64,000 bases of DNA from a virus. A program made the translations under genes and the position numbers. The stretch is taken from the IMG/VR virus record IMGVR_UViG_3300043446_003867, positions 25,082 to 89,081 of that record; one strand, written 5' to 3'. How positions within the stretch are numbered: the stretch's first letter is position 1; each line of letters opens with the position of its first letter. Positions 1 to 64,000 of the stretch are shown here, one piece after another. The notes beneath the pieces were generated by a model that was not told where the DNA came from, did not search any database, and was given only the letters and a program-made list of their open reading frames with translations.

Positions 1-47
1 CGCAGACGAGCGTTGGCTTTACTCGCGCGCGTGAGGATGGGGGGCCG

Positions 48-488
48 GTGTTCACAATCGGTGTGACGCCGATCGTAGGCGACGAGTTGCGCCACGTATT
101 CTTGGGCGGCAGCGATGGCGTGACGTGGACGGAACAGCAGCGAACGTTGAGCGGGCAGTGGGTGGCTGCGATTTCGCGATTGCTGCGGCACGAGGGTGCG
201 CGTGGGAAATTGCTCGTGGGAATCGGCGACGCGTTGAAACTCCATGTGTTCGGGACGCCTGCGCACATGCGGGTGATGCAGTTGGTCGCGAGCAGGCAGT
301 ACCGCGCGGTGGGCGTCTACCTTGCGTTGGCAGTCAACGCGGACGCGGCGGCGTTGCGCGTGGCGAACTTTGCGGGCTGGGATGCGGGCCGTATGATGGA
401 AGCGGCGGCGATGGCGGGTCCGTGGCCGGAGACGTTTGCAGTGCGGATCCCGCGCATTCGCGCGGCACTAGAGCGAGAGGGTTGGTAA
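48..488 (+). CDS. Hypothetical protein
   Basis: 146-aa ORF whose TAA overlaps the next ATG (TAATG at 486-490). Confidence 0.5.
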   Translation: MFTIGVTPIVGDELRHVFLGGSDGVTWTEQQRTLSGQWVAAISRLLRHEGARGKLLVGIGDALKLHVFGTPAHMRVMQLVASRQYRAVGVYLALAVNADAAALRVANFAGWDAGRMMEAAAMAGPWPETFAVRIPRIRAALEREGW

Positions 489-1060
489 TGTCGGGGCGGC
501 ACAACGGCGGTGGAGAACCGAACAAGCGCGGCGAGAGTCGCATCGTGACGATGGAACAGCGCAGGGAGCGACTGGACCTGATCGAACAACTGATGGTGCG
601 CGGAGTCGGTGCGACGAAGATCGAGAAGGCGTGTGCCGAGAAGTTCGGGATGCCGCGCAGCACGGTGTTGAAGTACATGGAGAGGCTGCGCGAGCAGTGG
701 GCAGAAGAGGAACGCGTTACACGCCCGACCAATAAAGCGACGGCGCAGCGGCGGCTCTACCAACACATTCAGAAGGCGCGCGAGGCGGATAACTGGGCGG
801 CGGTTGCGTCGTTGGAGCGCCTGCTGTCGGATATCCAAGGCACGAAGGAGGCAACGGAGGTGAACGTGAACCTCGAAGCCATGTCGCGAGAAGCGACGCT
901 GCACGTCATCGCGAACATCACGCCGGAGATGCGTGAGAAGATCCTGGGTGAGCAGCGGCGGCTTCGAGAGCTGGCGGCGAAGATCGATACGAGCGCGATG
1001 ATTCCCGTGGTGACGCCGGAAGAAGTGCTCGCACCGAGCGAATCTTCAGAGGACGAATAA
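488..1060 (+). CDS. Putative terminase small subunit / HTH DNA-binding protein
   Basis: ATG at 488; N-terminal HTH-like segment (LIEQLMVRGVGATKIEKACAEKFGMPRSTVLKYM), helical body and TEVNVN tail reminiscent of TerS; inference only. Confidence 0.4.
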   Translation: MSGRHNGGGEPNKRGESRIVTMEQRRERLDLIEQLMVRGVGATKIEKACAEKFGMPRSTVLKYMERLREQWAEEERVTRPTNKATAQRRLYQHIQKAREADNWAAVASLERLLSDIQGTKEATEVNVNLEAMSREATLHVIANITPEMREKILGEQRRLRELAAKIDTSAMIPVVTPEEVLAPSESSEDE

Positions 1061-1086
1061 AAAACACCGCGCTGGTCGATTTCGAC

Positions 1087-1115
1087 TGGCGCGGTTTTGG
1101 GTTTTGGTTTACGTT
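1087..1115 (+). promoter_or_regulatory. Array promoter copy 1
   Basis: TGGCGC-N17-TACGTT, then hairpin GGGTTCG-A-CGAGCCC. Confidence 0.75.
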
Positions 1116-1159
1116 CTGCATGTGGGTTCGACGAGCCCCGAAGGAAAAGGCAGAGAACG

Positions 1160-1375
1160 ATGGCGAAGAAGAACGAAATCCGAGAAATGAACGGCTTCCA
1201 GGTCGGCGAGATCGTTCGCGGCCCCGTGGTCGGTGTCTTCAAGATCGTCGAATTCGCGGAGATGGCTGGGGAGATGCGGGCGATGCTGCGCCTCGCGGCG
1301 ATCGTGAATGGCGAGGTGATCGTGAGCCGCGCGAAGTCGGCGCTGCTGCCCTCGGAGCTTCGCAAGCTCGCGTGA
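1160..1375 (+). CDS. Small hypothetical protein (cassette 1)
   Basis: ATG 1160 after AAGGAAAAGG leader of repeat module; MAKKNEIRE... Confidence 0.75.
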   Translation: MAKKNEIREMNGFQVGEIVRGPVVGVFKIVEFAEMAGEMRAMLRLAAIVNGEVIVSRAKSALLPSELRKLA

Positions 1376-1411
1376 GGCGATAAAAAATCTCAAACTCGCG
1401 TCGATTTTTAC

Positions 1412-1440
1412 TGGTGCGGGTTTGGGTTTCGGTTTATGGT
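1412..1440 (+). promoter_or_regulatory. Array promoter copy 2
   Basis: TGGTGC-N17-TATGGT, then perfect hairpin TCGGTCA-A-TGACCGA (1448-1462). Confidence 0.75.
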
Positions 1441-1479
1441 CTGCTCATCGGTCAATGACCGACAACGAGGAGAACGACA

Positions 1480-1854
1480 ATGGGACGGATGATCAACTTT
1501 CAGGAATACCTCGCGATCAACCACGTCGCTTCTGGTCCCGTGGTCGTGGACAACAACTACGGCGTACCGTGCCACAAGTGCGGCATCCGTATTAACCGCA
1601 GCGCGATCTGGCGGCACCTTCGCGCGGGCAAGCCCGGCGGGTGCGCGTATGTCTCGCCCGAGGAGGCGCGTGGTTACGTTGCCGGTGTCGCGTGTCAGCC
1701 CGCGGACGAGCCGGCGGGCGACCGGTCGGCGGTGCTCCAGTGGCGCAAGGGCTACAAGCGCGGGAAGGAAGATCGTATGCAGATGCTTCGACTCGGGAAG
1801 CGGGAAGCTCTCGTGAGCGTTTACGCGCGCTGCAAAGCGGCCCTTGGGTGCTGA
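1480..1854 (+). CDS. Hypothetical protein with CxxC...H possible Zn finger (cassette 2)
   Basis: GAGGAG RBS; CHKC...WRHL...C. Confidence 0.7.
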   Translation: MGRMINFQEYLAINHVASGPVVVDNNYGVPCHKCGIRINRSAIWRHLRAGKPGGCAYVSPEEARGYVAGVACQPADEPAGDRSAVLQWRKGYKRGKEDRMQMLRLGKREALVSVYARCKAALGC

Positions 1855-1861
1855 TCGCGAA

Positions 1862-1900
1862 GAACTCCTCTCGGAAAAAAAACGAGAGGGGTTCGATTTT
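1862..1900 (+). terminator. Putative intrinsic terminator fused to promoter copy 3
   Basis: GAACTCCTCTCG / A-rich loop / CGAGAGGGGTTC then GATTTT. Confidence 0.6.
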
Positions 1901-1903
1901 GAC

Positions 1904-1932
1904 TAGCGTGGGTTCGGGTTTCGGTTTATGAT
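1904..1932 (+). promoter_or_regulatory. Array promoter copy 3
   Basis: TAGCGT-N17-TATGAT. Confidence 0.75.
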
Positions 1933-1977
1933 GACTGTGTTGGGTCAATGAGCCCACGAAGAGAGAGGCAGAAGACG

Positions 1978-2370
1978 ATGAACAACGAACTCAATTCCCG
2001 TGCGTTCAACGCGTGGTCACTCCTCGCGGAGTTCCACTTCAGCGCGGAACAGGTCCGGATGATCGTGCAGGCGGTGGCGCACTTGTCGTTCGAACAGCAG
2101 GTGAAACTGGCGGTGGCGCTCTACGACATCGGGATGCGTGCGGAGTTCCTTCACGAAGAGGAGCGGTCGCTCGCGAAGCGGGTGGCGTATCTGGCGAGCA
2201 AGCAGGGGTCGATCGCGAACGACATCGCGGCGATTCAGTCGATCGCGAAGTCGATCGAGGATCTTCGTGCGCGATACAAGGCGGCGAGCGAGAAGTTTCA
2301 TCAAATGGCGAATTTCGCCGAGGTGAAACTTGCTCCCGAAATGTTCCCCGCGGACTTCGGTCGGATCTGA
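1978..2370 (+). CDS. Hypothetical helical/coiled-coil protein (cassette 3)
   Basis: ATG 1978 after module leader GAGAGGCAGAAGACG. Confidence 0.75.
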   Translation: MNNELNSRAFNAWSLLAEFHFSAEQVRMIVQAVAHLSFEQQVKLAVALYDIGMRAEFLHEEERSLAKRVAYLASKQGSIANDIAAIQSIAKSIEDLRARYKAASEKFHQMANFAEVKLAPEMFPADFGRI

Positions 2371-2487
2371 GCGGGGGCGCCATGTTCATCGCGGATTGCT
2401 GCCACGGGTGGATCAATCTCGGCCTTTGCGCCCTCGCGGCGTACGCGGGCCATCGCTTTCAAATGTTCGTGAACCCGGAGAATTGAG

Positions 2488-2664
2488 ATGAGAACGACGA
2501 TGCACAAGGACGGTTCGATCACGTATTGGAGCGTCCACCGCCAGCAGTGGGTTCGCCGCTCGCGCGGTGTCGACTTCGCGGATCTCGTCGCGATGCCCGA
2601 AAAGCTGCGCCTGCGCGTGCAGCGTCATATCGCACGACACACCCTCAAGGAGTGCGCGCCGTGA
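2488..2664 (+). CDS. Small hypothetical protein (58 aa, below ORF-track cutoff)
   Basis: GGAG RBS at ~2477; MRTTMHKDGSITYWSVHRQQW...ECAP*; stop overlaps next GTG (GTGA). Confidence 0.65.
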   Translation: MRTTMHKDGSITYWSVHRQQWVRRSRGVDFADLVAMPEKLRLRVQRHIARHTLKECAP

Positions 2665-2858
2665 GCCTTCGAATCGCGCTTTGGGTCGATCGTGTGAGCG
2701 ATCCAACCGACCCGGTGTGGATCGTTTCGCTGGAGGACGACGATAGCAGCGAGACGCTGCGCGTCTGCCCGTTCAATGAGGCGGGCGAGCGTACGGCGCG
2801 CAAGGTCGCGAAGCAGGCGGCGACCCGTCGCGGGATCCCGCTTCAGGTGGAGTCGTGA
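2661..2858 (+). CDS. Small hypothetical protein
   Basis: AAGGAG RBS, GTG start, GTGA overlaps with both neighbours. Confidence 0.6.
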   Translation: MSLRIALWVDRVSDPTDPVWIVSLEDDDSSETLRVCPFNEAGERTARKVAKQAATRRGIPLQVES

Positions 2859-3145
2859 AGGCGTTCCGGCTCTCGCAGGCGGTCGTCGATCACATTGCCG
2901 AAGACTTCGATCCGGCTGACGACGTGGTCGGCGACGAGGAGTACCTGCAACGTGCGCGGGTGCTTCGCGCGCTCATCGCGGGCGAAGCGGTGGAGCGGGC
3001 ATCCGCGGTTCGCGCGCTCCACGAAGCGGCGAACGCGTGCGACGATCGGCTCGTCGAAGGGAAGCTCGACGGGTACGAGCGGCAGCACCAAGCGCGAATG
3101 CGCGATGCTCTCACTGCGGCGGCGTATCGGTACGCGGCGCGGTAA
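2855..3145 (+). CDS. Hypothetical protein
   Basis: GGAG RBS, GTGA coupling to upstream ORF. Confidence 0.6.
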   Translation: MKAFRLSQAVVDHIAEDFDPADDVVGDEEYLQRARVLRALIAGEAVERASAVRALHEAANACDDRLVEGKLDGYERQHQARMRDALTAAAYRYAAR

Positions 3146-3733
3146 TCACTCGACAACTCGGCGTTCCTGCATCCACGTCCACAACGATGCGCCCCAAAAG
3201 GCGTAGCCCTCGGGGGTCGCGTGGATGCCGTCATTTTGGCGCGCGATCACGATGCGCGTGGAGTCGAAGGCGATCGGCGACAGCATAACGGCGCGCTGGA
3301 CGGCGTGCCGGACGGGATAGCGGACGGGAAGCGTCGGAGGGCTGATCCACACGAGCACGGCGTCGGCGTGGTTCGCGGCGGCTTGAAGTTCGCTGATCCT
3401 GGCGTCGATGTTTGCCGCGTCGCCGACAACTGCGTCGTTGGTTCCGAGGCTGACGAGCACGAGCGAAGGCTTGGTGCGCGCAAGGAGATTGCGCAAGACG
3501 GCGGGCCAGTGGACGACGCGCGAGCCGCGAACGGCGACCGTCGTCCACTCGTAACCGGCTCGCTCGGCGATGCGTTGAAGATGGGGACCAAAGCCTTCGG
3601 CGTGCGAGTCGCCGATCAATAGGATGCGCTCACCTCGACGAACGGCGGCGGCGTGGCAGTCAAACTCAAGTTCCGCGGAAGTTTTGCGAGAGGTCGACGC
3701 GAGTAGGGAGAGGGCGAGCAGAAGCGAGCGCAT
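3146..3733 (-). CDS. SGNH/GDSL-family hydrolase (esterase/lipase) with probable signal peptide
   Basis: Blocks ILLIGDSH, GSR, SLGTND, DGIH; N-terminus MRSLLLALSLLA. Confidence 0.85.
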   Translation of the reverse strand: MRSLLLALSLLASTSRKTSAELEFDCHAAAVRRGERILLIGDSHAEGFGPHLQRIAERAGYEWTTVAVRGSRVVHWPAVLRNLLARTKPSLVLVSLGTNDAVVGDAANIDARISELQAAANHADAVLVWISPPTLPVRYPVRHAVQRAVMLSPIAFDSTRIVIARQNDGIHATPEGYAFWGASLWTWMQERRVVE

Positions 3734-3750
3734 CGCGCTACGCTGCACGC

Positions 3751-4470
3751 ATGACCGTCGACGAGCAAGTCATCGACGGGGGGCCATGGACCTGCGACGA
3801 TGCGGGCACCTGCAAGCGCTTACTTTTCCGTATGTATTGGCAGCCGGTGGACGAGGCCGGCAACGTGGTGGAAAACGAGTGGGAGCACTCACAGGCGCGC
3901 GCGCGACGGGAGGCGATCGCGAAGCCGAAGCAGACCGAGAAGAGGCCCGAAGTGAAGATCGAACAGGTTGAGGAAGCGCACGCGGCACCCGCACACGAAA
4001 CGCGCGCGCAAGTTCCCGACGCACCGGCGGCGGCGCCGGTAGCACAGATCGCCGTTCCATCCCCTGCAACGGCGGCGCACGAGGTTGCAGGGCTGATGCC
4101 CGCTGGAGGGGCGGCGAACGGCATCACAGTCGTTCTCGCCGCGATCGCCGTGCTCGGTGGTGGGGCTGGGTGGAAGTTCTATTCGCAATGGGCGAAGCAG
4201 AAGCACGAGGAACGGATGGCCGAGATCGAGCGCGGCGCGCGCGTCGACGACGATGGCAAGAAGCGTTGCGAGGGGCACGCACAAGAAAGTCGCGTGGCAG
4301 TCGCGAACGTCGACGCGAAGGTCGAAGCGTTGACTCAGCGCATCGCATCGCTGGAGGCGCGTAACTCGGACACGGCGGCAATCTCGTTTGGAGAGAACGT
4401 CGAGGACCGACTCGTGAAGATTGAAAAGGCGTTGAAGGCTGCAAAGCGACGTGCGACGACGGCGCGATGA
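3751..4470 (+). CDS. Membrane protein with one TM helix and C-terminal coiled coil
   Basis: ITVVLAAIAVLGGGAGWKFY TM segment; heptad-like VDAKVEALTQRIASLE. Confidence 0.7.
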   Translation: MTVDEQVIDGGPWTCDDAGTCKRLLFRMYWQPVDEAGNVVENEWEHSQARARREAIAKPKQTEKRPEVKIEQVEEAHAAPAHETRAQVPDAPAAAPVAQIAVPSPATAAHEVAGLMPAGGAANGITVVLAAIAVLGGGAGWKFYSQWAKQKHEERMAEIERGARVDDDGKKRCEGHAQESRVAVANVDAKVEALTQRIASLEARNSDTAAISFGENVEDRLVKIEKALKAAKRRATTAR

Positions 4471-5378
4471 CTCGCGAGCGCCTGCTGACGATTGCACTGG
4501 TGATCGGCGCCGTCGCTCTGGGCGGCGCCGTTTGGTTTCAGCGTCGAGAGATCCGCCGGCTCCGCGCCGACGTCGAGCAGAAGGACGGAGAGATTCGGCG
4601 TCTCGGTGCCGGCATCGTCGTCGTGCGCGAAGTGAAGGGCGATCCGGCGACGGTGCTCGTGGCCGCGGAGCGCGCTGGGTTCGATGTTGCCACGCTCAGG
4701 GCAGACTTGGATGATCACGGAATGGTGCTCAGGGGGGTCTTAAACGCGTCCGCGAGCACGCAAGGTGGCGTGACCCCACCACACGAAGGAAAGCCCCTCG
4801 GCGGGTCGGCTACGGGCTCGCAAACGAGCATCGAGGAACGCGCGGGTGACGGCGTCGTGCCGTGGGGCCGAGCGGTGTACGATCCTGCGCAGGCGAAACC
4901 GTGGACGGTGGAGCAGTACCCGAGGACGTACTCCGCGGGCGTCGCGCTCGCGGAGCGGGAAGACGGATCGCAGTTCGCTTACGTGACGATGGGGATCGAG
5001 TCGCAGGGCTCGCGCGTGAAGCTGGAGCCCTCGGCTGTTGAGCTGACGACGACGCCGGAGCCCTCGCGCTGGCGATGGGGCGCGTGGCCGTTGCTGACGC
5101 TAGACGCCGGTTTACGGGCAGGTTCGTTCGAGTGGTTTCCGGGCGTGGCAGTCGCGTTCGCGACGCGAGGAACGCGCGCTGGAGCGCCGGAATGGACCTT
5201 CCTCGCGGCGGGGCTCGCGTACGGAATCGAAGGGCGCCGCGCGGCGTTGTCGTTCGCGCCGGTGAGTTACACGCTCCGCGATCTTCTCCCGGTACGAAGC
5301 ACGAGCGTCGGCCCGGCAATCTTCGTCGACGAACGCGCGGAACTCACGTACGCGGTCGGCTTGCGCGTGGTTTTCTGA
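4467..5378 (+). CDS. Membrane-anchored protein with coiled coil and C-terminal amphipathic beta strands
   Basis: N-terminal TM LLTIALVIGAVALGGAVWF; ATGA overlap with upstream gene; ends YAVGLRVVF. Confidence 0.75.
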   Translation: MTRERLLTIALVIGAVALGGAVWFQRREIRRLRADVEQKDGEIRRLGAGIVVVREVKGDPATVLVAAERAGFDVATLRADLDDHGMVLRGVLNASASTQGGVTPPHEGKPLGGSATGSQTSIEERAGDGVVPWGRAVYDPAQAKPWTVEQYPRTYSAGVALAEREDGSQFAYVTMGIESQGSRVKLEPSAVELTTTPEPSRWRWGAWPLLTLDAGLRAGSFEWFPGVAVAFATRGTRAGAPEWTFLAAGLAYGIEGRRAALSFAPVSYTLRDLLPVRSTSVGPAIFVDERAELTYAVGLRVVF

Positions 5379-5427
5379 GAGGATTCGCGCGAGAAAAAAA
5401 AAAACGACACGGTGTGTCGATTCTCAC

Positions 5428-5456
5428 TGGCGCGGTTTTGGGTTTTGGTTTACGGT
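5428..5456 (+). promoter_or_regulatory. Array promoter copy 4
   Basis: TGGCGC-N17-TACGGT. Confidence 0.75.
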
Positions 5457-5501
5457 GACTGTGTTGGGTCAATGAGCCCACAAGGAGAGAGGCAGAAGAC
5501 A

Positions 5502-5795
5502 ATGGCGATGTTCAAAGTTCTCTACGCGAAGAAAATCGATCTTCCTCGTCGGGCGCCCGTCGTTTTTGACTCGTGGTTCGATACCATCGGCGACGTCGAG
5601 GCGAATTCCACCGAAGGCGTGTTCGAGTACATGAACACCGAAGGGCCTAGCAAGTTCAACGTGCGATCGATGATGGTCGGCGACGTCGTGATCGCTGACG
5701 ATGGCGCGTGGCGTTGCGAGCCGGCTGGTTGGTGTCTGGTCGATATCCTGAGCACCGCCGAGCTGATTCCTCGGTTCGTAGGAAAAACCGCCTGA
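5502..5795 (+). CDS. YodL-like domain protein (cassette 4)
   Basis: EGVFEYMN...RSMMVGDVVI...AWRCEPAGW resembles the YodL signature (SLSVSDVV...YYVD..GF). Confidence 0.55.
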   Translation: MAMFKVLYAKKIDLPRRAPVVFDSWFDTIGDVEANSTEGVFEYMNTEGPSKFNVRSMMVGDVVIADDGAWRCEPAGWCLVDILSTAELIPRFVGKTA

Positions 5796-5848
5796 TCGGC
5801 GCGTCGGGATTCTCAGAGAAAAAAAAACGAACCCGCGTCGATTTCGAC

Positions 5849-5877
5849 TGGCGCGGGTTCGGGTTTCGGTTTATGGT
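5849..5877 (+). promoter_or_regulatory. Array promoter copy 5
   Basis: TGGCGC-N17-TATGGT. Confidence 0.75.
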
Positions 5878-5919
5878 CTGCATGTGGGTTCGATGAGCCC
5901 CAAGGAAAGGCAGAAGACG

Positions 5920-6072
5920 ATGAAGATCAGCAAAGCAGAACTCGCCGTTGTCCGTAAGATCGCCGCCGCCATGAAGGCGAAAGACGCGGTGGCGGCTGAG
6001 AAGCTGCTCCGGTCGCTTCGCCCCGAGATCCTGCCGGAACTGGCGGCGGTGATCCGGGAAATGATGGCGTGA
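5920..6072 (+). CDS. Small helical protein (cassette 5)
   Basis: ATG 5920 after module leader; 50 aa. Confidence 0.7.
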   Translation: MKISKAELAVVRKIAAAMKAKDAVAAEKLLRSLRPEILPELAAVIREMMA

Positions 6073-6097
6073 ATTGCTCAACGAAAGGGAGACGAAA

Positions 6098-6319
6098 ATG
6101 GCTCGTGATCTTGCAGTCGAGTTTGGTTCCTTCGCTGACGTGTGTGTGATCGTTCGCGCGTACAGCGATGCTGGGCGTCGCTTTCTGGCGCAGATGGCGG
6201 GTGTCGCGGCGGAGTACTACGCGCCCGTCGAGTCGATCGAATTGCGCAAGAGCGCGGCGCAGGACGTGTGGAATCGCGCGGTCGATGCCGGCTTGGTGAT
6301 CGATTGCGTCGCGCGCTGA
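6098..6319 (+). CDS. Small hypothetical protein
   Basis: AGGGAG RBS then ATG 6098; followed by terminator. Confidence 0.7.
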   Translation: MARDLAVEFGSFADVCVIVRAYSDAGRRFLAQMAGVAAEYYAPVESIELRKSAAQDVWNRAVDAGLVIDCVAR

Positions 6320-6328
6320 CGGCGCGGG

Positions 6329-6364
6329 TGAGGCGGCGAAAAAAAAGACGCCGCCTCATTTTTT
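6329..6364 (+). terminator. Intrinsic terminator fused to promoter copy 6
   Basis: TGAGGCGGCG / A-rich loop / CGCCGCCTCA + T6. Confidence 0.8.
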
Positions 6365-6367
6365 GAC

Positions 6368-6396
6368 TAGCGCGGGTTCGGGTTTCGGTTTATGGT
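6368..6396 (+). promoter_or_regulatory. Array promoter copy 6
   Basis: TAGCGC-N17-TATGGT. Confidence 0.75.
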
Positions 6397-6441
6397 AGCT
6401 GCGTTGGGTCAATGAGCCCACGAAGAGAAAGGCAGACGACG

Positions 6442-6624
6442 ATGAGCGAGCGCGAAATCAAGATGCTGGCTGTGATCGAAGCGGCGAAGGAACTGGCCGA
6501 GGCGCACCATGAGGCGTTCCTCGCCGCGCCGTCGCGAGAGAACCGCGACAAGGCGCGGAAGGCGTCGTACGCGGTCCTTGACTGGATCGCTCGATACCGC
6601 GCGGAGTTCCTTTCCCGCGGTTGA
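6442..6624 (+). CDS. Small helical protein (cassette 6)
   Basis: ATG 6442 after module leader. Confidence 0.7.
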   Translation: MSEREIKMLAVIEAAKELAEAHHEAFLAAPSRENRDKARKASYAVLDWIARYRAEFLSRG

Positions 6625-6662
6625 GCGGTGAAAAAAAAAAACGAGTGGCGTCGTTTTTTGAC

Positions 6663-6691
6663 TGGCGCGGTTTTGGGTTTAGGGTTACGGT
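6663..6691 (+). promoter_or_regulatory. Array promoter copy 7
   Basis: TGGCGC-N17-TACGGT. Confidence 0.75.
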
Positions 6692-6736
6692 AGCTGTGTT
6701 GGGTCAATGAGCCCACGAAGAGAAAGGCAGACGACA

Positions 6737-7072
6737 ATGGCGTACATCAATAGCGAGAAGGTTGCGCAGATCCGGGCGTCGCTGAAGAAGGCGCTTCCTG
6801 AGTACAAGTTTTCCGTCCGGAAGAACTCGGGGAACCACGGTGTGACCGTGTCGATCATGGCGGGGCCGAAGCGGTTCGCAGCAGCGGATCACTCGCAGCT
6901 GAATCACTACCGCATCGAGTGGTACGAAAACGCAGACGTGCTCGAAAAGATCGTGGATATCGCGAACGACGGCAACCACGACAACTCGGAACCGCAGTTC
7001 GACTACTTCGACGTTGGCTGGTACATTCACCTGGAGCAAGGGCGCTGGAACCAGCCCTACGTCATGCAGTGA
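6737..7072 (+). CDS. LPD29-like (large polyvalent protein domain) small protein (cassette 7)
   Basis: IRASLKKALPEYKFSVR...VSIMAGP...DNSEPQFDYFDVGWY pattern recalled from the LPD29 family. Confidence 0.5.
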   Translation: MAYINSEKVAQIRASLKKALPEYKFSVRKNSGNHGVTVSIMAGPKRFAAADHSQLNHYRIEWYENADVLEKIVDIANDGNHDNSEPQFDYFDVGWYIHLEQGRWNQPYVMQ

Positions 7073-7077
7073 CGGTG

Positions 7078-7117
7078 AAGATCCCCCCTCGAAAAAAGCG
7101 ATGGGGGATCTTTTTTT
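7078..7117 (+). terminator. Intrinsic terminator fused to promoter copy 8
   Basis: AAGATCCCCC...GGGGGATCTT + T tract, A6 in loop. Confidence 0.8.
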
Positions 7118-7119
7118 GC

Positions 7120-7148
7120 TGGTTCGGTTTCGGGTTTGGGTTTATGGT
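7120..7148 (+). promoter_or_regulatory. Array promoter copy 8
   Basis: TGGTTC-N17-TATGGT. Confidence 0.75.
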
Positions 7149-7189
7149 CTGCTCATCGGTGAACGACGCCGACAACGAGGAGAAAGAAA

Positions 7190-7453
7190 ATGGCTCACGC
7201 AATCGAATCCTTCGCCGCTGAATCCGTCGCTGCCAAGCGTCCCGCGCAGTTGCGCGACAGCAACAACAAGCAGTTCATCGCGACCCGCTTCGACCGCATG
7301 TGCCAGTGCGGGCATCCCGCGAGCGTTCACTCGGCGAAGCAGATCGTGGTCGAGGGGCGCAAGATGCGTGAGTGCTTCTGTGCGGACTTCGATGAGTCGG
7401 TGGAGCCCTGCGAATGCGAACTCTTCAAGGCTGCGAAGAAGAAGGCGGCGTGA
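7190..7453 (+). CDS. Small Cys/His-rich (probable Zn-binding) protein (cassette 8)
   Basis: CQCGH...H...C...CECELF; GAGGAG RBS. Confidence 0.75.
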   Translation: MAHAIESFAAESVAAKRPAQLRDSNNKQFIATRFDRMCQCGHPASVHSAKQIVVEGRKMRECFCADFDESVEPCECELFKAAKKKAA

Positions 7454-7459
7454 TCGGGA

Positions 7460-7495
7460 AGCCCTCTCGAAAAAAAGCGAGGGGGCTCTTTTTTT
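7460..7495 (+). terminator. Intrinsic terminator fused to promoter copy 9
   Basis: AGCCCTCTCG / A7G loop / CGAGGGGGCT + CT7. Confidence 0.8.
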
Positions 7496-7497
7496 AC

Positions 7498-7526
7498 TGG
7501 CGAGGGTTCGGGTTTCGGGTTACGTT
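7498..7526 (+). promoter_or_regulatory. Array promoter copy 9
   Basis: TGGCGA-N17-TACGTT; hairpin TCGATC-AAGG-GATCGA. Confidence 0.75.
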
Positions 7527-7568
7527 CTGCTCATCGATCAAGGGATCGACAACGAGAAGGAGACGACA

Positions 7569-7862
7569 ATGAACGCGATGGTGACCATCCAACAGCTCTG
7601 CGGCGGCAACGGCAACCGGCTCGTGGCGATGATCGGCGCGCACTCGTTCTTGGCGGGGAAGAACGAACTCCACTTCCAATTCAAGGGATCCCGCGCGGCG
7701 AATCGGGTGAAGATCGAACTCAACGCGTTCGATCTCTACGATGTTACTTTCTTCGCGGGCCGTGGCGTCAACGTGCGCGAGGTGGAGCGGATCTCGAATG
7801 TTCCCGCTGAGAATCTTCGGCGCGTGTTCGTCGGTTTCACTGGACTCGACGTTTCGCTCTGA
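7569..7862 (+). CDS. Conserved phage hypothetical protein (cassette 9)
   Basis: AAGGAG RBS; QQLCGG..RLVAMIGA...DLYDVTF...FTGL resembles a common small phage family. Confidence 0.75.
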   Translation: MNAMVTIQQLCGGNGNRLVAMIGAHSFLAGKNELHFQFKGSRAANRVKIELNAFDLYDVTFFAGRGVNVREVERISNVPAENLRRVFVGFTGLDVSL

Positions 7863-7913
7863 TCCGAGGGGATCGGGGGTGGAAAAAAAAAACGAACCCA
7901 CGTCGATTTCGAC

Positions 7914-7942
7914 TGGCGTGGGTTCGGGTTTCGGTTTATGGT
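7914..7942 (+). promoter_or_regulatory. Array promoter copy 10
   Basis: TGGCGT-N17-TATGGT. Confidence 0.75.
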
Positions 7943-7985
7943 CTGCTCATCGGTCAACGGGCCGACAACGAAAAGGCAGAAGACA

Positions 7986-8177
7986 ATGAAGATCGAACAG
8001 ATTCCCGCGGAGATGAAGAAGGCGATCGCGAAGGACATGGCGGCGATTCGTGAGGCGTTCGAACTGGCGGAGGCGAGCTACGACGCGGAGCTGATGGCTC
8101 GCGCGGTGCGCGCGTACGGTCGGCTGTGCGACATGTGCGCGGAGTTCGGTCTGCCCTGCCCCGCTGTCATTTGCTGA
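7986..8177 (+). CDS. Small helical protein (cassette 10)
   Basis: ATG 7986 after module leader. Confidence 0.7.
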   Translation: MKIEQIPAEMKKAIAKDMAAIREAFELAEASYDAELMARAVRAYGRLCDMCAEFGLPCPAVIC

Positions 8178-8189
8178 AGGAGAACTGAC

Positions 8190-8381
8190 ATGAGACTGCC
8201 AAACGTCATCGCACTTTCGACTGTTGCAGATCTGCTGGACGCGTCTCGCTCGCGCCTCTCTTTCGAGGCGGTCAACGAGCTGGAGTGTCTTCCCGAGGCG
8301 TGGACTGTTCGCAAGGCGTGGTCCTCGTTGTCGCGCGATACGCGTGCAGCGATCCGCGCGTCGCAGGTAGTCGCGGGCTGA
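8190..8381 (+). CDS. Small hypothetical protein
   Basis: AAGGAG RBS; followed by terminator. Confidence 0.65.
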   Translation: MRLPNVIALSTVADLLDASRSRLSFEAVNELECLPEAWTVRKAWSSLSRDTRAAIRASQVVAG

Positions 8382-8388
8382 TGCTGGA

Positions 8389-8423
8389 AGCCCTCTCGAA
8401 AAAACGAGGGGGCTCTTTTTTTT
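8389..8423 (+). terminator. Intrinsic terminator fused to promoter copy 11
   Basis: AGCCCTCTCG / A6 / CGAGGGGGCT + CT8 (near-identical to 7460-7495). Confidence 0.8.
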
Positions 8424-8425
8424 AC

Positions 8426-8454
8426 TGGCGTGGTTTTGGGTTTCGGGTTACGTT
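8426..8454 (+). promoter_or_regulatory. Array promoter copy 11
   Basis: TGGCGT-N17-TACGTT. Confidence 0.75.
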
Positions 8455-8496
8455 CTGCATGTGGGTTCGATGAGCCCCAAGGAAAGGCAGAGAACG

Positions 8497-8874
8497 ATGA
8501 ACGCTCACGAGATCAAGATCGCCGAGGAAGCTTACGAGGGTGCGGGCGTGGAGGCGGCGCTGGTTGTGGCGCGCGGTGCGCTGCGTAGCGCGCGCGTCGC
8601 GGGTAAAGCGGCGAAGTCGGCGGCGGAACACGAGGTCGCGGCGCTGGCGTACAAGCGCGCGGTCGAAGCGATCGAAGCGGCGCGCGCGGCGATGTGGAGG
8701 GCGCTTTACGGGTGGTGTGTCGCGGTCGACGAATTGGAGCGCGCGGACGCGAACGATCGCGCGCGGCGGAGCCCCTACGCGGCGCTTGAGGCTGGCTTGG
8801 AGGCGGGGCTGAAGGAAGCGAACGAAGCGAACGGGATGCACGCGCTGGCGTACGTGCGCGCGATGCGTGCGTGA
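8497..8874 (+). CDS. Ala-rich helical protein (cassette 11), paralog of 8990-9394
   Basis: ATG after module leader; alignable by eye to next ORF. Confidence 0.75.
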   Translation: MNAHEIKIAEEAYEGAGVEAALVVARGALRSARVAGKAAKSAAEHEVAALAYKRAVEAIEAARAAMWRALYGWCVAVDELERADANDRARRSPYAALEAGLEAGLKEANEANGMHALAYVRAMRA

Positions 8875-8922
8875 TCGCGGATCCTCCTCTCTCGAAAACG
8901 CGAGGGGGGGATCGTTTTCTAC

Positions 8923-8951
8923 TGGTTCGGTTACAGGTTTTGGGTTATGCT
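8923..8951 (+). promoter_or_regulatory. Array promoter copy 12 (diverged)
   Basis: TGGTTC-N17-TATGCT, preceded by hairpin and T tract at 8880-8918. Confidence 0.7.
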
Positions 8952-8989
8952 CATCGCGGTGGGTCGATGAACCCGAAAATGGAAAGGAA

Positions 8990-9394
8990 ATGGCTATGAA
9001 AGACGCAATCGCGATCCGGATTGAACAGCGTGAGGCGGAGCTTGCCGCGTCGGCGTATCGCGCGGCGAACGTTGAGGAGATGCTTCGTGTTTCGCGCGAG
9101 AAGCTGCTCGAAGCGCGTCGCCTTGGAGACGTCGCAGATGGCGAGGAGAACTACGAAGCGTATGGTGCGGCGGCGCTCGCATACGACGAGGCGGCAGTGG
9201 CTATCGGGAAGGCGCGCCGTGCGCTCGGTGGGGCATACGTGAGCTGGAGCGATGCAGTCGCGAAGTGGGAACGCCCGGACGCGTACGACTTCGCGCCGCG
9301 GAATCCTTACGAGAAGATCGAAGCGGTACTTGAGGAGGAGCGGGAAGAAGTGAACGCAGGGCGGCGACTCTACTCGCTTCTGGCGATGTTCTGA
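8990..9394 (+). CDS. Helical protein (cassette 12), paralog of 8497-8874
   Basis: GGAAAGGA leader; shared AALAY..A..AI..AR.A and ER.DA.D...R.PY motifs. Confidence 0.75.
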   Translation: MAMKDAIAIRIEQREAELAASAYRAANVEEMLRVSREKLLEARRLGDVADGEENYEAYGAAALAYDEAAVAIGKARRALGGAYVSWSDAVAKWERPDAYDFAPRNPYEKIEAVLEEEREEVNAGRRLYSLLAMF

Positions 9395-9406
9395 GAATCC
9401 TGGCCG

Positions 9407-9450
9407 GATCCTCTCATCGAAAAAAAAAAGCGATGAGGGGATCTTTTTTT
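9407..9450 (+). terminator. Intrinsic terminator fused to promoter copy 13
   Basis: GATCCTCTCATCG / A10G / CGATGAGGGGATC + T7. Confidence 0.8.
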
Positions 9451-9452
9451 GC

Positions 9453-9481
9453 TGGTTCGGTTTCGGGTTTGGGTTTATGGT
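9453..9481 (+). promoter_or_regulatory. Array promoter copy 13
   Basis: TGGTTC-N17-TATGGT. Confidence 0.75.
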
Positions 9482-9524
9482 CTGCTCATCGGTCAACGGG
9501 CCGACAACGGGAAGGCAGAAGAAG

Positions 9525-9725
9525 ATGAGCGCATTCGGGAAGGGTCAGATCGTCGTCGCGAAGTCGGCAGCGCAGGGGCTCGTGAAGGGTCGGAAGTACG
9601 TGGTGCTGGCTGTCCTGAACACCGTCGGCGGCTGGTATCTCTACGAGGTGCACGGGGTGGAGGGATCGAACAACTCGGTCCTCCGGATCGCCAACGCGCA
9701 GTTCGTCTTTTCTGAGGTGAAGTGA
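9525..9725 (+). CDS. Small beta-rich (possibly SH3-like) protein (cassette 13)
   Basis: FGKGQIVV...GLVKGRKYVV...YEV pattern. Confidence 0.7.
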   Translation: MSAFGKGQIVVAKSAAQGLVKGRKYVVLAVLNTVGGWYLYEVHGVEGSNNSVLRIANAQFVFSEVK

Positions 9726-9733
9726 TCGGGCGG

Positions 9734-9769
9734 GAACGCCTCGCGAGTGGATCGCGGGGCGTTCTTTTT
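9734..9769 (+). terminator. Intrinsic terminator fused to promoter copy 14
   Basis: GAACGCCTCGCGA...TCGCGGGGCGTTC + T5. Confidence 0.75.
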
Positions 9770-9772
9770 CGC

Positions 9773-9801
9773 TTGATAGGTTTCGGGTTTCGGGTTATGG
9801 T
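9773..9801 (+). promoter_or_regulatory. Array promoter copy 14 (near-consensus sigma70)
   Basis: TTGATA-N17-TATGGT; hairpin TCGGA-CAAGGT-TCCGA. Confidence 0.85.
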
Positions 9802-9841
9802 TTCCGTATCGGACAAGGTTCCGACAACGAGGAGATGAGCG

Positions 9842-9952
9842 ATGAACAACGAGGAAGTGCTTGAGGCGAACGCGGGCGAGATCGAGGCGGACGAGCGGCG
9901 CGCGGAGGAGATCGACGACGCGGAGTGTTACGGCGCGGAGCATTGGGGCTGA
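9842..9952 (+). CDS. 36-aa highly acidic peptide (cassette 14; not in ORF track)
   Basis: GAGGAG RBS; MNNEEVLEANAGEIEADERRAEEIDDAECYGAEHWG*. Confidence 0.7.
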   Translation: MNNEEVLEANAGEIEADERRAEEIDDAECYGAEHWG

Positions 9953-9959
9953 ACGGCGC

Positions 9960-9988
9960 AAAAAAGCCCGCGGAGGGTATCCGCGGGC
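9960..9988 (-). terminator. Intrinsic terminator of the lysozyme gene (possibly bidirectional)
   Basis: A6 + GCCCGCGGA-GGGTA-TCCGCGGGC between convergent genes. Confidence 0.75.
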
Positions 9989-10009
9989 GTCGTTGCATTG
10001 TGGGTCAGG

Positions 10010-10471
10010 TCAAACGGGCTTCATCCACAGGTCGCCTTCGGCTTTGCGGCGCTTGGTGAGGCCGGGGAGGGCTTGGAGCTTTCCGCCGACGGTGGCCTTG
10101 TCCCACATGGCGAGACCGGCGGGAACCAGCTCCGGCTTACCGGCGCGGAGGTTTTTCATCGCGGTGGAGTCATTGAGCGGGCCGGAGCCGACGTTGTAAG
10201 TCCAGCTGACGAGGGCATCGAACTGGTTCTGATTGAGCGGCGGAAGGTTCGCGCGATGGATCGCCTTCTCGAAGCGAACGAGGTCTTTCGCGAGCAGTTC
10301 GCTGGCCTGGGCTTCGGTCAGCTCGGTAAACGTCTCGCCCTTCTCGACAACGTGGCCGTAGCCGATGGTCGGCTTACCGGCGGGGCAGAGGTAGACTTTC
10401 GGGACGAAGCCTTCGCAGTCTTTGATCAGCTTGAGGCCAGCGGCGCCGGTTTTGAGATGTTCGTTGCTCAT
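10010..10471 (-). CDS. Phage lysozyme / endolysin (GH24)
   Basis: IKDCEG...YLCPAGKPTIGYG, LNQNQFDALVSWTYNVG, GLTKRRKAE motifs. Confidence 0.95.
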   Translation of the reverse strand: MSNEHLKTGAAGLKLIKDCEGFVPKVYLCPAGKPTIGYGHVVEKGETFTELTEAQASELLAKDLVRFEKAIHRANLPPLNQNQFDALVSWTYNVGSGPLNDSTAMKNLRAGKPELVPAGLAMWDKATVGGKLQALPGLTKRRKAEGDLWMKPV

Positions 10472-10682
10472 GGTCGAATTTCCTCCGGGAAAAGCCAGGG
10501 TAACGAAAAAAAGTGATCAGGCGAGACAAAAACGGACGCGGAGCGCGTCATGGGGGAAGTCGTATCCCGAAGGGAACGGATGGGGGTGAGGAGCCGGGAG
10601 GGAAAGGACGGCAGGAAGCGTCGCCCAGTTGGGTACTGGGGAGGCAGAAAAGGGCTTGATGATAACTAGCCGTTAATACCGA

Positions 10683-11099
10683 GTGGCGCGCGAGGCAGGG
10701 ACCGTGGAGAGAGCGAAGACGGGAAAGAAACGACGGGTGACGCGGACTCGACGGCAGTTGAGTGTGGGGGAGCGGTTCGGCGCGTTGGTTGTGGAGACGG
10801 TACGCCCGACGACGTTTCGATGTGACTGCGGGAAGGTCGTCGAGAAGCGGATGCCGTATGCGGTCTACACGAGCAAGCATCCTAGCTGCGGGTGTAAGCG
10901 AGTCGCGTACAAGAGCGAGAAGCGAACGAACTCGCCGAACTACGAGCTAGTCGGCTTGGCGAATGACGCAGACAAGGTCACGTACATGCGCTGGCGGGTG
11001 AGGTGTAGGAAGTGCGGAGCGGAACTCACTGTCTCGAATGGTCAGCTCTTGGTCAGTAGGAAGAACCGCTACGGGTGTCGAATCTGCCTCATGGGGTAG
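10683..11099 (+). CDS. Cys-rich protein (CDCG/SCGC motifs typical of phage HNH/AP2-associated Zn-binding region)
   Basis: GERFGALVV...RCDCG...SCGC...CRKCG...CRIC. Confidence 0.65.
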   Translation: MAREAGTVERAKTGKKRRVTRTRRQLSVGERFGALVVETVRPTTFRCDCGKVVEKRMPYAVYTSKHPSCGCKRVAYKSEKRTNSPNYELVGLANDADKVTYMRWRVRCRKCGAELTVSNGQLLVSRKNRYGCRICLMG

Positions 11100-11117
11100 A
11101 AAGTCGAGTTCTAACCG

Positions 11118-11447
11118 ATGACGTTGGGAAGATTGCTGCGGGGAATCAGGGAAGAGAGAGGGTGGACGCTGAGGCATGTCGCGAAACGCGCGGGATTGTC
11201 GCCGACGATCGTGTCGAGAGTGGAGACGGACCAGGATAGGATCGCGCCCGATACGCTCGAATCACTCCTGGTGACGATCGAAGCGAACGAGGAGCAGACC
11301 ACGCGGGCGTTCTTTCTCGCAGGTAGGTTCCCGGACTCCGTGCTGGAACGCGCGCTGGCGTCAGAGGAGAACTTCGCGAGCGTCATCCGGTTCGTTCGTA
11401 GTCTCCCGATCCCGAACCCTTCCCGCTATCCGGCTCGATCTCCCTGA
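11118..11447 (+). CDS. XRE-family helix-turn-helix transcriptional regulator
   Basis: LGRLLRGIREERGWTLRHVAKRAGLSPTIVSRVE. Confidence 0.9.
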   Translation: MTLGRLLRGIREERGWTLRHVAKRAGLSPTIVSRVETDQDRIAPDTLESLLVTIEANEEQTTRAFFLAGRFPDSVLERALASEENFASVIRFVRSLPIPNPSRYPARSP

Positions 11448-12086
11448 GCGTGTACCCGTATGCGGCGGTCTATCGTTCTCCGCGAGACGTTCGAGAGAGA
11501 TGGTCTGACCCCCGTTCGCGGTACCCTCTGAGCGCCCCGGTCGTCGTATCGATGAACTCACTCGTACCCCATCGCTCACGACCCATTTTCAACCCCGTTC
11601 CACCCTCACGGTAGATGATTCGTACCGTCGAGTTTTCCAGCGAAATAATCGCAACGGATTGGCCTACGCTGGTCGCTTCGCGCGTCTCCTCAGCGGTCAG
11701 AAGGCCGATTGCCGGGCCGTGACCGGCCCTCCCCGAGCCTTTCGAGAGCCACCCTAGGGGTCGATGACCCCCGAGGCATCGACGCGTTAAAACGCCGTTT
11801 AGGAGGAAGTTGCTCCGAGGGGGATCGGTACGGTGTGAACCGAAACGGTCGTTTCGGGTCACGGAGGGGCGACTCGGGTGCTCGGAATTGGCCGACGTTA
11901 CCCTTTACGTGGGGGCATGCCCTGGCTCGATCTTGCGGTCGTTTCCTCGCGGCTGACCGCGGCTGCGGGCCGCTGGGCGGCTCGCCGAGGCCGCTGGCAC
12001 GCGAGGGGGGTGCAGGGGAAGTGACGGGGGGCGTGCAGGACAAGGGTACCCCAAACTCGTCGTGACAAATTTTTAGGTTAGGCGAC

Positions 12087-12115
12087 TTGAAGGGATTCGG
12101 GTTTTGGGTTACGCA
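12087..12115 (+). promoter_or_regulatory. Array promoter copy 15 (degenerate -10)
   Basis: TTGAAG-N17(GGATTCGGGTTTTGGGT)-TACGCA. Confidence 0.55.
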
Positions 12116-12208
12116 CAAAGGAGTGGCCGAAGGTCGGTCGACGGAGGTGGAGAGGAATGAGCGCGAAGGTTGTCGGTGAGTGCGTCATGGGTGGAGTGGA
12201 GGTGTGTG

Positions 12209-12547
12209 ATGCGAGTGTTTTTGACTCCGAGGGCGTTGGTTGGGGTTGGTGAGTGGGAGCGGGTGGGGGAAGCGATATTGTTCGGGTGTGAGGAGTATTT
12301 GATCGGGGGTGTGTCGTTCGTGGTGTGGAGCGAGGACGAGGGGTCGCGGGTATTGGGGGCGGTGTATGAGATCGACGCGGAGGGGGTTGAGGGGATTGAT
12401 CGGCGGATGGTGGATCAGTCGAGGGAGGAGCGGACGGTGTTGATGGGAGGGGTGGCGGAATTCGCGGAGGTGTATGTGTTGCGGAATCGGGCGTTGTTGG
12501 CGGGATCGTGGGACGTGGAAAAGATGTCGATGAGCGGTCCGGGATGA
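12209..12547 (+). CDS. Gamma-glutamylcyclotransferase/AIG2-like fold protein (divergent)
   Basis: GGAGG RBS; VLGAVYEIDAEGVEGID...R..V...AEVYV resembles GGCT-like family; N-terminal YG motif absent. Confidence 0.45.
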   Translation: MRVFLTPRALVGVGEWERVGEAILFGCEEYLIGGVSFVVWSEDEGSRVLGAVYEIDAEGVEGIDRRMVDQSREERTVLMGGVAEFAEVYVLRNRALLAGSWDVEKMSMSGPG

Positions 12548-12557
12548 CGAATTCTAC

Positions 12558-12586
12558 TTGATTGGGTTCGGGTTTCGGGATATGGT
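12558..12586 (+). promoter_or_regulatory. Array promoter copy 16 (near-consensus sigma70)
   Basis: TTGATT-N17-TATGGT; hairpin GGGTTC-AAG-GAGCCC. Confidence 0.85.
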
Positions 12587-12628
12587 CTGCTTGTGGGTTC
12601 AAGGAGCCCCGAAGAAGGAGACGGGATC

Positions 12629-12820
12629 ATGGGAAAGCGAATCAAGATTGACGGTGTGGTTTGTGAGGTTGTGAACGCGTATTCGAGCGGGCCGGGAGCG
12701 CCGGCGTTCGAGTACGACCTACGCGATGGGGGGTATGTGTATTGCGTGGGGCCGGAGTGGAAGTTGCAGATGAGGGGTCAGTTCGCGCGGGTGGTGAACG
12801 TCGAGATCATCGCGGAGTGA
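12629..12820 (+). CDS. Small hypothetical protein (cassette 16)
   Basis: AAGGAG RBS, ATG 12629. Confidence 0.7.
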   Translation: MGKRIKIDGVVCEVVNAYSSGPGAPAFEYDLRDGGYVYCVGPEWKLQMRGQFARVVNVEIIAE

Positions 12821-12827
12821 TTTTCAC

Positions 12828-12856
12828 TTGCGTGGTTTTGGGTTTCGGTTTATGGT
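12828..12856 (+). promoter_or_regulatory. Array promoter copy 17
   Basis: TTGCGT-N17-TATGGT; hairpin TCGGA-CAACGA-TCCGA. Confidence 0.8.
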
Positions 12857-12896
12857 TCCTGTATCGGACAACGATCCGACAACGAGGAGGTGAGTC

Positions 12897-13175
12897 GTGG
12901 GTGAGTGGAAGTTCAACAAGTGGGCGGATTGCTACGGGGCGTTGATCGAGGAGATCCCCGAAGTGGCGGCGGCGCGAGTGGCGGAGGTCTTCGGTCGCGG
13001 CGTGGAGATGAATCATAAGGATTACGGGGCGGAGTGGGTTTTCGAGGGGTGTGTCGAGGGGCGGCGGGTGAATTACCGCGTGTATGAGCGCGGGGGCGTC
13101 ATGAGGTTCGGGGGGCCGCATGATCATTTCGGATTTGCGGCGTTCCGCGCGTGGTTTCTGGCGTGTGTTGCGTGA
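12897..13175 (+). CDS. Small hypothetical protein (cassette 17)
   Basis: GAGGAGGT RBS before start. Confidence 0.65.
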   Translation: MGEWKFNKWADCYGALIEEIPEVAAARVAEVFGRGVEMNHKDYGAEWVFEGCVEGRRVNYRVYERGGVMRFGGPHDHFGFAAFRAWFLACVA

Positions 13176-13191
13176 TCGAAGGAGACGGACG

Positions 13192-13911
13192 ATGGCGAAG
13201 AAGATTCTCAAGGAAGCGATGTACGCGGTGATTTACGTGCGCGTGAGCACGGATCAGCAGGCGAAGGAGGGGATCGGGCTCGACGCGCAGCTTGCGCGGT
13301 GCAAGGCGGTGGCGGAGGCGCGCGGGTTGATGGTCATCGATGATTTCCGAGACGAGGGAATCAGCGGCAAGGCGGAGATTCGGCTTCGGCCTGGTCTGCA
13401 AGCGGCGATCGCGAAGTGTAAGGAACGGAACGCGATCCTGATTAGTTATTCGGTGAGCCGTATTGCGCGTCGGCAGCGCCTTCTCTGGGATCTGCTCGAT
13501 CCGGAGGGCGGGCACCGGCTGGCGTATATCTCGGCGACGGAGCCGTTTGATACGTCGACGCCGATGGGGCGCGCGATGCTCGGGATGATCGGGGTGTGGA
13601 GCCAGCTCGAAGCGGACCTCGTGAGCGAGCGGACGAAGGATGCGCTTGCTCAGGCGAAGGCGCGCGGGACGCGTCTCGGAGCGCCGTCGACGGCGTCGCT
13701 CGTTACGGAAAGCGCGGTTGCGCGGATCGACGCGTTGGCGGCGGAGGGGTTGTCGTTGCGGTTGATCGCGGACAAGTTGAACGCGGAGGGTGTCCCGACG
13801 GCGAAGGGGGTCGGGCAGTGGTGGCCGAAGACGGTGCGGTCCGTATTGGTTGATCTGCAAATCAAGCGGATTGCGGCGCTTCCGCGTCATGAAGAAAGCG
13901 AGGAACGATGA
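13192..13911 (+). CDS. Serine recombinase (resolvase/invertase catalytic domain + short recombinase-type DNA-binding domain)
   Basis: AAGGAG RBS; YVRVSTDQQ catalytic Ser motif, DEGISG, RPGL, SRIAR, DTSTPMGR, SERTKDAL..AKARG..LG; C-terminal SLRLIADKLNAEGVPT..G..W. Confidence 0.92.
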   Translation: MAKKILKEAMYAVIYVRVSTDQQAKEGIGLDAQLARCKAVAEARGLMVIDDFRDEGISGKAEIRLRPGLQAAIAKCKERNAILISYSVSRIARRQRLLWDLLDPEGGHRLAYISATEPFDTSTPMGRAMLGMIGVWSQLEADLVSERTKDALAQAKARGTRLGAPSTASLVTESAVARIDALAAEGLSLRLIADKLNAEGVPTAKGVGQWWPKTVRSVLVDLQIKRIAALPRHEESEER

Positions 13912-14387
13912 ATATCTTTGCGCTCGATAGCGATCCGGTCCGCGCGGCGGAGTACATGTGTGACAAGCACGTCGTCAAGATGGCGCTGGAGACGGCGCAG
14001 CTACTCTGCACGGCGCTTGCGCAGCATGGGGCGGAGGAGTTGCCGTACAAGCCGACGCATCGGAACCACCCGTGCACGATCTGGGCGGCGGAGTCGCGCG
14101 CGAACTTTCTATGGCTCGCGGAGCACGGTGACGCGATTTGTCGCGAGTACAGCAAGCGGTACGGCGGGCGCGAGCATAAGTCGCGCGCGGTCATCGTACG
14201 GGCGGCGGAGCAGAGCGCGAAGATCCCGGAGCGTTCGTTGACGCGGTTCGCGCAGGCGATGCCGGATCAGTACAAGAACGCGGATCCGGTCGCGGCGTAT
14301 CGGGCGTACTACATCGGGGACAAGGCGCGGTTCGCGTCGTGGCGCGCGCCGGCGGTGGTGCCGGATTGGTGGCGCGCGGAAGCGTGA
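13908..14387 (+). CDS. Pyrimidine-dimer DNA glycosylase/endonuclease V-like phage protein
   Basis: MNIFALD.DP..AA...CDKHVVKM.LETAQLL, YKPTH.NHPCTIW, QAMPDQYK, AYRAYY family motifs. Confidence 0.75.
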   Translation: MNIFALDSDPVRAAEYMCDKHVVKMALETAQLLCTALAQHGAEELPYKPTHRNHPCTIWAAESRANFLWLAEHGDAICREYSKRYGGREHKSRAVIVRAAEQSAKIPERSLTRFAQAMPDQYKNADPVAAYRAYYIGDKARFASWRAPAVVPDWWRAEA

Positions 14388-14408
14388 TAGGGTGCTGCTC
14401 CGGGTGGC

Positions 14409-16049
14409 ATGAGATACCAAGATAGTGAAGGAAACGAGCTGACGCCGGAGCAGATTCAGGACGGCGTCGATCTCTTCGCGTGGGTGGAGGAGCAGGCGGA
14501 GTTGGCGAGGAAGGACGTGAAAACGTTCTTCCAGTTCGTCATGCGTCACGAGACGAAGAGGACGCCGCTCGATTGTATGCCGCATCAGCGGGTGCTGTTC
14601 GACTTCGTTGAGCAGTATCCGCGGTGTGTGATCCGGATGCCGGTCGGCACGAGCAAGACGTTCAGCATGGCGGCGTTGACGTTGCATCTCCTCGGGCGGG
14701 ATCCGTCGTCGCGTGGCGCGATTGTGTCGGCGACGCAGGCGCAGGCGCAGAAGCCGTTGAGCATGGTGCGGGATACGATCGAGAACAGCGTCGAGTTGCG
14801 GCGGGTGTTTCCGAAGCTGCGGAAGTCGTCGCGCAAGACGGACTCGTGGGCGCAGAGCGAGATCACGGTGGATCGTCCGCCGGGTATCCGTGACCCGTCG
14901 CTGATCGCGGTGGGTATCGATGGCGCGATCGCAGGCGCGCGTCTCTCATGGATCGTCGTCGACGATATCCTCGACCGCGAGAATACGAGCACGGCGGCGG
15001 GCTTGCAGAAGGTCCACGATTGGTTCGACAGCTCGGTCCTTTCGCGTATCGATCCGGGGCACGGGCGAATCGTCGTCACGAACACGCCGTGGCATCCGGA
15101 AGATCTCACGTACAAGCTGGAATCGGCGGGGTGGCCGACGATCACGATCGACGTCCTCGGCAATATTCGACTCTCGAACTGCGACGACTTCGATACGGAT
15201 GACATCGTACCGAGTGCGCGACCGGGAGAGATCTATCGGTTGGCGTCGCATGGCGAACCGACGAACTCGCGGGGCGAGGTGATCGACGAGACGGAGCCGC
15301 TGTGGGCGGGGCGTTATCCGTGGAGCGAGATCGAGGAGTTGAAGCGGACGCACCTCCCGCATCGATTCAATCAGCTCTATCTCTGCATCTGCCGAAGCGA
15401 TGAAACGGCGCGGTGCAAGGTGGAGTGGGTCGAAACGTGTAAGGCGCAGGGGCGCGGGCTTACGTTGCTCTCCAGCTACCATGGCGACAATCCGACGATC
15501 ACGGGCGTCGACCTCGCGGTGGGGCGAGGGTCGCAGTACGACCAGACGGCGCTATTCACGTTCGAGCAGCATCGAAACGGGAAGCGGCAGATCATCGACA
15601 TCGAGTTCGGGCAGTGGGACGCGCCGACGATCGTGCAGAAGTTGATCCACAAGGCGCAGGTCTACAAGTCGATCGTCCGCGTGGAGAACAACGCGGCGCA
15701 GGACTACCTCGTGCAGTTTGCGCGGGCGGCGAACGCGTCGATCCCGATCAAGGCGCACGCGACGGGGCGCTCGAAGGCGCATCCGGAGTTCGGCGTCGAA
15801 GGCATCTTCATCGAGATTCAAAACGGCGCGTGGATCATCCCTTGCGATCCGGGTGGGCGATGCCATCCGGCGGTACAGCGCTGGATTGACGATTGTTTGT
15901 ATTATCAAGCGGGTTCGCACGTCGGCGACGTGTTGATGGCGTCATGGTTTGCGCGTGAGCAGGCGCGCGATCTCGGGTTCAGCGCGGGGCGCGGTTCGTC
16001 GGGCGCGCAGAGCGTTGGTGCTCTGGCGTCGCAGCTCATGTCGCGTTAG
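14409..16049 (+). CDS. terL: Terminase large subunit
   Basis: PHQ adenine-binding, MPVGTSKT Walker A-like, WIVVDD Walker B, NTPWH coupling motif, ITGVDLA nuclease motif, C-terminal HVGD. Confidence 0.92.
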   Translation: MRYQDSEGNELTPEQIQDGVDLFAWVEEQAELARKDVKTFFQFVMRHETKRTPLDCMPHQRVLFDFVEQYPRCVIRMPVGTSKTFSMAALTLHLLGRDPSSRGAIVSATQAQAQKPLSMVRDTIENSVELRRVFPKLRKSSRKTDSWAQSEITVDRPPGIRDPSLIAVGIDGAIAGARLSWIVVDDILDRENTSTAAGLQKVHDWFDSSVLSRIDPGHGRIVVTNTPWHPEDLTYKLESAGWPTITIDVLGNIRLSNCDDFDTDDIVPSARPGEIYRLASHGEPTNSRGEVIDETEPLWAGRYPWSEIEELKRTHLPHRFNQLYLCICRSDETARCKVEWVETCKAQGRGLTLLSSYHGDNPTITGVDLAVGRGSQYDQTALFTFEQHRNGKRQIIDIEFGQWDAPTIVQKLIHKAQVYKSIVRVENNAAQDYLVQFARAANASIPIKAHATGRSKAHPEFGVEGIFIEIQNGAWIIPCDPGGRCHPAVQRWIDDCLYYQAGSHVGDVLMASWFAREQARDLGFSAGRGSSGAQSVGALASQLMSR

Positions 16050-16072
16050 CGTCGCAGGCGGAGGTTCCGCAC

Positions 16073-16603
16073 ATGAAAGATTTCGTCGTCATCCACGATC
16101 CGGCAGGGAAACTGTCGGAAGGCAAGGTTCTCACGGGCAACGCCGTCGCCGTCGCGAAGTCGCGCGGCGTCGTTCTTCTCCCGGTTGAGCCTGATCTGAT
16201 TCCTCGATCCGCGTTCGCCGGATGGGCGAAGCGTTGCTACGGCGACGGCGAGCAGTTCGCGCAGTTGCAGTCCTCGCGTGGCTGCGCGCTCGCGCTTCAC
16301 GCGCACCCGGACTTCCCGACGCTTCACTGGGCGGCGCGAATCGTTCCGTTCGCCCCGCACGTTGAGGGTTCGCTTCGCATCGCGAGCGACACGGCGCAGC
16401 TTCACTCGCTCGCGTGCGGCATCGCGCCCATCACGTCGCCTGTCGTGCTTGATACGCTCGGCGAGGAAGACGCGCAGGGTGGGTGGACGGTGTACGGCGC
16501 GGCCAAGGCGACGATTCCGGGCGATGCGTACATCGCAGTGCAGCTTTACGGCATGATGACGGGCGCGCGCGTGGCGTGGTTCGCCATCAGTCAGAGCGCC
16601 TAA
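16073..16603 (+). CDS. Hypothetical protein
   Basis: GGAGG RBS, in structural operon. Confidence 0.65.
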   Translation: MKDFVVIHDPAGKLSEGKVLTGNAVAVAKSRGVVLLPVEPDLIPRSAFAGWAKRCYGDGEQFAQLQSSRGCALALHAHPDFPTLHWAARIVPFAPHVEGSLRIASDTAQLHSLACGIAPITSPVVLDTLGEEDAQGGWTVYGAAKATIPGDAYIAVQLYGMMTGARVAWFAISQSA

Positions 16604-16614
16604 CGAGGATCGTC

Positions 16615-17037
16615 ATGGCGGATCTCGTCGCACTCTGGACTGAGGCGCGCGAGGCGCGCGCGCGTTACATGGCGCTTGCGCGCGAGAAGGCGCGCGATGA
16701 TGCGAGCGTTTCGCAGGAGACGCTGACGGCGGCGGCGAACGACGCGGTGCTCGCGGAGTACCGCGCGCGTGACGCGCAGATTCGGAACACTTGGACGGAG
16801 TGGAAGGCGCCGACGCGCTACGAGCACGTTTGGGGCAAGTGGACGGCGCGCGTCATTGATCCCGAGACGGGGATGCCGGAGCCGCAGAAGGTCATGATGG
16901 GGTGCCGCAACTGCGGCCAACAGTGGCAGACGACGTGCGCGAGCGGGCACGTCCAAGCGCACATTCAGAAGTTCGCGGTGCAGCATCTACACGCGGACGT
17001 GTTCGGGTACGTGCCGAGGAAGGGGCTGGACGAATGA
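16615..17037 (+). CDS. Hypothetical protein with CxxC...H motif
   Basis: GAGG RBS, ATG 16615. Confidence 0.65.
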   Translation: MADLVALWTEAREARARYMALAREKARDDASVSQETLTAAANDAVLAEYRARDAQIRNTWTEWKAPTRYEHVWGKWTARVIDPETGMPEPQKVMMGCRNCGQQWQTTCASGHVQAHIQKFAVQHLHADVFGYVPRKGLDE

Positions 17038-17318
17038 ACGTGATGATTGGGGGCGGTCAGGCGAAGGCGAGCGAGGCGTGCCCGTATTGCGGCGCGTCGA
17101 CGCCGCTCATGCTTGGGCCGCAGGACTTCGGGCCGGAGCACGCGGTGCAGGTCGTTGAGGCGTTGCGGACGAGCACGCTCTACGGGTGTGATGCGTGCGG
17201 GAAGAATTGGGCGGTGGTTCGGAAGAAGGGCACGCCGCCGTTCTTCCAAGGCGCGAAGGGCAATCGGCACGAGCGACGAGCGGCGGTGGCGAGGGCTCGT
17301 CGCAAGCGTGCGGCGTGA
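17034..17318 (+). CDS. Small Zn-ribbon protein with basic tail
   Basis: ATGA overlap; CPYC...CDAC; NRHERRAA..RRKR. Confidence 0.65.
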   Translation: MNVMIGGGQAKASEACPYCGASTPLMLGPQDFGPEHAVQVVEALRTSTLYGCDACGKNWAVVRKKGTPPFFQGAKGNRHERRAAVARARRKRAA

Positions 17319-17342
17319 CGCGGAAGGGGGTAGGGTTGCGCC

Positions 17343-17576
17343 ATGACTCAGGCTCAGCTCTACGCCGCATGTGTGACGATCGCGCCGAACTTCACAGTGC
17401 AGATCATTTGGACGACGCTGCCGACCGTGTCGCGGTCGATCCAGTGGTTCGGGCGACCGAAGGGAACGCTCAACAATCTGACCGGCGGCATCGTTTTCCC
17501 GGACAATAGCGACTTTGAGCCGAAGCTGACCTTCGTGCTGACGCAGGCGCTCGCGGTGCTTCAACAGGCGGGCTAG
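17343..17576 (+). CDS. Small hypothetical protein
   Basis: TAGGGT -10 six nt upstream of ATG. Confidence 0.6.
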   Translation: MTQAQLYAACVTIAPNFTVQIIWTTLPTVSRSIQWFGRPKGTLNNLTGGIVFPDNSDFEPKLTFVLTQALAVLQQAG

Positions 17577-17587
17577 GATCGACGACC

Positions 17588-19579
17588 ATGAGCTACCTGA
17601 GTCTTCCGGCGGGCGCGGTCGCACGACCGCTTATTTCTGGCGTAGCGAACGCTGCGGGCCTGCGCGCGGTCGCTCCCTCGGCGACGTTCGGTCAAGGCAT
17701 CACGGCGACCGTGACGGGCCTCGGGACGTTCGCCTTCGATACGGCGTCGCTGGCGGTCGATAACGGCACGACGGTGATCAAGCCCGACGACATCCTCGTC
17801 GGCAACCCAGGGCGATGGATTGCTGCGGGCGGAGGCGGCGGAATCGGAGGCGGCGGCACAACGGATGTTATCCCGATGTGGAGCAGCCCGACGGCGCTGA
17901 CGGATAGCCCGATCTCGCGTATTGGCGGTGCGATCGACGCGAGTTCGTTGACCAACAGCGGCGTTGGATACACGAACGGCAATTACATTAACGTTCCTCT
18001 TACTGGCGGAAGCGGTACGGGTGCCACGGCTGACATCGTGGTCTTCGGCACGTCGGTCACCGCGGTGTTCCTGCGCAAGCGCGGCATCAACTACGTGGCT
18101 GGCGAAGTGCTTTCGGCTGCGACGATCGGTCCCGGCGCGAACTTCCAGTACACGATCATCAAGATCGCCGACACGGTGGGAACGTCGGCGGAGTTTACGT
18201 CGGCGCTGAGCGTTGGTGCGGGCACGTCGTCTCCACGCGGCTCGTTTGACACGGCGGGGTGCGCGTTTATCGGCGTGCCATCGGGAACGGTCGTTGAGTA
18301 TGCGAACGCGTTGCGGGCGCGTATTACGACTGGTCTTTCTATCGGCGCGCTGACGTCGTACTCAATCACGACGCCGTTAGAACTCCCGGTCGGAATGTCG
18401 ATGAACCAGGCGTTCGACGGGAGCGCGATCGCTGGAGGCTGGACCGCGATCGGTATGTATTCGGTTCCGCGAGCGACGGCATCGCAAGCGGGATCGAACT
18501 ACACCGTTTACGGCATGTACTCGGTCGCGGCGCGCTCGTACGCGGCGGATCTTTCGACGACGTCAACGTATGTGGGCATTTTGACAGCCGCGCAGATTGC
18601 CGGTTCTGCGTTCGTGTCAGCGTCGACGGGCACGCTAATTGGCATCGACGCGTCGGTGGCAAACCCGCGCACGGGTCACAACGTCGGATCAATGTACGGA
18701 GGGGTATTCCGCACATCGGTATCGAACGGCACGGCGAACACCGTCGTGGGCGTGCGCGTTTCGTCAAGTGGTAGCGGCACGATCCTGGATTATTACGGTC
18801 TCCGGATTGAGCAGAACGGCACGTTGATCACGAGCAACCTGCGCATCGGTATCGCGCAGGAAGACCCGTCGTGCGCGAACTACTACCAGGGAACGTCGGC
18901 GTTCGGCATGTACGAGCCGAACCCGCGCGCTAACGTGCACGTTGGTCCGTCGACGGCGACGCATGGTTCGATGTTCTTTGAGACGGGCGTCGCTCCGGCG
19001 GTTCCGGTCACCGGTCATGTCTGGCGCGACGGAAGCGAACTCTACGTCGAGGCGCTAAACATCACGCCGCTCACGGCCAACTTCAAGGTCGGCACGGCGG
19101 GCTACGGCGTTGACTTCAGCGTCACGCCGAACGCGGGAACGTCGGAGCTGTTTGACGACTACGAGGAAGGAACGTGGACGCCGGGCTTTACGGTTACGGG
19201 CGCGGGTGCGTCGATCGCGATCGTTAACGCGGACACCGAAGCGGTCTACACGAAGAAAGGGCGCGAAGTCACCGTGTGCTTCTCAATCGCTGTCGGCGCG
19301 ATCGTTAACACGCCGCAAGGCGTCGACATCACGGGCCTTCCGTATCCCGTCGATAGTGGTTGCGGCACGTACGGCTTAACGATTCCGGTCGACATCTATC
19401 TGGGAACGAACTTCGCCAACAAGTTCGCTGGGTTCGCGGGCACTCTCTACAACGGCGGATCGTCAATTCAGCTCGTTTGGTACGATCACAACGGCGTGAT
19501 CGACGTCACGCCTGGACCAAGCATTCAGGCGAACAACAGCGTGATCAGCGCATCAATCACCTACTTTGCAGCAACGTGA
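17588..19579 (+). CDS. Virion fibre/spike-like protein
   Basis: G/T/S/A-rich; contains the YTNG.Y..V.LTGGSGTGATADIVV module and DYEEGTWTP motif shared with fibres at 53-63 kb. Confidence 0.75.
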   Translation: MSYLSLPAGAVARPLISGVANAAGLRAVAPSATFGQGITATVTGLGTFAFDTASLAVDNGTTVIKPDDILVGNPGRWIAAGGGGGIGGGGTTDVIPMWSSPTALTDSPISRIGGAIDASSLTNSGVGYTNGNYINVPLTGGSGTGATADIVVFGTSVTAVFLRKRGINYVAGEVLSAATIGPGANFQYTIIKIADTVGTSAEFTSALSVGAGTSSPRGSFDTAGCAFIGVPSGTVVEYANALRARITTGLSIGALTSYSITTPLELPVGMSMNQAFDGSAIAGGWTAIGMYSVPRATASQAGSNYTVYGMYSVAARSYAADLSTTSTYVGILTAAQIAGSAFVSASTGTLIGIDASVANPRTGHNVGSMYGGVFRTSVSNGTANTVVGVRVSSSGSGTILDYYGLRIEQNGTLITSNLRIGIAQEDPSCANYYQGTSAFGMYEPNPRANVHVGPSTATHGSMFFETGVAPAVPVTGHVWRDGSELYVEALNITPLTANFKVGTAGYGVDFSVTPNAGTSELFDDYEEGTWTPGFTVTGAGASIAIVNADTEAVYTKKGREVTVCFSIAVGAIVNTPQGVDITGLPYPVDSGCGTYGLTIPVDIYLGTNFANKFAGFAGTLYNGGSSIQLVWYDHNGVIDVTPGPSIQANNSVISASITYFAAT

Positions 19580-19586
19580 GGGCACC

Positions 19587-19922
19587 ATGGAAGTCGTGAT
19601 GAAGTACGCGCTTGACCGCGTCGAAGTTGAGCAGACCTGGAAGACGATCAATGTGCGCAGCCGCGTGCAGAAGTGGGTGAAGAACGGCGCGGACGAGATG
19701 CTGGTGGAGCCGAACGCCGGTCTGCATCGCGTCGTGCTTAACCCTGGCGACTGGGCGGGCGCGGACAAGTGGGGCGTTCGTTCGTACGCCGACATCGCGT
19801 GGGGGGCGGACGTGATTTCGGCGTGGCAGGCGGAGCAGGAACGCATTCGCGCGCTTACGGCGGCGCGTGTGCAGGCGCCGGCGGCGGACACTCAGGCTGA
19901 CGTGAGCGTCGTTCCGTCGTGA
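19587..19922 (+). CDS. Putative fibre assembly chaperone / hypothetical
   Basis: Directly follows fibre gene; HRVVLNPGD...IAW..DVISAW pattern. Confidence 0.55.
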   Translation: MEVVMKYALDRVEVEQTWKTINVRSRVQKWVKNGADEMLVEPNAGLHRVVLNPGDWAGADKWGVRSYADIAWGADVISAWQAEQERIRALTAARVQAPAADTQADVSVVPS

Positions 19923-20170
19923 TTCGTTCGCTGAAAGTTCGCGCCGCGACGTGGCTCACGAAGCGATTGCTGAAGTTTTTGGCGTCGCAGACTGAGAAGG
20001 AAGTCGACGAGACGGAGGCGTTCCCGACGCCTCCGCAGTCGCCTTTGACGCAGGAATCTTGCGTGATGATGTACACGCCTCCCGCGCCGCGCGTTATGAA
20101 GACGGAAGCGGCGCCGCTCGCGGGTAGCGCGAGGGCGAGGGCGGAGCAGGCGCGAAAGAGGACCGTATGA
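19919..20170 (+). CDS. Small hypothetical protein
   Basis: 4-nt overlaps with both neighbours. Confidence 0.45.
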   Translation: MIRSLKVRAATWLTKRLLKFLASQTEKEVDETEAFPTPPQSPLTQESCVMMYTPPAPRVMKTEAAPLAGSARARAEQARKRTV

Positions 20171-22086
20171 GCAACGTGATGCAGATGGGCGCGAACTTGG
20201 TGATCGGTTCGTCGTTCGGGATCGACAACACGACCCTCGGGCCGGACTTCCGCGCGCGCACGCTGATCGATTCGGAACGTTACAAGGTGCTTGACCGCAA
20301 GGCGACGTACTATTCGTGCACACAGCACGACTTCAAGAAGCACGACTTCGATGGTCGCGCGATTCCGGAAGGGAACCCGCTCCTTGGACAGCCGAATCTC
20401 GCGAGTGTTCAAGCCGATTGGTACGTACCGCTTCGCTCCCGACGACCGAGCGCCCCGTACCGTCTCGCTCGTGTCATCGTCGACTCGTTCACCAATCTCG
20501 TGTTCGGCTATCAGCGGTGGCCGACGATCCGTGTTCCTGGTGATAGCGATGCCGAAGAGTTCGTTCGCGCGCTAGTCGATGAGAGCGGGCTGCGCACGCT
20601 GATGATCCGTGCGCGAACGATCGGAGGCTCGACGGGTAGCGTCGGGCTTTCGTGGCGGTTCTTCGCGGGCAAGCCGGTCGTGCAGGCGCACCAGCCGCGG
20701 TCGATCTACATTCACGAGTGGGAGGATCAGGATCGCCTGATCCCCGCGCACGTCATTGAGATCTATAAGTTCAGCCGCAACGAGTGGGATCCGCAGAAGC
20801 AAAAGTTCGTCGTGAACTGGTACTGGTTCCGGCGCGATTGGACGCTCAAGGCTGACATCACTTACAAGGAAGTGCGCTTCGATCAGGCGGTCGATCCCGA
20901 GTGGCAGATCGACGAGGAAGCCTCGCACGTTCACAACGATGGCTTCTGCCACTTCGTGTGGATTCAAAACCTCCCGACGGAGAACCCGGAGAGCATCGAC
21001 GGCAACGCGGACTACGAAGGGCTCTACGAGAACTTCGACTCGATCGACTTGCTGCACAGCACGCTGATTCGCGGCACGACGTTGAACCTCGATCCGACGC
21101 TCGTGCTCAAGCTCGATCCCGACATCATCGAGCGCACGGGCTTGCGCAAGGGCACCGACAACGCGCTTGTTGTCGGGCAAGCAGGCGATGCACACTACAT
21201 GGAGCTGCAAGGTTCTAGTGTTCAGGTCGGCACGCAGTTGTTCGCAAAGATGCGCGAAAGCACTCTCGAAGTCGCGCAGTGCGTCGTGCCCGACCCGAAC
21301 CAGATTGGCGCGGCGGGTACGTCCTCGGTGGCGTTGAAGGTCGTCTACGCGCCGATGCTTGGCAAGGCGGACATTCTCCGCGAGCAGTACGAACGCGGGT
21401 TGCTCGACCTGCTTACGCAGATGCTCAAGTCCGCGCGCAACGCCAACTCGAATCCGGTGATCCGCGAAGGTGAAAACGGCGAGATTGTCGAAGAACGTTA
21501 CGTTCTCGATCTTCCGCCGCGGCTTGAGCGCCAAGATGTTCTCGACGACGAAGGGAATCCGACGGGCGAAAAAGAAGACGCTTTCGTCGATCAGACTCCG
21601 GGTGAAAGCAACCGCATCACGTTTGACTGGGGCGATTATTTCCTACCAACGGCGCAGGATCAGCAACAAACGGCGACGACGCTTTCGCAACTCGTTGCCG
21701 GCGGTCTTCTCTCGCAAGAGAGCGGTGCTGATCTCGCCTCGCGTGTAGTCCGCATCGATCCGCGCGCCGAATGGGATCGTATTCAGCGCGAGCAGAAGGA
21801 AAAAGCGTCGCAGCAGTCGTCGATGTTTGGCGGCGATATGGGTGGTGCGCCACTTGGCGGCGATATGGGTGGTGCGCCGGAAGGCGCGGGCTTTGGTATC
21901 AAGGGCGGCATGGGTGGTCGCGTCGGTGCGGAGGACGAACTGCCACCGGGCGCGGAGCCGCGAAAGGCCGGAGCAAAGGCTCTGCGTGTGAATGAAGTTC
22001 GCGCGATGCTTGGGGAACCGTTGCTTGAAGGTGAAGAGGGCGATTTGACGCTGGAAGAGTATCGGCATCGGAAAGGGATCGCGTGA
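20167..22086 (+). CDS. Portal protein
   Basis: 639 aa downstream of TerL and before MuF; LARVIVD..TNLVFG, H..GFC.FVWI.N, S..ALK..Y.PM..KA motifs of SPP1 gp6-like portals. Confidence 0.85.
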   Translation: MSNVMQMGANLVIGSSFGIDNTTLGPDFRARTLIDSERYKVLDRKATYYSCTQHDFKKHDFDGRAIPEGNPLLGQPNLASVQADWYVPLRSRRPSAPYRLARVIVDSFTNLVFGYQRWPTIRVPGDSDAEEFVRALVDESGLRTLMIRARTIGGSTGSVGLSWRFFAGKPVVQAHQPRSIYIHEWEDQDRLIPAHVIEIYKFSRNEWDPQKQKFVVNWYWFRRDWTLKADITYKEVRFDQAVDPEWQIDEEASHVHNDGFCHFVWIQNLPTENPESIDGNADYEGLYENFDSIDLLHSTLIRGTTLNLDPTLVLKLDPDIIERTGLRKGTDNALVVGQAGDAHYMELQGSSVQVGTQLFAKMRESTLEVAQCVVPDPNQIGAAGTSSVALKVVYAPMLGKADILREQYERGLLDLLTQMLKSARNANSNPVIREGENGEIVEERYVLDLPPRLERQDVLDDEGNPTGEKEDAFVDQTPGESNRITFDWGDYFLPTAQDQQQTATTLSQLVAGGLLSQESGADLASRVVRIDPRAEWDRIQREQKEKASQQSSMFGGDMGGAPLGGDMGGAPEGAGFGIKGGMGGRVGAEDELPPGAEPRKAGAKALRVNEVRAMLGEPLLEGEEGDLTLEEYRHRKGIA

Positions 22087-23114
22087 AGCGACTCTCACAA
22101 GCGATGTTGATCGACCGACGGCAAGCGTTCGCGCTTGCCGATCGCGTTGGTAAACGCGAAGTGGAGCGCATGATGAAAGATGCGGCGGACGAGCTACGCG
22201 CGCGCATCTCGTCCAACATCGCGACAAGCAGCACGACGCCAACGTCGATTCGTGAAATGCGGGAGACGCTTGCGCAGCTTGAAGGCGTGACAAAGGCGCT
22301 ATCGCGGCGGGTGGGACGAACGACACTCGGGATGGCCGGTGAGGCGGCGGAAGTCGCGGCGAGTGCGGTGTTTGATTATATGGAGGACGCGAATCGCGCG
22401 TACATGGGGCGGCCGCTCGGATTGCGCGAAGCGAGCGTGCTCACCGAAGCAGTGTCCGGCACGAATGCGTCGGTACTTCGACGACTCGCGTCGACCGAGT
22501 CGCAGATCGAAGACGTGATGGCGGATCCCGACGCAGCGGAAGTTGCACCGCGTATGAATGCGGAGGGCGGCGTGCTCTCGCGGTATTCAATGGAGACGAT
22601 CGGTGTCTTTGAAGACACACTTCGCAACGGCATGATCACGGGAAAACCGTGGGGTGACGTGCGGCAGGAGTTGATCGACAAATCGCCATTCCTGCAAGGC
22701 GCGCCGCGTTTCTGGGCGGAACGCATCATCCGTACGGAGACGATGACTGCTTACAATCGCGCGGGATGGGAGACGATTCGCGAAGCTGACGATGAGCTTG
22801 GCGACATGACGAAGATCCTGAGTGCGACGTTCGACAACCGGACGGGATGGGATAGCTACCAAGTTCACGGGCAGATTCGGCGACCCGACGAGGCGTTCCA
22901 GTGGGCAGGTGGGTTCTATCAGCATCCGGCGAACCGCCCGAACGATCGCGAAGTCGTCGTACCGCATCGCATTTCGTGGCCGATCCCGGATGAATTGTCG
23001 TGGCGCAGCGACGCGGAAGTTGTCGCAGCATGGCAGCGGGATCGGAGGAAGGGCGCTCCTCCGCCGCGTCCGAAGATGACGACGATCGACTTGAAACGAT
23101 TCGGACGCGGCTGA
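22083..23114 (+). CDS. MuF/SPP1 gp7-like minor head protein
   Basis: AERIIRTETMTAYN...DNRT...HGQ...HPANRPNDR; follows portal. Confidence 0.85.
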   Translation: MKRLSQAMLIDRRQAFALADRVGKREVERMMKDAADELRARISSNIATSSTTPTSIREMRETLAQLEGVTKALSRRVGRTTLGMAGEAAEVAASAVFDYMEDANRAYMGRPLGLREASVLTEAVSGTNASVLRRLASTESQIEDVMADPDAAEVAPRMNAEGGVLSRYSMETIGVFEDTLRNGMITGKPWGDVRQELIDKSPFLQGAPRFWAERIIRTETMTAYNRAGWETIREADDELGDMTKILSATFDNRTGWDSYQVHGQIRRPDEAFQWAGGFYQHPANRPNDREVVVPHRISWPIPDELSWRSDAEVVAAWQRDRRKGAPPPRPKMTTIDLKRFGRG

Positions 23115-23163
23115 TTGCTTGCGCCACATCTCATTCGCGCGCTACGGTACGCGCGGAGGCAAC

Positions 23164-23469
23164 ATGGCGAAGCCGTTCAAGCTCAGTGGCAGCAGTGGTA
23201 CCGGACCGGCGCGTGACAGCGGTGGTCGTTTCTTGCGTGCCGCGCTTCCGGGCGAACTCGTGACGAAGTATCCCGCGGAGAAGGGCTTCACCGACAACGA
23301 GGCGCTGCGTGCGCTTCGTGTTCCCGATCGGATGGTTGGTGAAGGCAAGCCGAAGAACGTCGCTGGTCCTGGCGCAACGGCGCCCGCGCCTGTATACCCG
23401 GATGCGCTTCCGTGGCCGAAGGCGGAACCGTTCAACGACGCGAACAAAGTCCCCTTCAAGTTCCGATGA
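23164..23469 (+). CDS. Small Pro/Gly-rich head-region protein
   Basis: GGAGG RBS; upstream TTGCGC-N18-TACGGT. Confidence 0.65.
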   Translation: MAKPFKLSGSSGTGPARDSGGRFLRAALPGELVTKYPAEKGFTDNEALRALRVPDRMVGEGKPKNVAGPGATAPAPVYPDALPWPKAEPFNDANKVPFKFR

Positions 23470-23478
23470 GGTAATACG

Positions 23479-23841
23479 ATGGCTGAAGCGAAGACGCCGG
23501 GCGATGGCAAGACCTCGCCCTTTGGCAACGGTTCCGGAAAAGGCACGAACACAGGAGCATCGACGATGGCTAACTCGACGGCGGGCGCGAACCCCGGCAA
23601 GAACGGCAACAACTTCCTCACGAACCCCTCGGGCAACTCCCCGGCGGGTGCGAAGCCGACCGACTTCACGCGCGCCAAGGTTGCGACGCAGAAGTCGGGT
23701 CAGGCTGCGGACATCAACGCGCAGTCGGCCATCAAGGACAAGGGTCAGCTCGTTCCTCTCGCGGACGTCACCAGCGGTCCGCGCAAGGAAATGGTCGGCG
23801 CGGGTTCCATCGGCGACAGCCGCAAGCCGTTCAAGCTCTGA
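23479..23841 (+). CDS. Low-complexity G/N/T/K-rich head-region protein
   Basis: GAGG RBS; strongly biased codon usage. Confidence 0.7.
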   Translation: MAEAKTPGDGKTSPFGNGSGKGTNTGASTMANSTAGANPGKNGNNFLTNPSGNSPAGAKPTDFTRAKVATQKSGQAADINAQSAIKDKGQLVPLADVTSGPRKEMVGAGSIGDSRKPFKL

Positions 23842-23847
23842 TCCATC

Positions 23848-24270
23848 ATGGGCCAGCTTGCCATCAGCGGAACCGTAATCGGCGGACCAGTCACGGTCGG
23901 CGCCGCGTTCGGTTTTCCGCAAGCGATGTTCACGACGCAGCTCGCTACGACGCCGTCGCCGAAGCCGTTCTCGGCGGCGTCGGGCGTGCTGACGCGACGC
24001 CTCGCGACGGTGCCGCCAGCGTGGGCAACGCTTACGGGCGTTGGTCCCACCGACACGGTGCAGCGAGGCGATACGCTTTACCTGCGCAGCGATTCGCAGG
24101 TGCTTCTGCGCTTGTCGCAGGTTGATCCGCTCAATCCGAGCGGACCTGCGCTCACGCGCGAAGTCTACGTGCAGGGCCTTTTCATCTGCGAGTTCCCGCA
24201 ATCCTCGTTGCTGGTGTTGCTGGAGGCGCAGGGTTCTGCAACCATCGAGTACCTCATTACGGGTCAGTAG
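23848..24270 (+). CDS. Putative virion structural protein
   Basis: Head operon position. Confidence 0.65.
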   Translation: MGQLAISGTVIGGPVTVGAAFGFPQAMFTTQLATTPSPKPFSAASGVLTRRLATVPPAWATLTGVGPTDTVQRGDTLYLRSDSQVLLRLSQVDPLNPSGPALTREVYVQGLFICEFPQSSLLVLLEAQGSATIEYLITGQ

Positions 24271-24282
24271 GAGTTCACAGTC

Positions 24283-24957
24283 ATGTCGGAAACGATCAAG
24301 CAATCTCTCAACCGCGCGGATCTCAACACGCTCGCGGACCAGCTTCGCACCCTCGCCTTCGGCGACATCGTCGCTTCGCTCCCGACGACGCTTCGTCAGA
24401 GCGCGGCTGCGGTGGGTTCGTTCGTGGATCCGGCGACCAACTTCGTCGTGTCCGCGCAGGATGCGGACACCCCCGCGTGCGCGGTGCTCTACGCTTCGGC
24501 TCGCGCGGGTGCGGGTACTCCCGGCGTCCTCACCATCGTTGCGTACGGCTCCGTGCCCGCGGCTGGTGAGATCTGCGTCGCGCCGAACGGCCAGCTTGTG
24601 ACGGCGACCGCCGACGCGTGGACCGATCTTGACGTGGTCTTCGTGCCTGAGAAGGGCACGATCGTTGAGGTGACGGCGAACGTGTCCGCGAACACGCTTA
24701 CCCTTCCGACCAACGTGACCACGGTCGGCGCGTGCACCCTCATGGAATGCACCGTCCTCACCGGTGGTTCCGTCGGCGCGAAGTTCGTTGAGCTTCCGGG
24801 CACCGCTCCGGCGGCTGGCTCGGCGGCGCTCAACGCGGCCAAGACCACTGTCGCGTTCAACGCTGGCGACGCGGTCACCAGCGCGACGGTCAAGTTGCTC
24901 GTGTCGTCGTCGGTCGACGTCGCGGCTCTGCTCGCTTCCACGAGCAGCTTCGTCTGA
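24283..24957 (+). CDS. Putative head decoration/structural protein
   Basis: AGGAG RBS; A/V/T-rich, highly biased codons, upstream of scaffold. Confidence 0.6.
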   Translation: MSETIKQSLNRADLNTLADQLRTLAFGDIVASLPTTLRQSAAAVGSFVDPATNFVVSAQDADTPACAVLYASARAGAGTPGVLTIVAYGSVPAAGEICVAPNGQLVTATADAWTDLDVVFVPEKGTIVEVTANVSANTLTLPTNVTTVGACTLMECTVLTGGSVGAKFVELPGTAPAAGSAALNAAKTTVAFNAGDAVTSATVKLLVSSSVDVAALLASTSSFV

Positions 24958-24986
24958 TCAACTGAGGTAAGGGAGTAACCTCGCAC

Positions 24987-25814
24987 ATGAACGGTATGGA
25001 CCAAGCCACCACCACCGAGGTCACGGGGACGCCCGTGACCGCATCTGTTTCCACGACGGGCACCGCGCCCGTCACGACTGCCGTTGGTACTGCTACGGGC
25101 GAGTCGTTTGCGACGAAGAAGGCCGAACCGGCGACCGCACAGGCGGCGGAACCCAAGGCGACCAAGCGCGCAACGAAGCTCTCGCTCTCGCAGCAGGACT
25201 TCAACGAACGCATCAAGCGCGCGAAGACGAGCGCGTTCAAGGATGCGTTCGGCACCGACGACGTCGATAGTATCAAGCAGCGTCTCGCTCGCGCCGAGGA
25301 GCTGGAGGCGCAAGCCGAGGAGGCGCGCGTCGCTCGTATGAGTGAAGTGCAGCGTGTGAAGTACGAAGCGGATCGTGCGCGCCGAGAGGCGCAACAGTAT
25401 CGCGCGCAGGTTGAAGAGATGCGCGAGCGCGAAGTGGTTCGCGATCAGCAGTCCTTCGTGGAGCGCGTTGCATCGCGACACGTCAATCCGGTTTACATGG
25501 AGGAGGCGTCGATCGCCTTCGCTCGTGAAGTCGCGAAGGCGGATCCCCGTGAAGTTGCTCGCTGGACTGAGAAGGACGTTAGCCGTTGGTTCGCGAGCTA
25601 CGTCGCGAAGAAGCCCGCGTTCGCCGCGTCGCCGAACGCGCGTAAGATTGAGAAGAAAATCGCGAGCGCGCCCACGCCGCCGCCGCGCCCCGCTCGCCCT
25701 GCGACTCCGAGTGGGTCGGCGGTTCCGAGCAAGACGTTCAAGCCGGGTCAGCCGAACAGCATGACGCGCGAAGAAGCGCGAGCAGAAGCGAAGCGACGCG
25801 GTTACACTTGGTGA
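24987..25814 (+). CDS. Capsid scaffolding protein
   Basis: Directly upstream of MCP; SQQDFNERIKR, coiled coil ELEAQAEE...MSEVQR, Pro-rich C-terminus. Confidence 0.75.
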   Translation: MNGMDQATTTEVTGTPVTASVSTTGTAPVTTAVGTATGESFATKKAEPATAQAAEPKATKRATKLSLSQQDFNERIKRAKTSAFKDAFGTDDVDSIKQRLARAEELEAQAEEARVARMSEVQRVKYEADRARREAQQYRAQVEEMREREVVRDQQSFVERVASRHVNPVYMEEASIAFAREVAKADPREVARWTEKDVSRWFASYVAKKPAFAASPNARKIEKKIASAPTPPPRPARPATPSGSAVPSKTFKPGQPNSMTREEARAEAKRRGYTW

Positions 25815-25935
25815 TGTTCTAACGTCGATGATCTCGACACCGACGCTCACGCTACGCTGGCGGTCAACAGCGGTTTCAAGCGACGGGCAGAGATAAGACG
25901 ACATAAAGTCAGTCAGTCAGTCAGGAGAAAGATCA

Positions 25936-27324
25936 ATGCCTCTCGTTCTTGGTATTCCCCCCAGTGTTGTGAAGCTCGTGCAGGAAGGTCTGCTTGAGCG
26001 CGCGTTCCACGATGGCCTCTTCCCGGCGCTCCAGTACCGCCAGGAAGCGCTCGTCGAAGAGTGGCCGGCCAACACCGGCAACGAACTCTTCATGAGCCGT
26101 CCGGGCCTCCTCGCGCCCGTGACGAAGCCGCTCCAGCCGGGCACCGACCCGAGCCCGCAGGCGGTGAACTACGAGCAGTGGACCGCGGTGCTCAACCGCT
26201 TCAGCGGTACCATCGACACGAACATGCCGACGAGCGCGACCGCTTCGTCGAACCTGTTCCTCCGCAACATCCACCAGCTGGGCCTCCAGGCTGGTCAGTC
26301 GCTCAACCGCATCCCGCGTAACTCGCTGTTCAAGGCGTACCTCTCGGGCCAGACGCTCACCATCGCGGCGGGCGTTGCGGGCGACACGACGATCCGCGTT
26401 GCGGCTCTCAACGGCTTCACCACGGTCGTCATCCCGTCGTCGACGGTGCGTCCGGTCCCGGTGTCTCCGGCGACCCCGCTCACGGTGACGATCTCGGGTG
26501 TCACCGGCACCCGCAACGTCGTCGGCTTCACCCCGGACAACCCGGACGATCCCGATGGTCCCGGCACCCTTCAGCTCAGCGCGGCTCTCGGCGGCGCTGG
26601 TGTTGCGAACCGCGCTCCGGTCATCTCGTCGGCGGCTCCGCTCGTCATCCGCAGCGGTGGCGGCATCTCGGTCGACGCGCTCAACGCGGGTGACGTGTTC
26701 ACCCTTCAGGACGCGATCAACGCCGTCAACAAGCTCCGCCGCAACAACGTGCCCCCGCACGAGGACGGCTACTACCACGCGCACATCAGCCCCGACGGCA
26801 ACGCGCAGGTCTTCACCGATCCGGCGTTCCAGCGCCTCAACACCGCCCTCCCGGATTATCATATCTACCACGAGGGCTTCATCGGCACGATCGCCGGCAT
26901 CATGTTCTTCATGAACACCGAGTCGCCGGATCGCAACAACGTCGGCACGCTCATCTCGACGGGTGCGAACTCGCTCTACGGCGAGGACATCGGTTCCGAA
27001 GTCGTCAACGCAGCGGGCGTCAACGTCGGCCGCATCCTCATCACGGGCCGTGGCGCTCTCTACGAGAAGTGGCTCCCCGGCACGAACTTCGTCTCTGAGG
27101 CTGGCATCACCGGCAAGATGGGCGAGTTCGACATCGTCAACGGCGGCATCAACGTGCAGACGGAGCGCATCGACCTGATCCTCCGCGCGCCGCTGAACCG
27201 CCTCCAGGACACCGTGGCTGCGACGTGGCAGATCAGCACGTCGTTCCCGGTTCCGAGCGACATCACCTCGGGCACGGGTCCGGAGCGCTTCAAGCGCGCC
27301 GTCGTGATCGAGCACGCGCTCTGA
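25936..27324 (+). CDS. Major capsid protein
   Basis: 462 aa after scaffold; AGGAG RBS; most strongly C-ending codon bias in the window; followed by terminator. Confidence 0.85.
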   Translation: MPLVLGIPPSVVKLVQEGLLERAFHDGLFPALQYRQEALVEEWPANTGNELFMSRPGLLAPVTKPLQPGTDPSPQAVNYEQWTAVLNRFSGTIDTNMPTSATASSNLFLRNIHQLGLQAGQSLNRIPRNSLFKAYLSGQTLTIAAGVAGDTTIRVAALNGFTTVVIPSSTVRPVPVSPATPLTVTISGVTGTRNVVGFTPDNPDDPDGPGTLQLSAALGGAGVANRAPVISSAAPLVIRSGGGISVDALNAGDVFTLQDAINAVNKLRRNNVPPHEDGYYHAHISPDGNAQVFTDPAFQRLNTALPDYHIYHEGFIGTIAGIMFFMNTESPDRNNVGTLISTGANSLYGEDIGSEVVNAAGVNVGRILITGRGALYEKWLPGTNFVSEAGITGKMGEFDIVNGGINVQTERIDLILRAPLNRLQDTVAATWQISTSFPVPSDITSGTGPERFKRAVVIEHAL

Positions 27325-27342
27325 TCGTTGCGGTATAGAGAA

Positions 27343-27372
27343 GGGCGAGCCTCGAAAGGGGCTCGCTCTTTT
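27343..27372 (+). terminator. Intrinsic terminator after major capsid gene
   Basis: GGGCGAGCCTC-GAAA-GGGGCTCGCTC-TTTT. Confidence 0.85.
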
Positions 27373-27480
27373 CGTTAGAAGTCATGCTATTCATCGTGAC
27401 GCAGGGTCGCCGTAACCTTCCCCGAGTGCCCCCCCTCGGAACGCATCGCGGCGACCCTGCACTTCATGGGATGGTGCAAG

Positions 27481-28428
27481 ATGCGGCAGACGTCATTGAT
27501 TACATGGGCGCGAGCAACCAGCGGCTTCGGCGACAAGCGATCCGGCAAAACCGAGTTCTCGTCGCAACAGGCGTTGCAAACGTATTTGCGCCAGCATCCG
27601 AAGGCGGACGCAAGCAAGCACTCCGTCGTGCAGCAAAAGCAGCAGCAGGCGCAGAAGGAAGAACCGTCTCGCAAGACTGCGCAGAGCCACGGGCATGCGG
27701 TCAGCGAGAAGGCGCGTGCGGAAACCAAGTCCAAGATCGAAACGCTCGCAAAGCAGGGGAAGGTCGCAGGTAGCTACGACGCGCTCCACAAAGAGGGCGT
27801 TGAGTTTTTGAAGAAGCACGCGGCGGGTCTTCCGGCGTCGAAGTCGGCGCTCACGGAGTTGTCCGCAGACCTTGGCGGCAAGGTGTCGGGGCGTACGAAG
27901 GAGATCGATTCGGCGCTCAACAAGGTTGTGCTGAAGCACAAGGGGAACGATCCGAGTCGCCCCGAGAAGGGTTACTCCAAGGTGTCGGAACTTGCGGACG
28001 GCGCGGGTCTTCGATGCATTGTAAACTCACCGAAGGACGTGCTCACGGTCGTTGATCGGTTGAAGAAGGATCCTCGCTTTGAGAACATCTCGAAGGACGA
28101 GGAGGATTACATCACCAAGCCCAAGGGCGGGTATCGCTCGTACCACCTTGTCATGCGCGACAAGCGCGATGGGCTGTTGAAGGAATTTCAGATCCGGACG
28201 CCTCGGCAGAATACGTGGGGCGATTGGTGTCACGACGTCTACAAGCCGCAGAACGCGTTGCAGATGGCGACGATGAAGGATCCGCTCGCGAAGCGCGAAG
28301 TGCTCGCGTACGCCGAGAAGATGTCGGATCGTTACTTCGACATGGATAGCGGGAAGAAGCCGCGCGGGTCGGCACCGCCTTGTACGCCCGCCATCAAAAA
28401 GTCGTTCGGGTGTCTGCCCGATAAGTAG
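27481..28428 (+). CDS. RelA/SpoT-family small alarmone synthetase domain protein with N-terminal extension (start 27466 or 27481)
   Basis: GRTK..SA..K, LADGAGLRCIV, DYITKPKGGYRSYHL, EFQIRT..Q..W....H synthetase motifs; no HD hydrolase domain. Confidence 0.9.
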   Translation: MRQTSLITWARATSGFGDKRSGKTEFSSQQALQTYLRQHPKADASKHSVVQQKQQQAQKEEPSRKTAQSHGHAVSEKARAETKSKIETLAKQGKVAGSYDALHKEGVEFLKKHAAGLPASKSALTELSADLGGKVSGRTKEIDSALNKVVLKHKGNDPSRPEKGYSKVSELADGAGLRCIVNSPKDVLTVVDRLKKDPRFENISKDEEDYITKPKGGYRSYHLVMRDKRDGLLKEFQIRTPRQNTWGDWCHDVYKPQNALQMATMKDPLAKREVLAYAEKMSDRYFDMDSGKKPRGSAPPCTPAIKKSFGCLPDK

Positions 28429-28439
28429 GAGCGAAAACC

Positions 28440-28673
28440 ATGGCTGACAAATCGTGGGTTGAGCGGTCGAGTGAAGCGATTGAGCGCTTCATGCCGAAGG
28501 CTGGCGAGGGGTTCAACGTCGTTGCGGTCGATGCGTACGAGGAACCCGGCGACGAGTTGTACCTAGTCGGTAACTTCGAGAGCGAAGCCGAGGCAGAGGA
28601 AGCGGCGGCAGCGCATACGAAGCGCAGCGGCGATAAGGCGTACGTGTACGCGCCGGAAACGTTGAGGCGTTGA
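28440..28673 (+). CDS. Small acidic protein (candidate antitoxin/partner of the synthetase)
   Basis: AGGAG RBS 11 nt after SAS stop; D/E-rich 77 aa. Confidence 0.65.
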   Translation: MADKSWVERSSEAIERFMPKAGEGFNVVAVDAYEEPGDELYLVGNFESEAEAEEAAAAHTKRSGDKAYVYAPETLRR

Positions 28674-28674
28674 G

Positions 28675-29517
28675 ATGCCACTCAAAAAGGGTTCTAGCGA
28701 CGAAACGATTGGCGCCAACATCGGTAAGTTGGTCGGAGAAGGCTACCCGCAGAAGCAGGCTGTAGCGATCGCCTACAAGGAGGCGGGTCGCAGCAAGTCT
28801 GGTTCGGAATGCGTTGCGTGCTCGACGAAGAGTGCGCGTGGCAAGTGCGTGAAGTGCGAAAGCGGTCGCGGCGCTCTGGTGACGTGGGCTCGCTCGGTGA
28901 GCGGCATGGGTCGCAGTGGCAAGGCAGAGTTCTCTTCGCAACAGGCGTTGCAGAGCTACCTTCGCCAGCATCCGAAGGCTGACGCGAGCAAGCATAGCGT
29001 TGCGCAGGCGGCGACGAAGTCGGCTGCGCCGCAAGAGGCCAAGCCCGAGGTTCACCCGGAGTTTTCCAAGTTCGTCTCTACGCTGTACCCGGCTATTGCG
29101 GCGGGTCATCTATCCGGACCCGATTCTCTGAAACTCATGGCGAAGCATCCGCACGCTCCTGCCGGGTTCGAGAAACATCTGGAGGGCGACGCGAGCAAGC
29201 ATAGCGTGACGGGCGGAGAGCAGCCGAAACTCGCCGAGGCACGTCCGTCGATTAAGCGCGCGTCGACGAGTCGCTTTCAGGATCCGAAGGGGCCGATGAA
29301 GTGGCGGGCTGGCGACGATTCTAGCAAGTACATTCACACGCTTGATGGAACGTACAATTGGACGCCTTCAACTGGGCATCTCTCGTTCATTTCAAATAAG
29401 AACGGGCGGCGCACCGTTCTTTCCAAGGATCTTAATCCACGGCGCACTGGCGGATTTCACGATATGAAAAACGAAGAGCAAGCCATGGAGCGCGTCAAGC
29501 AACACGCGAATAGGTGA
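28675..29517 (+). CDS. Composite head-associated hypothetical protein
   Basis: N-terminal PLKKGSS.ETI..NI..L..EGYPQKQAVAIA motif seen in many phage proteins; CxxC pair; ~45-aa segment shared with the SAS N-terminus. Confidence 0.75.
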   Translation: MPLKKGSSDETIGANIGKLVGEGYPQKQAVAIAYKEAGRSKSGSECVACSTKSARGKCVKCESGRGALVTWARSVSGMGRSGKAEFSSQQALQSYLRQHPKADASKHSVAQAATKSAAPQEAKPEVHPEFSKFVSTLYPAIAAGHLSGPDSLKLMAKHPHAPAGFEKHLEGDASKHSVTGGEQPKLAEARPSIKRASTSRFQDPKGPMKWRAGDDSSKYIHTLDGTYNWTPSTGHLSFISNKNGRRTVLSKDLNPRRTGGFHDMKNEEQAMERVKQHANR

Positions 29518-29520
29518 GCC

Positions 29521-30612
29521 ATGGCCGGGAAGTACGACCACATCGACTTCAAGCCACCGTCATCCGTCGCGAACGCGGCGGAGCGCGGGCTTGAGTACCG
29601 CAAGAAGCAGGGCAAGGACAAAGCCGGCTTGACGCAGAAGGAAGCGTCGAAGCAGGGCATCGGCTCTGGCGTTCAGCGCGCGTCGAACCTTAAGGGGCGG
29701 AGCAATCTGAGCCCCGAGACGGTGCGGCAGATGGGTCGGTTCTTCTCGCGTCATGAGAAGAACGCGAAGATCGATGCGGAGCACAAGGGTGAGCCCTGGA
29801 AGGACAAGGGCTACGTAGCGTGGCTCCTTTGGGGTGGCGACGCTGGGCGGTCGTGGGCGAACAAGGTGATTCGGCAGATGGACGCTGCGGACAAGAAGTC
29901 GGGCAAGGGCATCGAGGACGCGTGCTGGAAGGGCTACGAGGCGGTCGGCATGAAGACCAAGAATGGTCGGAAGGTGCCGAACTGCGTGCCGAAGAAGGGT
30001 AAGGGAATCCCCGACGCGCAGGAGCGCGCGGCGTTCGATATCCCTCTCGCTCGGTGGGCGAACGCGATGGGCGGTCGCGGCGTCGAGCTTCGCGCTCCGG
30101 CGGTGAAGCAGAAGACGAACTACTCGTGCGGACCGGCGGCGCTTCGTTCGGGAATGGCGGCGCTCGGTGTCGGCGCGAAGGAAGACGAGCTAGCCGAGAA
30201 GGCGGAGACGAGCGCGAGCGGTGGCACGAGTATCCACGGGCTCGCGAAGGCGGCGCAGGCGTTCGATCTGGAAGCCGAGATCCGCGATGGCATGACGGTG
30301 GACGAACTCATGTCGTGCATGGACGATGGGTGCGTGGTCCTCGTTTGCTTGCAGGCGGGCGACGACGCGGAGGATTACGATTCTTCGCACTGGGTGCTGC
30401 CGGTAGCGGTGAAGGACGAGGGCGGCGCTCCGATCGTCGAGTGCATGGACCCGAGCCGGAAGAAGGTTCACTCCGTGATGAAGCTCGACGAGTTCGAGGA
30501 GCGCTGGCACTGCGTCGACATGGGCAAGCCGGTCAACGGGCTCGCGCTCGTGATCCGCGGAGAGTCGCCGGCGAACATGACGCTGATCGACACGGCGAAA
30601 ATGCCGATGTGA
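29521..30612 (+). CDS. Multidomain protein with C-terminal C39-like (papain-fold) cysteine peptidase
   Basis: QKTNYSCGPAAL (Q/C), GGTS..GL..AA, SHWV (H), MDP (D); N-terminal PP..V..AA.RGL...AWLLWGGDAG..WA domain and CWKGY..VGMK.KNGRKVPNCVP motif. Confidence 0.85.
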   Translation: MAGKYDHIDFKPPSSVANAAERGLEYRKKQGKDKAGLTQKEASKQGIGSGVQRASNLKGRSNLSPETVRQMGRFFSRHEKNAKIDAEHKGEPWKDKGYVAWLLWGGDAGRSWANKVIRQMDAADKKSGKGIEDACWKGYEAVGMKTKNGRKVPNCVPKKGKGIPDAQERAAFDIPLARWANAMGGRGVELRAPAVKQKTNYSCGPAALRSGMAALGVGAKEDELAEKAETSASGGTSIHGLAKAAQAFDLEAEIRDGMTVDELMSCMDDGCVVLVCLQAGDDAEDYDSSHWVLPVAVKDEGGAPIVECMDPSRKKVHSVMKLDEFEERWHCVDMGKPVNGLALVIRGESPANMTLIDTAKMPM

Positions 30613-30657
30613 CGAGCGCGTCGAAGCCCGCTATGATGCGCGCGGAGGTGTTTCGTC

Positions 30658-30972
30658 ATGGCTCGTAAGCAACGCGAAGATAATCAGCAGGGAATCGCCG
30701 ACTACTCGTACACGTCGCAGTCGTCGGCGGTGGAGATGGTCGACAACAGCGCCGAACTCATCGATCCCGCACCGATGGGCGGGACGGCGTACGAGGAGCG
30801 CGCGGCGATGCTCGCGGACGTTCCGCCGATCAAGCAGTACCGCGTCGTTAGCGACGCTCTCGTGATGAACCGAGGCGCGCGCACTCTGCTCCGCGCCGGG
30901 AAGATCATCGACGGGGCGAACTACGACCTGGAGCAGTTGAGCACGCAAGGCGTTCGGTTCGAGGAATACTGA
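30658..30972 (+). CDS. Hypothetical protein
   Basis: GGAGG RBS; upstream TATGAT. Confidence 0.65.
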   Translation: MARKQREDNQQGIADYSYTSQSSAVEMVDNSAELIDPAPMGGTAYEERAAMLADVPPIKQYRVVSDALVMNRGARTLLRAGKIIDGANYDLEQLSTQGVRFEEY

Positions 30973-31154
30973 TGCCGTTCGAGGACGACGTCGCTAGCGT
31001 TCACTTGTTCGACGTTGGCGACGACGTTCTCGAATCAGACGTCGCGTACGATTCGGCAACGATGCTCGCGCTGCTCTGGTTCGCGGCGCGCTACGATGCA
31101 GCGATGGTGTCGGGCGCGGCGAACTTCATCATTCAGGAAGCGAGCGAGGGATAG
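30972..31154 (+). CDS. Small hypothetical protein
   Basis: TGATG coupling. Confidence 0.45.
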   Translation: MPFEDDVASVHLFDVGDDVLESDVAYDSATMLALLWFAARYDAAMVSGAANFIIQEASEG

Positions 31155-31157
31155 GCG

Positions 31158-31562
31158 ATGGCATTCAGCGAGCAAGAGAAGGTCCGGATCCGACATCACC
31201 TCGGCTACCTGAACGTCGGGCAAGCCTACACGTTCGTTGCTGGCGCTCCGGCGGGCGTTGAAACGCAGTTCCTCATTGAAGGTGCGATGCAGCGCGTGCT
31301 TCCCGAAGCCGAGACGTTGGCGAGGGAACTGCTCGCGCGGTGCGATTCGGTCGAAGGGCAGATGATGGACAACCAGGATCTGCTCGCGGTCGAGCAGGTC
31401 GATGAAATCAAGATCCGCCAGGACGAGTTCCAGGCGCTCTTGAAGCGGTATCACTACCATCGGAACGCACTGGCGAACGTCCTCGGCGTCTACCCGAACC
31501 CGTTCGACAAGCGTTTTGCGGCGGGGACCGGCGGTGGTATCAACGTCAACGTTCAGCACTGA
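31158..31562 (+). CDS. Putative head-tail adaptor/neck protein
   Basis: FSEQEKVRIRHHLGY N-terminus; position after head genes. Confidence 0.6.
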   Translation: MAFSEQEKVRIRHHLGYLNVGQAYTFVAGAPAGVETQFLIEGAMQRVLPEAETLARELLARCDSVEGQMMDNQDLLAVEQVDEIKIRQDEFQALLKRYHYHRNALANVLGVYPNPFDKRFAAGTGGGINVNVQH

Positions 31563-31573
31563 GGAGAAGTTCG

Positions 31574-31843
31574 ATGTCCAAGATTGTGGTTCTCGCCCCG
31601 TTCAGCGCCGCTGTCAGCAGCGGTCCGCGTAAGTTCCTTCCCGGCGACGTGGTCGATAGCGACCAGTACAGCGCCGCCGACTACACGGCGATCACGTCGG
31701 CTGCTCCGACGAAGTACACCGCCGCGTTCGACGCGCCGGCTCCCGCGCTCATCGCGGCGCAGGCGCAGGCGATCGAGATCCGCAACAACGGCGGTGATCC
31801 CGAGAACCAGACCGAGGGCATCATGTACCGAGCGATGTTCTGA
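31574..31843 (+). CDS. Small structural protein resembling fibre N-terminal domain
   Basis: GAGGAG RBS, biased codons, followed by terminator. Confidence 0.65.
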   Translation: MSKIVVLAPFSAAVSSGPRKFLPGDVVDSDQYSAADYTAITSAAPTKYTAAFDAPAPALIAAQAQAIEIRNNGGDPENQTEGIMYRAMF

Positions 31844-31872
31844 GCATCTAGGCGCCCCATAGCGCGACTTTT

Positions 31873-31907
31873 AGACGCGGAGCCTAACAGGCCCGCGTCT
31901 TTCGTTT
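31873..31907 (+). terminator. Intrinsic terminator
   Basis: AGACGCGG.GCCT-AAC-AGGC-CCGCGTCT-TTCGTTT. Confidence 0.7.
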
Positions 31908-31948
31908 GAGCGGCTGACGTAGCGCCCGTGGAGCGCTACGCTGCGGTC

Positions 31949-32500
31949 ATGCCACGTCCGCACCCGCTGCAACCGTTCCAAGCCAAGATGACGCTCGCGA
32001 ACCGGCTTCGGGGTCCGGCGGATCGCGTGCGGCAGATCGCGACCGACATGGGCGTGCGACCGTACCGCGTGTTCCTCGTGTGGACGACGTTCCAGGGCGA
32101 GGAGCGCGGCGAAGGCACCGAAGTCGAGTTGGCGCGCGTCGAGATTCTGCCGACGCCGAAGATCGGTGAGTTGACCAGCCTCGGCATGAACCCGTACTCG
32201 CAGGGTTTCGCGAGCACGGGCTCGCTTCGCCTTGAGAAGATCAGCGCGGGGTTCACGCAGCCGCAGCTCATGGGGCTCGAAGTGCCAGGGCGCGGGCAGC
32301 TTCCGAACATGCCTCGCAACGTCGACTTCTGGTACGAGATGCGTGAGGACGGGCGCGGCGGCGATAAACCGGTGCCGCTCCGCTATCGCCTCGCATCGTC
32401 GCCGTATCGCGCGGCGGGACGTGTCTCGTGGTCGGTCATGCTAGAACGGCAAGACGAGGCGACGCAGATGGATGGACAGCCGCCGTTCGCGTTGAGGTGA
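31949..32500 (+). CDS. Putative head closure/neck protein
   Basis: Synteny between adaptor and gp10-like gene; TACGCT 6 nt before ATG. Confidence 0.55.
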   Translation: MPRPHPLQPFQAKMTLANRLRGPADRVRQIATDMGVRPYRVFLVWTTFQGEERGEGTEVELARVEILPTPKIGELTSLGMNPYSQGFASTGSLRLEKISAGFTQPQLMGLEVPGRGQLPNMPRNVDFWYEMREDGRGGDKPVPLRYRLASSPYRAAGRVSWSVMLERQDEATQMDGQPPFALR

Positions 32501-32503
32501 ACC

Positions 32504-33022
32504 ATGGCGACCGTTATCAAACTCAGTGATGCGGCAGTCTACTTCGGCACGTCGGGTCCGGTGGCGGTCAAGCTGAAGACCGCGGCGCTCAAGGGGATCT
32601 ACTCCGCCGCGCTTCGGTCGAAGCAGATTCTTCAAACGACCGAGATTCAGGATGCGGATCCTCCGCCGGTAAACAAGGGCGTCTATCGCGCTGGATGGCA
32701 GGTGGAGAAGCTGAAGAACGGGGCGGCGTATTACAACAGCGTGCCGTACGCGCGATATATCGAGGACGGTGTGCCGGCGATGAACGTCGTCATGTCGCAG
32801 AAAGCGATCATGGCGATTGCTGAGTGGGCGCGTAGGAAGCTCGGCGGCTTGGACGAGAAGCAGGCGCTCAACGTCGCGTATGCGATCATGCAGAACCTCA
32901 AGAAGCGCGGTATTTTCAAACACGGCGCGGGCTTGAAGATCATGAAGAAGTACAACGATCGGAAGCTCAACGAAGTCATTCGGCGAGAGATCGACGCTGA
33001 GATCGACAAGGTGAAGTTTTGA
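32504..33022 (+). CDS. HK97 gp10-like neck/tail completion protein
   Basis: PVNKGVYRAGW...NSVPYARYIEDG motif. Confidence 0.75.
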   Translation: MATVIKLSDAAVYFGTSGPVAVKLKTAALKGIYSAALRSKQILQTTEIQDADPPPVNKGVYRAGWQVEKLKNGAAYYNSVPYARYIEDGVPAMNVVMSQKAIMAIAEWARRKLGGLDEKQALNVAYAIMQNLKKRGIFKHGAGLKIMKKYNDRKLNEVIRREIDAEIDKVKF

Positions 33023-33924
33023 GCACGAAGTACTTAGACAATCCGATCGCATCGCCGCCGACGGTTACGCAGCGATACGGCGAACCGCCGTACCCGATGC
33101 TGCCGAATATCGACGCGCGCTCGCATGGGCTGCGTGTTCTCAGTCGATGGTTCTCGTCGCTCGTGTTCCGGCGCACCATGGCACCCAATCAAGAACCGGA
33201 AGCGTTCAGCGTCACGCCGGATCGAGTCTTCTACGAAATGCCCGATAGCGTCGAGATGCTGGAGTTCCCGGCGATTGGCGTTCTTCCGGGACGAGGGCAG
33301 TACATCACGCGTGGCATTGGCGGCGCGGATCCTGGCGAAGCGCGTGAGGACGGTTACTCGCTAAGTATCCCGTACGACTACCAGGAGATGTTGACGGTCG
33401 AGGTGATCGGCTCAAAAATCGCCGAGCGGCGCGCGATGATCGCGGGTATCGAATCTGCGGTCGGATCGTACGAGGGCACGACCGACCTCCGCTTGGTGAT
33501 GCCGGAGTACTACGGACTGGCGGCGACCTACTCGCTCATGGAACGCGAGAACCTGGAGGAGCCGGATTCGCCTCGCGGTCGTCGGCGCGGGCATTTGTTC
33601 ATTCAAATGCTTGTGCCAGTCGTGACGCAGGCGCGGCTTGTAGAGTTCTTCCCGAGCGTTGACATCAACGTGTCGGGATCGATCGGCGCCGACGTGGGCG
33701 TCGGCTTCTTTCCGTCTAAGGTGGAGGCGGCGACGCTTGCCTACACTGGGACGCAGGCGCTCGCGGCGATGGGTCTGGATGTCTTTCAGGCGCGCACCAT
33801 CGCCCGAGCTACGCTAGGGATCAACAGATTGGAGGCGGACGCGCTGACGATCGACTATCTGGTTGCCTTGATGCAGTGGCTCGCGGCGAGGAATGCTACC
33901 TTGCGCACAGCTACGACCCCGTGA
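33019..33924 (+). CDS. Putative tail terminator protein
   Basis: Immediately upstream of sheath; FPAIGV motif. Confidence 0.55.
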   Translation: MSTKYLDNPIASPPTVTQRYGEPPYPMLPNIDARSHGLRVLSRWFSSLVFRRTMAPNQEPEAFSVTPDRVFYEMPDSVEMLEFPAIGVLPGRGQYITRGIGGADPGEAREDGYSLSIPYDYQEMLTVEVIGSKIAERRAMIAGIESAVGSYEGTTDLRLVMPEYYGLAATYSLMERENLEEPDSPRGRRRGHLFIQMLVPVVTQARLVEFFPSVDINVSGSIGADVGVGFFPSKVEAATLAYTGTQALAAMGLDVFQARTIARATLGINRLEADALTIDYLVALMQWLAARNATLRTATTP

Positions 33925-33948
33925 GACAGTTCGCATAGGAGTTCGCAC

Positions 33949-36453
33949 ATGTCCGTTTTCATCCGTCGATTCACCTTTGACCCCGGCGTCCAAGTTTTTC
34001 TTGAGATCGAGGCGGTCAACGTCCTGGACCTGACTCCGCCGTCGTCGATCACGGGTGTCGGCACTGGCACCGCAATGATCGTGGGCGAGTTCGAGGACGG
34101 GCCGTTCAACACGCCGCTTGAAGTCACGAGTGCGACGGAGCTTGCGAGCACGTTCGGCAACTTCGGTTACACGTACGGTGGCGTGACGGCGCAGAACCCC
34201 TGCGCTCGCGTGCGCTACGCCGATGGCGCAGTGGTTCCTGAGTACTGGAACGGTAACGGGCTCCTCGCGCTCAACGCGAAGCGCTTTTCCCGTCTCCTCA
34301 TCACCCGCGCCGACACCAGCGTCGGCGTCGTTGACTTTGAGCGTTGCGCGTCGATCGTCGGTGGTTCGGCGTTCACCTACTCGCTCTCGCCGGCGCAGAC
34401 GTTCATCTTTGGCACGGCCACGGCGTCGTACACGGTGACGTTCAACGCGGCGGCGGCGACGCTCACCAGCGCGGCGGGCGTCTACCCGACGGGCTTCACG
34501 GGTGGCGAAGTGATGACGATCGTTCGCGACGGCATCACGTATACGGTCGTCTTTCAGGCGAGCGATCAGACGCAGACGCAGGTAATCGACCGCATCAACG
34601 GCACGCTGGGCTACACGGCGGCGGTCAACGGCGGCGGTGGCGTTACCACGCTCTCGTCGCTCAATCGCGGTTCGGGCGCGACGATCGCGATCACCGCGCC
34701 GACGACGGCGTCGGTTCTCGCGGCGACTGGTTTCGTGATCGCGTCGGCGACGGGCACCGGCAACGTGTTGAACATCGCGGCGGTTACGGCGTCCGAGATT
34801 GCTTCGCTCGTCAGCACGGCCTCCGCTGGTGCGGTTGTGCTCACGCAGCTTGATAGCGGCGCGCTCCGCCTTGAGGGTATCGGCGCTCCACTCACGGGCG
34901 TGCTTCGAGTGACGGGTGGCACGGCGACCGCGGCGCTCGGCTTCTCGCTCACGCAGAACGCGGCGTGGCAAAATGCGCCGGTTGAAGTTGAGATCGACGC
35001 GATCGATGCGGGCGTCGCGGCGGCGCTCGGCTTCGCGGTTACGACGGCGCGTCCGGTGATCGTCAGCAGTGCGGGCGTTTACCCGACGGCGTTCGTCGGC
35101 GGTGAAGAGATGACCATCACGGTTGCGGGTTCCGCGCCGAAGGTCGTCACGTTCCAGTCGACCGATCAGACGATCGCGCAGGTTGCGGCGCGTATCAACC
35201 TCACGCTCGGTTACACGGCGGTCGTTGCGCAGAGCGCGACGATCCTCGCGATGGCGGGCACGGGGCAAAGCAGCATCGCGATCCCGGCGGGCACGCGCGT
35301 TCGCAACGCGGGCGGCAACGTGTGGGTCACGATGCAGACCCAGGCAGTCGACGCGGGCGCTCCTGGTCCGTACGCGCTCAAGGTTCGTCCTGCGACCGAC
35401 GACGGCACGGCGCCTCTCGCGGCGGCGCTTTCGATCAACGCGCTCAGCTCGCCGTTGTTCGGTGCGGCGTTCATCGTGTTCAACCCGCTCCAAGTGAATG
35501 CGGCGTTGAGCGAGTCGGCGATCGATGCATCGTACACGGTGGCGATCGACTCAACGCTTAACAGCGCGTCGGTTGCGGCGGAGACGAACATCATCTGGTC
35601 GGCTCGCCAATCGAACGCGGTGCGCACGAAGCTCCGCCAGAACGCGAACGACGCGGCGTCTAGCGGCCTCTACGGACGCATCGCCGTGATTCGTCCGCCG
35701 CTCAAGACCACGAAGGCGCAGGCGCGTTCGGGCGCGGCGCAACCGGGCGTCGGCGCGTACCGCGACCAGCGCGTTGTGTACGTCTATCCGGGCGTGCAGA
35801 CGTTCATTCCGGCGATCGCGACGATCGGCACTGCTGGCGGCGCTGGCTTTACGGCTGATGGCATCATTGACATCGGCGCTGACGGATTCCTCGCGTCGGT
35901 GTGTTCGCAGCTTCCGCCGGAGGAGAACCCCGGTCAGCTCACGACGTTCACGGGCGGCGCGCTCGGCATTGAGGCGGGCAACCCCGACGTGCAGAACCTC
36001 ACGCTCACGGACTACAAGAACTTCCGCGCTTCGGGCATCTGCGCGCCTCGCATGGATCTCGGGACGATGATCTTCCAGTCGGGCGTAACCTCGGTCGATC
36101 CGGCGGTCTACCCCTCGCTGCGCAACATCAACCGTCGTCGCATGGCGGACTTCATTCAGGACAGCCTTGCGATCGCGCTCAAGGCGTTCGGTAAGCAGCT
36201 CGCGACTCGCACGCGTCGCGCGCTCATCACTGGACAGATCAAGTCCTTCATGGACGGGCTGCTCTCGCCGAACAACAGTGCGGCGCAGCGCATTGAGGGC
36301 TACACGATCGACAGCGTGAGCGGGAACACCGCAGAAACGCTGGCGCTCGGGATCTTCCGTATCATCCTGAACGTCCGTACGATCGCCTCGCTCGACGCGA
36401 TCGTGCTGCAAACGACCGTCGGCGAATCTGTGGACGTGTCTCAGACCGCGTGA
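33949..36453 (+). CDS. Contractile tail sheath protein
   Basis: PGV...E N-terminus, VGEFEDGPFNTP..VTS..E....FG, C-terminal LRNINRRRMADFI. Confidence 0.92.
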   Translation: MSVFIRRFTFDPGVQVFLEIEAVNVLDLTPPSSITGVGTGTAMIVGEFEDGPFNTPLEVTSATELASTFGNFGYTYGGVTAQNPCARVRYADGAVVPEYWNGNGLLALNAKRFSRLLITRADTSVGVVDFERCASIVGGSAFTYSLSPAQTFIFGTATASYTVTFNAAAATLTSAAGVYPTGFTGGEVMTIVRDGITYTVVFQASDQTQTQVIDRINGTLGYTAAVNGGGGVTTLSSLNRGSGATIAITAPTTASVLAATGFVIASATGTGNVLNIAAVTASEIASLVSTASAGAVVLTQLDSGALRLEGIGAPLTGVLRVTGGTATAALGFSLTQNAAWQNAPVEVEIDAIDAGVAAALGFAVTTARPVIVSSAGVYPTAFVGGEEMTITVAGSAPKVVTFQSTDQTIAQVAARINLTLGYTAVVAQSATILAMAGTGQSSIAIPAGTRVRNAGGNVWVTMQTQAVDAGAPGPYALKVRPATDDGTAPLAAALSINALSSPLFGAAFIVFNPLQVNAALSESAIDASYTVAIDSTLNSASVAAETNIIWSARQSNAVRTKLRQNANDAASSGLYGRIAVIRPPLKTTKAQARSGAAQPGVGAYRDQRVVYVYPGVQTFIPAIATIGTAGGAGFTADGIIDIGADGFLASVCSQLPPEENPGQLTTFTGGALGIEAGNPDVQNLTLTDYKNFRASGICAPRMDLGTMIFQSGVTSVDPAVYPSLRNINRRRMADFIQDSLAIALKAFGKQLATRTRRALITGQIKSFMDGLLSPNNSAAQRIEGYTIDSVSGNTAETLALGIFRIILNVRTIASLDAIVLQTTVGESVDVSQTA

Positions 36454-36470
36454 GCTAGGAGAGCAGAGCT

Positions 36471-36914
36471 ATGGCAACGAATGATCCGCGTCTCAGAGGG
36501 CAAGAAGTCGAGGTCCGTATCGTCACGAACGGAACCCTTGAAAACAGCATCACGGCGGTCGCCACGTTTGAGGAAACCTTCAAGCTGGAGAAGAAGGAAG
36601 ACGCCTTCCTCGGCGAGACGAACAACCGTTACGATCACATCTTCCAGGGCATCGACGGTCGCATGGAGTTCCAGGTGAACTCAAACGACTGGATGATCTT
36701 CCAAAACGTGATCAAGGCGCAGGCGCAGCGCAAGACGCCGGGCACCAAGATCAACCTCACGCGCACCGACTACTACGCGAACGGGCAGACGAGCATCATC
36801 ACGTACTCGGATTGCAAGTTCGGTCCTTCGCCTACCAGCGTCGCCGGACGCGGGGAGTTCGTGAAGGTGTCGCTCGACTTCTCGTGCTCGGATCGAGTTG
36901 AGCAGTTGAGCTAA
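36471..36914 (+). CDS. Tail tube protein
   Basis: 147 aa directly after sheath, AGGAG RBS. Confidence 0.8.
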   Translation: MATNDPRLRGQEVEVRIVTNGTLENSITAVATFEETFKLEKKEDAFLGETNNRYDHIFQGIDGRMEFQVNSNDWMIFQNVIKAQAQRKTPGTKINLTRTDYYANGQTSIITYSDCKFGPSPTSVAGRGEFVKVSLDFSCSDRVEQLS

Positions 36915-37025
36915 CGCGCGAAAGCGCACAAGTGGACCGGGGCGCCGGTATGCTTCGATGACGATCGCGGCACCTCCCTATCGGCGTTCCGGTCCTCTTT
37001 TCGACGGGAGAAAGAAAAGAGGAAC

Positions 37026-37571
37026 ATGATGAAAGAACACACGCGAAAACTGTCTTCGATGCCTGCGACCGAGGAGCCTAAGCAAGACGACTTCCCCGAG
37101 GTCGATCACGCGACGGAGCCTTTGCCTGCTGCGGCGACGATGCCGGAACCCGAAGGGGATGACGTTCCTGATTGGGTCGTCATCCCTGACAACATGAAGA
37201 TCCCGCGAGGCAAGCGGTTGACGTTCGTTCGCTTCCGCGCGAACTGGACGGATTCGCCCTTCAAGGGAGAGCGGCAGTGCGTGATCTGGACGCTGACTGA
37301 CGGCGAGGAAAAACTCGCTAACGATCGGTGTGCAGGATCGCCGACGCGAGCGCCTGCGGAGTACACGAAGCAGATGATTCGTGTGGTCGACGGCGTTCTC
37401 GTCGATTGGTCGAAGACGCGCGGACCGGGGAGCGTCGACGAGTTTTGGAAGGAGATCGGCCCCAAGTGTCGATCGATGCTCATGCGTATGTACACGCAAC
37501 TGCACCTTCCCTCGGACGAGGACATCAACGATTTTTTTCAGCACTGCGTCGCTGTGCGCACGGCGAACTGA
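37026..37571 (+). CDS. Tail assembly chaperone (gpG-like)
   Basis: Between tube and tape measure; ends shortly after slippery T-TTT-TTT. Confidence 0.7.
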   Translation: MMKEHTRKLSSMPATEEPKQDDFPEVDHATEPLPAAATMPEPEGDDVPDWVVIPDNMKIPRGKRLTFVRFRANWTDSPFKGERQCVIWTLTDGEEKLANDRCAGSPTRAPAEYTKQMIRVVDGVLVDWSKTRGPGSVDEFWKEIGPKCRSMLMRMYTQLHLPSDEDINDFFQHCVAVRTAN

Positions 37572-37885
37572 CGCGAACGACCGATGGCCATTGGCAAGAC
37601 CCCGACGAGCGAAAACGATTGCTGTACGGCGTCGCTCGCTTGTCGGGCGTTCCGATGCAGGATGCGCACTTCGCGCGAGTCCTTGAAGAGATCATGGACC
37701 CGGCGACGCTTGAACGGCAGCGCGTTCGGCGGCACGTCTATCTTGCGAAGTACGGGAAGCAGTCGATGCTTCAGTGGGAGAACGTCGATTCGCGCGTAGT
37801 TCGACAGTATGCAACGGCGCTATCCGATTTCATCGCGGAGGAGAACGAAGCGATGAGGCGCGAGAATAGTCGCCACGAGGAGTGA
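37532..37885 (+). other. Probable -1 programmed frameshift site and gpGT-like extension
   Basis: GAT TTT TTT CAG at 37530-37541; the -1 frame is open to TGA at 37885, four nt before tape measure ATG. Confidence 0.75.
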
Positions 37886-37889
37886 AGCT

Positions 37890-39929
37890 ATGGCGACCGG
37901 CCCCGAGATCAAAACTAAGATCACGATCGATGACGCGGCGACTGCAACGCTGAAGGACATTGAGAAGGGCTTTCGCGACGCTGGCAAAGAAGCGGAGAAG
38001 ACGTCGACCGCCGCGACCGGATTCATCAAGCAGTTCGCGGCGGTCGCGCTCGGCGTCAACATCGGAAACATCCTCGGCGGCATCAAGTCAGGATTGATGT
38101 CCGGCTTCGATGCTGCCGTGGAGGCCGACAAAGAGTTCCGAAAGCTCACGCAAAGCGTGATCGGGATTCAGCGATACGGGAAGCAGTCTTTCGACTCGCT
38201 GCAAGAGCGCGCGACGCTCGTGAAGAAGGCGATTGAGTCGATCGCGGACGCGTCGCAAATATCGCGTCGCGAGTTGGTCGATGCGTTTAACGACGCGGCG
38301 AAGAACACGTCGCTCACTGACACGCAGCTTACGAAGCTCATGTCGCGTCTCGCGGATTCCTCTCGCGCGTTGCCTGCGCCGATCAAGGAAACGCTGGCCG
38401 GCTTTGAGGAGCTAAACAAGAACATGATCAGCGCGAGCAATCCGATCGTGCTGATGGTGAAGCAGGCGGGCTTGCTGCGAGGACACAGCGAGCGCATCGC
38501 CAAAGAGATGGAGTGGATGGGGAAGACTCGCCGCATCAAGTATGCGGAAGAGGCGCTGGCCATCCTGCAAGATCGCGCGAAGAAGATCCCGCCGTCGCTT
38601 GCTGACATCAGTGCGCGCTTCGACGATATGAAGACCGACGCGCTGCGGTCGTTTGGAACGCCGTTGCTGCGCGCGTTCCTTCCCGCGTTGGAGGGCGTTT
38701 ACAAGAAGATGACCGAAGGGCGCGGCGACATTGAAGCGTACGCGCGCGAACTCGGAATGCAGGTCGGTCAGTGGGTCACGGAGGCGGCGCAGAAGATCAA
38801 AGACGGCTTCCAGTACCTTCGCGAAAACGGCTCGGAGATCAAAAAGAACATCGTTGAGGCGTTCACGAACGCGCGCGACATCTTCACAGGCATCTACAAT
38901 CGCGCGAAGGAAATCGCGACGATCTACGCGGCAGTCAAGACGAGTCAGATCATCACTCCTGCTGCTCAGGCGGCGGGTGGGTTGGCAACTGCGGCGGTTG
39001 GAAGGGCGACCGCGCCGCTTGCAGTTGGCGGGATGAACGCAGCGCTCATGCCGGGCATGGCGCTGGGTGCGGGCGCGGCGGCGGCGGCGAGTGGCGGCGC
39101 TCTGGCGAGCATCGCAGCCTTCGTGGGGCCACAGGGCGCCCTCGCGGCGATGATCTTGAGCTTCTTGGCTGCAAAGGACGCGGTCGATGATCTGAGCGAA
39201 ACTATGGCGAACGAAACGCGCCGCGATCTTCAGTCGCGTATGCGGTTCTTCGATGGCATCGCGCAGAAGTTCGACACACTTAGCGACAGCGAAATTGAGG
39301 CGTTCGAGCGAGTGAAGGTGGCGGCGTTGGAAAACGCCGAGGCTCTTGGACTCAATACGAGCGAGATCACTGCGCAGATCGACGCGCAGATGCTGGCGCA
39401 TCGCAACTTGGAAGCGGCGACGATCGGCGCGCAGTCGGCGATGGAAAAGATGCAAGGCATCCAAGACAAGACCGCTCTCGGTGGCATGTCTGGGCTTGCG
39501 GCGATCGAAGCAGATCGGATGAAACTTGAAGCGGCTCAGCAGTTTGCCGAGTCCTTCAACTCAGCGTCCGAGATGAACTTCCAAGCGGCGATCGCAGCCG
39601 ACGCGAAGATGGCGATGAGTTCGGAGACGATGAAGCAGACGCTGTTGACGCACGGCGCGGCGGCTGGTCTTGCTCTCGACAAGCTGGCGGATGCAGTGTC
39701 GTCGACGGATCGCGCGTTCGCTCGGGATCTTCGCCTCGCAGCGTTGAAGGCGGGGGAAAAGGGCGGCAAGGAAACGCGCAACCTGATCTTCAACGGCGCG
39801 CAGTTTACGATCAAGCAGGATTTCCGCGACCAAGACCCCGATCGCGTTGCCGTGGTCTTCCAGCGTGATATTACCCGAGCCGCTGAGAATCGCATCATGG
39901 CCTCGACGGTCCGAGCGTTCGGCGGTTGA
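37890..39929 (+). CDS. Tape measure protein
   Basis: 679-aa helical Ala-rich protein, ITIDDAATATLKDI start; canonical position. Confidence 0.85.
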   Translation: MATGPEIKTKITIDDAATATLKDIEKGFRDAGKEAEKTSTAATGFIKQFAAVALGVNIGNILGGIKSGLMSGFDAAVEADKEFRKLTQSVIGIQRYGKQSFDSLQERATLVKKAIESIADASQISRRELVDAFNDAAKNTSLTDTQLTKLMSRLADSSRALPAPIKETLAGFEELNKNMISASNPIVLMVKQAGLLRGHSERIAKEMEWMGKTRRIKYAEEALAILQDRAKKIPPSLADISARFDDMKTDALRSFGTPLLRAFLPALEGVYKKMTEGRGDIEAYARELGMQVGQWVTEAAQKIKDGFQYLRENGSEIKKNIVEAFTNARDIFTGIYNRAKEIATIYAAVKTSQIITPAAQAAGGLATAAVGRATAPLAVGGMNAALMPGMALGAGAAAAASGGALASIAAFVGPQGALAAMILSFLAAKDAVDDLSETMANETRRDLQSRMRFFDGIAQKFDTLSDSEIEAFERVKVAALENAEALGLNTSEITAQIDAQMLAHRNLEAATIGAQSAMEKMQGIQDKTALGGMSGLAAIEADRMKLEAAQQFAESFNSASEMNFQAAIAADAKMAMSSETMKQTLLTHGAAAGLALDKLADAVSSTDRAFARDLRLAALKAGEKGGKETRNLIFNGAQFTIKQDFRDQDPDRVAVVFQRDITRAAENRIMASTVRAFGG

Positions 39930-39983
39930 CGGTTGCACATCACCGCCATCGCGCGGTAAGTTCACACACCAGGAGATTTCAGA

Positions 39984-40562
39984 ATGAAGACCATCGTCAT
40001 CGCCGCCCCCGACCAGCTTCCGCCGGAAATGGCGGACGATCCTTCCGTCCTCGTGCTTGATCCTGCGACGCTTGATGACGAGCTGATGGCGATGCTCGAC
40101 GCGGCGAGCGGCGGCATGATGGGCGAGGACGACGAGTCGGGCGAGGGCGCGCTCGCCGATTGGGCGGCTGAAGAAGAGAAGGAGCCGGAGCACGCGAAGG
40201 GCGGCTACGGCGACGAGGACGATGAAGAGACGCGTCAGATGTCCGGCGAGGGCGACGACGAGGACGAAGAGTCTGGCGAGGGCGACGACGAGGACGAAGA
40301 GTCTGGCGAAGGCGACGACGCGATGGACGATCCCGAGACGCGCTTCGGCAAGGGCGGTCGCGCTGATGACGAAGACGAGGACGAGTCCGGCGAAGGCGAG
40401 GAGCAGGACATTGACGAGTCGAAGAAGCCGTCTGGCAGCGGTCGTGGCAAGATGGGCTACGGCAAGATGGGCTACGGCAAGATGGGTCACGCGAAGGGCG
40501 GCAAGGGGCTTCCTCCGCTCGCGGCGTGGGCGCGCTCGATGGGCGGCATGGGCCGTCGCTGA
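39984..40562 (+). CDS. Highly acidic low-complexity protein with own promoter and terminator
   Basis: AGGAG RBS; ESGEGDDEDE repeats, GKMGY repeats; TTGCAC-N18-TAAGTT upstream. Confidence 0.8.
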   Translation: MKTIVIAAPDQLPPEMADDPSVLVLDPATLDDELMAMLDAASGGMMGEDDESGEGALADWAAEEEKEPEHAKGGYGDEDDEETRQMSGEGDDEDEESGEGDDEDEESGEGDDAMDDPETRFGKGGRADDEDEDESGEGEEQDIDESKKPSGSGRGKMGYGKMGYGKMGHAKGGKGLPPLAAWARSMGGMGRR

Positions 40563-40575
40563 TCGGTCAATCAAC

Positions 40576-40607
40576 GGAGCCGGAGCATCACTGCTCCGGC
40601 TTCTTTC
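40576..40607 (+). terminator. Intrinsic terminator
   Basis: GGAGCCGGAGCA-TCAC-TGCTCCGGCTTC-TTTC. Confidence 0.75.
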
Positions 40608-40632
40608 ATTTGCGCGCTAGAGTGGGGGCACC

Positions 40633-42021
40633 ATGGCGTCGTCGTTCATCACAATCGAAGAGCTTTCCGGCGCGTTGCGCTCGGTGACGTTGCGCGGTGC
40701 GGCGCTACCCAAGCAGAACTCGGCGAACTGGGGTGCGAAGCAGCGCGTCGTCACGACGTGGTATCCCGGCAACGGGGCGGAGGCGACGCAGCAGATCCTC
40801 GGTCCGACGGAGTCGCAGACGCGATGGGAGGGCGAGTGGAACACGAACCGCCTTGTGGGGATCGATTCCGTATCCTTCTCGGATGGGAGTTCTCCCGGTG
40901 TTGTGCGAAGCATCTTTTCGGCGAACGACGTCGCGGCGGTGATTGAGGATATCTTGCGCGCTGGATCGTCGCTGCGTGTGATCTGGGCCTACGATCCTGA
41001 GCGGTACGATCCGAACACTGGAATCAGCCTCGCGGGAACTTACGTCCCGGTTGAGATCATCCGCGAAGGGCGCGCAATTGAGTGGGATTTCAAGTACGCC
41101 ACGGGTGACGACATCACTTGGTCGATCACTTGGGATTGGCGTTCTCGCGGCAAGAATCAGCAGCAGGTCGTGCAGCTTCGCGACGGTTCGTCCTCAACGA
41201 AGAACGCGCTGACGGCGATGTCGCTCATCACCGAAGCGGCGGTGACGGTTCCGGAGGACAACACCGTGTATTCGGTCACGCGAACGGTGCCGCTCGGTGC
41301 GAGCAAGTTCACCCTCGGCCAGTTGCAGGCGCTCGCAAATCAAGTGCGTCAGCAGGTGCGCTTCTTCTCGCAAGCCATGAATCGAATCGCGGGACACATC
41401 GCGACGGTCACGGAGATCATCAACACGGTCAAGAACTTGCCGTTTGAGATCGCGAATCAGGCGCTCGACTTGTCGACGAACATGATCGCGGAATCGAATC
41501 GCTTCTACGACGCCGTCTCGCAGAAGCCGACGGAGCTGTACGACACCGAGCAAAAGTACACGACGTTCCTGCGCGCGATGAACTTCGCCAAAGGAGCGAC
41601 CGACATCTCGCAGGAGGTGGCGGCGACCGGTGCGGATTCTCAAAGCGTGTTCGCGGCGCAGCTTCAACAACAGCGTGCGTCTGGAGAACAGGGCAACGCG
41701 CAGCCGCTGGGCGTTAAGCCTGGGCGGCAAGTGGGTGGATCGAACACGCAGGCGCAAGCGCACGTCGTGCGGCGCGGCGATACGTTGATCAGTCTGAGCA
41801 TGCAGTTCTACGGCACGCCAGACGGTGCGGCGGACATCGCGTTCGCGAACGCGCTCAGCATTCGCACGCCGACGTTGCCGATCGGTCGCGTGTTGATCAT
41901 TCCGCCGCCGCGCAATCTGAGCGGCAACATCATCGGAGTCGCGCGCCCTGCGCTTCAACCAACGGCGCCGTTTTCACCGACGCTGCCTAACGGTCTTGGT
42001 TCCTCGTCGAACACGCCTTGA
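40633..42021 (+). CDS. Tail tube initiator/baseplate protein with C-terminal LysM domain
   Basis: HVVRRGDTLISLSMQFYG...IAFAN...LPIGRVLIIP; position after tape measure. Confidence 0.8.
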   Translation: MASSFITIEELSGALRSVTLRGAALPKQNSANWGAKQRVVTTWYPGNGAEATQQILGPTESQTRWEGEWNTNRLVGIDSVSFSDGSSPGVVRSIFSANDVAAVIEDILRAGSSLRVIWAYDPERYDPNTGISLAGTYVPVEIIREGRAIEWDFKYATGDDITWSITWDWRSRGKNQQQVVQLRDGSSSTKNALTAMSLITEAAVTVPEDNTVYSVTRTVPLGASKFTLGQLQALANQVRQQVRFFSQAMNRIAGHIATVTEIINTVKNLPFEIANQALDLSTNMIAESNRFYDAVSQKPTELYDTEQKYTTFLRAMNFAKGATDISQEVAATGADSQSVFAAQLQQQRASGEQGNAQPLGVKPGRQVGGSNTQAQAHVVRRGDTLISLSMQFYGTPDGAADIAFANALSIRTPTLPIGRVLIIPPPRNLSGNIIGVARPALQPTAPFSPTLPNGLGSSSNTP

Positions 42022-42027
42022 GTCAAC

Positions 42028-43824
42028 ATGCCGCAAGAATACCCGAGCCAGAGTTATTATCCGGGTGCGCGAGTCGCGTTCATCGTTCGGCTCGACAATC
42101 CGTACCGCAAGCGGTTCAACCGGAACAAGGCGACGCTGCCGATGACGCAAACGTCGTCGAAGTACCCGGAGGTGCTTGACATCGTGAATGAAGGCGGCGC
42201 GTTGCGTCTCGTACCGAAGTCAGTGCAGGGCGCGCAGAAAAACAAGACGGCTAAGAAGGGCACGCCGTTTCATCTCTCGGTGCCGAACATCAACGACGAT
42301 CCGCTCACGCAAGTTATCTCGGGAGTGATTCCGAACACGGCGTCGCTCGCGCTGAATGGCATTCGTAGCGCGAGCACGTTGACGCTTGAGATCCCGTTCA
42401 GCGCGTTGCCGATTGAGCCGCGCATGGTGCGCGGCGTCGGCGTTGAGTTCTATCTGGGCACCGTGACCGCGTCCGACTTTGCGCGCGGCATCGCAGGCGA
42501 TACGCGCGAGGCGAAGAACGGCGCGGAGCCCCTGAACATCATTCCCGAGAACTACACCGACGCGTTCGGACGTCCGCGCTCAAATCTTCGCTTCAGCGGG
42601 TGGGTTGACGAGTGGGAAGTCGTGTGGGGCGAATCGCAGCCGATGGTGCGGCTTCAATGCCGCGACAACACGGCGATCCTGATCGATACGCAGGCGCCTG
42701 CGCTGCTCGCGCTTGATCCGAAGATCCCGTTGGATCAAGCGTTCGCGAAGTACCTCGCGCGGTTCCCGCAGTTCGCGGGCCTCTCGGTCAAGTACTTGCC
42801 GGAGAGTGCGAAAGCGCCGACGTATCGCGAGGTGACTGCAAAGGCGGCGTTCAACCCTCGATTTGGTGCGCCGCAGTTCATGGCGAACGGTCAGGGTTCG
42901 GTAATGGATTACTTCGCCGACGTCGCTGGTGCGTTGGGCCTCATCGTGCGCAGCGATCCGAGTAGCGCGACGATCATCATTCAGCAGCCGCGCAGCATCT
43001 ACGGCGACAGTTTCCCAACTCGTGACGATGATCCGTTTGGTCGCACGACCGAGAGCGGGCTTCGGATGCCGTATCGCATGTTCGTCTTCGGTCGGAACGT
43101 CCTCGACCTGACCATGAAGCGCAAATACACGGTTGCGGGACCAACGACGATTGAGGTGCGCAGCTACGATCCGGTGAAGAAACGCAACCTCGTCGTGCGT
43201 TACCCGTACAAAGCGGAGCGATTGGAGCGCGGCTTGCCGGGATCAATCTTGCCAGACGAAAAGATTCAGCAGTTCTTCCAGCGCGGCATCACCGATCAAA
43301 AGACGCTGCACAGCATCGCGCAGGGGATCTACGAACAGCTCGGGCGAAACGAGATTGAGCTGAACGTGAAGACGCGCAACCTTGGATCGTTCGGCGGATC
43401 CGCGCTTGATCCCGACCTGCTTGATTGCAAGGTCGGCGACACGATTCAGTTTGAGGTGACGGCGGACGCACAGACTGGCGAACTGAACGCGGTGAACGCG
43501 GTCGAAAGCGCGCAGCGACAAGCAGGTAGCGCGAAGGATTATGTGCAGAGGCTTGGGTATTCAGACCGCTTCGCGGAGGCGTATGCGGAAGTCATGCGCA
43601 ACGCGCTCTTGCTTCCGTACTTCCGCGTCAAGCGGATGGATTTCAACTGGGATATTGAACGCGGAATCGACGTCGCGGTGACCGGCATCAACTACATCGG
43701 CGTGCGTGGCGACGCGCTAGAAGATGAGCCGAAGCCGTCCGCACAGGAGATTGCGCAGCGTAAGGCGGACGTGTCGCGAACGACGCAGATCACGCAGATG
43801 GCTATGAAGGGTGGTGATCGTTGA
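42028..43824 (+). CDS. Baseplate hub protein (Mu gp44/P2 gpD-like)
   Basis: FSGWVDE...LQCRD.TA.LID, IEVRSYDP motifs; synteny. Confidence 0.7.
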   Translation: MPQEYPSQSYYPGARVAFIVRLDNPYRKRFNRNKATLPMTQTSSKYPEVLDIVNEGGALRLVPKSVQGAQKNKTAKKGTPFHLSVPNINDDPLTQVISGVIPNTASLALNGIRSASTLTLEIPFSALPIEPRMVRGVGVEFYLGTVTASDFARGIAGDTREAKNGAEPLNIIPENYTDAFGRPRSNLRFSGWVDEWEVVWGESQPMVRLQCRDNTAILIDTQAPALLALDPKIPLDQAFAKYLARFPQFAGLSVKYLPESAKAPTYREVTAKAAFNPRFGAPQFMANGQGSVMDYFADVAGALGLIVRSDPSSATIIIQQPRSIYGDSFPTRDDDPFGRTTESGLRMPYRMFVFGRNVLDLTMKRKYTVAGPTTIEVRSYDPVKKRNLVVRYPYKAERLERGLPGSILPDEKIQQFFQRGITDQKTLHSIAQGIYEQLGRNEIELNVKTRNLGSFGGSALDPDLLDCKVGDTIQFEVTADAQTGELNAVNAVESAQRQAGSAKDYVQRLGYSDRFAEAYAEVMRNALLLPYFRVKRMDFNWDIERGIDVAVTGINYIGVRGDALEDEPKPSAQEIAQRKADVSRTTQITQMAMKGGDR

Positions 43825-44909
43825 TGCGCGCATCGCAGATGGATCAGCGGACGATGGCGGAAGCGTTCAGCTTTCCGGGCATCGATCCGCGCGCGTGGGT
43901 CAGTTATGCGATCGTTGAGACGGTGCAGGCCGAGACGGAGAACCCCGTCGACTTCGATGACGACGATGGGCAGGTGTACGTCAACTGCATCTTGAAGCCG
44001 ACGAACATCCCGTGCCGCGCGCGCACCGGCGGGATGTTCGCGGGTCCGGGCGAAGGCGTTTACTCGCCATTCGTCGGTGGCGAAGAAGTGCTCGTCGCGA
44101 TCCCGGAGGGTGACGTGAAGGGCGGTTGCGTGATTCTCACGCGCCTCAACAACGGCTACGACGGGTTCCCGCAGGGTAGCGTCGCGGGCAAGGACGCGAA
44201 CACGAACACGTTTTCGATGATGCGCACGCGACCGGCGCTGACGATTGAGAGCGGCGCGAGCATCATGCTGCGCTCGGCGTCTCTCGGCGCGATGCTCCAG
44301 CTTGCGGGCACGGGCGCGGTGACGATTCGAGACGGCGCGGCAAACGTGCTTCAGATGAGCGCGGACGTGTTCGGGTATCAGAACGCCGACGGGACGATCG
44401 CGCAGCAGATCGATCTCAACGCATCGCGATTCACGCTGGCCGTCGGTAACGTGCTCTTGACGCTCTCCGGCGACACGGCGCAAGCAAGCCCTCAGAGCCT
44501 CATCCAAGTGCCGTCTACGCTCACGCTGAGCGCAGCCGGTGCGACGATGAACAACGCCGTCGAGCACGTCACGACGACGGAGGCGACGAGCAACGTCCTC
44601 ACGCAATACACAACGTCGATGGCAGCGGCACAATCGGCGGCGTTTGCTGCTGGAGCGGCGGCAGCGGCAGGCGCGGGCGAAATCACGCTCGCGAATATCC
44701 TCACGACGTTGTCGACGGTGTTCGCGGCGTTGGGCGGTCCAATCCCCGTAGCAGCGGCGATTACGGCGGCGGGTGTGGCTACGCAGGCGCAAGAAGTTGC
44801 GGTGGCAATCGCGGCGACGTTTGCTGCATCGACGGCGAAGCCGATCGGCGTTCCAGGCTTGGGCCAGCTCAAGCCGGGCATCGGAAGCGTCGGCGTGCTA
44901 ACGGGGTGA
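43821..44909 (+). CDS. Baseplate spike protein (gpV/gp45-like)
   Basis: G.G.Y.P..GEEVLVAIPEGD...G.VI OB-fold motif followed by beta-helix-like strands. Confidence 0.75.
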   Translation: MMRASQMDQRTMAEAFSFPGIDPRAWVSYAIVETVQAETENPVDFDDDDGQVYVNCILKPTNIPCRARTGGMFAGPGEGVYSPFVGGEEVLVAIPEGDVKGGCVILTRLNNGYDGFPQGSVAGKDANTNTFSMMRTRPALTIESGASIMLRSASLGAMLQLAGTGAVTIRDGAANVLQMSADVFGYQNADGTIAQQIDLNASRFTLAVGNVLLTLSGDTAQASPQSLIQVPSTLTLSAAGATMNNAVEHVTTTEATSNVLTQYTTSMAAAQSAAFAAGAAAAAGAGEITLANILTTLSTVFAALGGPIPVAAAITAAGVATQAQEVAVAIAATFAASTAKPIGVPGLGQLKPGIGSVGVLTG

Positions 44910-44912
44910 TTC

Positions 44913-45215
44913 ATGCCGACCGGAACAGCACCCCCCGAGGACGCGCCGTCGCCTGCGGAGCAGCAAGCGCAGACGGACGCGGCGACGATGCAGCCGGCTC
45001 CAAGCGCGGCGACGGTATGCGGTTTCAGCCTGCCGACGTTCACGTTCAACCTCGGCTTTTCGCTTCCTCCGTTGCCGTCGTTCAACCTGCCGAACCTGTT
45101 CAACTTCAGCCTCGCGTTGAAGTGCCCGCTGGACGAGCCGACTCCCGAGGAAACGCAGTACGGCGGCGGTAAGGTTCCGACGGGCGCGCCGCAAGCGGAA
45201 CTGATTGACTACTGA
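44913..45215 (+). CDS. Small Pro/Phe-rich hypothetical protein
   Basis: Fills gap between spike and next gene. Confidence 0.5.
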   Translation: MPTGTAPPEDAPSPAEQQAQTDAATMQPAPSAATVCGFSLPTFTFNLGFSLPPLPSFNLPNLFNFSLALKCPLDEPTPEETQYGGGKVPTGAPQAELIDY

Positions 45216-45252
45216 GGCAAGACGAGCGGCGCGGGCGTGGTAGGCTCGCGCC

Positions 45253-46038
45253 ATGGCCGTTCAGATCCTCATCGACCAAGCAGGCGCTCCCGCAGGAATC
45301 GCGGGTCAGGCGCGCGAAGACTTGCAGACCGGCGTGCCGGTGACGCTGACGGCGACGGGCGGTCCGTTCCTCGCCTACCAGTGGAGCATCATCGACAAGG
45401 CGGTGAACATGCTCGCGGGCGTCCAGTCCGCGGCGCTGCTCACGGCTCCGCTTGCGGGCGTTACGCAGATCGCGCCGATTGATCAGGTCGGGACGTACCT
45501 CGTGCAAGTCGTCGTCGACTCGGGCAGCGGGCTTGGAGCGACGGCGAGTGACGTGGCGCGCATCACGTTCTACGCGGGCGCGGCGCTGAACTACCTCAAC
45601 ACGGATGTCGCCGAGCTTCCTCGCCGCGAGATGGCGTTCCGCGAGGAGACGCAGCACAACGTGCCGGACGTGATCTTCCCCGGAGGCAACATCCGTGGAT
45701 GGGCGCAGGAGCGCCAGCGTTGGCAGGAAGTGCTGATGCGCATGTACGAGGGGAAGACGTGGGCGTGGGGTCGCGTCGCGCTTACGGGCGCGGGTGCGGT
45801 GCTCACGAGCGGCTTCAACGTCGCGGGCGTTGCGCGCACGGGCGTCGGGCAGGTTACGACGACGTTCACTCGTCCGCTGCCGAACACGGACTACGCGGTG
45901 GTGATCACGGCACGCAATTCGGGCGGTAGCTGCTTCGCGTTCAACGAAGGCATTGGGTCGTTTGACTTGCAGCGCGCAGACCTTGGCGGCGCTCTCGTCG
46001 ACGATGACTTCGTGTTTGAAGTGAAGGCGTTGCCGTGA
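45253..46038 (+). CDS. Putative baseplate/tail structural protein
   Basis: Ig-like N-terminus (YQWSI...GTYLVQ); C-terminal VARTGVG...TF..PLPNTDYAV fibre-tip-like motif. Confidence 0.65.
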   Translation: MAVQILIDQAGAPAGIAGQAREDLQTGVPVTLTATGGPFLAYQWSIIDKAVNMLAGVQSAALLTAPLAGVTQIAPIDQVGTYLVQVVVDSGSGLGATASDVARITFYAGAALNYLNTDVAELPRREMAFREETQHNVPDVIFPGGNIRGWAQERQRWQEVLMRMYEGKTWAWGRVALTGAGAVLTSGFNVAGVARTGVGQVTTTFTRPLPNTDYAVVITARNSGGSCFAFNEGIGSFDLQRADLGGALVDDDFVFEVKALP

Positions 46039-46931
46039 GCGGGTGGGGGTCAGGACCGTGGGGCGCGGGACCATGGGGCGCGGGCGGCGCTACGACCGCG
46101 TTCGGGATCGTTGAGGCAGTCGCGATCCGAGAGAACCTCGTGCGCGTGACGTTCTCCGAGACGCCGCTATTCGACGCGCTTCTCACCGCAAACGACGCGT
46201 CCAACCCCGAGCGATTCAGCGTCACGCCGGTTCCCGGCACGTTCGGGATGGACGATTTGCCGACGCGTCCGGTCCGTCCGGTGCGCGTCGAAGTCGCTGC
46301 TGTGCCGTTGTCGTTCGGCGCGGTGCTTGACGTGACGGTGGATCGACCGTTCTCGCCTGCTCCTTCGCAGTACATCCTCGCTGCGAATCAGTTGGTAAGT
46401 GTGACGGGCAACCTGCTTGACCCGTCGGCGTCCTCGGCGCAGTTCACCGGACTCTATCGAGCGATGCGCGTGCAGTCGGCGACGGCTGCATCGCCGTCGC
46501 GTGACATGGCGAACCCGCAGACGTACTCAAGCCTCGTGAACGCGGGCGTGAACGATCCCAATCTGATCACGCAGCTCGGCACGTTTCCGATCGATGCGAC
46601 GGGTGATTACGCATTCGACGACGGAATCACGCAAGTGAAGAAGCGCATCATCCGGCGCTTGATCACGCGGCAGGGTGCGTTCCCGTCGTTGCCTGATTAC
46701 GGCGTCGGCATCCCGTCGTACGGCAAGCAGCTTGGCTCTCTCGCGGTGCGGCAGAAGCTCGCGGCGGAAGCGCAGAAGCAGATCTCCAGCGAGCCCGAAG
46801 TTGCCGAAGCCGTCGTGAACGCAATTAGCGATCCGGCGAATCCAAGCGTGACTATCCTCCGCATCCGCGTGCGCCTGAACGGGTCCGGCGGCACGACGCA
46901 GTTTGACGTTCCGTTTGCTCCGGTGGCCTGA
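46035..46931 (+). CDS. Baseplate wedge protein with gp25/gpW-like C-terminal domain
   Basis: IIRRLITRQG....PDYGVGI...QI..EP.V motif. Confidence 0.75.
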   Translation: MSGWGSGPWGAGPWGAGGATTAFGIVEAVAIRENLVRVTFSETPLFDALLTANDASNPERFSVTPVPGTFGMDDLPTRPVRPVRVEVAAVPLSFGAVLDVTVDRPFSPAPSQYILAANQLVSVTGNLLDPSASSAQFTGLYRAMRVQSATAASPSRDMANPQTYSSLVNAGVNDPNLITQLGTFPIDATGDYAFDDGITQVKKRIIRRLITRQGAFPSLPDYGVGIPSYGKQLGSLAVRQKLAAEAQKQISSEPEVAEAVVNAISDPANPSVTILRIRVRLNGSGGTTQFDVPFAPVA

Positions 46932-48040
46932 TGAGTGACTTTCCTTCCCGTCTCGACCTCTACAAGCTCGCGCGCACGTACGTTCTCACGCGCGCGCAGA
47001 AGATCGATCCGGCGCAGGTCGACGTCGCTGGCAGCGACGTGAACCTGTACGTCGGCATCGCGAGCATCCTCGGCTACCAGCTCGTGATGAGCCTCGCGCA
47101 GAACGTGAACGCGCTGATGCTTGACGGCGCGTACGGCGACGATCTTGATCGCTACGGCACCGACCGTTACCAGCTTCCGCGCAAGGGCGCGTCGGCGGCG
47201 GTCGGTAACGTGCGCATCTTCCGATCGACGTTCGCGGCGGGCGCGGGAACGATTCCGATGAGCACGCCGCTCCTCACGCTCAACGGCATTGAGTACATCA
47301 CGAGCAACAGCGTGTCGTTCGGCGCAACCGACCTCGTCGTCACGGTGAACGTGCGAGCGAGCATCGCGGGCAAGACGTCGCAGGTCGGAGCGAATCAGAT
47401 CCGGCAGTTCGGGCAGCCGCAAACGCTGTTCGATCAGACGCTTCAGGTGAACAACGATCTCCCGACGGCGGGCGGCGAAGACACCGAGGACGACGAGACG
47501 TACCGCGAACGCATCCGCGCGTTCTGGAACACGGCGCGGCGCGGGACGATCACCGCTATCCAATACGGAGCGACGGCGGTGCCGGGCGTATCAAGCGCGA
47601 CGGCGGTGGAAGTGCTCACGAACGGTACTCAGCCCGCGCGCGCGGTATCGCTTCGCATCGCAGACTCCAGCGGCATCGCATCGGCGGCGCTCGCGGCAAC
47701 GGTGCAAGCGAGCCTTGACGAGTATCGAGCGGCGGGCATCGCGGTCCTCGTTGAGACGAGCACGCCGCAGATCGTGAGCGTGGTGCTCAAGCTGACGTTC
47801 AGCGCGTCGGTCGACTCCACAATCCTGAGCGAGAATGTTCGAGCGGCGGTCGTCGAGTACATCAACACGCTCGCGGTCGGCGAGACGCTTTACAAGTCCT
47901 CGCTGTTTGCGGTGCTCCAGCGGTATCAGGCAAGCGGCTTGATCGTGACGCAGGACACGCTGGTCAGTCCGGCGGGCGATCTCGTGCCTGAAACCGGCAA
48001 GACGTTGCGCACGCGACTCGCCAATGTGACGGTGGTCTGA
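46931..48040 (+). CDS. Baseplate J-like protein
   Basis: A.GDDLDR, RK.AS.AVG, GGEDTEDDETYRERI, GT..AI...A..VPGV, YRAAGI. Confidence 0.92.
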   Translation: MSDFPSRLDLYKLARTYVLTRAQKIDPAQVDVAGSDVNLYVGIASILGYQLVMSLAQNVNALMLDGAYGDDLDRYGTDRYQLPRKGASAAVGNVRIFRSTFAAGAGTIPMSTPLLTLNGIEYITSNSVSFGATDLVVTVNVRASIAGKTSQVGANQIRQFGQPQTLFDQTLQVNNDLPTAGGEDTEDDETYRERIRAFWNTARRGTITAIQYGATAVPGVSSATAVEVLTNGTQPARAVSLRIADSSGIASAALAATVQASLDEYRAAGIAVLVETSTPQIVSVVLKLTFSASVDSTILSENVRAAVVEYINTLAVGETLYKSSLFAVLQRYQASGLIVTQDTLVSPAGDLVPETGKTLRTRLANVTVV

Positions 48041-49914
48041 TGCCCGCGCGTGGACCGTATACGTTCGACGAACTCTTGGCGGTGCTCTACAGCGCCGCCG
48101 ATCCGCTGTATTTGGACCCGTTCTTTGAGGGCCAATACGGCAACGGTCGTGAGCTGTTCGAGGCGTTGATCGAAGTCCTCCGGCGCGTCGACGATGCGAT
48201 CAATCACACGACGCAGGGGATGTTCATTTCGCCGTGGTCCGGGCAGACGGGCGAACCGGCGGCGGGAGCTTCGCGCACGATCCTCACGATGGAGTTCGCG
48301 CGCGTCGACAAGCTCCTCGGGATGCCGCTCACGCTCCGCGCGGGCGAAGTGCTCTACGAGGAGCGCACGACGGATTACGCGACCAACGGCGGCGTCGAAG
48401 TGCTCACGGGGCGAACGTACACGCTGATTGACGACGTGTGCTTTCTGCCGGGGCAGAGCGGGCCGATTACGGCGAACGTCGTCGCGACGCGCGTCGGGTT
48501 CGGTTTCGGCAACGTCGAGCCGGGCGACGTCACCTACATCCGGCAACCGGGTTTGACGCTGACGAACGTCGGCGCGACGATCAACATCCCGGCGCCGACG
48601 TCGCCTTACGATCGCATGACGATGCCGATGGTGCCGGACGTGCTGAGTTCGGCGCAGATCGGGCAATACGTCCAGTTCGTGACGGGCGCGAACGCGGGGC
48701 AAATTCGACGGTTGACGGCGTTTGAGCCGGACAACAGCGGCGCGACGGGCGGCGTTGCCGTCTTCGCGCGCGAACCCGTGCTCAAGAACGCGGGCCTTTG
48801 GGTCACGGTGCCGTTCATCGTCGGGGAGTACGTTGAGCAGTACAACGGCGCCGCGCTATTGGCCCGTGGGCGCGTTTTGACGTTCCAGGCACCCTCGCCC
48901 ACGTCTCTCGTCGTTGAGACGGTTTACGGGGCGTTTGCGGCGACTGCCGGGCCGATCACGGTCGTCACCGGGGTTGAGTCGGGTGCGACGCTGTCGATCG
49001 ATACGATCGACGGAGGAGCGGCGTTGACGCCGGAACTCGCGACGGCTGCCTGGGCGGTGCAGGAGTGGGCGGGCGCGTTCGGTGTCGCGGTCACGAACAT
49101 CGCGCTGGTGGATCGCGGCGAGATGGGCGTGCTTGACGCGATCGGAGCGGAGCGCGGGATCTCGCGTTCGCCGGGCGAGGATGACGAGTCGTACCGTGCG
49201 CGCGTAAAGGCGATCGCCGACACGGTGAGTCCGAACGCGATCCGCCGTATCGGCAACCGCATCTGGTCGATCTACGGCGGTTCCGTGTGTTTGCGCGAAG
49301 TCGGGCAGCGGCTTCTTCCTGGCGTCTATTGCGACGCGACGAGCACGCCTCCGCTTGCGTCGAACTCCTACGCCTACGACCTGGATGGGATCGTCGTGAC
49401 GGGCATCGGCATCGGGCAGTTTATCGACGGCGAGCGCGTCTATCAGGTCAACGGCGGCGTGATCACGACCGGGCGGCACACGACGACGATTCCGGCGGCG
49501 GCGCTCGGCGCGCTGGTTCCTCCGCCGGTCGCGCAGCTTGAGATCGCGAACATCCGCGGTCCCGGCTTCGTCAACACGCTGCCGATCGTCGGCGAAACCT
49601 CGCTTGCGGTGTGGACGCCGGCGGCGATCACGGGAGGATTGCGCAATGAGAATCGCTTCAAGGTCAACCTTGACTACACCGACATGCGGGCGTTCTTTCT
49701 GGTGGGCGTGCCTGCTAGCGATCTGGGCGACTTTGGCATCGCGTATGATAGCGGGACGTGCAACGCCTTCGACGCGAACCCGTACCTAGCGTTCTGCGAC
49801 GGATTCGCGGCGACGGCGGCGGTGCTAAACCGCTCGACGTGGCAGGGAATCAACGAGGCGAAGGCGGGCGGAGTCGGGTTTGATCTCTACGTCGAAGCGA
49901 TCGGATGCTCGTGA
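48040..49914 (+). CDS. Baseplate wedge-associated protein (gpI/J-related)
   Basis: LDAIGAERGISR.PGEDDESYRARV; C-terminal INEAKAGGVGF. Confidence 0.7.
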   Translation: MPARGPYTFDELLAVLYSAADPLYLDPFFEGQYGNGRELFEALIEVLRRVDDAINHTTQGMFISPWSGQTGEPAAGASRTILTMEFARVDKLLGMPLTLRAGEVLYEERTTDYATNGGVEVLTGRTYTLIDDVCFLPGQSGPITANVVATRVGFGFGNVEPGDVTYIRQPGLTLTNVGATINIPAPTSPYDRMTMPMVPDVLSSAQIGQYVQFVTGANAGQIRRLTAFEPDNSGATGGVAVFAREPVLKNAGLWVTVPFIVGEYVEQYNGAALLARGRVLTFQAPSPTSLVVETVYGAFAATAGPITVVTGVESGATLSIDTIDGGAALTPELATAAWAVQEWAGAFGVAVTNIALVDRGEMGVLDAIGAERGISRSPGEDDESYRARVKAIADTVSPNAIRRIGNRIWSIYGGSVCLREVGQRLLPGVYCDATSTPPLASNSYAYDLDGIVVTGIGIGQFIDGERVYQVNGGVITTGRHTTTIPAAALGALVPPPVAQLEIANIRGPGFVNTLPIVGETSLAVWTPAAITGGLRNENRFKVNLDYTDMRAFFLVGVPASDLGDFGIAYDSGTCNAFDANPYLAFCDGFAATAAVLNRSTWQGINEAKAGGVGFDLYVEAIGCS

Positions 49915-49939
49915 TACGGTCGCGCAAGGAGAACGGACG

Positions 49940-50131
49940 ATGAAGTACATTGATGCGCATGGGAAGGAAGTCCCGGCGAGCGAAGTGAAGCGTGTCGGCG
50001 GGCAGTTCGTTCGCGTGAAGATGGTCGCGACCAAGGGGATGCGCGAAGTCGTCACCAACGGCGCGAAGACGTTTGAGCAGTACGACACCGAGATCGAGAT
50101 GCCGTGCGGCTACGTGAAGGCGAAGGACTGA
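49940..50131 (+). CDS. Small hypothetical protein
   Basis: AAGGAG RBS. Confidence 0.6.
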   Translation: MKYIDAHGKEVPASEVKRVGGQFVRVKMVATKGMREVVTNGAKTFEQYDTEIEMPCGYVKAKD

Positions 50132-50135
50132 GACG

Positions 50136-51827
50136 ATGAGCAGCGGACGCAAGCAACTCCGACAAAACACGCGCGAGCGTGTGATCAGCACCGACTTCAA
50201 CCGCGCGCAGGCGTTCGGGTACGGGTACTCGAATGAGTTTTTGCGCGAGCAAGTCCTCGCGCCTACGGACGCGGACTACTACGCGGGCGTCACCTTTGAC
50301 GTGACGGGTCCGGCGCTCGGTGGTCCGATTCCGCCCACGTTAGCGATCAACCAGATTGCTCCGACCGCGCCTGACTACGGCACGGTGTTGAACGGGCTGA
50401 TGGTCGTCGTTCCGGTTGGCGGAACGAGCATCCTCGTGTCGGGCGGAACGCTGCTCGTGATCGACCCCGAGGGGCTTCCGGGTTCAAGCGATCCGTCGCC
50501 GCTCAACCCGGACGACGGTCCTGGTCCCAACCGCACGGTGTACAGCGCGGGCATCAACGCGCTCGGCGTGCTCAACTGGACGCCGTACGCGGGCGCGGGT
50601 CACCGCATCGACGTCGTCGAGTGCCAGCGCACGAACATCGTCACGGAGACGGACAACCGCGACATCTTCAACCCGGCGACGGGCCTCTTTACGCCGCAGG
50701 CGGTGACGAAGGTTACGGCGGGCGATCTCACGTTCCGCATCCGTCTCGGTGTCGCGGCGAACACGATTCCGGCGGCGGCTCAGGGCTGGTTCCCGCTCGC
50801 GGTGATCAGCACTCCGGCGGGCGCGCTAAACCTGGACACTTGCTACATCTGGGACGTTCGCGATCTCGCGAGCGACATGGCGGAACCGAACGTGCGCCGC
50901 ACATCGGTTATCGGTCGTCCCGAGGTGCAGAACCTCTACGCTGATCCCTTCACCGCGCCGGGCGAACTGCGTCTCAGCGGCGAGACGACGGCGACGTGGG
51001 GGCACTATCGCTTCGGCGGCAAGCTCTACGATCCGCGCACGGCGCTCAACTATCGCGATCTGCTGGACGCGAACTTCGCGCAGGAGCCGGGCTTCGGCCC
51101 GATCGCGAACCAGCCGTACTACATCTACGCTGTATTCCCCGATCCATACCGTCGCTGGGTTGGCTATACGAACACGGCGATCACGGGCTACGCGGGGCGC
51201 ATTCCCGGCGGCTTCCGCGGCATCCTCACGGTTTCGATTCTTGCGCCGAACATCGGCACGAACACGCCGTTCCTTCCGATCTCGGTGCCGTCGGGATGGG
51301 GAATCAACTCGCTCACGGCGACGGCGCAGTTCATCGGCGCGGGCAAGGTTGATGGCGCGCTCAACCTGGAGCAGTTCGTCTCCTCGAATCGCGTAACAGC
51401 CGCTTGGCAGGCACCGGGCATCTTGACGCCGGGTGCACTCACGGCGATCCCCGACACGTATTCGTATCCGCTCCTCCCTGGTCCGGCGTTCCCGACGAAC
51501 GCGCGATCCATTCGCGTGTTGTTCGCGACGATCATTGCTGGCGCGGCGGCGAACGCGGTGCTGCGAATCACCGCGTACTCCGGACTTTTTGATTCGGTGA
51601 ACGTGCAGGTCCAGTCGCTTGACAATACTGTGATTGAGCAAGTCGTCTGCGACGCGGGCGGCACGGTGCAGTATCTCCGCACCGTTGAGATCCTGAATCC
51701 GTTCTACAGCGTGGAAGAAGCGCCGCTCTGCTTGCCGTATCTCTATATCACGGCGGCTCTGATTGGCGGCGCGGGTGTTCCCGTGATCTCGGCGACGAGT
51801 GCGACGATTATCGGCTGGTCGGTATGA
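50136..51827 (+). CDS. Putative tail fibre/baseplate-attached protein
   Basis: RERVISTDFNRAQ N-terminus, RIDVV motif; follows wedge genes. Confidence 0.7.
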   Translation: MSSGRKQLRQNTRERVISTDFNRAQAFGYGYSNEFLREQVLAPTDADYYAGVTFDVTGPALGGPIPPTLAINQIAPTAPDYGTVLNGLMVVVPVGGTSILVSGGTLLVIDPEGLPGSSDPSPLNPDDGPGPNRTVYSAGINALGVLNWTPYAGAGHRIDVVECQRTNIVTETDNRDIFNPATGLFTPQAVTKVTAGDLTFRIRLGVAANTIPAAAQGWFPLAVISTPAGALNLDTCYIWDVRDLASDMAEPNVRRTSVIGRPEVQNLYADPFTAPGELRLSGETTATWGHYRFGGKLYDPRTALNYRDLLDANFAQEPGFGPIANQPYYIYAVFPDPYRRWVGYTNTAITGYAGRIPGGFRGILTVSILAPNIGTNTPFLPISVPSGWGINSLTATAQFIGAGKVDGALNLEQFVSSNRVTAAWQAPGILTPGALTAIPDTYSYPLLPGPAFPTNARSIRVLFATIIAGAAANAVLRITAYSGLFDSVNVQVQSLDNTVIEQVVCDAGGTVQYLRTVEILNPFYSVEEAPLCLPYLYITAALIGGAGVPVISATSATIIGWSV

Positions 51828-52201
51828 GCCTGAGCAGCTTCCTCGCGGAGAACGGATACGAGGCCAGCGCGGTGTTTGCCGCGCTCGGCCTTAATCCGTT
51901 CCTCGTGAATCGCGTCGATGCGGGGGAGCAGCTTCTTCCGGCGAGTGTGTGCGTGGAGATCGCGCGTTACACGAGCACGGATCTCGGGTCAGTCGTCGCT
52001 GCGTCGGGGGGCGCGGTGACGGCTCCGGCGATCGCAACGAATGCGCCGACGTACTTCACCGATGTCGGCGGATTGAAGGCGTACCCGGCTGCGCCGGTGA
52101 ACGTCGTCCGCCAAGTCAATCCGGCGAACGCGCAACCGCTGCCTTCCGCCTCGTCGCAGGTGCAAGCGATGATCGTCGCTCGCACGGTGCCGAGCCCGTG
52201 A
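51824..52201 (+). CDS. Hypothetical protein
   Basis: ATGA overlap. Confidence 0.55.
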   Translation: MSLSSFLAENGYEASAVFAALGLNPFLVNRVDAGEQLLPASVCVEIARYTSTDLGSVVAASGGAVTAPAIATNAPTYFTDVGGLKAYPAAPVNVVRQVNPANAQPLPSASSQVQAMIVARTVPSP

Positions 52202-52214
52202 TAGGGATTGAGGG

Positions 52215-52511
52215 ATGGACGCCGGGCTCTTGTTGTCGATCGGTTCGATCGCGCTGAACATCATCCTTGGCTTGATCACGTTCGCCTGGAGGGAATCAAT
52301 GGGCGAGGTGAAGCGAAGGCTGACCGAGACGGAGGCCAAGGTGAGCAAGCACAGCGATTTGATCGTGGCGCTTGATGAACGCTCAAAGGGCGTCGCGACG
52401 ATGCTTGAGAGGATCGAGCACGCGATGGTGCCGCGCGCGGAGTGGGAAGCGCGCCACAAGGCGACAGACGCGATGCTCGAACGCATCTTGGAACGTCTCG
52501 ACTCTCGGTGA
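52215..52511 (+). CDS. Membrane protein with N-terminal TM and coiled coil (possible lysis accessory)
   Basis: LLLSIGSIALNIILGLITFAW TM. Confidence 0.6.
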   Translation: MDAGLLLSIGSIALNIILGLITFAWRESMGEVKRRLTETEAKVSKHSDLIVALDERSKGVATMLERIEHAMVPRAEWEARHKATDAMLERILERLDSR

Positions 52512-52524
52512 TAGGCTGTCACCC

Positions 52525-52725
52525 ATGACGCTCAAGGAAGTGCTCGGGAAGTTCGCGGCGAGCCGTAAGGCGTGGGTGCTCCTCGCAGCGACGATCGGCG
52601 CGATCGCGATGAACCTCGCGGGGCGCGTCGAAGGCGAGAAGGCGTTGGAGTTTATCAAGTGGACGGTGAGTACGTGGCTCGCGTCGCAAGCGGCGGAAGA
52701 CATCGCCGGAAAGCTGAAGGGTTGA
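52525..52725 (+). CDS. Putative holin-like small membrane protein
   Basis: SRKAWVLL...TW.ASQAAED resembles SRKFW-type holins. Confidence 0.5.
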   Translation: MTLKEVLGKFAASRKAWVLLAATIGAIAMNLAGRVEGEKALEFIKWTVSTWLASQAAEDIAGKLKG

Positions 52726-52728
52726 ATC

Positions 52729-53085
52729 ATGGGTGCAGCACGTTTTCAGTTCGTCGCTCCGGCGGCTCCCGATGCGGCGCCGAACGCAACCGCGCCGATC
52801 GATTCGCGCCTCTTCTCGTTTCCCGTCGCCAACCAGGGCCTCGGGTCGCGCGTGTGGTTCGCGTCGGTCGGCGGGACGATCACGCTCCAGCTCTGGGCGT
52901 TTGAGCCGAGCATTCCCGGCGGCGGGCGCTGGTACGCGGTCGGCGCTCCGGTCGCGAGCACGGCGGCGGACACGCAGACGCTTTTCGCTGCGGCGTCGGT
53001 GCCGCTCGGCGTGCAGCTTTTCGCGCAGGTGACGGTGCTCGGCGCCGGCGTATCGCGCTTCTACGGCGGACTCGTCGAAACCTGA
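52729..53085 (+). CDS. Hypothetical virion protein
   Basis: 118-aa beta-rich ORF before fibre 1. Confidence 0.6.
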   Translation: MGAARFQFVAPAAPDAAPNATAPIDSRLFSFPVANQGLGSRVWFASVGGTITLQLWAFEPSIPGGGRWYAVGAPVASTAADTQTLFAAASVPLGVQLFAQVTVLGAGVSRFYGGLVET

Positions 53086-53130
53086 TCGGAGTGGTTGGAG
53101 CGTTGGGCCGTGCGCGCTACGATGGCGCGC

Positions 53131-56100
53131 ATGGCTCAATTCGTTCTGATCAATCCCGTTGGCACGCGATACGCTGGCGAAGTCCTCGACACTGTTCAGG
53201 ACGGGCAAGACGTCATTACGCAGCTCGCGTCGTTCGGTGGCGTCCTCGTGCCGCTGCCGAACGCGCTGCTTGAGCCCTACATCGCGCGCTGCGAGCAGCT
53301 TCGCGTCGTCGGTAACAACGACGAAGCGACCGCGATGATGCAGGCAGCCTACGCGAGCAGCACGGCGATCGCGGGCGGAGGAACGGCGGGCAAGGTGCCG
53401 CTGTGGACGGGCGTCGCGAACCTCGGCGACAGCGTGCTCACGCAGGTCGGGACGAAGATCGGCGTCAACGTGCCTGCACCGACGGCGTCTCTCTCGCTTC
53501 CCGCCGGACTCGTCACTGAGGCGTCGATGAACGTCGCCTCGGGTGTCGCGCCTGCGGCGCCGAACGCGGGCGATCTTTGGTTTGACGGGACGTATCTCTA
53601 CCTTCGAGCCGCTGGAACGAATCAGCCGCTCAATGCTCCCTTCGGGACGGGCACCGCGAACACGCTGACCATGTGGAGCGGGACGAGCGGACTCGTCAAC
53701 ACGGCGATCACGCAGGTTGCGGGTTCGATTCTTTCGCTCACGGGCCTTGTCGGCGGCGCTGGATACGCATCGACGTCTACGGCGATCGTCGCGCTTGGCA
53801 GTGGCAGCGGAACCGGCGCGACAGCGCAAATCGTCACGAGCGGCGGCGCGGTCACTTGGGTCGCACTGAAAGATCCGGGGCGCGGCTACACCGCGGGAGA
53901 CGTGCTCACGATTCCGGGCGGCAGCGGCACGATCACCGTGCTTGCAATCGTGCCGAAGAACGACGCGAGCGGGCACTTCACCGCGCAGCGCATCGGCGCT
54001 GGAACGACGCAACCGACCGCGGGCGTGGACAGCCGAGACGGCCTTCAGGTTAGCGGTTCGCAGGTCAAAAACGTGGAAGTTTTTTCCACGCTTGCGCCCG
54101 TGACGATCAACGCAGTCAACAGCACGGAGTTTTACGGCACAGTGCCGTTTGGAAATAGTTTCTACGCGCACCTGGTGAACGTCGCCGCAAGCGCGACGGG
54201 CTTTGCCGCGGGAGGACTGATCCAATCTTGGGGGTCTTGGACCAATATTTCCGCGAGTAGCGGAGCGAATAGCCTTTTGTGCATCGGTGTAAACGCACAA
54301 GCAGGACGCAGCTACGCGGCCGACCAAAACACCAACGTGAACCTTACGGGAGGCACCTTCTCGTCGGTTCTTAGAAATGCGAACGCCTACACGACGAACA
54401 TCATGCGCGGTGTCACTGGCGGCGTTAGCTCGTTTTCGAGCGCGACTGGCACGGTGTCGGGTCGCGCGGTTGGGGGTGATTTTTCTGCGAATTTCACCAC
54501 GCCCGTGACCGTTGCGGATCTGCGCGTGATCGATGCAGCCCTCACGCTTTCGGGCAGTGCGGCGGCAACCATCGCGTACATGCTGCGCTTGCAAAGCGCG
54601 ACGTTCACTGCGCCAAGCGTGGCCCCGACGACGTACTGGGGTATCTCGCAGGAAGATACGCTCGCGAAGTCGCGTTTCTACGGCAACGTGGGCGTGGGTA
54701 ACGCGCTGGACGTCGGAGCGGGTAAGGTTATCGGCTCGTTGACGCTGACTAACGCGGGCGCCGGGGCAACGAACGGAACCTACAGCCAAGTTGCCCTCAC
54801 GGGCGGAAGCGGCACCGGAGCGACGGCGGACATCGTTGTCGCTGGCAACGTCGTGACGGTCCTTACGCTTCGCAATCCGGGGCAAGGGTATGCGGTAGGC
54901 AATACGCTAAGCACGGCAGCGATCGGTGGCGCTGGGTTCGTGTTCACCGTCGCGAGCACTGCATCAATCCTTCGGAGTGACGGAACGTCCGTTGCGCCTC
55001 GTGTTGGCGCAGGCAATACGGCGCCGGTTTCAACGCTTCACGTTAGCGGCGGCGCGGCGACGCTGGACGGATTTGATCGCGTATCGATTCCACAAGCGAG
55101 TACGAGCGTTCCTTACGGCAACTACGGCGTGCAGTTGCATCAAACGGGATCGACCGCGCTTACGAACGCGAATCCCTTTCAATACGCGCAGTGGATTAGC
55201 TCGTCGTTCGATGCGTCGGGAGCTACGACCGCAACGTCAATGTCGGGTATCTTCGCTTCGCCACTTGTCGCTGGCACGAACAATACCGCGAGCTACAGCG
55301 CGACGGGCGTATACGGCCAGATTCTTCGCTACGCGGCGAACGATACCGCTCAGGCAGCCGGATTTACGGGAACCGGCGGTAGCTTTCAGTTCCGCGTGGA
55401 TACCGGTGTAGGAAGCACCACGACGAGTAGCGGCATTGGTGTGTGGGCGCGCGTTACGAACAGTGCTGCGGCGCACACAATCACGAACAGCTATGTCTTT
55501 TATGGCCTGGCAACTGCGACCGGTAATCACACAACGCTTATCGGCTATCGATTTGCGCCCGTTACTGGTGCGGGAACGATCACGACGTTCTACGGCTTGC
55601 GCCTGGAAGCGACGACCGCGCCGACGATCACGAACCGTTGGGCGATCAGCCAGGAAGATCCTCTCGCCAAGTCTCGCCACTACGAGAACGTCGGCGTGGG
55701 CAACGGCTTGGATGTCGGCGCAGGCAAGGTTATCGGCTCGTTGACGCTCACGAACGGCGGAACCGGCTACACGAACGGGACTTACAGCCAAGTCGCGCTG
55801 ACGACCGTTACGGGAACGGGAAGCGGAGCGACGGCGGACATCGTGGTCGCTGGAGGCATCGTCACGACGGTTGCCCTTCGCGCTCCGGGACAGGGCTACG
55901 CGGTTGGCGACACGCTCTCGTGCGCGAGCATCGGAGCGGGATCGAACTTCCTCGTAACGGTCGCCACGACCGCAAGCATCCTTCGGAGTGATGGAACGTC
56001 CGTTGCGGCGCGTATCGGAGGCGGGACGACGACTCCGAGAGCATCGGCGGACATCGTCGGCGGATCGATTTTCGACGGCATCGGGACGTTTACTTTCGCG

Positions 56101-56895
56101 AACAGTGGCTTCGACAACTTGGGCCAGTTGTACGCAAGCATGTATGTCGGAAGTCTTTCTACGACAATCACGCCTACGATCAATTCTTTGACGACCGGCA
56201 TGATGGTGCAGGGCGTCTATAATCTCACGAACGTAACAACGTCTGGAGTCCAGGCGATTCGAGCGATCCCGATCGTCACGACATCCACCGCCGGTGGTTC
56301 ACATAACGTATCCGGGTTTAGCTCTACCATTTACCGGCGCGAACCGGGCGACCTTGCAACCGCAGCGACGATTACGGCTTACACGGCGTCTATCGGTGTA
56401 AATTCTGCGGCAGTAGGGTCGACATCTACCGGCGCGTTGACTGCGTTCAACGTATTCCTGAACAACGGTCTATCGACGCATACGATCGCGACAACTACCG
56501 GAGTCGATCTTCAGCCGACGTTCACGGGTACGACGACAACCTTTTACGGGTTCCGTCTCCGTTCTGGATCCGGCACCGGGACAATCGGGACGTATTACGG
56601 AATGCGACTTGAGTCGGTCGTTTCCGGCGCAATCACGACCCGATGGGGCATCTCGCAGGAAGACACCGCAGCAAACAACGTCCTCGCGGGCAAGACGGCG
56701 GCGGGTCAGGCGGCTGGAACGGCGGCGACGGCGTTCGTTGACGTCGGCAGCGGAGGCGCTACGAACGCGCAGCTCCGTCTCCGTACGACCGGCGGAACGG
56801 CGCCCTCTGCCCCGAACGATGGTGATATCTGGTTCGACGGAACCGCGCTCAAGATCCGCATCGCCGGTGTGACCCGAACGGTGACGGTCACCTGA
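53131..56895 (+). CDS. Long fibre protein 1 (repeat-built)
   Basis: G/T/A/S-rich, repeated GTGATADIVV module, APNDGDIWFDG motifs. Confidence 0.85.
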   Translation: MAQFVLINPVGTRYAGEVLDTVQDGQDVITQLASFGGVLVPLPNALLEPYIARCEQLRVVGNNDEATAMMQAAYASSTAIAGGGTAGKVPLWTGVANLGDSVLTQVGTKIGVNVPAPTASLSLPAGLVTEASMNVASGVAPAAPNAGDLWFDGTYLYLRAAGTNQPLNAPFGTGTANTLTMWSGTSGLVNTAITQVAGSILSLTGLVGGAGYASTSTAIVALGSGSGTGATAQIVTSGGAVTWVALKDPGRGYTAGDVLTIPGGSGTITVLAIVPKNDASGHFTAQRIGAGTTQPTAGVDSRDGLQVSGSQVKNVEVFSTLAPVTINAVNSTEFYGTVPFGNSFYAHLVNVAASATGFAAGGLIQSWGSWTNISASSGANSLLCIGVNAQAGRSYAADQNTNVNLTGGTFSSVLRNANAYTTNIMRGVTGGVSSFSSATGTVSGRAVGGDFSANFTTPVTVADLRVIDAALTLSGSAAATIAYMLRLQSATFTAPSVAPTTYWGISQEDTLAKSRFYGNVGVGNALDVGAGKVIGSLTLTNAGAGATNGTYSQVALTGGSGTGATADIVVAGNVVTVLTLRNPGQGYAVGNTLSTAAIGGAGFVFTVASTASILRSDGTSVAPRVGAGNTAPVSTLHVSGGAATLDGFDRVSIPQASTSVPYGNYGVQLHQTGSTALTNANPFQYAQWISSSFDASGATTATSMSGIFASPLVAGTNNTASYSATGVYGQILRYAANDTAQAAGFTGTGGSFQFRVDTGVGSTTTSSGIGVWARVTNSAAAHTITNSYVFYGLATATGNHTTLIGYRFAPVTGAGTITTFYGLRLEATTAPTITNRWAISQEDPLAKSRHYENVGVGNGLDVGAGKVIGSLTLTNGGTGYTNGTYSQVALTTVTGTGSGATADIVVAGGIVTTVALRAPGQGYAVGDTLSCASIGAGSNFLVTVATTASILRSDGTSVAARIGGGTTTPRASADIVGGSIFDGIGTFTFANSGFDNLGQLYASMYVGSLSTTITPTINSLTTGMMVQGVYNLTNVTTSGVQAIRAIPIVTTSTAGGSHNVSGFSSTIYRREPGDLATAATITAYTASIGVNSAAVGSTSTGALTAFNVFLNNGLSTHTIATTTGVDLQPTFTGTTTTFYGFRLRSGSGTGTIGTYYGMRLESVVSGAITTRWGISQEDTAANNVLAGKTAAGQAAGTAATAFVDVGSGGATNAQLRLRTTGGTAPSAPNDGDIWFDGTALKIRIAGVTRTVTVT

Positions 56896-59800
56896 TTCAC
56901 ACGAAGGAAAAGAACCATGCACGCAGTTATCGACCCAGTTCAGATCAGCGGCCTCTCGGGCTCTGGCACCGCAACGCAGCTTCACGTCGTCCTCGTCGGA
57001 GAGACGAAGGCGAAGGACTACGGTCACGCGCGCGTCTCGTACGACATCGTTAGCGAGGACAACCTCACGCTCTCGCAGGGCAACGTGCAGATGAGCGACG
57101 CGGACTACGCGGCGGGCAAGGCGAGCGACGCGGAAGTCGCTGGCTGGCTCGCGAGTCTCCTCGGCTTCAAGGCGACGAGCGTGGTGAGCGATCCCGCGCC
57201 GGTGCGCACGGTCGACGAGGTGCAGGAGCCGGAACAGCCAGGCGCCTGATTCGCACAACGAAAGACGCGCAGAGCGGCACGGGGTCAGCTACCCTGTGCC
57301 GCGTTGTTTTGAGGAGACGACGACGATGGCTCAATTCGTTCTGATCAACGCGATCGGCACGCGCCGCGCAGGTGAAGTCCTTGATTCGGTCCAGGACGGG
57401 CAGGCAGTGATCACGCAGCTTGCGGCGTTCGGCGGCGTTCTCGTCCCGCTCCCGAACGCGACGCTTCAGCCGTACATCGACGCGGCGCAGCTCGCCTACG
57501 ATCGCGCGGACTCGACGCAAGCGCAGAACATCATGCTGGCCGGGTACGCCTCAACGACGGCGATCGCCGGTGGCGGCACGGCGGGCACGATCCCGATCTG
57601 GACTGCGGGCTCCGTACTGGGCGACAGCGTGCTCCAGCAGGCGGGGGCGCTGGTCGGCGTGAACGTCGCTCCTACGGCGTCCCTGAGCCTTCCTGGGGGC
57701 CTCGCTGCGGCAGCGTCGATGAACTTCGCGACGGGCGTCGCTCCGGCGGCTCCGAACAGCGGCGACCTCTGGTTCGACGGGACTTACCTCTACCTTCGAG
57801 CGGCGGGAATCAATCAGCCGCTCAACGCTCCGTTTGGCACGGGTACGCCGAACGTGCTCACGAAGTGGAGCAGCGTGTCGGGGCTGACCGATACGGCGAT
57901 CACGGAGGCGAGCGGCGCGATCACGACGCTGGCGCTCACGAACCCCGGCGCAGGTGCAACGAACGGCACTTACTCGCAGGTCGCGTTGACGACCGTTACG
58001 GGCACGGGCACTGGTGCGACGGCGGACATCGTCGTTGCGGGCAACGTCGTGACGTCGATCAAGCTTCGCGCTCCGGGAACTGGCTATGTGGCGGGTAACA
58101 CGCTCAGCACGGCGGCGATCGGCGGCGCAGGGTTCGTGTTCACCGTCTCGGCTGTAAGCGCGAGCGACAACGCGAGCGGCAACGTAACCGCGCTTCGGAT
58201 TGGCGCGGGTACGCCGAATCCGGTTGCAACGCTGGACGCGCTTGGTCTGACCGCCGTCCGAAAACTCGGATTTTACGCGTACAACATCCCCTCAACGAAC
58301 ACGAAAAGCAGCGCGGTTTCCGGGCTTGTCGTCGACACGTCTGGCGAATCGACTGGAGTTTACGCGGTCGCAAGCGATGAATCGGCGATTCGTGTCGTTC
58401 ACGAAGAGGCGCGAATCGACGCGAGTGCAAACACGTCTGGCGCGTCCATTTACGGTGGATATTTTGGCACTAGCCTCGTCGCTTCGGGTGGCGGAACGGC
58501 GTTTGTTCGCGGCGTTGGCGCGCTTGCGGCGGCGAGCGATTCTACGCTTTCCGGGCGCACGTTTGTTCTTTACGGCCTAGATGCACAGGCCAGCGTGGGC
58601 TCGGTCGGAACGGGCAACACGATCTCGTTCTTGTACGGTGGATTTTTTTCCACGCTCTGCACGGCAACGAGCGGCGCGCAGGCGATCACTACGAGGGTCG
58701 GCGTTAGCATCTCCGGCGGCACGTTCCAGGGCGCCGCGCACACGATTGCTTCGTACTACGCGATCCGAATTGCTGCGCCATCGCTTAGCAACGGCTCCAC
58801 GATCACAAGCGCCTGGGGCGTTTCGCAAGAATACGCAACGTCGCGAAATGCCTTCTACGGCAACTTTGGTGTCGGTAACGCTCTCGACGTCGGAACCGGC
58901 AAGGTCATCGCGAGCTTGACGCTGACCAACGGCGGCACGGGCTACACGAACGCGACTTACTCTCAGGTCGCGCTGACGACGGTGACGGGAAGCGGCTCCG
59001 GAGCGACTGCGGACATCATCGTTGCTGGCGGTATCGTCACGACGGTCGTGCTGCGCGCGCCGGGTCAAGGGTACGCGGTCGGCGACACTCTCTCGTCTGC
59101 GAGCATTGGCGCTGGCGCGAACTTCCTCCTCACGGTTGCGACGACCGCGAGCATTCTGCGAAGCGATGGCACGGTGGTCGGGAATCGTCTCGGCGGCGGA
59201 ACGACAATTCCCCGCGCGGCGCTAGACGTCGTGAACGGAGCGATTTTTGATGGCTCGCAGATCGTCCTGATTCCGCAGGGAAGCGCTGCGGCGAGTGCGC
59301 GACTGGAGCAAGTCAGCATCTTCGGGACGATTGCCCCGACGGCGACTACGCCGCAGTCCATCTCGTCTTTTTCGTCCACGCCATACTACGATCTCACGAA
59401 CTACACCGGGACCGTCGTGTACAATCTCCGGTCAAATCCGGAGATAATCGCTACGCCTGCGGCGTTGAATCCGTTTGCGCGCGCGGTGAGCGCGAGTTTT
59501 ACGCGCAGAAATCCGGGGGATCTCAGCACGACTGGCACTTACGCGATCGGATCATTCGGGTTCTTCACGAGTTCCGGCGTCGGAAGCACGACGACGGGAA
59601 ACGCTTATCTCGTCGAAGCACCGTTTGCGAACAACGTAAGCGGTCACACGGTTTCTGTTGTTCAGAACTTCCGCTCGACAAATATCGTCGCAAACGGTGC
59701 AACCGTCACAACGCTGACCCAGTTTTATGGAGCGCCGATCGGTTCAACTGGCGGCACGATCACGACGCACTACGGGTTGCGCTTGGAAGCGTCGACGACG

Positions 59801-62190
59801 CCGACGATCACGAACCGTTGGGCGATTTCAACGGAAGATCCGCTATCGAAGTCCCGCCACTACGGCAACTTCGGCGTCGGTAACGTTCTCGACGTCGGCG
59901 CGGGCAAGGTCATCGCAAGCCTCACGCTCACGAACGCTGGCGCGGGAGCGACGAACGGAACCTACATCCAAGCCGCTCTTACGGGTGGCACTGGCACTGG
60001 TGCAACTGCCGACATCGTTGTCGCTGGCAACGTGGTTACGTCGCTTATTCTCCGCAACCCAGGTCAGGGTTACGCGGTCGGCGATACGTTGAGCACAGCC
60101 GCGATCGGCGGGGCGGGCTTCGTGTTCACCGTTGCCACAATCGCGAGCATCCTGCGGAGCGATGGAACGTCCGTCGCGACGCGTATCGGCGCTGGCATTA
60201 CAAGTCCTTCGTTCGGCGTCGATTCTCTTGGCGGCATTGCGGCGCGAGCGGCGACGCTTCAAACCGGACTCTCGTTTGGAACGACTAACACGAGCGGCTT
60301 CGCGCATCTCGTTGTGGATTCAAGCGGCGAATCCGGCAGCGTTTCGACGGTTCCGAACGGGTTTACGTACTACGGCGTACGCGTCCAATCTTCGCCAGAC
60401 TTTACGGCTGCCACGTCAAGTCAGAGTGCTTACGCCGGGATGTTCCAGCCGAACGTGCAGAACGGAGCAGCGGCGGCAACGATTACGTCATACGGCGTCG
60501 CCGCCGGATTCCGCTTCGGCAGTTCGACGATCACCGGCAGGACGTTTACAGCATACGGCGTTCTCGGATCGGTTTCTATGTACGCGCCGCTCGGTGCCGG
60601 AAACACATTCTCGGTGACTAACGTACGAGCGGTGTCGGTGGTAAGCCCGACAAACGCACAGACGTTTACGAGCTGGACGGAGTTCTTCGGCGGCACGGGG
60701 TTTAGCGGCGCTGCGCACACAATTACGACGTATTACGGTTTGCAGTTGTCTGGTCCGACTCTCTCGGGAGGCGCAACGGTCACGAACCGCTGGTCGATGT
60801 CGGTGGAAGACTCACTTGCGAGAAGTCGCCACTATGGCAACTTCGGCGTTGGTAACGCTCTCGACGTCGGAGCGGGCAAGATCATCGCTTCGCTCACGCT
60901 GACGGCGGGCGGAACGCTCTACACGAACGGTACTTACGCTCAGGTCGCTCTCACGGGCGGTACGGGCACCGGCGCGACCGCTGACATCGTTATCTCGGGC
61001 AACGCGGTCACGACTGTTGTGCTGCGCAATCCGGGCCAGGGCTACGTCGTCGGCGACGTCCTCTCGGTGGCGGCGGCTAGCGTCGGCGGTACGGGCTCCG
61101 GCTTCCAGGCGACGGTTGCCACGACCGCGTCGATCCTCCGGAGCGATGGAACGGTCGTCGCGCCGCGTTTCGGTGCGGGAACGACGAGCGCGGAGGCGCC
61201 GCTGCACGTCGTCGGCGGCGCAGCAATTCGTTCGGCTGGCTTGATTACCTCAACGGCGTTTACCGGGCTTAACGCTCCGATGTTCGCGCAGCTGGTGATC
61301 GACTCCGCGAACGAACCGAGCGGTAATACGGTCCTTCCGGCAACGACGCCAACGACCGCGAGTTACTACGACTCAATCTTCGTCGGAACGAAGTTCGACT
61401 TTAGCCTGCGGACTGGATCGTCGGCCGCCGCGGGTATCGAAACGAACCCGCAGATAGTCGCGGCAACAGCGGCCGGTACGGCAACGCTGTTCGGTGTGTT
61501 CGGGCAAGCGTCGCTAAACAGCACGTCTATCACGGGAAAGACGATCTCGCTTATCGGCGTCGGAGGCTATCCCAACGCCTACGAAACCGGCGCTGGAAAC
61601 ACGATTAGCGCGATCACGGGAGTGCAAAGTGTGCTGTCGGTAGTCGGCGGTCTTTCTGGGTCGTTCACTCCCCTTGCGGTAACTACGGCGCACGGATTCC
61701 GCCTTCGCGTATCGTATACGTCGGCGGCGCATACGATTACGACGCATTACGGGCTTCGCCTTGACGCGCCGACCGTGTCGGGCGGTGCGACGATCACGAA
61801 CCGTTGGGCGATCTCGCAGGAAGATGCGCTGGCGAAGTCGACGCACTACGGAAACTTCGGCGTTGGCAACGCTCTCGACGTCGGAGCGGGCAAGATCATC
61901 GCTTCGCTCACCCTCACGAACGCGGGTGCTGGAGCGACGAACGGAACCTACATCCAAGCCGCTCTTACGGGTGGCACTGGCACTGGTGCAACTGCCGACA
62001 TCGTTGTCGCCGGCAACGTGGTTACGTCTCTCGTGTTGCGTAACCCCGGTCAGGGATACACGGTGGGCGATACGCTCAGCACGGCGGCGATTGGTGGCGC
62101 GGGATTCGTGTTCACCGTCGCGAGTACTGCGTCGATCCTCCGGAGCGATGGCAGCGTGGTCGCTCCGCGCGTCGGAGCGGGAACGACGGC
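53730..62190 (+). repeat. Intragenic ~0.35-0.4 kb conserved modules recurring with ~1 kb period in both fibre genes
   Basis: Approximate copies at 54640, 55635, 58810, 59815, 60785, 61800 plus partial ones at 53730 and 57920; 59945-60024 identical to 61931-62010. Confidence 0.9.
56917..57249 (+). CDS. Putative fibre chaperone (paralog of 63328-63654)
   Basis: MHAVIDP...SGTATQLH shared with 63328-63654. Confidence 0.65.
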   Translation: MHAVIDPVQISGLSGSGTATQLHVVLVGETKAKDYGHARVSYDIVSEDNLTLSQGNVQMSDADYAAGKASDAEVAGWLASLLGFKATSVVSDPAPVRTVDEVQEPEQPGA

Positions 62191-63331
62191 GCCGATTACG
62201 ACGTCGCACGTTAACGGCGCTCAGATTATTTCGGGCATTGAGGCGTTCGCTCTCGATAACGGTTCGCCGACGTTTACAAATCAGTTTGTCACGGCGTCAC
62301 TTGTCCTCGGAGGACGAGCAGCCGCCGATAGCCCGACAACCGCTACAAATCAGTACCTCGTTTGCTTCGGCAAATGGGACGTTCGATCGGCGCCTACTAC
62401 TAGTTTTAACTTTGGCGGGCGGTTTCTTAACCGTCTCTTTCAATCAAACGCTGGTCAGACCGTTACCGTATCGGGAGTCCAAGGAAGTGCGGCGCGAGAC
62501 TTTTCAACAGGCGACGACGCAACCGCGGTGACGGTCGTTGGAGGTACGTTTAACGCGCAGGCGAACCGGAATACGGGATCAAGCCTCGAAGTGACGGGAA
62601 TTGAGGTTCGCGCCAACAATTTCCTAGCGGGTCATACAGTAACGACCCATCACCATATTAATCTCCCCGGCGCGCTTATTAACGGCGCGGTGACGACGTT
62701 CTATGGCCTGCGTATGCAGGCGCCGACGGGAACGGGCGTCATCACGAACCGCTACCCGATCGCGCAGGAGGACACGCTCGGGTCCAACTACGTTCGCGCG
62801 AAGACGTTCTTCGGTGCGGCGGTCGGCACGGCGGCGGCAACGACGGCGAGCGTTGAGATCACCGCGCAGGGCACGCTGAACGGCGACCTCCGCCTCAACT
62901 CGGCCAACGCGGTCGTTGACGTTTCGGCGGCGTCTAGCAACGGCGTGAAGTTCAACAACCGCGGCGGCGCTGGCATCACCAGCACGACGCAGTTGAACTA
63001 CGAGGAAGGCACCTACACGCCGACGCTCAGCGCGGGCTGGACGGCGACGGCGGGCAACTACTCGGGAACGTGGACGCGCAACGGTCGCCTCGTGACGCTC
63101 ACGATCCAGTTCACCGGCGGCACGAACAGCGGCGCGACGGGCGGCAGCACGATCAGCACGCCGGTCGGGCTTACGCCGGTCAGGAACGGCGCGGGAACAG
63201 CCGTCAACGTAAACGGCACCGCGCTCGGCAACGGCGTCGTCGTCGTCACGACGGCGGCCACGATCATCAACGCAAACGCAATCACCACGACCACGGTCGA
63301 TAAGACCATCGTGGTTCAGTACGAGGTATGA
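57326..63331 (+). CDS. Long fibre protein 2 (~2000 aa, repeat-built)
   Basis: GAGGAG RBS; N-terminus highly similar to fibre 1; five copies of the conserved module; YEEGTYTP C-terminal motif. Confidence 0.85.
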   Translation: MAQFVLINAIGTRRAGEVLDSVQDGQAVITQLAAFGGVLVPLPNATLQPYIDAAQLAYDRADSTQAQNIMLAGYASTTAIAGGGTAGTIPIWTAGSVLGDSVLQQAGALVGVNVAPTASLSLPGGLAAAASMNFATGVAPAAPNSGDLWFDGTYLYLRAAGINQPLNAPFGTGTPNVLTKWSSVSGLTDTAITEASGAITTLALTNPGAGATNGTYSQVALTTVTGTGTGATADIVVAGNVVTSIKLRAPGTGYVAGNTLSTAAIGGAGFVFTVSAVSASDNASGNVTALRIGAGTPNPVATLDALGLTAVRKLGFYAYNIPSTNTKSSAVSGLVVDTSGESTGVYAVASDESAIRVVHEEARIDASANTSGASIYGGYFGTSLVASGGGTAFVRGVGALAAASDSTLSGRTFVLYGLDAQASVGSVGTGNTISFLYGGFFSTLCTATSGAQAITTRVGVSISGGTFQGAAHTIASYYAIRIAAPSLSNGSTITSAWGVSQEYATSRNAFYGNFGVGNALDVGTGKVIASLTLTNGGTGYTNATYSQVALTTVTGSGSGATADIIVAGGIVTTVVLRAPGQGYAVGDTLSSASIGAGANFLLTVATTASILRSDGTVVGNRLGGGTTIPRAALDVVNGAIFDGSQIVLIPQGSAAASARLEQVSIFGTIAPTATTPQSISSFSSTPYYDLTNYTGTVVYNLRSNPEIIATPAALNPFARAVSASFTRRNPGDLSTTGTYAIGSFGFFTSSGVGSTTTGNAYLVEAPFANNVSGHTVSVVQNFRSTNIVANGATVTTLTQFYGAPIGSTGGTITTHYGLRLEASTTPTITNRWAISTEDPLSKSRHYGNFGVGNVLDVGAGKVIASLTLTNAGAGATNGTYIQAALTGGTGTGATADIVVAGNVVTSLILRNPGQGYAVGDTLSTAAIGGAGFVFTVATIASILRSDGTSVATRIGAGITSPSFGVDSLGGIAARAATLQTGLSFGTTNTSGFAHLVVDSSGESGSVSTVPNGFTYYGVRVQSSPDFTAATSSQSAYAGMFQPNVQNGAAAATITSYGVAAGFRFGSSTITGRTFTAYGVLGSVSMYAPLGAGNTFSVTNVRAVSVVSPTNAQTFTSWTEFFGGTGFSGAAHTITTYYGLQLSGPTLSGGATVTNRWSMSVEDSLARSRHYGNFGVGNALDVGAGKIIASLTLTAGGTLYTNGTYAQVALTGGTGTGATADIVISGNAVTTVVLRNPGQGYVVGDVLSVAAASVGGTGSGFQATVATTASILRSDGTVVAPRFGAGTTSAEAPLHVVGGAAIRSAGLITSTAFTGLNAPMFAQLVIDSANEPSGNTVLPATTPTTASYYDSIFVGTKFDFSLRTGSSAAAGIETNPQIVAATAAGTATLFGVFGQASLNSTSITGKTISLIGVGGYPNAYETGAGNTISAITGVQSVLSVVGGLSGSFTPLAVTTAHGFRLRVSYTSAAHTITTHYGLRLDAPTVSGGATITNRWAISQEDALAKSTHYGNFGVGNALDVGAGKIIASLTLTNAGAGATNGTYIQAALTGGTGTGATADIVVAGNVVTSLVLRNPGQGYTVGDTLSTAAIGGAGFVFTVASTASILRSDGSVVAPRVGAGTTAPITTSHVNGAQIISGIEAFALDNGSPTFTNQFVTASLVLGGRAAADSPTTATNQYLVCFGKWDVRSAPTTSFNFGGRFLNRLFQSNAGQTVTVSGVQGSAARDFSTGDDATAVTVVGGTFNAQANRNTGSSLEVTGIEVRANNFLAGHTVTTHHHINLPGALINGAVTTFYGLRMQAPTGTGVITNRYPIAQEDTLGSNYVRAKTFFGAAVGTAAATTASVEITAQGTLNGDLRLNSANAVVDVSAASSNGVKFNNRGGAGITSTTQLNYEEGTYTPTLSAGWTATAGNYSGTWTRNGRLVTLTIQFTGGTNSGATGGSTISTPVGLTPVRNGAGTAVNVNGTALGNGVVVVTTAATIINANAITTTTVDKTIVVQYEV

Positions 63332-63654
63332 CCATGCACGCTCTGATTTCTCCGATCACCTTTCACTCGTCCGGTACGGCTACGCAGCTTCACGCGGTCG
63401 CGCACGTCTCGCCGAACCGCTCGGCGTCGGTTGAGTGGACGCTCACGACGGACGAGGGGAAGCGAGTGCAGAGCGGGCTGCTCACGCTTGAAGGCGCGGC
63501 GTACCAGGGATGGGGCGCCAGCGACGAGTACCTGTATACCTGGATCGCTGATATGCTCGGGATCACGGTGACGGAGATCGTCGATCCGCCTCCGCCGGCG
63601 CCCTACGTTCCTCCGGCGGATCCTGAGACGATTCAGCACGCGAACGGGCTCTGA
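63328..63654 (+). CDS. Putative fibre chaperone
   Basis: G.LTLEG.AYQGWG.SDEY.Y.WIA..LG motif; paralog of 56917-57249. Confidence 0.7.
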   Translation: MTMHALISPITFHSSGTATQLHAVAHVSPNRSASVEWTLTTDEGKRVQSGLLTLEGAAYQGWGASDEYLYTWIADMLGITVTEIVDPPPPAPYVPPADPETIQHANGL

Positions 63655-63716
63655 GCGCGTCATTGACGGAAACGGATCGGATGCGCATCATGCGCCGGTC
63701 CTAACCGGAGAATCCT

Positions 63717-63905
63717 ATGCCTGAGATCAAGACCCTCGACGACGTCCTCAACCTGTTCGTGTACGGCATCCGTGTCGGTCAGAGCAAAGGAGCCTACTCG
63801 CTCGAAGACGCGGCGCAGTTCGCGAAAGCGTTTGAATGGCTGGCGAAGAAGCAGCAGGAGGCGGCTGCCGCTCAGCAGGCGGCGCAGCCCCCGGCGCAAG
63901 CCTGA
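63717..63905 (+). CDS. Small hypothetical protein
   Basis: GGAG RBS; GQSKGAYSLEDAA. Confidence 0.65.
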   Translation: MPEIKTLDDVLNLFVYGIRVGQSKGAYSLEDAAQFAKAFEWLAKKQQEAAAAQQAAQPPAQA

Positions 63906-63924
63906 GCGAATCCTTCGCGGATCT

Positions 63925-63961
63925 AAGCCCTCGGTCAAAATCGACCGGGGGCTTTCTTTTT
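63925..63961 (+). terminator. Intrinsic terminator ending the tail region
   Basis: AAGCCCTCGGTC-AAAATC-GACCGGGGGCTT-TCTTTTT. Confidence 0.8.
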
Positions 63962-64000
63962 GCCTATCGTTCGCGTCATAGGGGGGTCGTCATACGACGG

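What the first reader, a model, noticed from the sequence alone, without database searches (positions are those of the whole stretch)
1058..13175. Array of 17 self-contained expression cassettes built from one repeated promoter-leader module
Seen: 17 co-oriented copies of a ~100-bp module. Each has a -35-like hexamer, an exactly 17-bp conserved spacer, a TAYGNT -10 (copy 15 is TACGCA), a hairpin, an A/G-rich RBS and then one or a few small, mostly unrelated ORFs (36-135 aa). Established: clusters of small early genes with individual strong sigma70 promoters occur in host-takeover regions/terminal repeats of SPO1-, T5- and Twort-like phages. Inference: the whole module, not just the hexamers, is conserved, so the region behaves like a plug-in cassette array. 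Genes could be gained, lost or shuffled by recombination between modules, making it a reservoir of candidate anti-defence or host-takeover genes.
Basis: partly seen in the sequence, partly recalled or inferred. Interest (0 to 1): 0.85.

Follow-up and report, generated by a model that had tools for sequence, protein, structure and literature searches.

The report
Phage promoter-terminator gene cassette array
An uncultured freshwater phage carries 17 small accessory-gene units in a row, each with its own stop hairpin, promoter, RNA leader hairpin and ribosome site; this is an ordinary though very tidy example of a layout already described in T4-type phages.

Summary
The 21-nt core occurs 17 times, all on the + strand, between window 1093 and 12834. 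It occurs nowhere else in the 89-kb phage genome; shuffles expect 0.02 copies. Each unit has a weak -35, an indel-free 17-bp spacer made of three GGTTTYG heptamers, and a TAYGNT -10. A purine lies 7 nt further on (17 of 17), followed by a hairpin with covarying stems (17 of 17), an SD and a start codon 38-45 nt after the -10.

Cargo is almost all orphan. None of the 30 array proteins occurs in 65 related loci, while the flanking TerS-like, resolvase and TerL genes do. One relative (L026) has the same architecture at the same locus, with a different spacer and different cargo.

Evidence for shuffling is indirect: mosaic modules (PHI p 0.0002-0.009), one tandem paralogue pair, and one contig that skips exactly one cassette, which may be an assembly artefact.

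The closest known kind is the PeSL cassette of T4-type phages. This scan has found the same kind before on other DNA. I classify it as a new member of a known kind. Timing, transcription start sites and any anti-defence role remain untested.

The parts
488..1060 (+). TerS-like gene (190 aa). Left flank of the variable slot.
   Evidence: phrog_4102 terminase small subunit, E 2.3e-4, a weak hit. Homologues occur in 10 of 65 related loci.
1061..1375 (+). Cassette 1. Hairpin 1066-1095, whose 3' arm overlaps the -35. -35 at 1087-1092, spacer 1093-1109, -10 at 1110-1115, predicted start 1122. ORF 1160-1375 (71 aa).
1376..1854 (+). Cassette 2. Hairpin 1389-1426 overlapping the -35. Core starts at 1418, -10 at 1435-1440. 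ORF 1480-1854 (124 aa, Cys-rich).
1855..3145 (+). Cassette 3. Hairpin with an A-rich loop, core at 1910. ORFs 1978-2370 (130 aa), 2382-2486, 2488-2664, 2661-2858 and 2855-3145.
3146..5378 (.). Non-cassette block. Minus-strand SGNH/GDSL hydrolase 3146-3748, and + strand ORFs 3751-4470 (239 aa) and 4467-5378 (303 aa).
   Evidence: Pfam DUF459 / Lipase_GDSL_2. No homologue in 65 related loci or in IMG/VR. Covered by a diverged relative in run X4.
5379..5795 (+). Cassette 4. Core at 5434. ORF 5502-5795 (97 aa).
5796..6319 (+). Cassette 5. Hairpin 5828-5861 overlapping the -35, core at 5855. ORFs 5920-6072 (50 aa) and 6098-6319 (73 aa).
6320..6624 (+). Cassette 6. Core at 6374. ORF 6442-6624 (60 aa). 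This is the unit skipped by the X2 contig joint 6402->6698.
6625..7072 (+). Cassette 7. Core at 6669. ORF 6737-7072 (111 aa, LPD29 domain).
   Evidence: Pfam LPD29 E 3e-11. phrog_10415 E 7e-20. Homologues in 61 isolated-phage records.
7073..7453 (+). Cassette 8. Core at 7126. ORF 7190-7453 (87 aa, Cys-rich).
7454..7862 (+). Cassette 9. Hairpin 7460-7487, core at 7504. ORF 7569-7862 (97 aa).
   Evidence: phrog_9437 E 3e-15. Homologues in 13 isolated-phage records.
7863..8381 (+). Cassette 10. Hairpin 7893-7926 overlapping the -35, core at 7920. ORFs 7986-8177 and 8190-8381 (63 aa each).
8382..8874 (+). Cassette 11. Hairpin 8389-8414, core at 8432. ORF 8497-8874 (125 aa), a paralogue of the cassette 12 ORF.
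8875..9394 (+). Cassette 12. Hairpin 8885-8910, core at 8929 (the most diverged spacer). ORF 8990 or 8996 to 9394 (about 133 aa).
9395..9725 (+). Cassette 13. Core at 9459. ORF 9525-9725 (66 aa).
9726..9952 (+). Cassette 14. Hairpin 9732-9766, core at 9779, with TTGATA-17-TATGGT. ORF 9842-9952 (36 aa).
9966..12090 (.). Non-cassette block. Hairpin 9966-9988, minus-strand lysozyme 10010-10471, HNH-like Zn-ribbon ORF 10683-11099, XRE-type HTH ORF 11118-11447, and about 640 bp with no convincing ORF.
   Evidence: Pfam Phage_lysozyme E 4e-38 and HTH_31 E 6e-12. phrog_374, weak. Terminator scan.
12050..12547 (+). Cassette 15. No upstream hairpin. Core at 12093, -10 is TACGCA. Likely ORF 12209-12547 (112 aa, weak GGACT-like). 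The 31-aa ORF 12157-12252 is doubtful.
12548..12820 (+). Cassette 16. The module starts 10 nt after the upstream stop and has no terminator. Core at 12564. ORF 12629-12820 (63 aa).
12821..13175 (+). Cassette 17. The module starts 7 nt after the upstream stop and has no terminator. Core at 12834. ORF 12897-13175 (92 aa, GTG start). It runs on into the resolvase gene without a terminator.
13192..13911 (+). Small serine recombinase (resolvase/invertase type). Right flank of the slot.
   Evidence: Pfam Resolvase E 2e-33. Homologues in 13 of 65 related loci, next to TerL in L026, L274 and L276, and inverted in L025.
13908..16049 (+). Pyrimidine-dimer glycosylase-like gene 13908-14387 and the large terminase 14409-16049. 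This is the start of the structural operon.
   Evidence: Pfam Pyr_excise. TerL homologues.

Best explanation
The region is an array of composite terminator-promoter-leader units of the PeSL type. The units drive small accessory genes of an uncultured, roughly 89-kb, high-GC, contractile-tailed freshwater phage.

Proposed mechanism, with shown and inferred steps marked:
- Host RNA polymerase holoenzyme with the housekeeping sigma binds the TAnnnT -10. It is helped by a weak T(G/T)G -35 at a fixed 17-bp distance and by the T-rich tract upstream (inferred).
- Transcription starts at the conserved purine 7 nt after the -10 (inferred).
- The first 20 or so nucleotides of the RNA fold into a 5-6-bp hairpin that leaves only 1-3 unpaired 5' nucleotides (hairpin and covariation shown). 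I infer that it protects the mRNA 5' end, or is bound by a phage factor.
- An SD 6-9 nt before the start codon gives efficient translation.
- The hairpin plus T-run in front of the next unit stops the transcript, so units 1-14 are insulated one- or two-gene transcripts (inferred from sequence).
- Units 15-17 lack terminators and probably read into the resolvase and terminase genes.
- The spacer, three GGTTTYG heptamers, is the best conserved block. It is most likely a constraint of promoter function or a site for a phage regulator that controls all units together (inferred).
- About 100 bp of similarity repeated 17 times also gives sites for homologous recombination, which can delete, duplicate or swap the genes between units (indirect evidence only).
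For: - There are 17 co-oriented copies against 0.02 expected, and none elsewhere in the genome.
- Columns 9-38 of the alignment are free of gaps.
- Mean pairwise identity by block: spacer 0.85 (10 of 17 columns invariant), -10 0.81, -35 0.61, discriminator 0.41, SD region 0.53.
- Position 7 after the -10 is a purine in 17 of 17 copies and position 6 a pyrimidine in 16 of 17, across 10 distinct 7-mers.
- Leader hairpins occur in 17 of 17 copies at +8 to +10, with dG -5.3 to -9.2 kcal/mol.
- There are 9 distinct outer stems, all fully paired with their own partner. In 66 of 72 cross-combinations fewer than 5 of 5 pairs form.
- The start codon lies 38-45 nt after the -10, preceded by an SD. GC3 is 0.70-0.86 in 16 of 17 first ORFs.
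- Strong hairpins lie between the upstream stop codon and the promoter in modules 1-14. In modules 1, 2, 5 and 10 they overlap the -35.
- No phage RNA polymerase was found among the proteins I scanned. The 2011-aa and 1266-aa proteins match tail-fibre PHROGs.
- Relative L026 (TerL 67% identical) has 5 units with the same geometry just upstream of its resolvase and TerL. They have TTGACA-like -35 boxes, a different conserved 17-bp spacer, TAnnnT, and leader hairpins in 5 of 5 with 4 different stems followed by GGAAAGG.
- Cargo is accessory. Only 1 of 22 small cassette proteins passes a Pfam cut-off. None of the 30 array proteins is found in 65 related loci, whereas TerS-like (10 loci), resolvase (13) and TerL (65) are. 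Two cargo families occur in unrelated isolated phages, in 61 and 13 records.
- Recombination: PHI p 0.0002-0.0006, and 0.0086 without the hairpin columns. Cassettes 11 and 12 are paralogues at 36-41% identity. An X2 contig joins 6402 to 6698.
- The PeSL description in PMC2839356 (sections 13 and 16 read) matches element by element.
Against: - There are no RNA data, so neither start sites nor timing are known; no RNA holder was listed.
- The -35 is poor in 13 of 17 copies. The generic sigma-70 scan flags only module 14.
- The host and its promoter consensus are unknown.
- Single hairpins are weak: z-scores run from -2.9 to +0.17, and only 8 of 17 have 7 or fewer of 200 shuffles folding as well. 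The case rests on position and covariation among related copies.
- The generic terminator scan of the region is not enriched overall (18 found against 13.1 +/- 3.8 expected).
- Modules 15-17 have no terminators and would send 'early' transcription into the packaging genes.
- The deletion joint is a single contig with 38 nt shared on both sides, more than the assembler's word length, so it may be an artefact.
- The near-identical phage in a second study (X3) shows 0-2 differences in three array pieces. That is no sign of turnover.
- The closest fetched relatives (L025, L269-L272; TerL 70-74%) show no module array in the fragments available.
Confidence: 0.62

Rival explanations
1. The cassettes are the same, but the promoter is not a plain host promoter. 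The conserved 17-bp box between the weak -35 and the -10 is the recognition site of a phage-specified factor. That factor could be an activator that replaces -35 contacts, as MotA/AsiA do at T4 middle promoters (recalled), a divergent phage sigma, or a repressor that shuts the whole array off. On this reading the array would be a delayed or switchable class rather than immediate early.
For: - The spacer is better conserved (0.85) than the -35 (0.61) and far better than the neighbouring discriminator (0.41).
- Relative L026 keeps the geometry but has a wholly different box, and its box is dyad-symmetric: GGCCC-N6-GGGCC.
- The phage encodes a weak Sigma70_r2-like protein (E 7e-5, below the Pfam cut-off).
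- An XRE-type HTH protein is encoded inside the array.
- No canonical sigma-70 promoter is flagged in the other 25 kb (0 found against 3.4 and 1.0 expected).
Against: - The sigma-like hit is below threshold and is not backed by NCBIfam (E 0.09) or PDB sequence searches.
- No MotA- or AsiA-like protein was seen among the proteins scanned.
- Conserved spacers also occur in strong host-type early promoters of T4 (recalled).
- Gene conversion among copies could keep the box uniform without a binding protein.
Confidence: 0.25
2. An integron-like system. The adjacent small serine recombinase would excise and insert cassettes at the repeated modules.
For: A resolvase gene sits at the 3' edge of the variable slot here and in L026, L274 and L276. 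Its NCBIfam hits include cassette-chromosome recombinases, though far below their cut-offs. The slot content differs completely between relatives.
Against: - The module core is a direct heptamer repeat without the dyad symmetry that serine recombinase dimers use (the site rule is recalled).
- Every cassette has its own promoter, unlike integron cassettes.
- The resolvase is kept in L025, where no array is seen, and there it is inverted.
- Mosaic junctions lie anywhere in the module rather than at one crossover point.
Confidence: 0.04
3. The repeats are packaging (pac/TerS-binding) or replication (iteron) sites that happen to lie between the terminase genes.
For: They lie between a TerS-like gene and TerL. 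They are short direct repeats.
Against: Every copy sits at a fixed 38-45 nt before an SD and start codon, after a stop codon and hairpin, and all are co-oriented with the genes. The copies are spread over 12 kb rather than clustered.
Confidence: 0.02

Closest known systems
PeSLs (promoter-early stem-loops) of T4-type phages RB49/phi1, T4/PST and KVP40/nt-1. Sources: Arbiol et al. 2010, PMC2839356 (abstract and sections 13 and 16 read); Comeau et al. 2014, PMC4122927 (abstract and conclusion read).
   Same: A repeated unit of about 100 bp that runs from the upstream stop codon through an A/T-rich tract, -35/-10, a stem-loop, an SD and the start codon. In PeSLs the stem-loop may lie upstream of the -35, overlap it, or follow the -10. 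The units are concentrated upstream of orphan genes in hyperplastic regions. They insulate early units from downstream late genes and are proposed as sites of homologous exchange that delete or insert single genes. The X2 joint would be exactly such a deletion.
   Different: - The phage is unrelated to T4: its TerL is at most 32% identical to any isolated phage, and the best hits are not T4-like.
- There is one compact 12-kb array of 17 units, against about 50 PeSLs spread over several regions.
- The -35 is far from consensus, and the spacer is the most conserved block.
- There are two separate hairpins per unit: an upstream terminator and a covarying leader hairpin.
- No activity or mini-circle data exist here. 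The reporter data of the paper are in a supplement that I could not open.
SPO1 host-takeover module. Sources: passages of PMC6873191 read; Stewart et al. 1998 seen only as a cited reference.
   Same: About 12 kb of mostly small genes with their own strong promoters and ribosome sites, arranged as short operons.
   Different: In SPO1 the module lies in the terminal region, the genes are shown to be early, and several are toxic to the host. Here the genome ends, the timing and the effects are unknown, and the array lies between terminase genes.
T4 middle promoters (MotA box with sigma appropriation). Recalled; not checked in a call.
   Same: A host-type -10 combined with a conserved phage-specific box where the -35/spacer should be, and a poor -35.
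   Different: No MotA or AsiA homologue was seen. The box here spans the whole spacer and is a tandem heptamer.
Integron cassette arrays. Recalled.
   Same: A row of unrelated small genes separated by a repeated element, next to a recombinase gene.
   Different: The recombinase is a serine, not a tyrosine, recombinase. There is no attC-like imperfect palindrome. Each cassette carries its own promoter.

Membership tests
PeSL-type composite promoter-terminator cassettes | Sigma-70-like promoter (-35 and -10 at about 17 bp) | tested here: inconclusive
   The -10 is TAnnnT in 16 of 17 copies and the spacer is exactly 17 bp in 17 of 17. A pyrimidine-purine step lies 6-7 nt after the -10. However, the -35 matches TTGACA at only 2-3 of 6 positions in 13 of 17 copies. 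There is no activity test.
PeSL-type composite promoter-terminator cassettes | Stem-loop adjoining or overlapping the promoter that can terminate upstream transcription | tested here: met
   This is met at sequence level only. Hairpins with 9-15-bp stems lie before modules 1-14. In 4 of these the hairpin overlaps the -35, and the others are followed by a T-run. Modules 15-17 have none.
PeSL-type composite promoter-terminator cassettes | A/T-rich tract upstream of the -35 | tested here: met
   A-runs and T-runs flank the hairpins of modules 1-14 in a genome of 61-62% GC.
PeSL-type composite promoter-terminator cassettes | SD and start codon of the downstream gene at the 3' end of the unit | tested here: met
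   Present in 17 of 17 copies, with the start 38-45 nt after the -10.
PeSL-type composite promoter-terminator cassettes | Preferential position upstream of orphan genes in a variable region | tested here: met
   All 17 copies lie in one 12-kb stretch. Only 1 of 22 small cargo proteins passes a Pfam cut-off. None of the 30 array proteins is found in 65 related loci, while the flanks are conserved.
PeSL-type composite promoter-terminator cassettes | Recombination between units makes indels, replacements or mini-circles | tested here: inconclusive
   PHI p 0.0002-0.0086. One paralogous neighbouring pair. One contig joint skips cassette 6, which may be an artefact. No relative with the same module could be fetched.
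PeSL-type composite promoter-terminator cassettes | Promoter and terminator activity shown by experiment; early timing | not testable with these tools
   No RNA run was listed and the host is unknown.
Integron | Tyrosine integrase, attC sites, promoterless cassettes | tested here: not met
   The neighbouring recombinase is of the serine type (Pfam Resolvase). The repeat is a direct heptamer triplet. Every cassette has a promoter-like unit.
SPO1-type host-takeover module | Location in the terminal redundancy; early expression; host shut-off proteins | not testable with these tools
   The record is 'linear' with no end repeats found. There are no expression or toxicity data.
Phage single-subunit or virion RNA polymerase promoters | A phage-encoded RNA polymerase is present | tested here: not met
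   No polymerase family was found among the proteins scanned. The two giant proteins match tail-fibre and baseplate PHROGs. Not every ORF of the genome was scanned.

The most novel reading that the evidence does not exclude
Phages of this clade place a private 17-bp box inside otherwise host-type promoters. Here the box is a triple GGTTTYG heptamer; in relative L026 it is a GGCCC-N6-GGGCC dyad. One phage-encoded DNA-binding protein could then switch a whole array of accessory-gene cassettes on or off. The same roughly 100-bp units, with their covarying 5' leader hairpin, would serve as the recombination sites through which cassettes are exchanged. That would be a lineage-specific promoter code coupled to a gene-shuffling device, sitting between the two terminase genes.
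Probability: 0.22. Interest if true: 0.6.

Novelty: new member of a known kind. Interest (0 to 1): 0.35.

Why it matters
This shows that the PeSL design also exists in a high-GC, uncultured freshwater phage lineage unrelated to T4. The design combines a terminator, promoter, leader and ribosome site as one repeated portable unit in front of orphan genes. A relative keeps the architecture while changing the sequence.

That makes the 24 or so small genes here good candidates for host-takeover or counter-defence screens. It also makes the 17-bp spacer box and the 5' hairpin simple, testable regulatory parts.

It does not open a new question. The principle is in print, and this scan has met the same layout in several other phage groups.

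Tried and rejected
**Searching for the module elsewhere**
- IMG/VR gave 16 contigs with a single match each.
They were swamped by (GGGTTTY)n heptamer microsatellites.
- An nhmmer profile of the 17 copies found no full-length unit in any fetched locus. The best hits were 5 partial ones with E 7e-5 to 7e-4, and the one I read (L063) is not a unit.
- These scans are therefore inconclusive for metagenomes.
- The core pattern was searched in the whole records of 50 of the 65 related loci. One of the 50 had a single 2-mismatch hit. I left out the 15 most distant or shortest loci: L315-L318, L320-L328, L330 and L331.

**Closer relatives**
- TerL homologues at 88% (P0002, Logan) and 83% (P0005, ENA, a 92.7-kb contig) exist.
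- Cluster look-ups gave no organism names except one Armatimonadia MAG for a 55% relative.
- The 303-aa array protein has no relative in IMG/VR.

**Expression**
- No RNA holder was listed.
- In X3 and X4 many parts of the array have no cover. I draw nothing from that.

**Other promoter readings**
- TTGACT, present in copies 3, 6 and 7, as the -35 would need a 22-nt spacer. Rejected.
- Sigma-54 (GG-N10-GC): 4 of 17 copies lack the GG, and 17 of 17 have GG rather than GC at the -12 place. This is my reading of alignment A2. Rejected.
- A phage RNA polymerase promoter: no polymerase was found.

**Sigma-like protein (genome 7212-7871)**
- Pfam Sigma70_r2 scored 22.9 bits, below the cut-off of 24.
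- NCBIfam gave E 0.09.
- The PDB sequence search found nothing relevant.
- I left it as unconfirmed and did not fold it.

**Cargo function and other checks**
- The ESM Atlas gave nothing at or above 0.8 for the 124-aa and 125-aa proteins.
- No tRNA genes and no Rfam family at gathering score were found.
- Self-comparison of the full records of five relatives recovered 16 of 17 units in the own genome, as a control, and the 5 units of L026.
- In G009 that method found only Ala/Pro-rich coding repeats, and in G007 and G011 nothing array-like.
- Papers in the listing other than the two I read, and those in the listing other than PMC6873191, were seen as listings only.
- Supplementary files were not opened. 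Supplementary fig. S1 of PMC2839356 holds the reporter data for PeSL activity.

Full report
**What is there**

The window is bases 25082-89081 of an 89,081-bp IMG/VR virus record, classed as linear and 97% complete. The 21-nt core GGKTTYRGGTTTNGGKWTAYG occurs 17 times. All copies are on the + strand, between window 1093 and 12834. An eighteenth match is a 7-nt shifted overlap. Dinucleotide shuffles expect 0.02 matches. The rest of the genome has no copy. The repeat finder recovers the same families independently.

**Anatomy**

The alignment of the 17 units (A2) has no gap from column 9 to column 38. This gives:
- a hexamer T(G/T/A)GNNN in the -35 position;
- an exactly 17-bp spacer made of three tandem GGTTTYG heptamers;
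- TAYGNT as the -10. TATGGT occurs nine times, and copy 15 has TACGCA.

The spacer is the best conserved block. Its mean pairwise identity is 0.85, with 10 of 17 columns invariant. The -10 scores 0.81, the -35 0.61, the discriminator 0.41 and the SD region 0.53. Thirteen of the 17 '-35' boxes match TTGACA at only 2-3 of 6 positions.

The discriminator is variable (10 distinct 7-mers). Even so, position 7 after the -10 is a purine in 17 of 17 copies and position 6 a pyrimidine in 16 of 17. That is what a transcription start there would require.

A hairpin begins 8-10 nt after the -10 in all 17 copies, with dG from -5.3 to -9.2 kcal/mol. Singly these hairpins are weak, with z-scores from -2.9 to +0.17. 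There are nine different outer stems, and each pairs fully with its own partner. In 66 of 72 cross-combinations fewer than five of five pairs form. The helix is therefore maintained by compensatory change.

An SD-like run and a start codon follow, 38-45 nt after the -10. Sixteen of the 17 first ORFs have the GC3 bias of real genes.

Modules 1-14 each begin with a strong hairpin, with stems of 9-15 bp, placed between the upstream stop codon and the promoter. Each has an A-run or A-rich loop. In modules 1, 2, 5 and 10 the 3' arm is the -35 region itself. In the others a T-run follows. Modules 15-17 start 7-10 nt after the preceding stop and have no hairpin. Cassette 17 runs straight into the resolvase gene.

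**Cargo**

- Of 22 small cassette proteins scanned, one passes a Pfam cut-off: LPD29 in cassette 7. A GGACT-like hit (cassette 15) and a YodL-like hit (cassette 4) are below their cut-offs.
- PHROGs adds families of unknown function for cassettes 7 and 9. These two families occur in 61 and 13 records of unrelated isolated phages.
- Only cassettes 11 and 12, which are neighbours, are paralogous, at 36-41% identity.
- Two blocks interrupt the array. Block 2382-5378 holds a minus-strand SGNH hydrolase and two larger ORFs. Block 9966-12090 holds a minus-strand lysozyme, an HNH-like ORF, an XRE-type HTH gene and about 640 bp without a clear gene.

**Context**

- Upstream lies a 25-kb replication module: helicases, primase, family-B polymerase, a RecA-like protein, a TET-associated glycosyltransferase and nucleases.
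- Immediately left of the array is a weak TerS-like gene.
- Immediately right are a small serine recombinase, a pyrimidine-dimer glycosylase-like gene and TerL, followed by the structural genes.
- Nearly all genes are on one strand, and intergenic gaps outside the array are few.
- No phage RNA polymerase was found. The two giant proteins match tail-fibre families.
- A possible sigma-like protein is below threshold.

**Relatives**

No isolated phage is close; the best TerL identity is 32%. The protein database holds 721 TerL homologues at E <= 1e-50.

From IMG/VR I obtained 65 loci with TerL 23-74% identical. Their contents compare as follows:
- None of the 30 proteins encoded inside the array has a homologue in those loci. 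The TerS-like gene (10 loci), resolvase (13), TerL (65) and the gene after TerL (26) do.
- L025 shares 95-96% identical structural proteins but has quite different genes before TerL, and its resolvase pair is inverted.
- In L274 the TerS-like-to-resolvase interval is 4.3 kb, against 12.1 kb here.
- The core motif is absent from 49 of the 50 whole records I searched.

One relative, L026 (TerL 67%), has five units of the same architecture directly before its resolvase and TerL. They have TTGACA-like -35 boxes, a conserved but different and dyad-symmetric 17-bp spacer, TAnnnT, a leader hairpin in 5 of 5 with four different stems, and then GGAAAGG and ATG. Its cargo includes amidoligase, Mom-family and GGACT proteins.

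The closest fragments (L025, L269-L272) show no such array in what is available. More distant relatives use other private repeats, mostly perfect palindromes spread over the genome.

**Recombination**

- The modules are mosaics. Of 1176 pairs of informative sites, 749 are incompatible. Neighbouring sites are more compatible than permuted ones: PHI p 0.0002-0.0006, and 0.0086 after removing the hairpin columns.
- Public runs: X1 and X2 are one freshwater sample, and X1 may be the source of this DNA. X3, from another study, holds the same phage at low depth with 0-2 differences in three array pieces. X4 holds a diverged relative that covers mostly backbone genes.
- One X2 contig (962 nt) joins 6402 to 6698. 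It skips 295 nt, which is exactly cassette 6, with 38 nt common to both sides. That is the product expected from exchange between neighbouring units. It is also what a k=31 assembler could produce by error, so I count it only as a hint.

**How it most likely works**

Host holoenzyme starts at the purine 7 nt after the TAnnnT box. The RNA begins with a short hairpin that leaves one to three free nucleotides. By analogy with 5' stabilisers known from enteric bacteria and Bacillus (recalled), this would slow 5'-end-dependent decay or serve as a protein handle. The SD then drives translation, and the next unit's hairpin ends the transcript.

The conserved spacer is either a structural requirement of a promoter with a poor -35 or the site of a phage regulator. 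I cannot separate these, and I give the regulator version about one chance in four. An integron-like role for the neighbouring serine recombinase, and a packaging or replication role for the repeats, fit the anatomy badly.

**Comparison with what is known**

The unit matches the published description of PeSLs of T4-type phages element by element. The proposed consequences also match: insulation of early orphan genes, and indels by exchange between units (PMC2839356, sections 13 and 16; PMC4122927, abstract and conclusion). The SPO1 host-takeover module is a looser parallel (PMC6873191, passages).

Notes of this scan report the same kind of array in phAPEC8-type, Arthrobacter-phage-like and crAss-like genomes. 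I did not check those notes.

What is particular here is:
- the unrelated, high-GC lineage;
- the compact single array between the terminase genes;
- the spacer-centred conservation;
- the separate covarying leader hairpin, whose architecture but not sequence is shared with L026.

I classify it as a new member of a known kind.

**Limits**

- The host is unknown and there are no RNA data.
- There is no relative with the same module.
- The relatives examined are mostly fragments, 7-100% complete.
- The statistics on 17 related copies are not independent observations.

Noticed in passing
L180, L213, L215, L237 (Planctomycetaceae MAG contigs) and many Bacteroidota loci among L147-L266: Tandem (GGGTTTY)n heptamer microsatellites are common in MAGs. 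In several Planctomycetaceae contigs two such arrays face each other as inverted repeats around a short GC-rich spacer at gene ends. One Phycisphaeraceae MAG has them at many contig ends. They resemble the phage's promoter spacer in sequence only.
   Followed up: partly
L281/L279, L292, L309, L277, L300/L287: More distant relatives (TerL 44-51%) each carry their own perfect 18-30-bp palindrome, most centred on ATCGAT. It is repeated 4-12 times before genes on both sides of TerL. These may be phage-private operator or terminator elements.
   Followed up: partly
L025 (IMGVR_UViG_3300046007_012096): Proteins after TerL are 91-96% identical to the window's, but TerL is only 74% identical. The resolvase/glycosylase pair lies inverted 2.6 kb upstream. 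This marks a sharp mosaic boundary at the terminase gene.
   Followed up: no
L026 2525-7692: The analogous cassette array of this relative carries Amidoligase_2, Mom-family, DUF6011 and GGACT proteins. This is a DNA- or peptide-modification set that may bear on counter-defence.
   Followed up: no
genome 14986-15849 (L267): A TET-associated glycosyltransferase lies in the replication module. It suggests glycosylated, hypermodified DNA bases.
   Followed up: no
window 11450-12090: About 640 bp between the HTH gene and module 15 have no convincing ORF, yet run X4's diverged relative gives depth over bin 11401-12000. There is no Rfam hit.
   Followed up: no
proteins P0022, P0037, P0077: Some TerL homologues are about 940 aa long and carry Hint/LAGLIDADG domains (PF13403, PF14528), which indicates inteins in the terminase of relatives.
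   Followed up: no
L274 4553-5288: A noncoding stretch of nested direct repeats (units of 54-170 bp) lies between the TerS-like gene and the resolvase of this relative, in the slot where the window has its array.
   Followed up: no
G013 (record of L274) 47124, 50411, 50730, minus strand: Three copies of a hairpin + SD + start-codon leader lie on the opposite strand. This may be a small cassette set elsewhere in that relative.
   Followed up: no

Follow-up and report, generated by a model that had tools for sequence, protein, structure and literature searches.

The cargo-loading peptides of encapsulins are short and terminal, and dock an enzyme inside an HK97-fold shell, and the protease of phage HK97 is reportedly held inside such a shell by a short C-terminal tail. 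In phage T4 an essential prohead protease cuts off the signal that targets proteins to the capsid. Both T4 and P1 are established cases of short capsid-targeting peptides; 30 N-terminal residues suffice for the DarB protein of P1, and the P1 Dar proteins show no motif in common (PMC9024508). Phage polyvalent proteins and MuF toxins carry RelA/SpoT and Zeta domains and have been proposed to be packaged in the head and injected (PMC5512222, PMC5576092). Small ORFs behind MuF toxin genes have precedent (PMC5576092), and the four peptidase superfamilies listed for polyvalent proteins do not include the C39 type (PMC5512222). Lastly, in the extracellular contractile injection systems PVC and Afp, payloads are reported to carry N-terminal signal peptides, disordered terminal leaders by which a variety of toxins enter a phage-tail-like tube for injection (PMC11495950, PMC10097599, 10.1101/2023.08.15.553202).

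A short tag on four late proteins

The locus described here lies in the 89,081-bp genome of an uncultured contractile-tailed phage (97% complete by CheckV), and its features are numbered on the window, i.e. the whole 64,000-nt stretch of DNA that was analysed (Table 1). The four tag peptides named in the initial annotation are all present there as written. The pattern WA[RN]xx[GS]GxG has exactly four matches when all six frames are read, both in the window and in the whole genome, versus a mean of 0.09 and a maximum of 2 per genome in 200 mononucleotide shuffles. All four lie on the plus strand within long ORFs, and the genes concerned belong without exception to the late structural block, with none in the other ~39 kb of early genes. 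The four peptides agree throughout in L, W, A and two G, and the DNA of the copies has a mean column identity of 54% with codons that vary from copy to copy, so the tag is conserved at the protein level and a recent DNA repeat is excluded.

Table 1. Features of the tagged locus (window coordinates; aa, amino acids)
Feature	Position	Strand	Evidence or remark
Short MuF / SPP1 gp7-like minor head protein	22083..23114	+	Pfam Phage_Mu_F 4.1e-8; TIGR01641 weak
Major capsid protein	25936..27324	+	phrog_1357 2.8e-18; 42 relatives; cargo island begins 3' of it
GC-rich hairpin then TCTTTTCGTT, in gap between capsid gene and cargo island	27343..27375	+	Sequence reading
Cargo 1, RelA/SpoT-type small alarmone-synthetase-like protein	27481..28428	+	Pfam RelA_SpoT 2.3e-16, residues 142-259
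Leader: tag, glycine-rich linker and EFxSxxALxxYLxxHPKADxSKHSV module	27481..27627	+	Alignment, profile
Tag copy 1, N-terminal on cargo 1	SLITWARATSGFG 27493-27531; LITWARATSGFG 27496..27531	+	
Small acidic ORF, 77 aa, 12 nt 3' of synthetase gene	28440..28673	+	ORF list
Cargo 2, 280-aa protein, function unassigned	28675..29517	+	First 44 residues match phrog_2423
Tag copy 2, internal, residues 68-79 of 280 of cargo 2	ALVTWARSVSGMG 28873-28911; LVTWARSVSGMG 28876..28911	+	
Second GDASKHSV repeat within cargo 2	29185..29208	+	
Cargo 3, 363-aa protein with C39-like cysteine peptidase	29521..30612	+	
Tag copy 3, residues 176-187 of cargo 3	PLARWANAMGGRG 30043-30081; LARWANAMGGRG 30046..30081	+	
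C39-like peptidase domain	30097..30507	+	Pfam PF03412, 6.9e-8, 32.8 bits (cut-off 22)
Tape measure protein	37890..39929	+	C-terminal 45 residues highly conserved
Acidic, disordered 192-aa protein, gene directly 3' of tape measure gene	39984..40562	+	
Tag copy 4, C-terminal on 192-aa protein	PLAAWARSMGGMG 40515-40553; LAAWARSMGGMG 40518..40553	+	

Tags occur once per protein, at termini or in linkers: copy 3 ends 5 residues upstream of the Peptidase_C39 match, and copy 4 has nothing after it but RR and a stop codon. Their carriers had been called otherwise different, which is true of every pair but one, as these have only the tag in common; in the synthetase and the 280-aa protein the similarity extends over 63 residues (63% identity) that comprise the tag and a further conserved module. 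The corresponding genes have a ~190-nt stretch of moderate DNA identity in common, and this, along with the position of tags at junctions of shuffled modules, is what might be expected if the peptide were a neutral recombination remnant with no function of its own. We regard this as very unlikely, given that neither W nor A varies among lineages down to capsid identities below 50% or in a low-GC relative (L064), that the copies use different codons, that the motif is restricted to termini, and that decoy strands yielded 0 matches.

As had been anticipated, the core recurs in relatives, on swappable cargo among others. Among these metagenomic relatives it reads h-x-x-W-A-[RKNQ], within a consensus of [P/G/N/S]-[L/M]-x-x-W-A-[R/K/N/Q]-x-x that usually has a glycine-rich or basic tail after it. 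A position matrix trained on 40 hand-picked tags and applied to the fetched loci at a threshold of 16 bits found 45 distinct peptides on the gene strand versus 0 on the opposite strand, counts that lean towards a docking tag because the tag set is partly hand-curated; 11 of the 45 fell outside the training set, and 7 of these 11 are C-termini of the ORF that follows the tape measure gene. The tags are weakly hydrophobic (mean Kyte-Doolittle 0 to 0.7), and the structure model renders the tag helix at low confidence (pLDDT 50-57), with no docked state seen.

The leader and its exchangeable payloads

Members of the window's clade combine the tag with another module of ~30 residues (HPKAD-SKHSV), giving a joint leader of ~50 residues whose alignment holds L, W, A, G, F, Y, HP, AD, SKH and V invariant. 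A profile of this leader matched 444 proteins at E<=1e-3. Among the best 150 of these 444 matches, tag and module occur together in 33 protein clusters, with W invariant in 33/33, and Pfam assigns the 33 attached bodies to Topoisom_I (2), Zeta_toxin (2) and RelA_SpoT (1), leaving 28 with no match. Very large multi-domain proteins also contain the HPKAD module, in 1-4 copies, and one such protein has a Zeta toxin domain.

Comparison with the sister contig L038 places a cassette junction at the end of the leader, since DNA identity is 92-100% in the capsid gene, 72-76% in the leader and at most 58% past it. In a phage with a 99%-identical capsid protein, topoisomerase IB replaces the alarmone-synthetase-like payload; the closest isolates reach a capsid protein identity of only ~30%. 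N-terminal tags are carried by stand-alone C39-like peptidases (L011, L017 and L020) and by cargo (L001, L003, L005 twice, L023 twice, and L038), the swappable types being topoisomerase IB, Zeta toxin and RelA/SpoT, and internal tags sit at glycine-rich domain junctions. Locus L023 has a tag-only protein with RelA_SpoT and phosphatase parts behind MuF. The earlier expectation of variable effector domains near the capsid gene thus agrees with what is seen, namely effector-type proteins beside it.

Within the window, the synthetase-like protein likely starts at the ATG at 27481, though its ORF opens at 27466; relatives begin with MRQ or MTKQ. Small alarmone synthetase (SAS) enzymes are its PDB matches, at 1.9e-7. 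The 77-aa ORF gave no family match in the searches made and may be a candidate immunity or antitoxin protein. The 280-aa protein opens with the phrog_2423 domain and a Cys-rich stretch, continues with the tag, the HPKAD module and a second DASKHSV repeat, and closes with an uncharacterised C-terminal part; the third cargo protein has a widespread phage head-module domain (residues 4-126), then a Cys-rich linker, the tag and the peptidase. The hairpin ahead of the island is terminator-like, and the scan marked the same stem on the opposite strand.

The C39-like peptidase

That one tagged protein is a C39-like peptidase is confirmed by its Pfam match, by an intact Q/C/H/D set (Q197, C203, H290 and D310, invariant in alignments of 10 and 25 sequences) and by a C39 fold, modelled at pLDDT >85 across the domain and with PCAT1/ComA as top Foldseek matches. 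The initial annotation was also right that no S49/S78-type prohead protease is present: PF04586 and PF01343 matched nothing anywhere in the 97%-complete genome, and this absence rests on these two profiles, the control for PF03420 having been silent. The C39-like enzyme cannot be the head-maturation enzyme of the lineage either, as it is accessory (present at 19 of 42 capsid-gene loci, absent from 19, with 4 too short to judge).

It had further been proposed that the tag is a double-glycine leader, cut after [GS]G (W at -7) by the phage's own peptidase, which would release or activate the synthetase, the C-terminal part of the 280-aa protein and the peptidase itself. The enzyme is a bona fide C39 fold with its catalytic residues in place, yet tags also occur in genomes that are complete (G001, 100%) or nearly so (G002, 93%) and have no C39 homologue. 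In 4/4 copies of the window, and likewise in the closest peptidase homologues (16 sequences), GG[RK]G or SG.G stands at double-glycine-leader spacing, but GG is absent in L002 (LVAWANAAGPE), L003, L011 and L017 (LTTWANRVVDAVPD). Although tags mark module junctions in mosaic proteins, those at C-termini leave nothing behind them to release, and leader conservation runs 30 residues beyond the glycines, to SKHSV. Leader-bearing cargo is found only on peptidase-positive contigs (window, L001, L003/4, L005 and L023), a co-occurrence limited to one closely related clade and therefore not independent evidence. We consider it quite improbable that the tag is a C39 cleavage site; such processing is possible as a clade-specific extra only. 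The tag is independent of the peptidase, which would be a tagged passenger and not the enzyme that defines it. What survives of the original trafficking-or-cleavage proposal is its trafficking half, with which the terminal and linker sites, the conserved leader and the swappable body accord.

The domain could instead be a virion-associated cell-wall endopeptidase that aids passage of the tail through peptidoglycan, much as lysin domains do that certain tape measure proteins carry as fusions, and be neither processing enzyme nor toxin. This would account for the peptidase only, and we hold it to be doubtful though worth serious attention. Among solved structures the domain is closest in sequence to PeiR, a phage-derived pseudomurein endoisopeptidase (3e-9 vs 1.5e-5 for ComA), C203 aligning with the residue mutated in PeiR-C90A, whereas by structure its highest-ranking PDB matches are leader-peptide peptidases. 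Viral structural neighbours comprise Lysin A, endolysins, phi29 gp13-like hydrolases and a tape measure protein, and there is a weak match to an endolysin PHROG; however, the peptidase protein has no cell-wall-binding domain, and about half of the relatives infect without the enzyme. A LysM domain is present on a neighbouring hub-associated protein, and in the complete genome G003 the tag matches just twice, once in the peptidase and once in the post-tape-measure protein. The window genome also encodes a separate lysozyme. A cell-wall role is compatible with a docking function of the tag.

The tail-module carrier and comparison with known systems

The C-terminal tag is the most widespread version. 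In 30 of the 41 closer tail loci (L043-L083) it forms the extreme C-terminus of a disordered post-tape-measure protein, although many relatives are near-duplicates and locus counts are thus not independent events. The protein ends 0-14 residues beyond WA, in some cases with basic residues after W (WAKRRSQGG, WMKKKAK, WVKKRGGK). The acidic 192-aa protein is the conserved and probably ancestral carrier of the tag, and as it is encoded in the tail module a tail-side receptor is as plausible as a capsid one. Both its standing as the conserved, probably ancestral carrier and its tail-module location had been missed by the earlier reading.

We propose, at what we judge to be an even chance, that the tag docks injected effectors for loading into the virion, its receptor being in head or tail, and loading into the particle is most likely its role rather than marking for cutting. 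The docking peptide would be short and amphipathic, with the motif as its core, and would act as a position-independent address label that attaches accessory effectors, together with the conserved disordered acidic protein, to a conserved virion component. Labelled proteins would then ride in the particle and enter with the DNA, and payloads behind the ~50-residue leader would be swapped by recombination. The virion partner, packaging and ejection of tagged proteins and the receptor's location are what we infer; the site may be in the head (capsid interior, portal or MuF) or the tail (tape measure or hub lumen), with the short MuF protein and the tape measure protein as candidates. As the carrier gene belongs to the tail module and the cargo genes to the head module, it is not obvious how one receptor, in head or tail, would serve both.

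A terminal Trp with basic neighbours also fits a membrane- or host-factor-binding helix. The tag might accordingly act after delivery or within the infected cell, directing proteins to the inner membrane or a host hub protein as an amphipathic Trp/basic helix. Its terminal site, flexible linkers, conserved aromatic and the basic residues after it resemble targeting tails, and the post-tape-measure protein would come free at the envelope. This is nevertheless unlikely in our view: the invariant small Ala behind Trp and the weak hydrophobicity suit a specific protein pocket better than lipid, a single cellular address hardly suits topoisomerase, alarmone synthetases, Zeta kinase and peptidase alike, and the genes all belong to the late structural block.

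Taken as a docking peptide, the tag resembles the capsid targeting sequence of T4 (internal proteins, Alt) and that of P1 DarB in being a short peptide on accessory proteins, and those signals are shared by, or sufficient for, head loading and co-injection of enzymes that act early in infection (PMC9024508). The T4 and P1 signals are N-terminal only, whereas the tag is also internal and C-terminal and is found on a conserved tail-module protein; T4 has a head protease, and this lineage is without the S78/S49 type. MuF polymorphic toxins and polyvalent proteins have the same effectors (RelA/SpoT, Zeta), a place in the head morphogenesis module and, as here, a conserved trafficking part with a variable toxic part and a small ORF behind the toxin gene (PMC5576092, PMC5512222). 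Their effectors are fused to MuF or strung in a giant polypeptide, in contrast to separate genes with a 12-residue tag, and the MuF protein of this phage is a short form, unlike MuF-fused toxins. The C39 domains of ComA, PCAT1 and LahT share fold, catalytic residues and Pfam membership with the window peptidase, and in both settings an amphipathic helix and then Gly-Gly lie near the enzyme. Here, however, there is no ABC transporter and the gene for the enzyme lies in the head module of a phage, and unlike double-glycine leaders the tag occurs without the enzyme, at C-termini and with a glycine pair that is not conserved. PVC/Afp loading differs in needing the Pvc15 AAA ATPase and in having no tape-measure-filled, DNA-delivering tail, and no motif comparable to h-x-x-W-A is known from those payload leaders. 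Finally, the HK97 protease and encapsulins use a C-terminal peptide for one dedicated cargo per shell, whereas here many cargo types bear the tag, at either end.

Genomic setting and distribution of the tag

The window takes up the right-hand 64 kb of one viral contig of 89,081 bp (63% GC, 97% complete by CheckV). The phage has a contractile tail, and its cargo island and tagged genes belong to the late structural block (see the table below). Capsid proteins of one Streptomyces, two Komagataeibacter and four Ralstonia phage records share about 30% identity with that of the window. Neither a megablast search of window 24000-42000 against isolated phages nor a tblastn search of the putative sheath against phages returned a match, and by these comparisons the lineage is one without a close cultured relative. 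A GC-rich hairpin followed by a T-run directly past the capsid gene stop is likely an attenuating terminator, with the cargo genes made at a lower level than the capsid protein. Two overlapping ORFs further downstream occupy the usual site of a frameshifted tail assembly chaperone pair, and the two very large ORFs at the end of the tail module (1266 and 2011 aa) are presumably fibres or host-recognition proteins.

Features of the late structural block and neighbouring regions, in window coordinates
Feature	Position	Strand	Remarks
Phage_lysozyme gene	10037-10423	minus	131 bits; canonical; in an early/middle gene region well away from the structural genes
Large terminase	14409-16049
Portal	20167-22086
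Short MuF/SPP1-gp7-like protein	22083-23114		followed by four small ORFs
Scaffold-like coiled-coil protein	24987-25814
Major capsid protein	25936-27324
GC-rich hairpin and T-run	27343-27375	+
Cargo island	27466-30612		followed by connector genes
HPKAD module sites	27547-27627, 28921-29001, 29185-29208
77-aa acidic ORF	28440-28673	+	12 nt downstream of the RelA/SpoT gene
Peptidase protein, residues 4-126	29530-29898
Neck/tail-completion-like protein g172	32504-33022	+
Putative sheath, 834-aa ORF	33949-36453		named from position and size alone; no family or phage match
Tube	36471-36914		followed by chaperone-like ORFs
Two overlapping ORFs	37026-37571, 37328-37885	+	between the tube and tape measure genes
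Tape measure	37890-39929
Acidic protein	39984-40562		followed by a LysM-bearing hub-associated protein, then the hub
Internal tag-like stretch of the acidic protein	40173-40199		residues 64-72
Two very large ORFs	53095-56895, 57296-63331	+

All four tag peptides were located where the initial annotation had placed them, and a motif search over the whole genome found the core WA[RN]..[GS]G.G at these four places in six frames and nowhere else (0.09 matches in shuffled sequence), with codons that differ among the four copies. The tag forms the N-terminus of the RelA_SpoT protein, residues 68-79 of the 280-aa protein and residues 176-187 of the 363-aa protein, immediately before its C39-like peptidase domain; in the 192-aa acidic, low-complexity protein the chain ends two residues past it. 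The description of the bearers as four otherwise different proteins holds for the other pairs, which have the tag alone in common, but not for the synthetase and the 280-aa protein, which also match over the next 30 residues (63% identity over 63 residues). Each of the four carries one copy, as do most relatives seen, and tandem or double copies occur in the proteins P0066, P0006, P0007 and P0012, in a 70-aa protein of relative locus L020 and in locus L001. The acidic protein also has a second, internal tag-like stretch, ALADWAAEE. In a crude count over called genes the pattern [LIVMF]..WA occurs 0.62 times per 1000 residues at N-termini, 0.87 at C-termini and 0.35 internally, a terminal enrichment that is only modest because this five-residue pattern is loose.

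The first cargo scores 60.5 bits against the RelA_SpoT profile (PF04607; cut-off 27) and may thus be described as a small alarmone-synthetase-like protein, the profile not distinguishing between ppGpp, ppApp and tRNA modification as its product. Just downstream lies a 77-aa acidic ORF that had no family match in domain and family searches, and whose position and size would fit a candidate immunity or antitoxin protein.

To follow the tag across relatives we collected 42 IMG/VR loci with capsid proteins 49-99% identical to that of the window; all are metagenomic contigs, many of them near-duplicates, and locus counts overstate independent support. As had been anticipated, the motif is conserved in relatives and found on variable cargo in islands on the capsid-gene side. 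Cargo genes starting with the tag follow the capsid gene, MuF or the connector gene g134, or are found between portal and MuF, and their products include two type IB topoisomerases (Pfam 9e-37 and 4e-28) and one RelA_SpoT plus phosphatase protein. The tag list was partly picked by eye, and a position matrix built from 40 hand-picked tags and scored over all loci at a threshold of 16 bits gave 45 distinct peptides on the gene strand and 0 on the opposite strand. New among the 45 were 11: seven are C-termini of ORFs that follow the tape measure gene, two come from a conserved helix within the neck protein g172, one is in a doubtful frame and one lacks the Trp. The g172 helix (AIAEWARRKLGG, about residues 105-118, reading ALAEWARRKG and similar in relatives) could resemble the tag by coincidence, or could hint that the tag mimics a structural helix.

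A leader with exchangeable cargo

In the clade of the window the tag is followed by EFxSxxALxxYLxxHPKADxSKHSV, the HPKAD module. A 53-position profile of this leader, searched exhaustively against 1.84 billion representative proteins, matched 444 of them at E<=1e-3; a word-based homologue search with the leader had returned only 4. Among the best 150 of the 444, 33 align from the tag onward and 117 with the HPKAD module alone. The Trp is invariant in all 33 tag-plus-module proteins, and the leader is invariant at 9 positions over these 33 clusters. The tag is N-terminal in 28 of them and sits behind a phrog_2423-like domain in the other 5, and Pfam recognized Topoisom_I in 2 of the bodies, Zeta_toxin in 2, RelA_SpoT in 1 and nothing in 28. 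Searches with the leader profile against the PDB gave no meaningful match, those in IMG/VR gave no contigs beyond the relatives already in our set, and the C-terminal part of the 280-aa protein had no usable match in the ESM Atlas. The leader was found in no GTDB species genome, so phages of this kind are not common prophages.

In its widespread form the module reads EFxSxxALxxYLxxHPxADxxKHxV, spans about 30 residues, and is also present in the proteins P0023, P0042, P0055 and P0059. It occurs in 1-4 copies between the domains of very large phage-type multi-domain proteins, which reach 1,281 residues and include one with a Zeta toxin domain; it may serve for linking, docking or processing. Pfam gave no family for the module in these large proteins; it may already be named in the domain catalogue of PMC5512222.

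The clearest case of exchange is found in locus L038, whose capsid protein is 99% identical to that of the window but which encodes a type IB topoisomerase in place of the synthetase, behind the same leader. When window 27481-27640 is compared with L038:11512-11670, DNA identity is 92-100% in the capsid gene, 72-76% in the leader and at background just past the leader, and given this collapse the site looks like a cassette-exchange junction. As in polymorphic and MuF toxins, a conserved, putative trafficking part is thus joined to variable effector domains that are also found in other toxin families. The MuF protein itself is a separate 343-aa protein without an extension, and not a toxin fusion.

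The C39-like peptidase and the question of cleavage

The third cargo is clearly a C39-fold cysteine peptidase, as the initial annotation had proposed, with Pfam support above threshold, a conserved catalytic set and a matching fold. Residues 193-329 score 32.8 bits against Peptidase C39 (PF03412, papain-like clan CA; cut-off 22) and 27.1 against DUF3335 (cut-off 25), with Peptidase_C39_2 at 20.7, under its cut-off of 24. The oxyanion Gln and the Cys, His and Asp are invariant in 10/10 and 25/25 sequences, and the Cys lines up with the position mutated in PeiR-C90A. The structural model (pLDDT 78.5 overall, above 85 in the domain) retrieved the peptidase domains of PCAT1 and ComA as Foldseek ranks 1-10 (E 1e-5 to 2e-4, TMq about 0.5). 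The architecture is not that of an ABC exporter: in the window the domain sits at the C-terminal end of a phage protein of 363 aa, in relatives it forms a protein of its own (about 196 aa), and with TIGR01193 it reaches 15 bits where the cut-off is 524. In the stand-alone peptidases the tag is the N-terminus (MTELRAWADRVVGDAAVPD, MSDDLTTWANRVVDAVPD, MDPLKAWANVASGRGVAVPD) and leads directly into the active-site segment Q..YTCGP, which is conserved. Strong conservation is seen at the junction ERAAFDIPLxRWAxAMxGGRG in the 16 closest homologues from a large protein collection (51-98% identical), with upstream modules shuffled. Residues 4-126 of the window protein form a widespread domain seen in 94 phage records, mostly of Vibrio phages, cyanophages and Roseobacter phages; in Vibrio phage 1.122.A (L107:4995-6980) the same domain heads a 661-aa coiled-coil protein encoded between MuF-like and capsid genes.

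What this enzyme cuts is a separate matter. Among solved structures PeiR, a phage-derived pseudomurein endoisopeptidase, matches it best in sequence (3e-9), and in structure the enzyme has lysins, gp13-like hydrolases and a tape measure protein as viral neighbours, which makes cell-wall cutting during entry a serious alternative to protein processing. Two other roles were rejected. Against a lysis endolysin stands the separate Phage_lysozyme gene, and against a head-maturation protease the absence of the peptidase from four of the five near-complete relatives, which also lack S78 and S49. A C39-like gene directly follows the capsid gene in 19 of the 42 loci, is absent in 19, and 4 loci end too early. 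The reported absence of an S49/S78 protease stood up in the window genome and in five relatives alike. SPP1-like head assembly with a scaffold and MuF needs no protease, and the missing S78 and S49 fit assembly of this kind. The variable island after MuF in two relatives encodes a 242-aa protein with Cys and His motifs and no obvious tag (L023:6460-7188, L005:6521-7210), suggesting a possible papain-like or CHAP-type hydrolase.

That the tag itself is a cleavage site for the C39-like enzyme had been proposed from its glycines. The [GS]G pair does lie at W+5/W+6 in all four window tags, but this spacing is absent in L002, L011 and L017, so that several peptidase-borne tags lack it. Two relatives argue further against processing: a C39 homologue is confined to G003 among the five near-complete relatives, yet a tagged protein after the tape measure is encoded both in G001, a complete genome with terminal repeats, and in G002 (93%). 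Moreover, C-terminal tags end within 0-14 residues, and the conservation of the leader extends past the glycines to SKHSV. We consider it quite improbable that processing by C39 is the main function of the tag. In G001 a protein of 258 aa encoded after MuF also has a tag-like stretch, AVAAWARSADQ, which lies 22 residues before the end of the chain.

A conserved carrier and a candidate virion address label

The C-terminus of the tape measure protein is very conserved, and a search with an alignment of it recovered 59 loci, 41 closer (L043-L083) and 18 more distant; a single-sequence search with the LysM hub protein had found no loci. In 30 of the 41 closer loci the ORF directly after the tape measure gene encodes a low-complexity protein, serine-rich or acidic and 50-340 residues long, that ends in the tag (..PPLAAWARNMVGGRGRIR, ..NPLASWARKRRGE, ..NPLMAWMKKKAK, ..ALAMWAHRMGGNGAPPM, and ..VLSKWVDSRV in a low-GC relative). 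Of the other 11, 2 had too little sequence, 7 gave doubtful matches that are uncounted and 2 had none, and no tagged protein was found at this place in the 18 more distant loci. The acidic protein of the window is therefore no odd fourth case, and judging from this distribution it is a widespread bearer of the tag and probably the original one.

These observations lead us to propose a docking peptide of 10-12 residues, with an invariant Trp-Ala and a predicted helical form, that would act as a trafficking signal for virion-borne, co-injected effectors. The tag is tolerated at either end or in a linker of its bearer, and the bearers include enzymes of kinds known from MuF toxins and polyvalent proteins. 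A short peptide, mostly in one copy, tolerant of position, carried by effector-type proteins and encoded in the late structural block only (in the window genome) is what would be expected of a trafficking signal. We give virion loading about an even chance of being the function of the tag, with the receptor split roughly evenly between head and tail. A receptor in the head is suggested by the cargo genes, which adjoin those for capsid, MuF and portal, whereas one in the tail lumen or hub is indicated because the conserved carrier adjoins the tape measure, and because in G003 this carrier has the tag in common only with a possibly wall-cutting peptidase. A complex prediction of MuF with the peptidase domain and leader, run without controls, scored 0.00 and speaks neither for nor against binding. 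An address for a membrane or host factor after injection is an unlikely reading of the same peptide.

Virion loading can be put more boldly, in a reading that we hold to be rather unlikely: one universal peptide of 10-12 residues would hang interchangeable enzymes (among them a C39-like peptidase, a Zeta kinase, an alarmone synthetase and a topoisomerase IB) non-covalently on a conserved virion component. In the boldest form, suggested by the same peptide ending a disordered protein encoded right after the tape measure, the cargo would ride with the tape measure or hub and exit the tail ahead of the DNA. Either way the disordered protein, conserved and unstudied, merits structural work. Should loading prove to be what the tag does, comparative genomics, instead of model-phage genetics, would for the first time have yielded a virion address label that is portable, defined by sequence and independent of position. 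Such a tag would explain cassette swapping of injected effectors without fusion to a structural protein, give a simple rule (h-x-x-W-A-basic at a terminus) to spot injected proteins in uncultured phages, and offer a very short handle to put foreign proteins into phage particles.

Known analogues of the tag include the capsid targeting sequence of T4 and, in P1 DarB, the 30 N-terminal residues (PMC9024508); P1 DarA-Hdf has been seen bound to the inner capsid surface (PMC12810830). Like a targeting sequence, the tag is a short peptide common to several proteins, here to four window proteins and, with the full leader, to at least 33 clusters elsewhere. The T4-type signal, however, is strictly N-terminal and removed by a prohead protease, whereas the window tag is also internal and C-terminal and no S78 or S49 is present. 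Proteins with the HPKAD module alone resemble the 'polyvalent proteins' of Iyer et al. (PMC5512222). Tagged cargo with a receptor in the tail lumen or hub would be similar to the case of eCIS payload signals, and if the boldest form were true a DNA phage would also serve as an eCIS-like injector of proteins, its address tag being of the plug-in kind.
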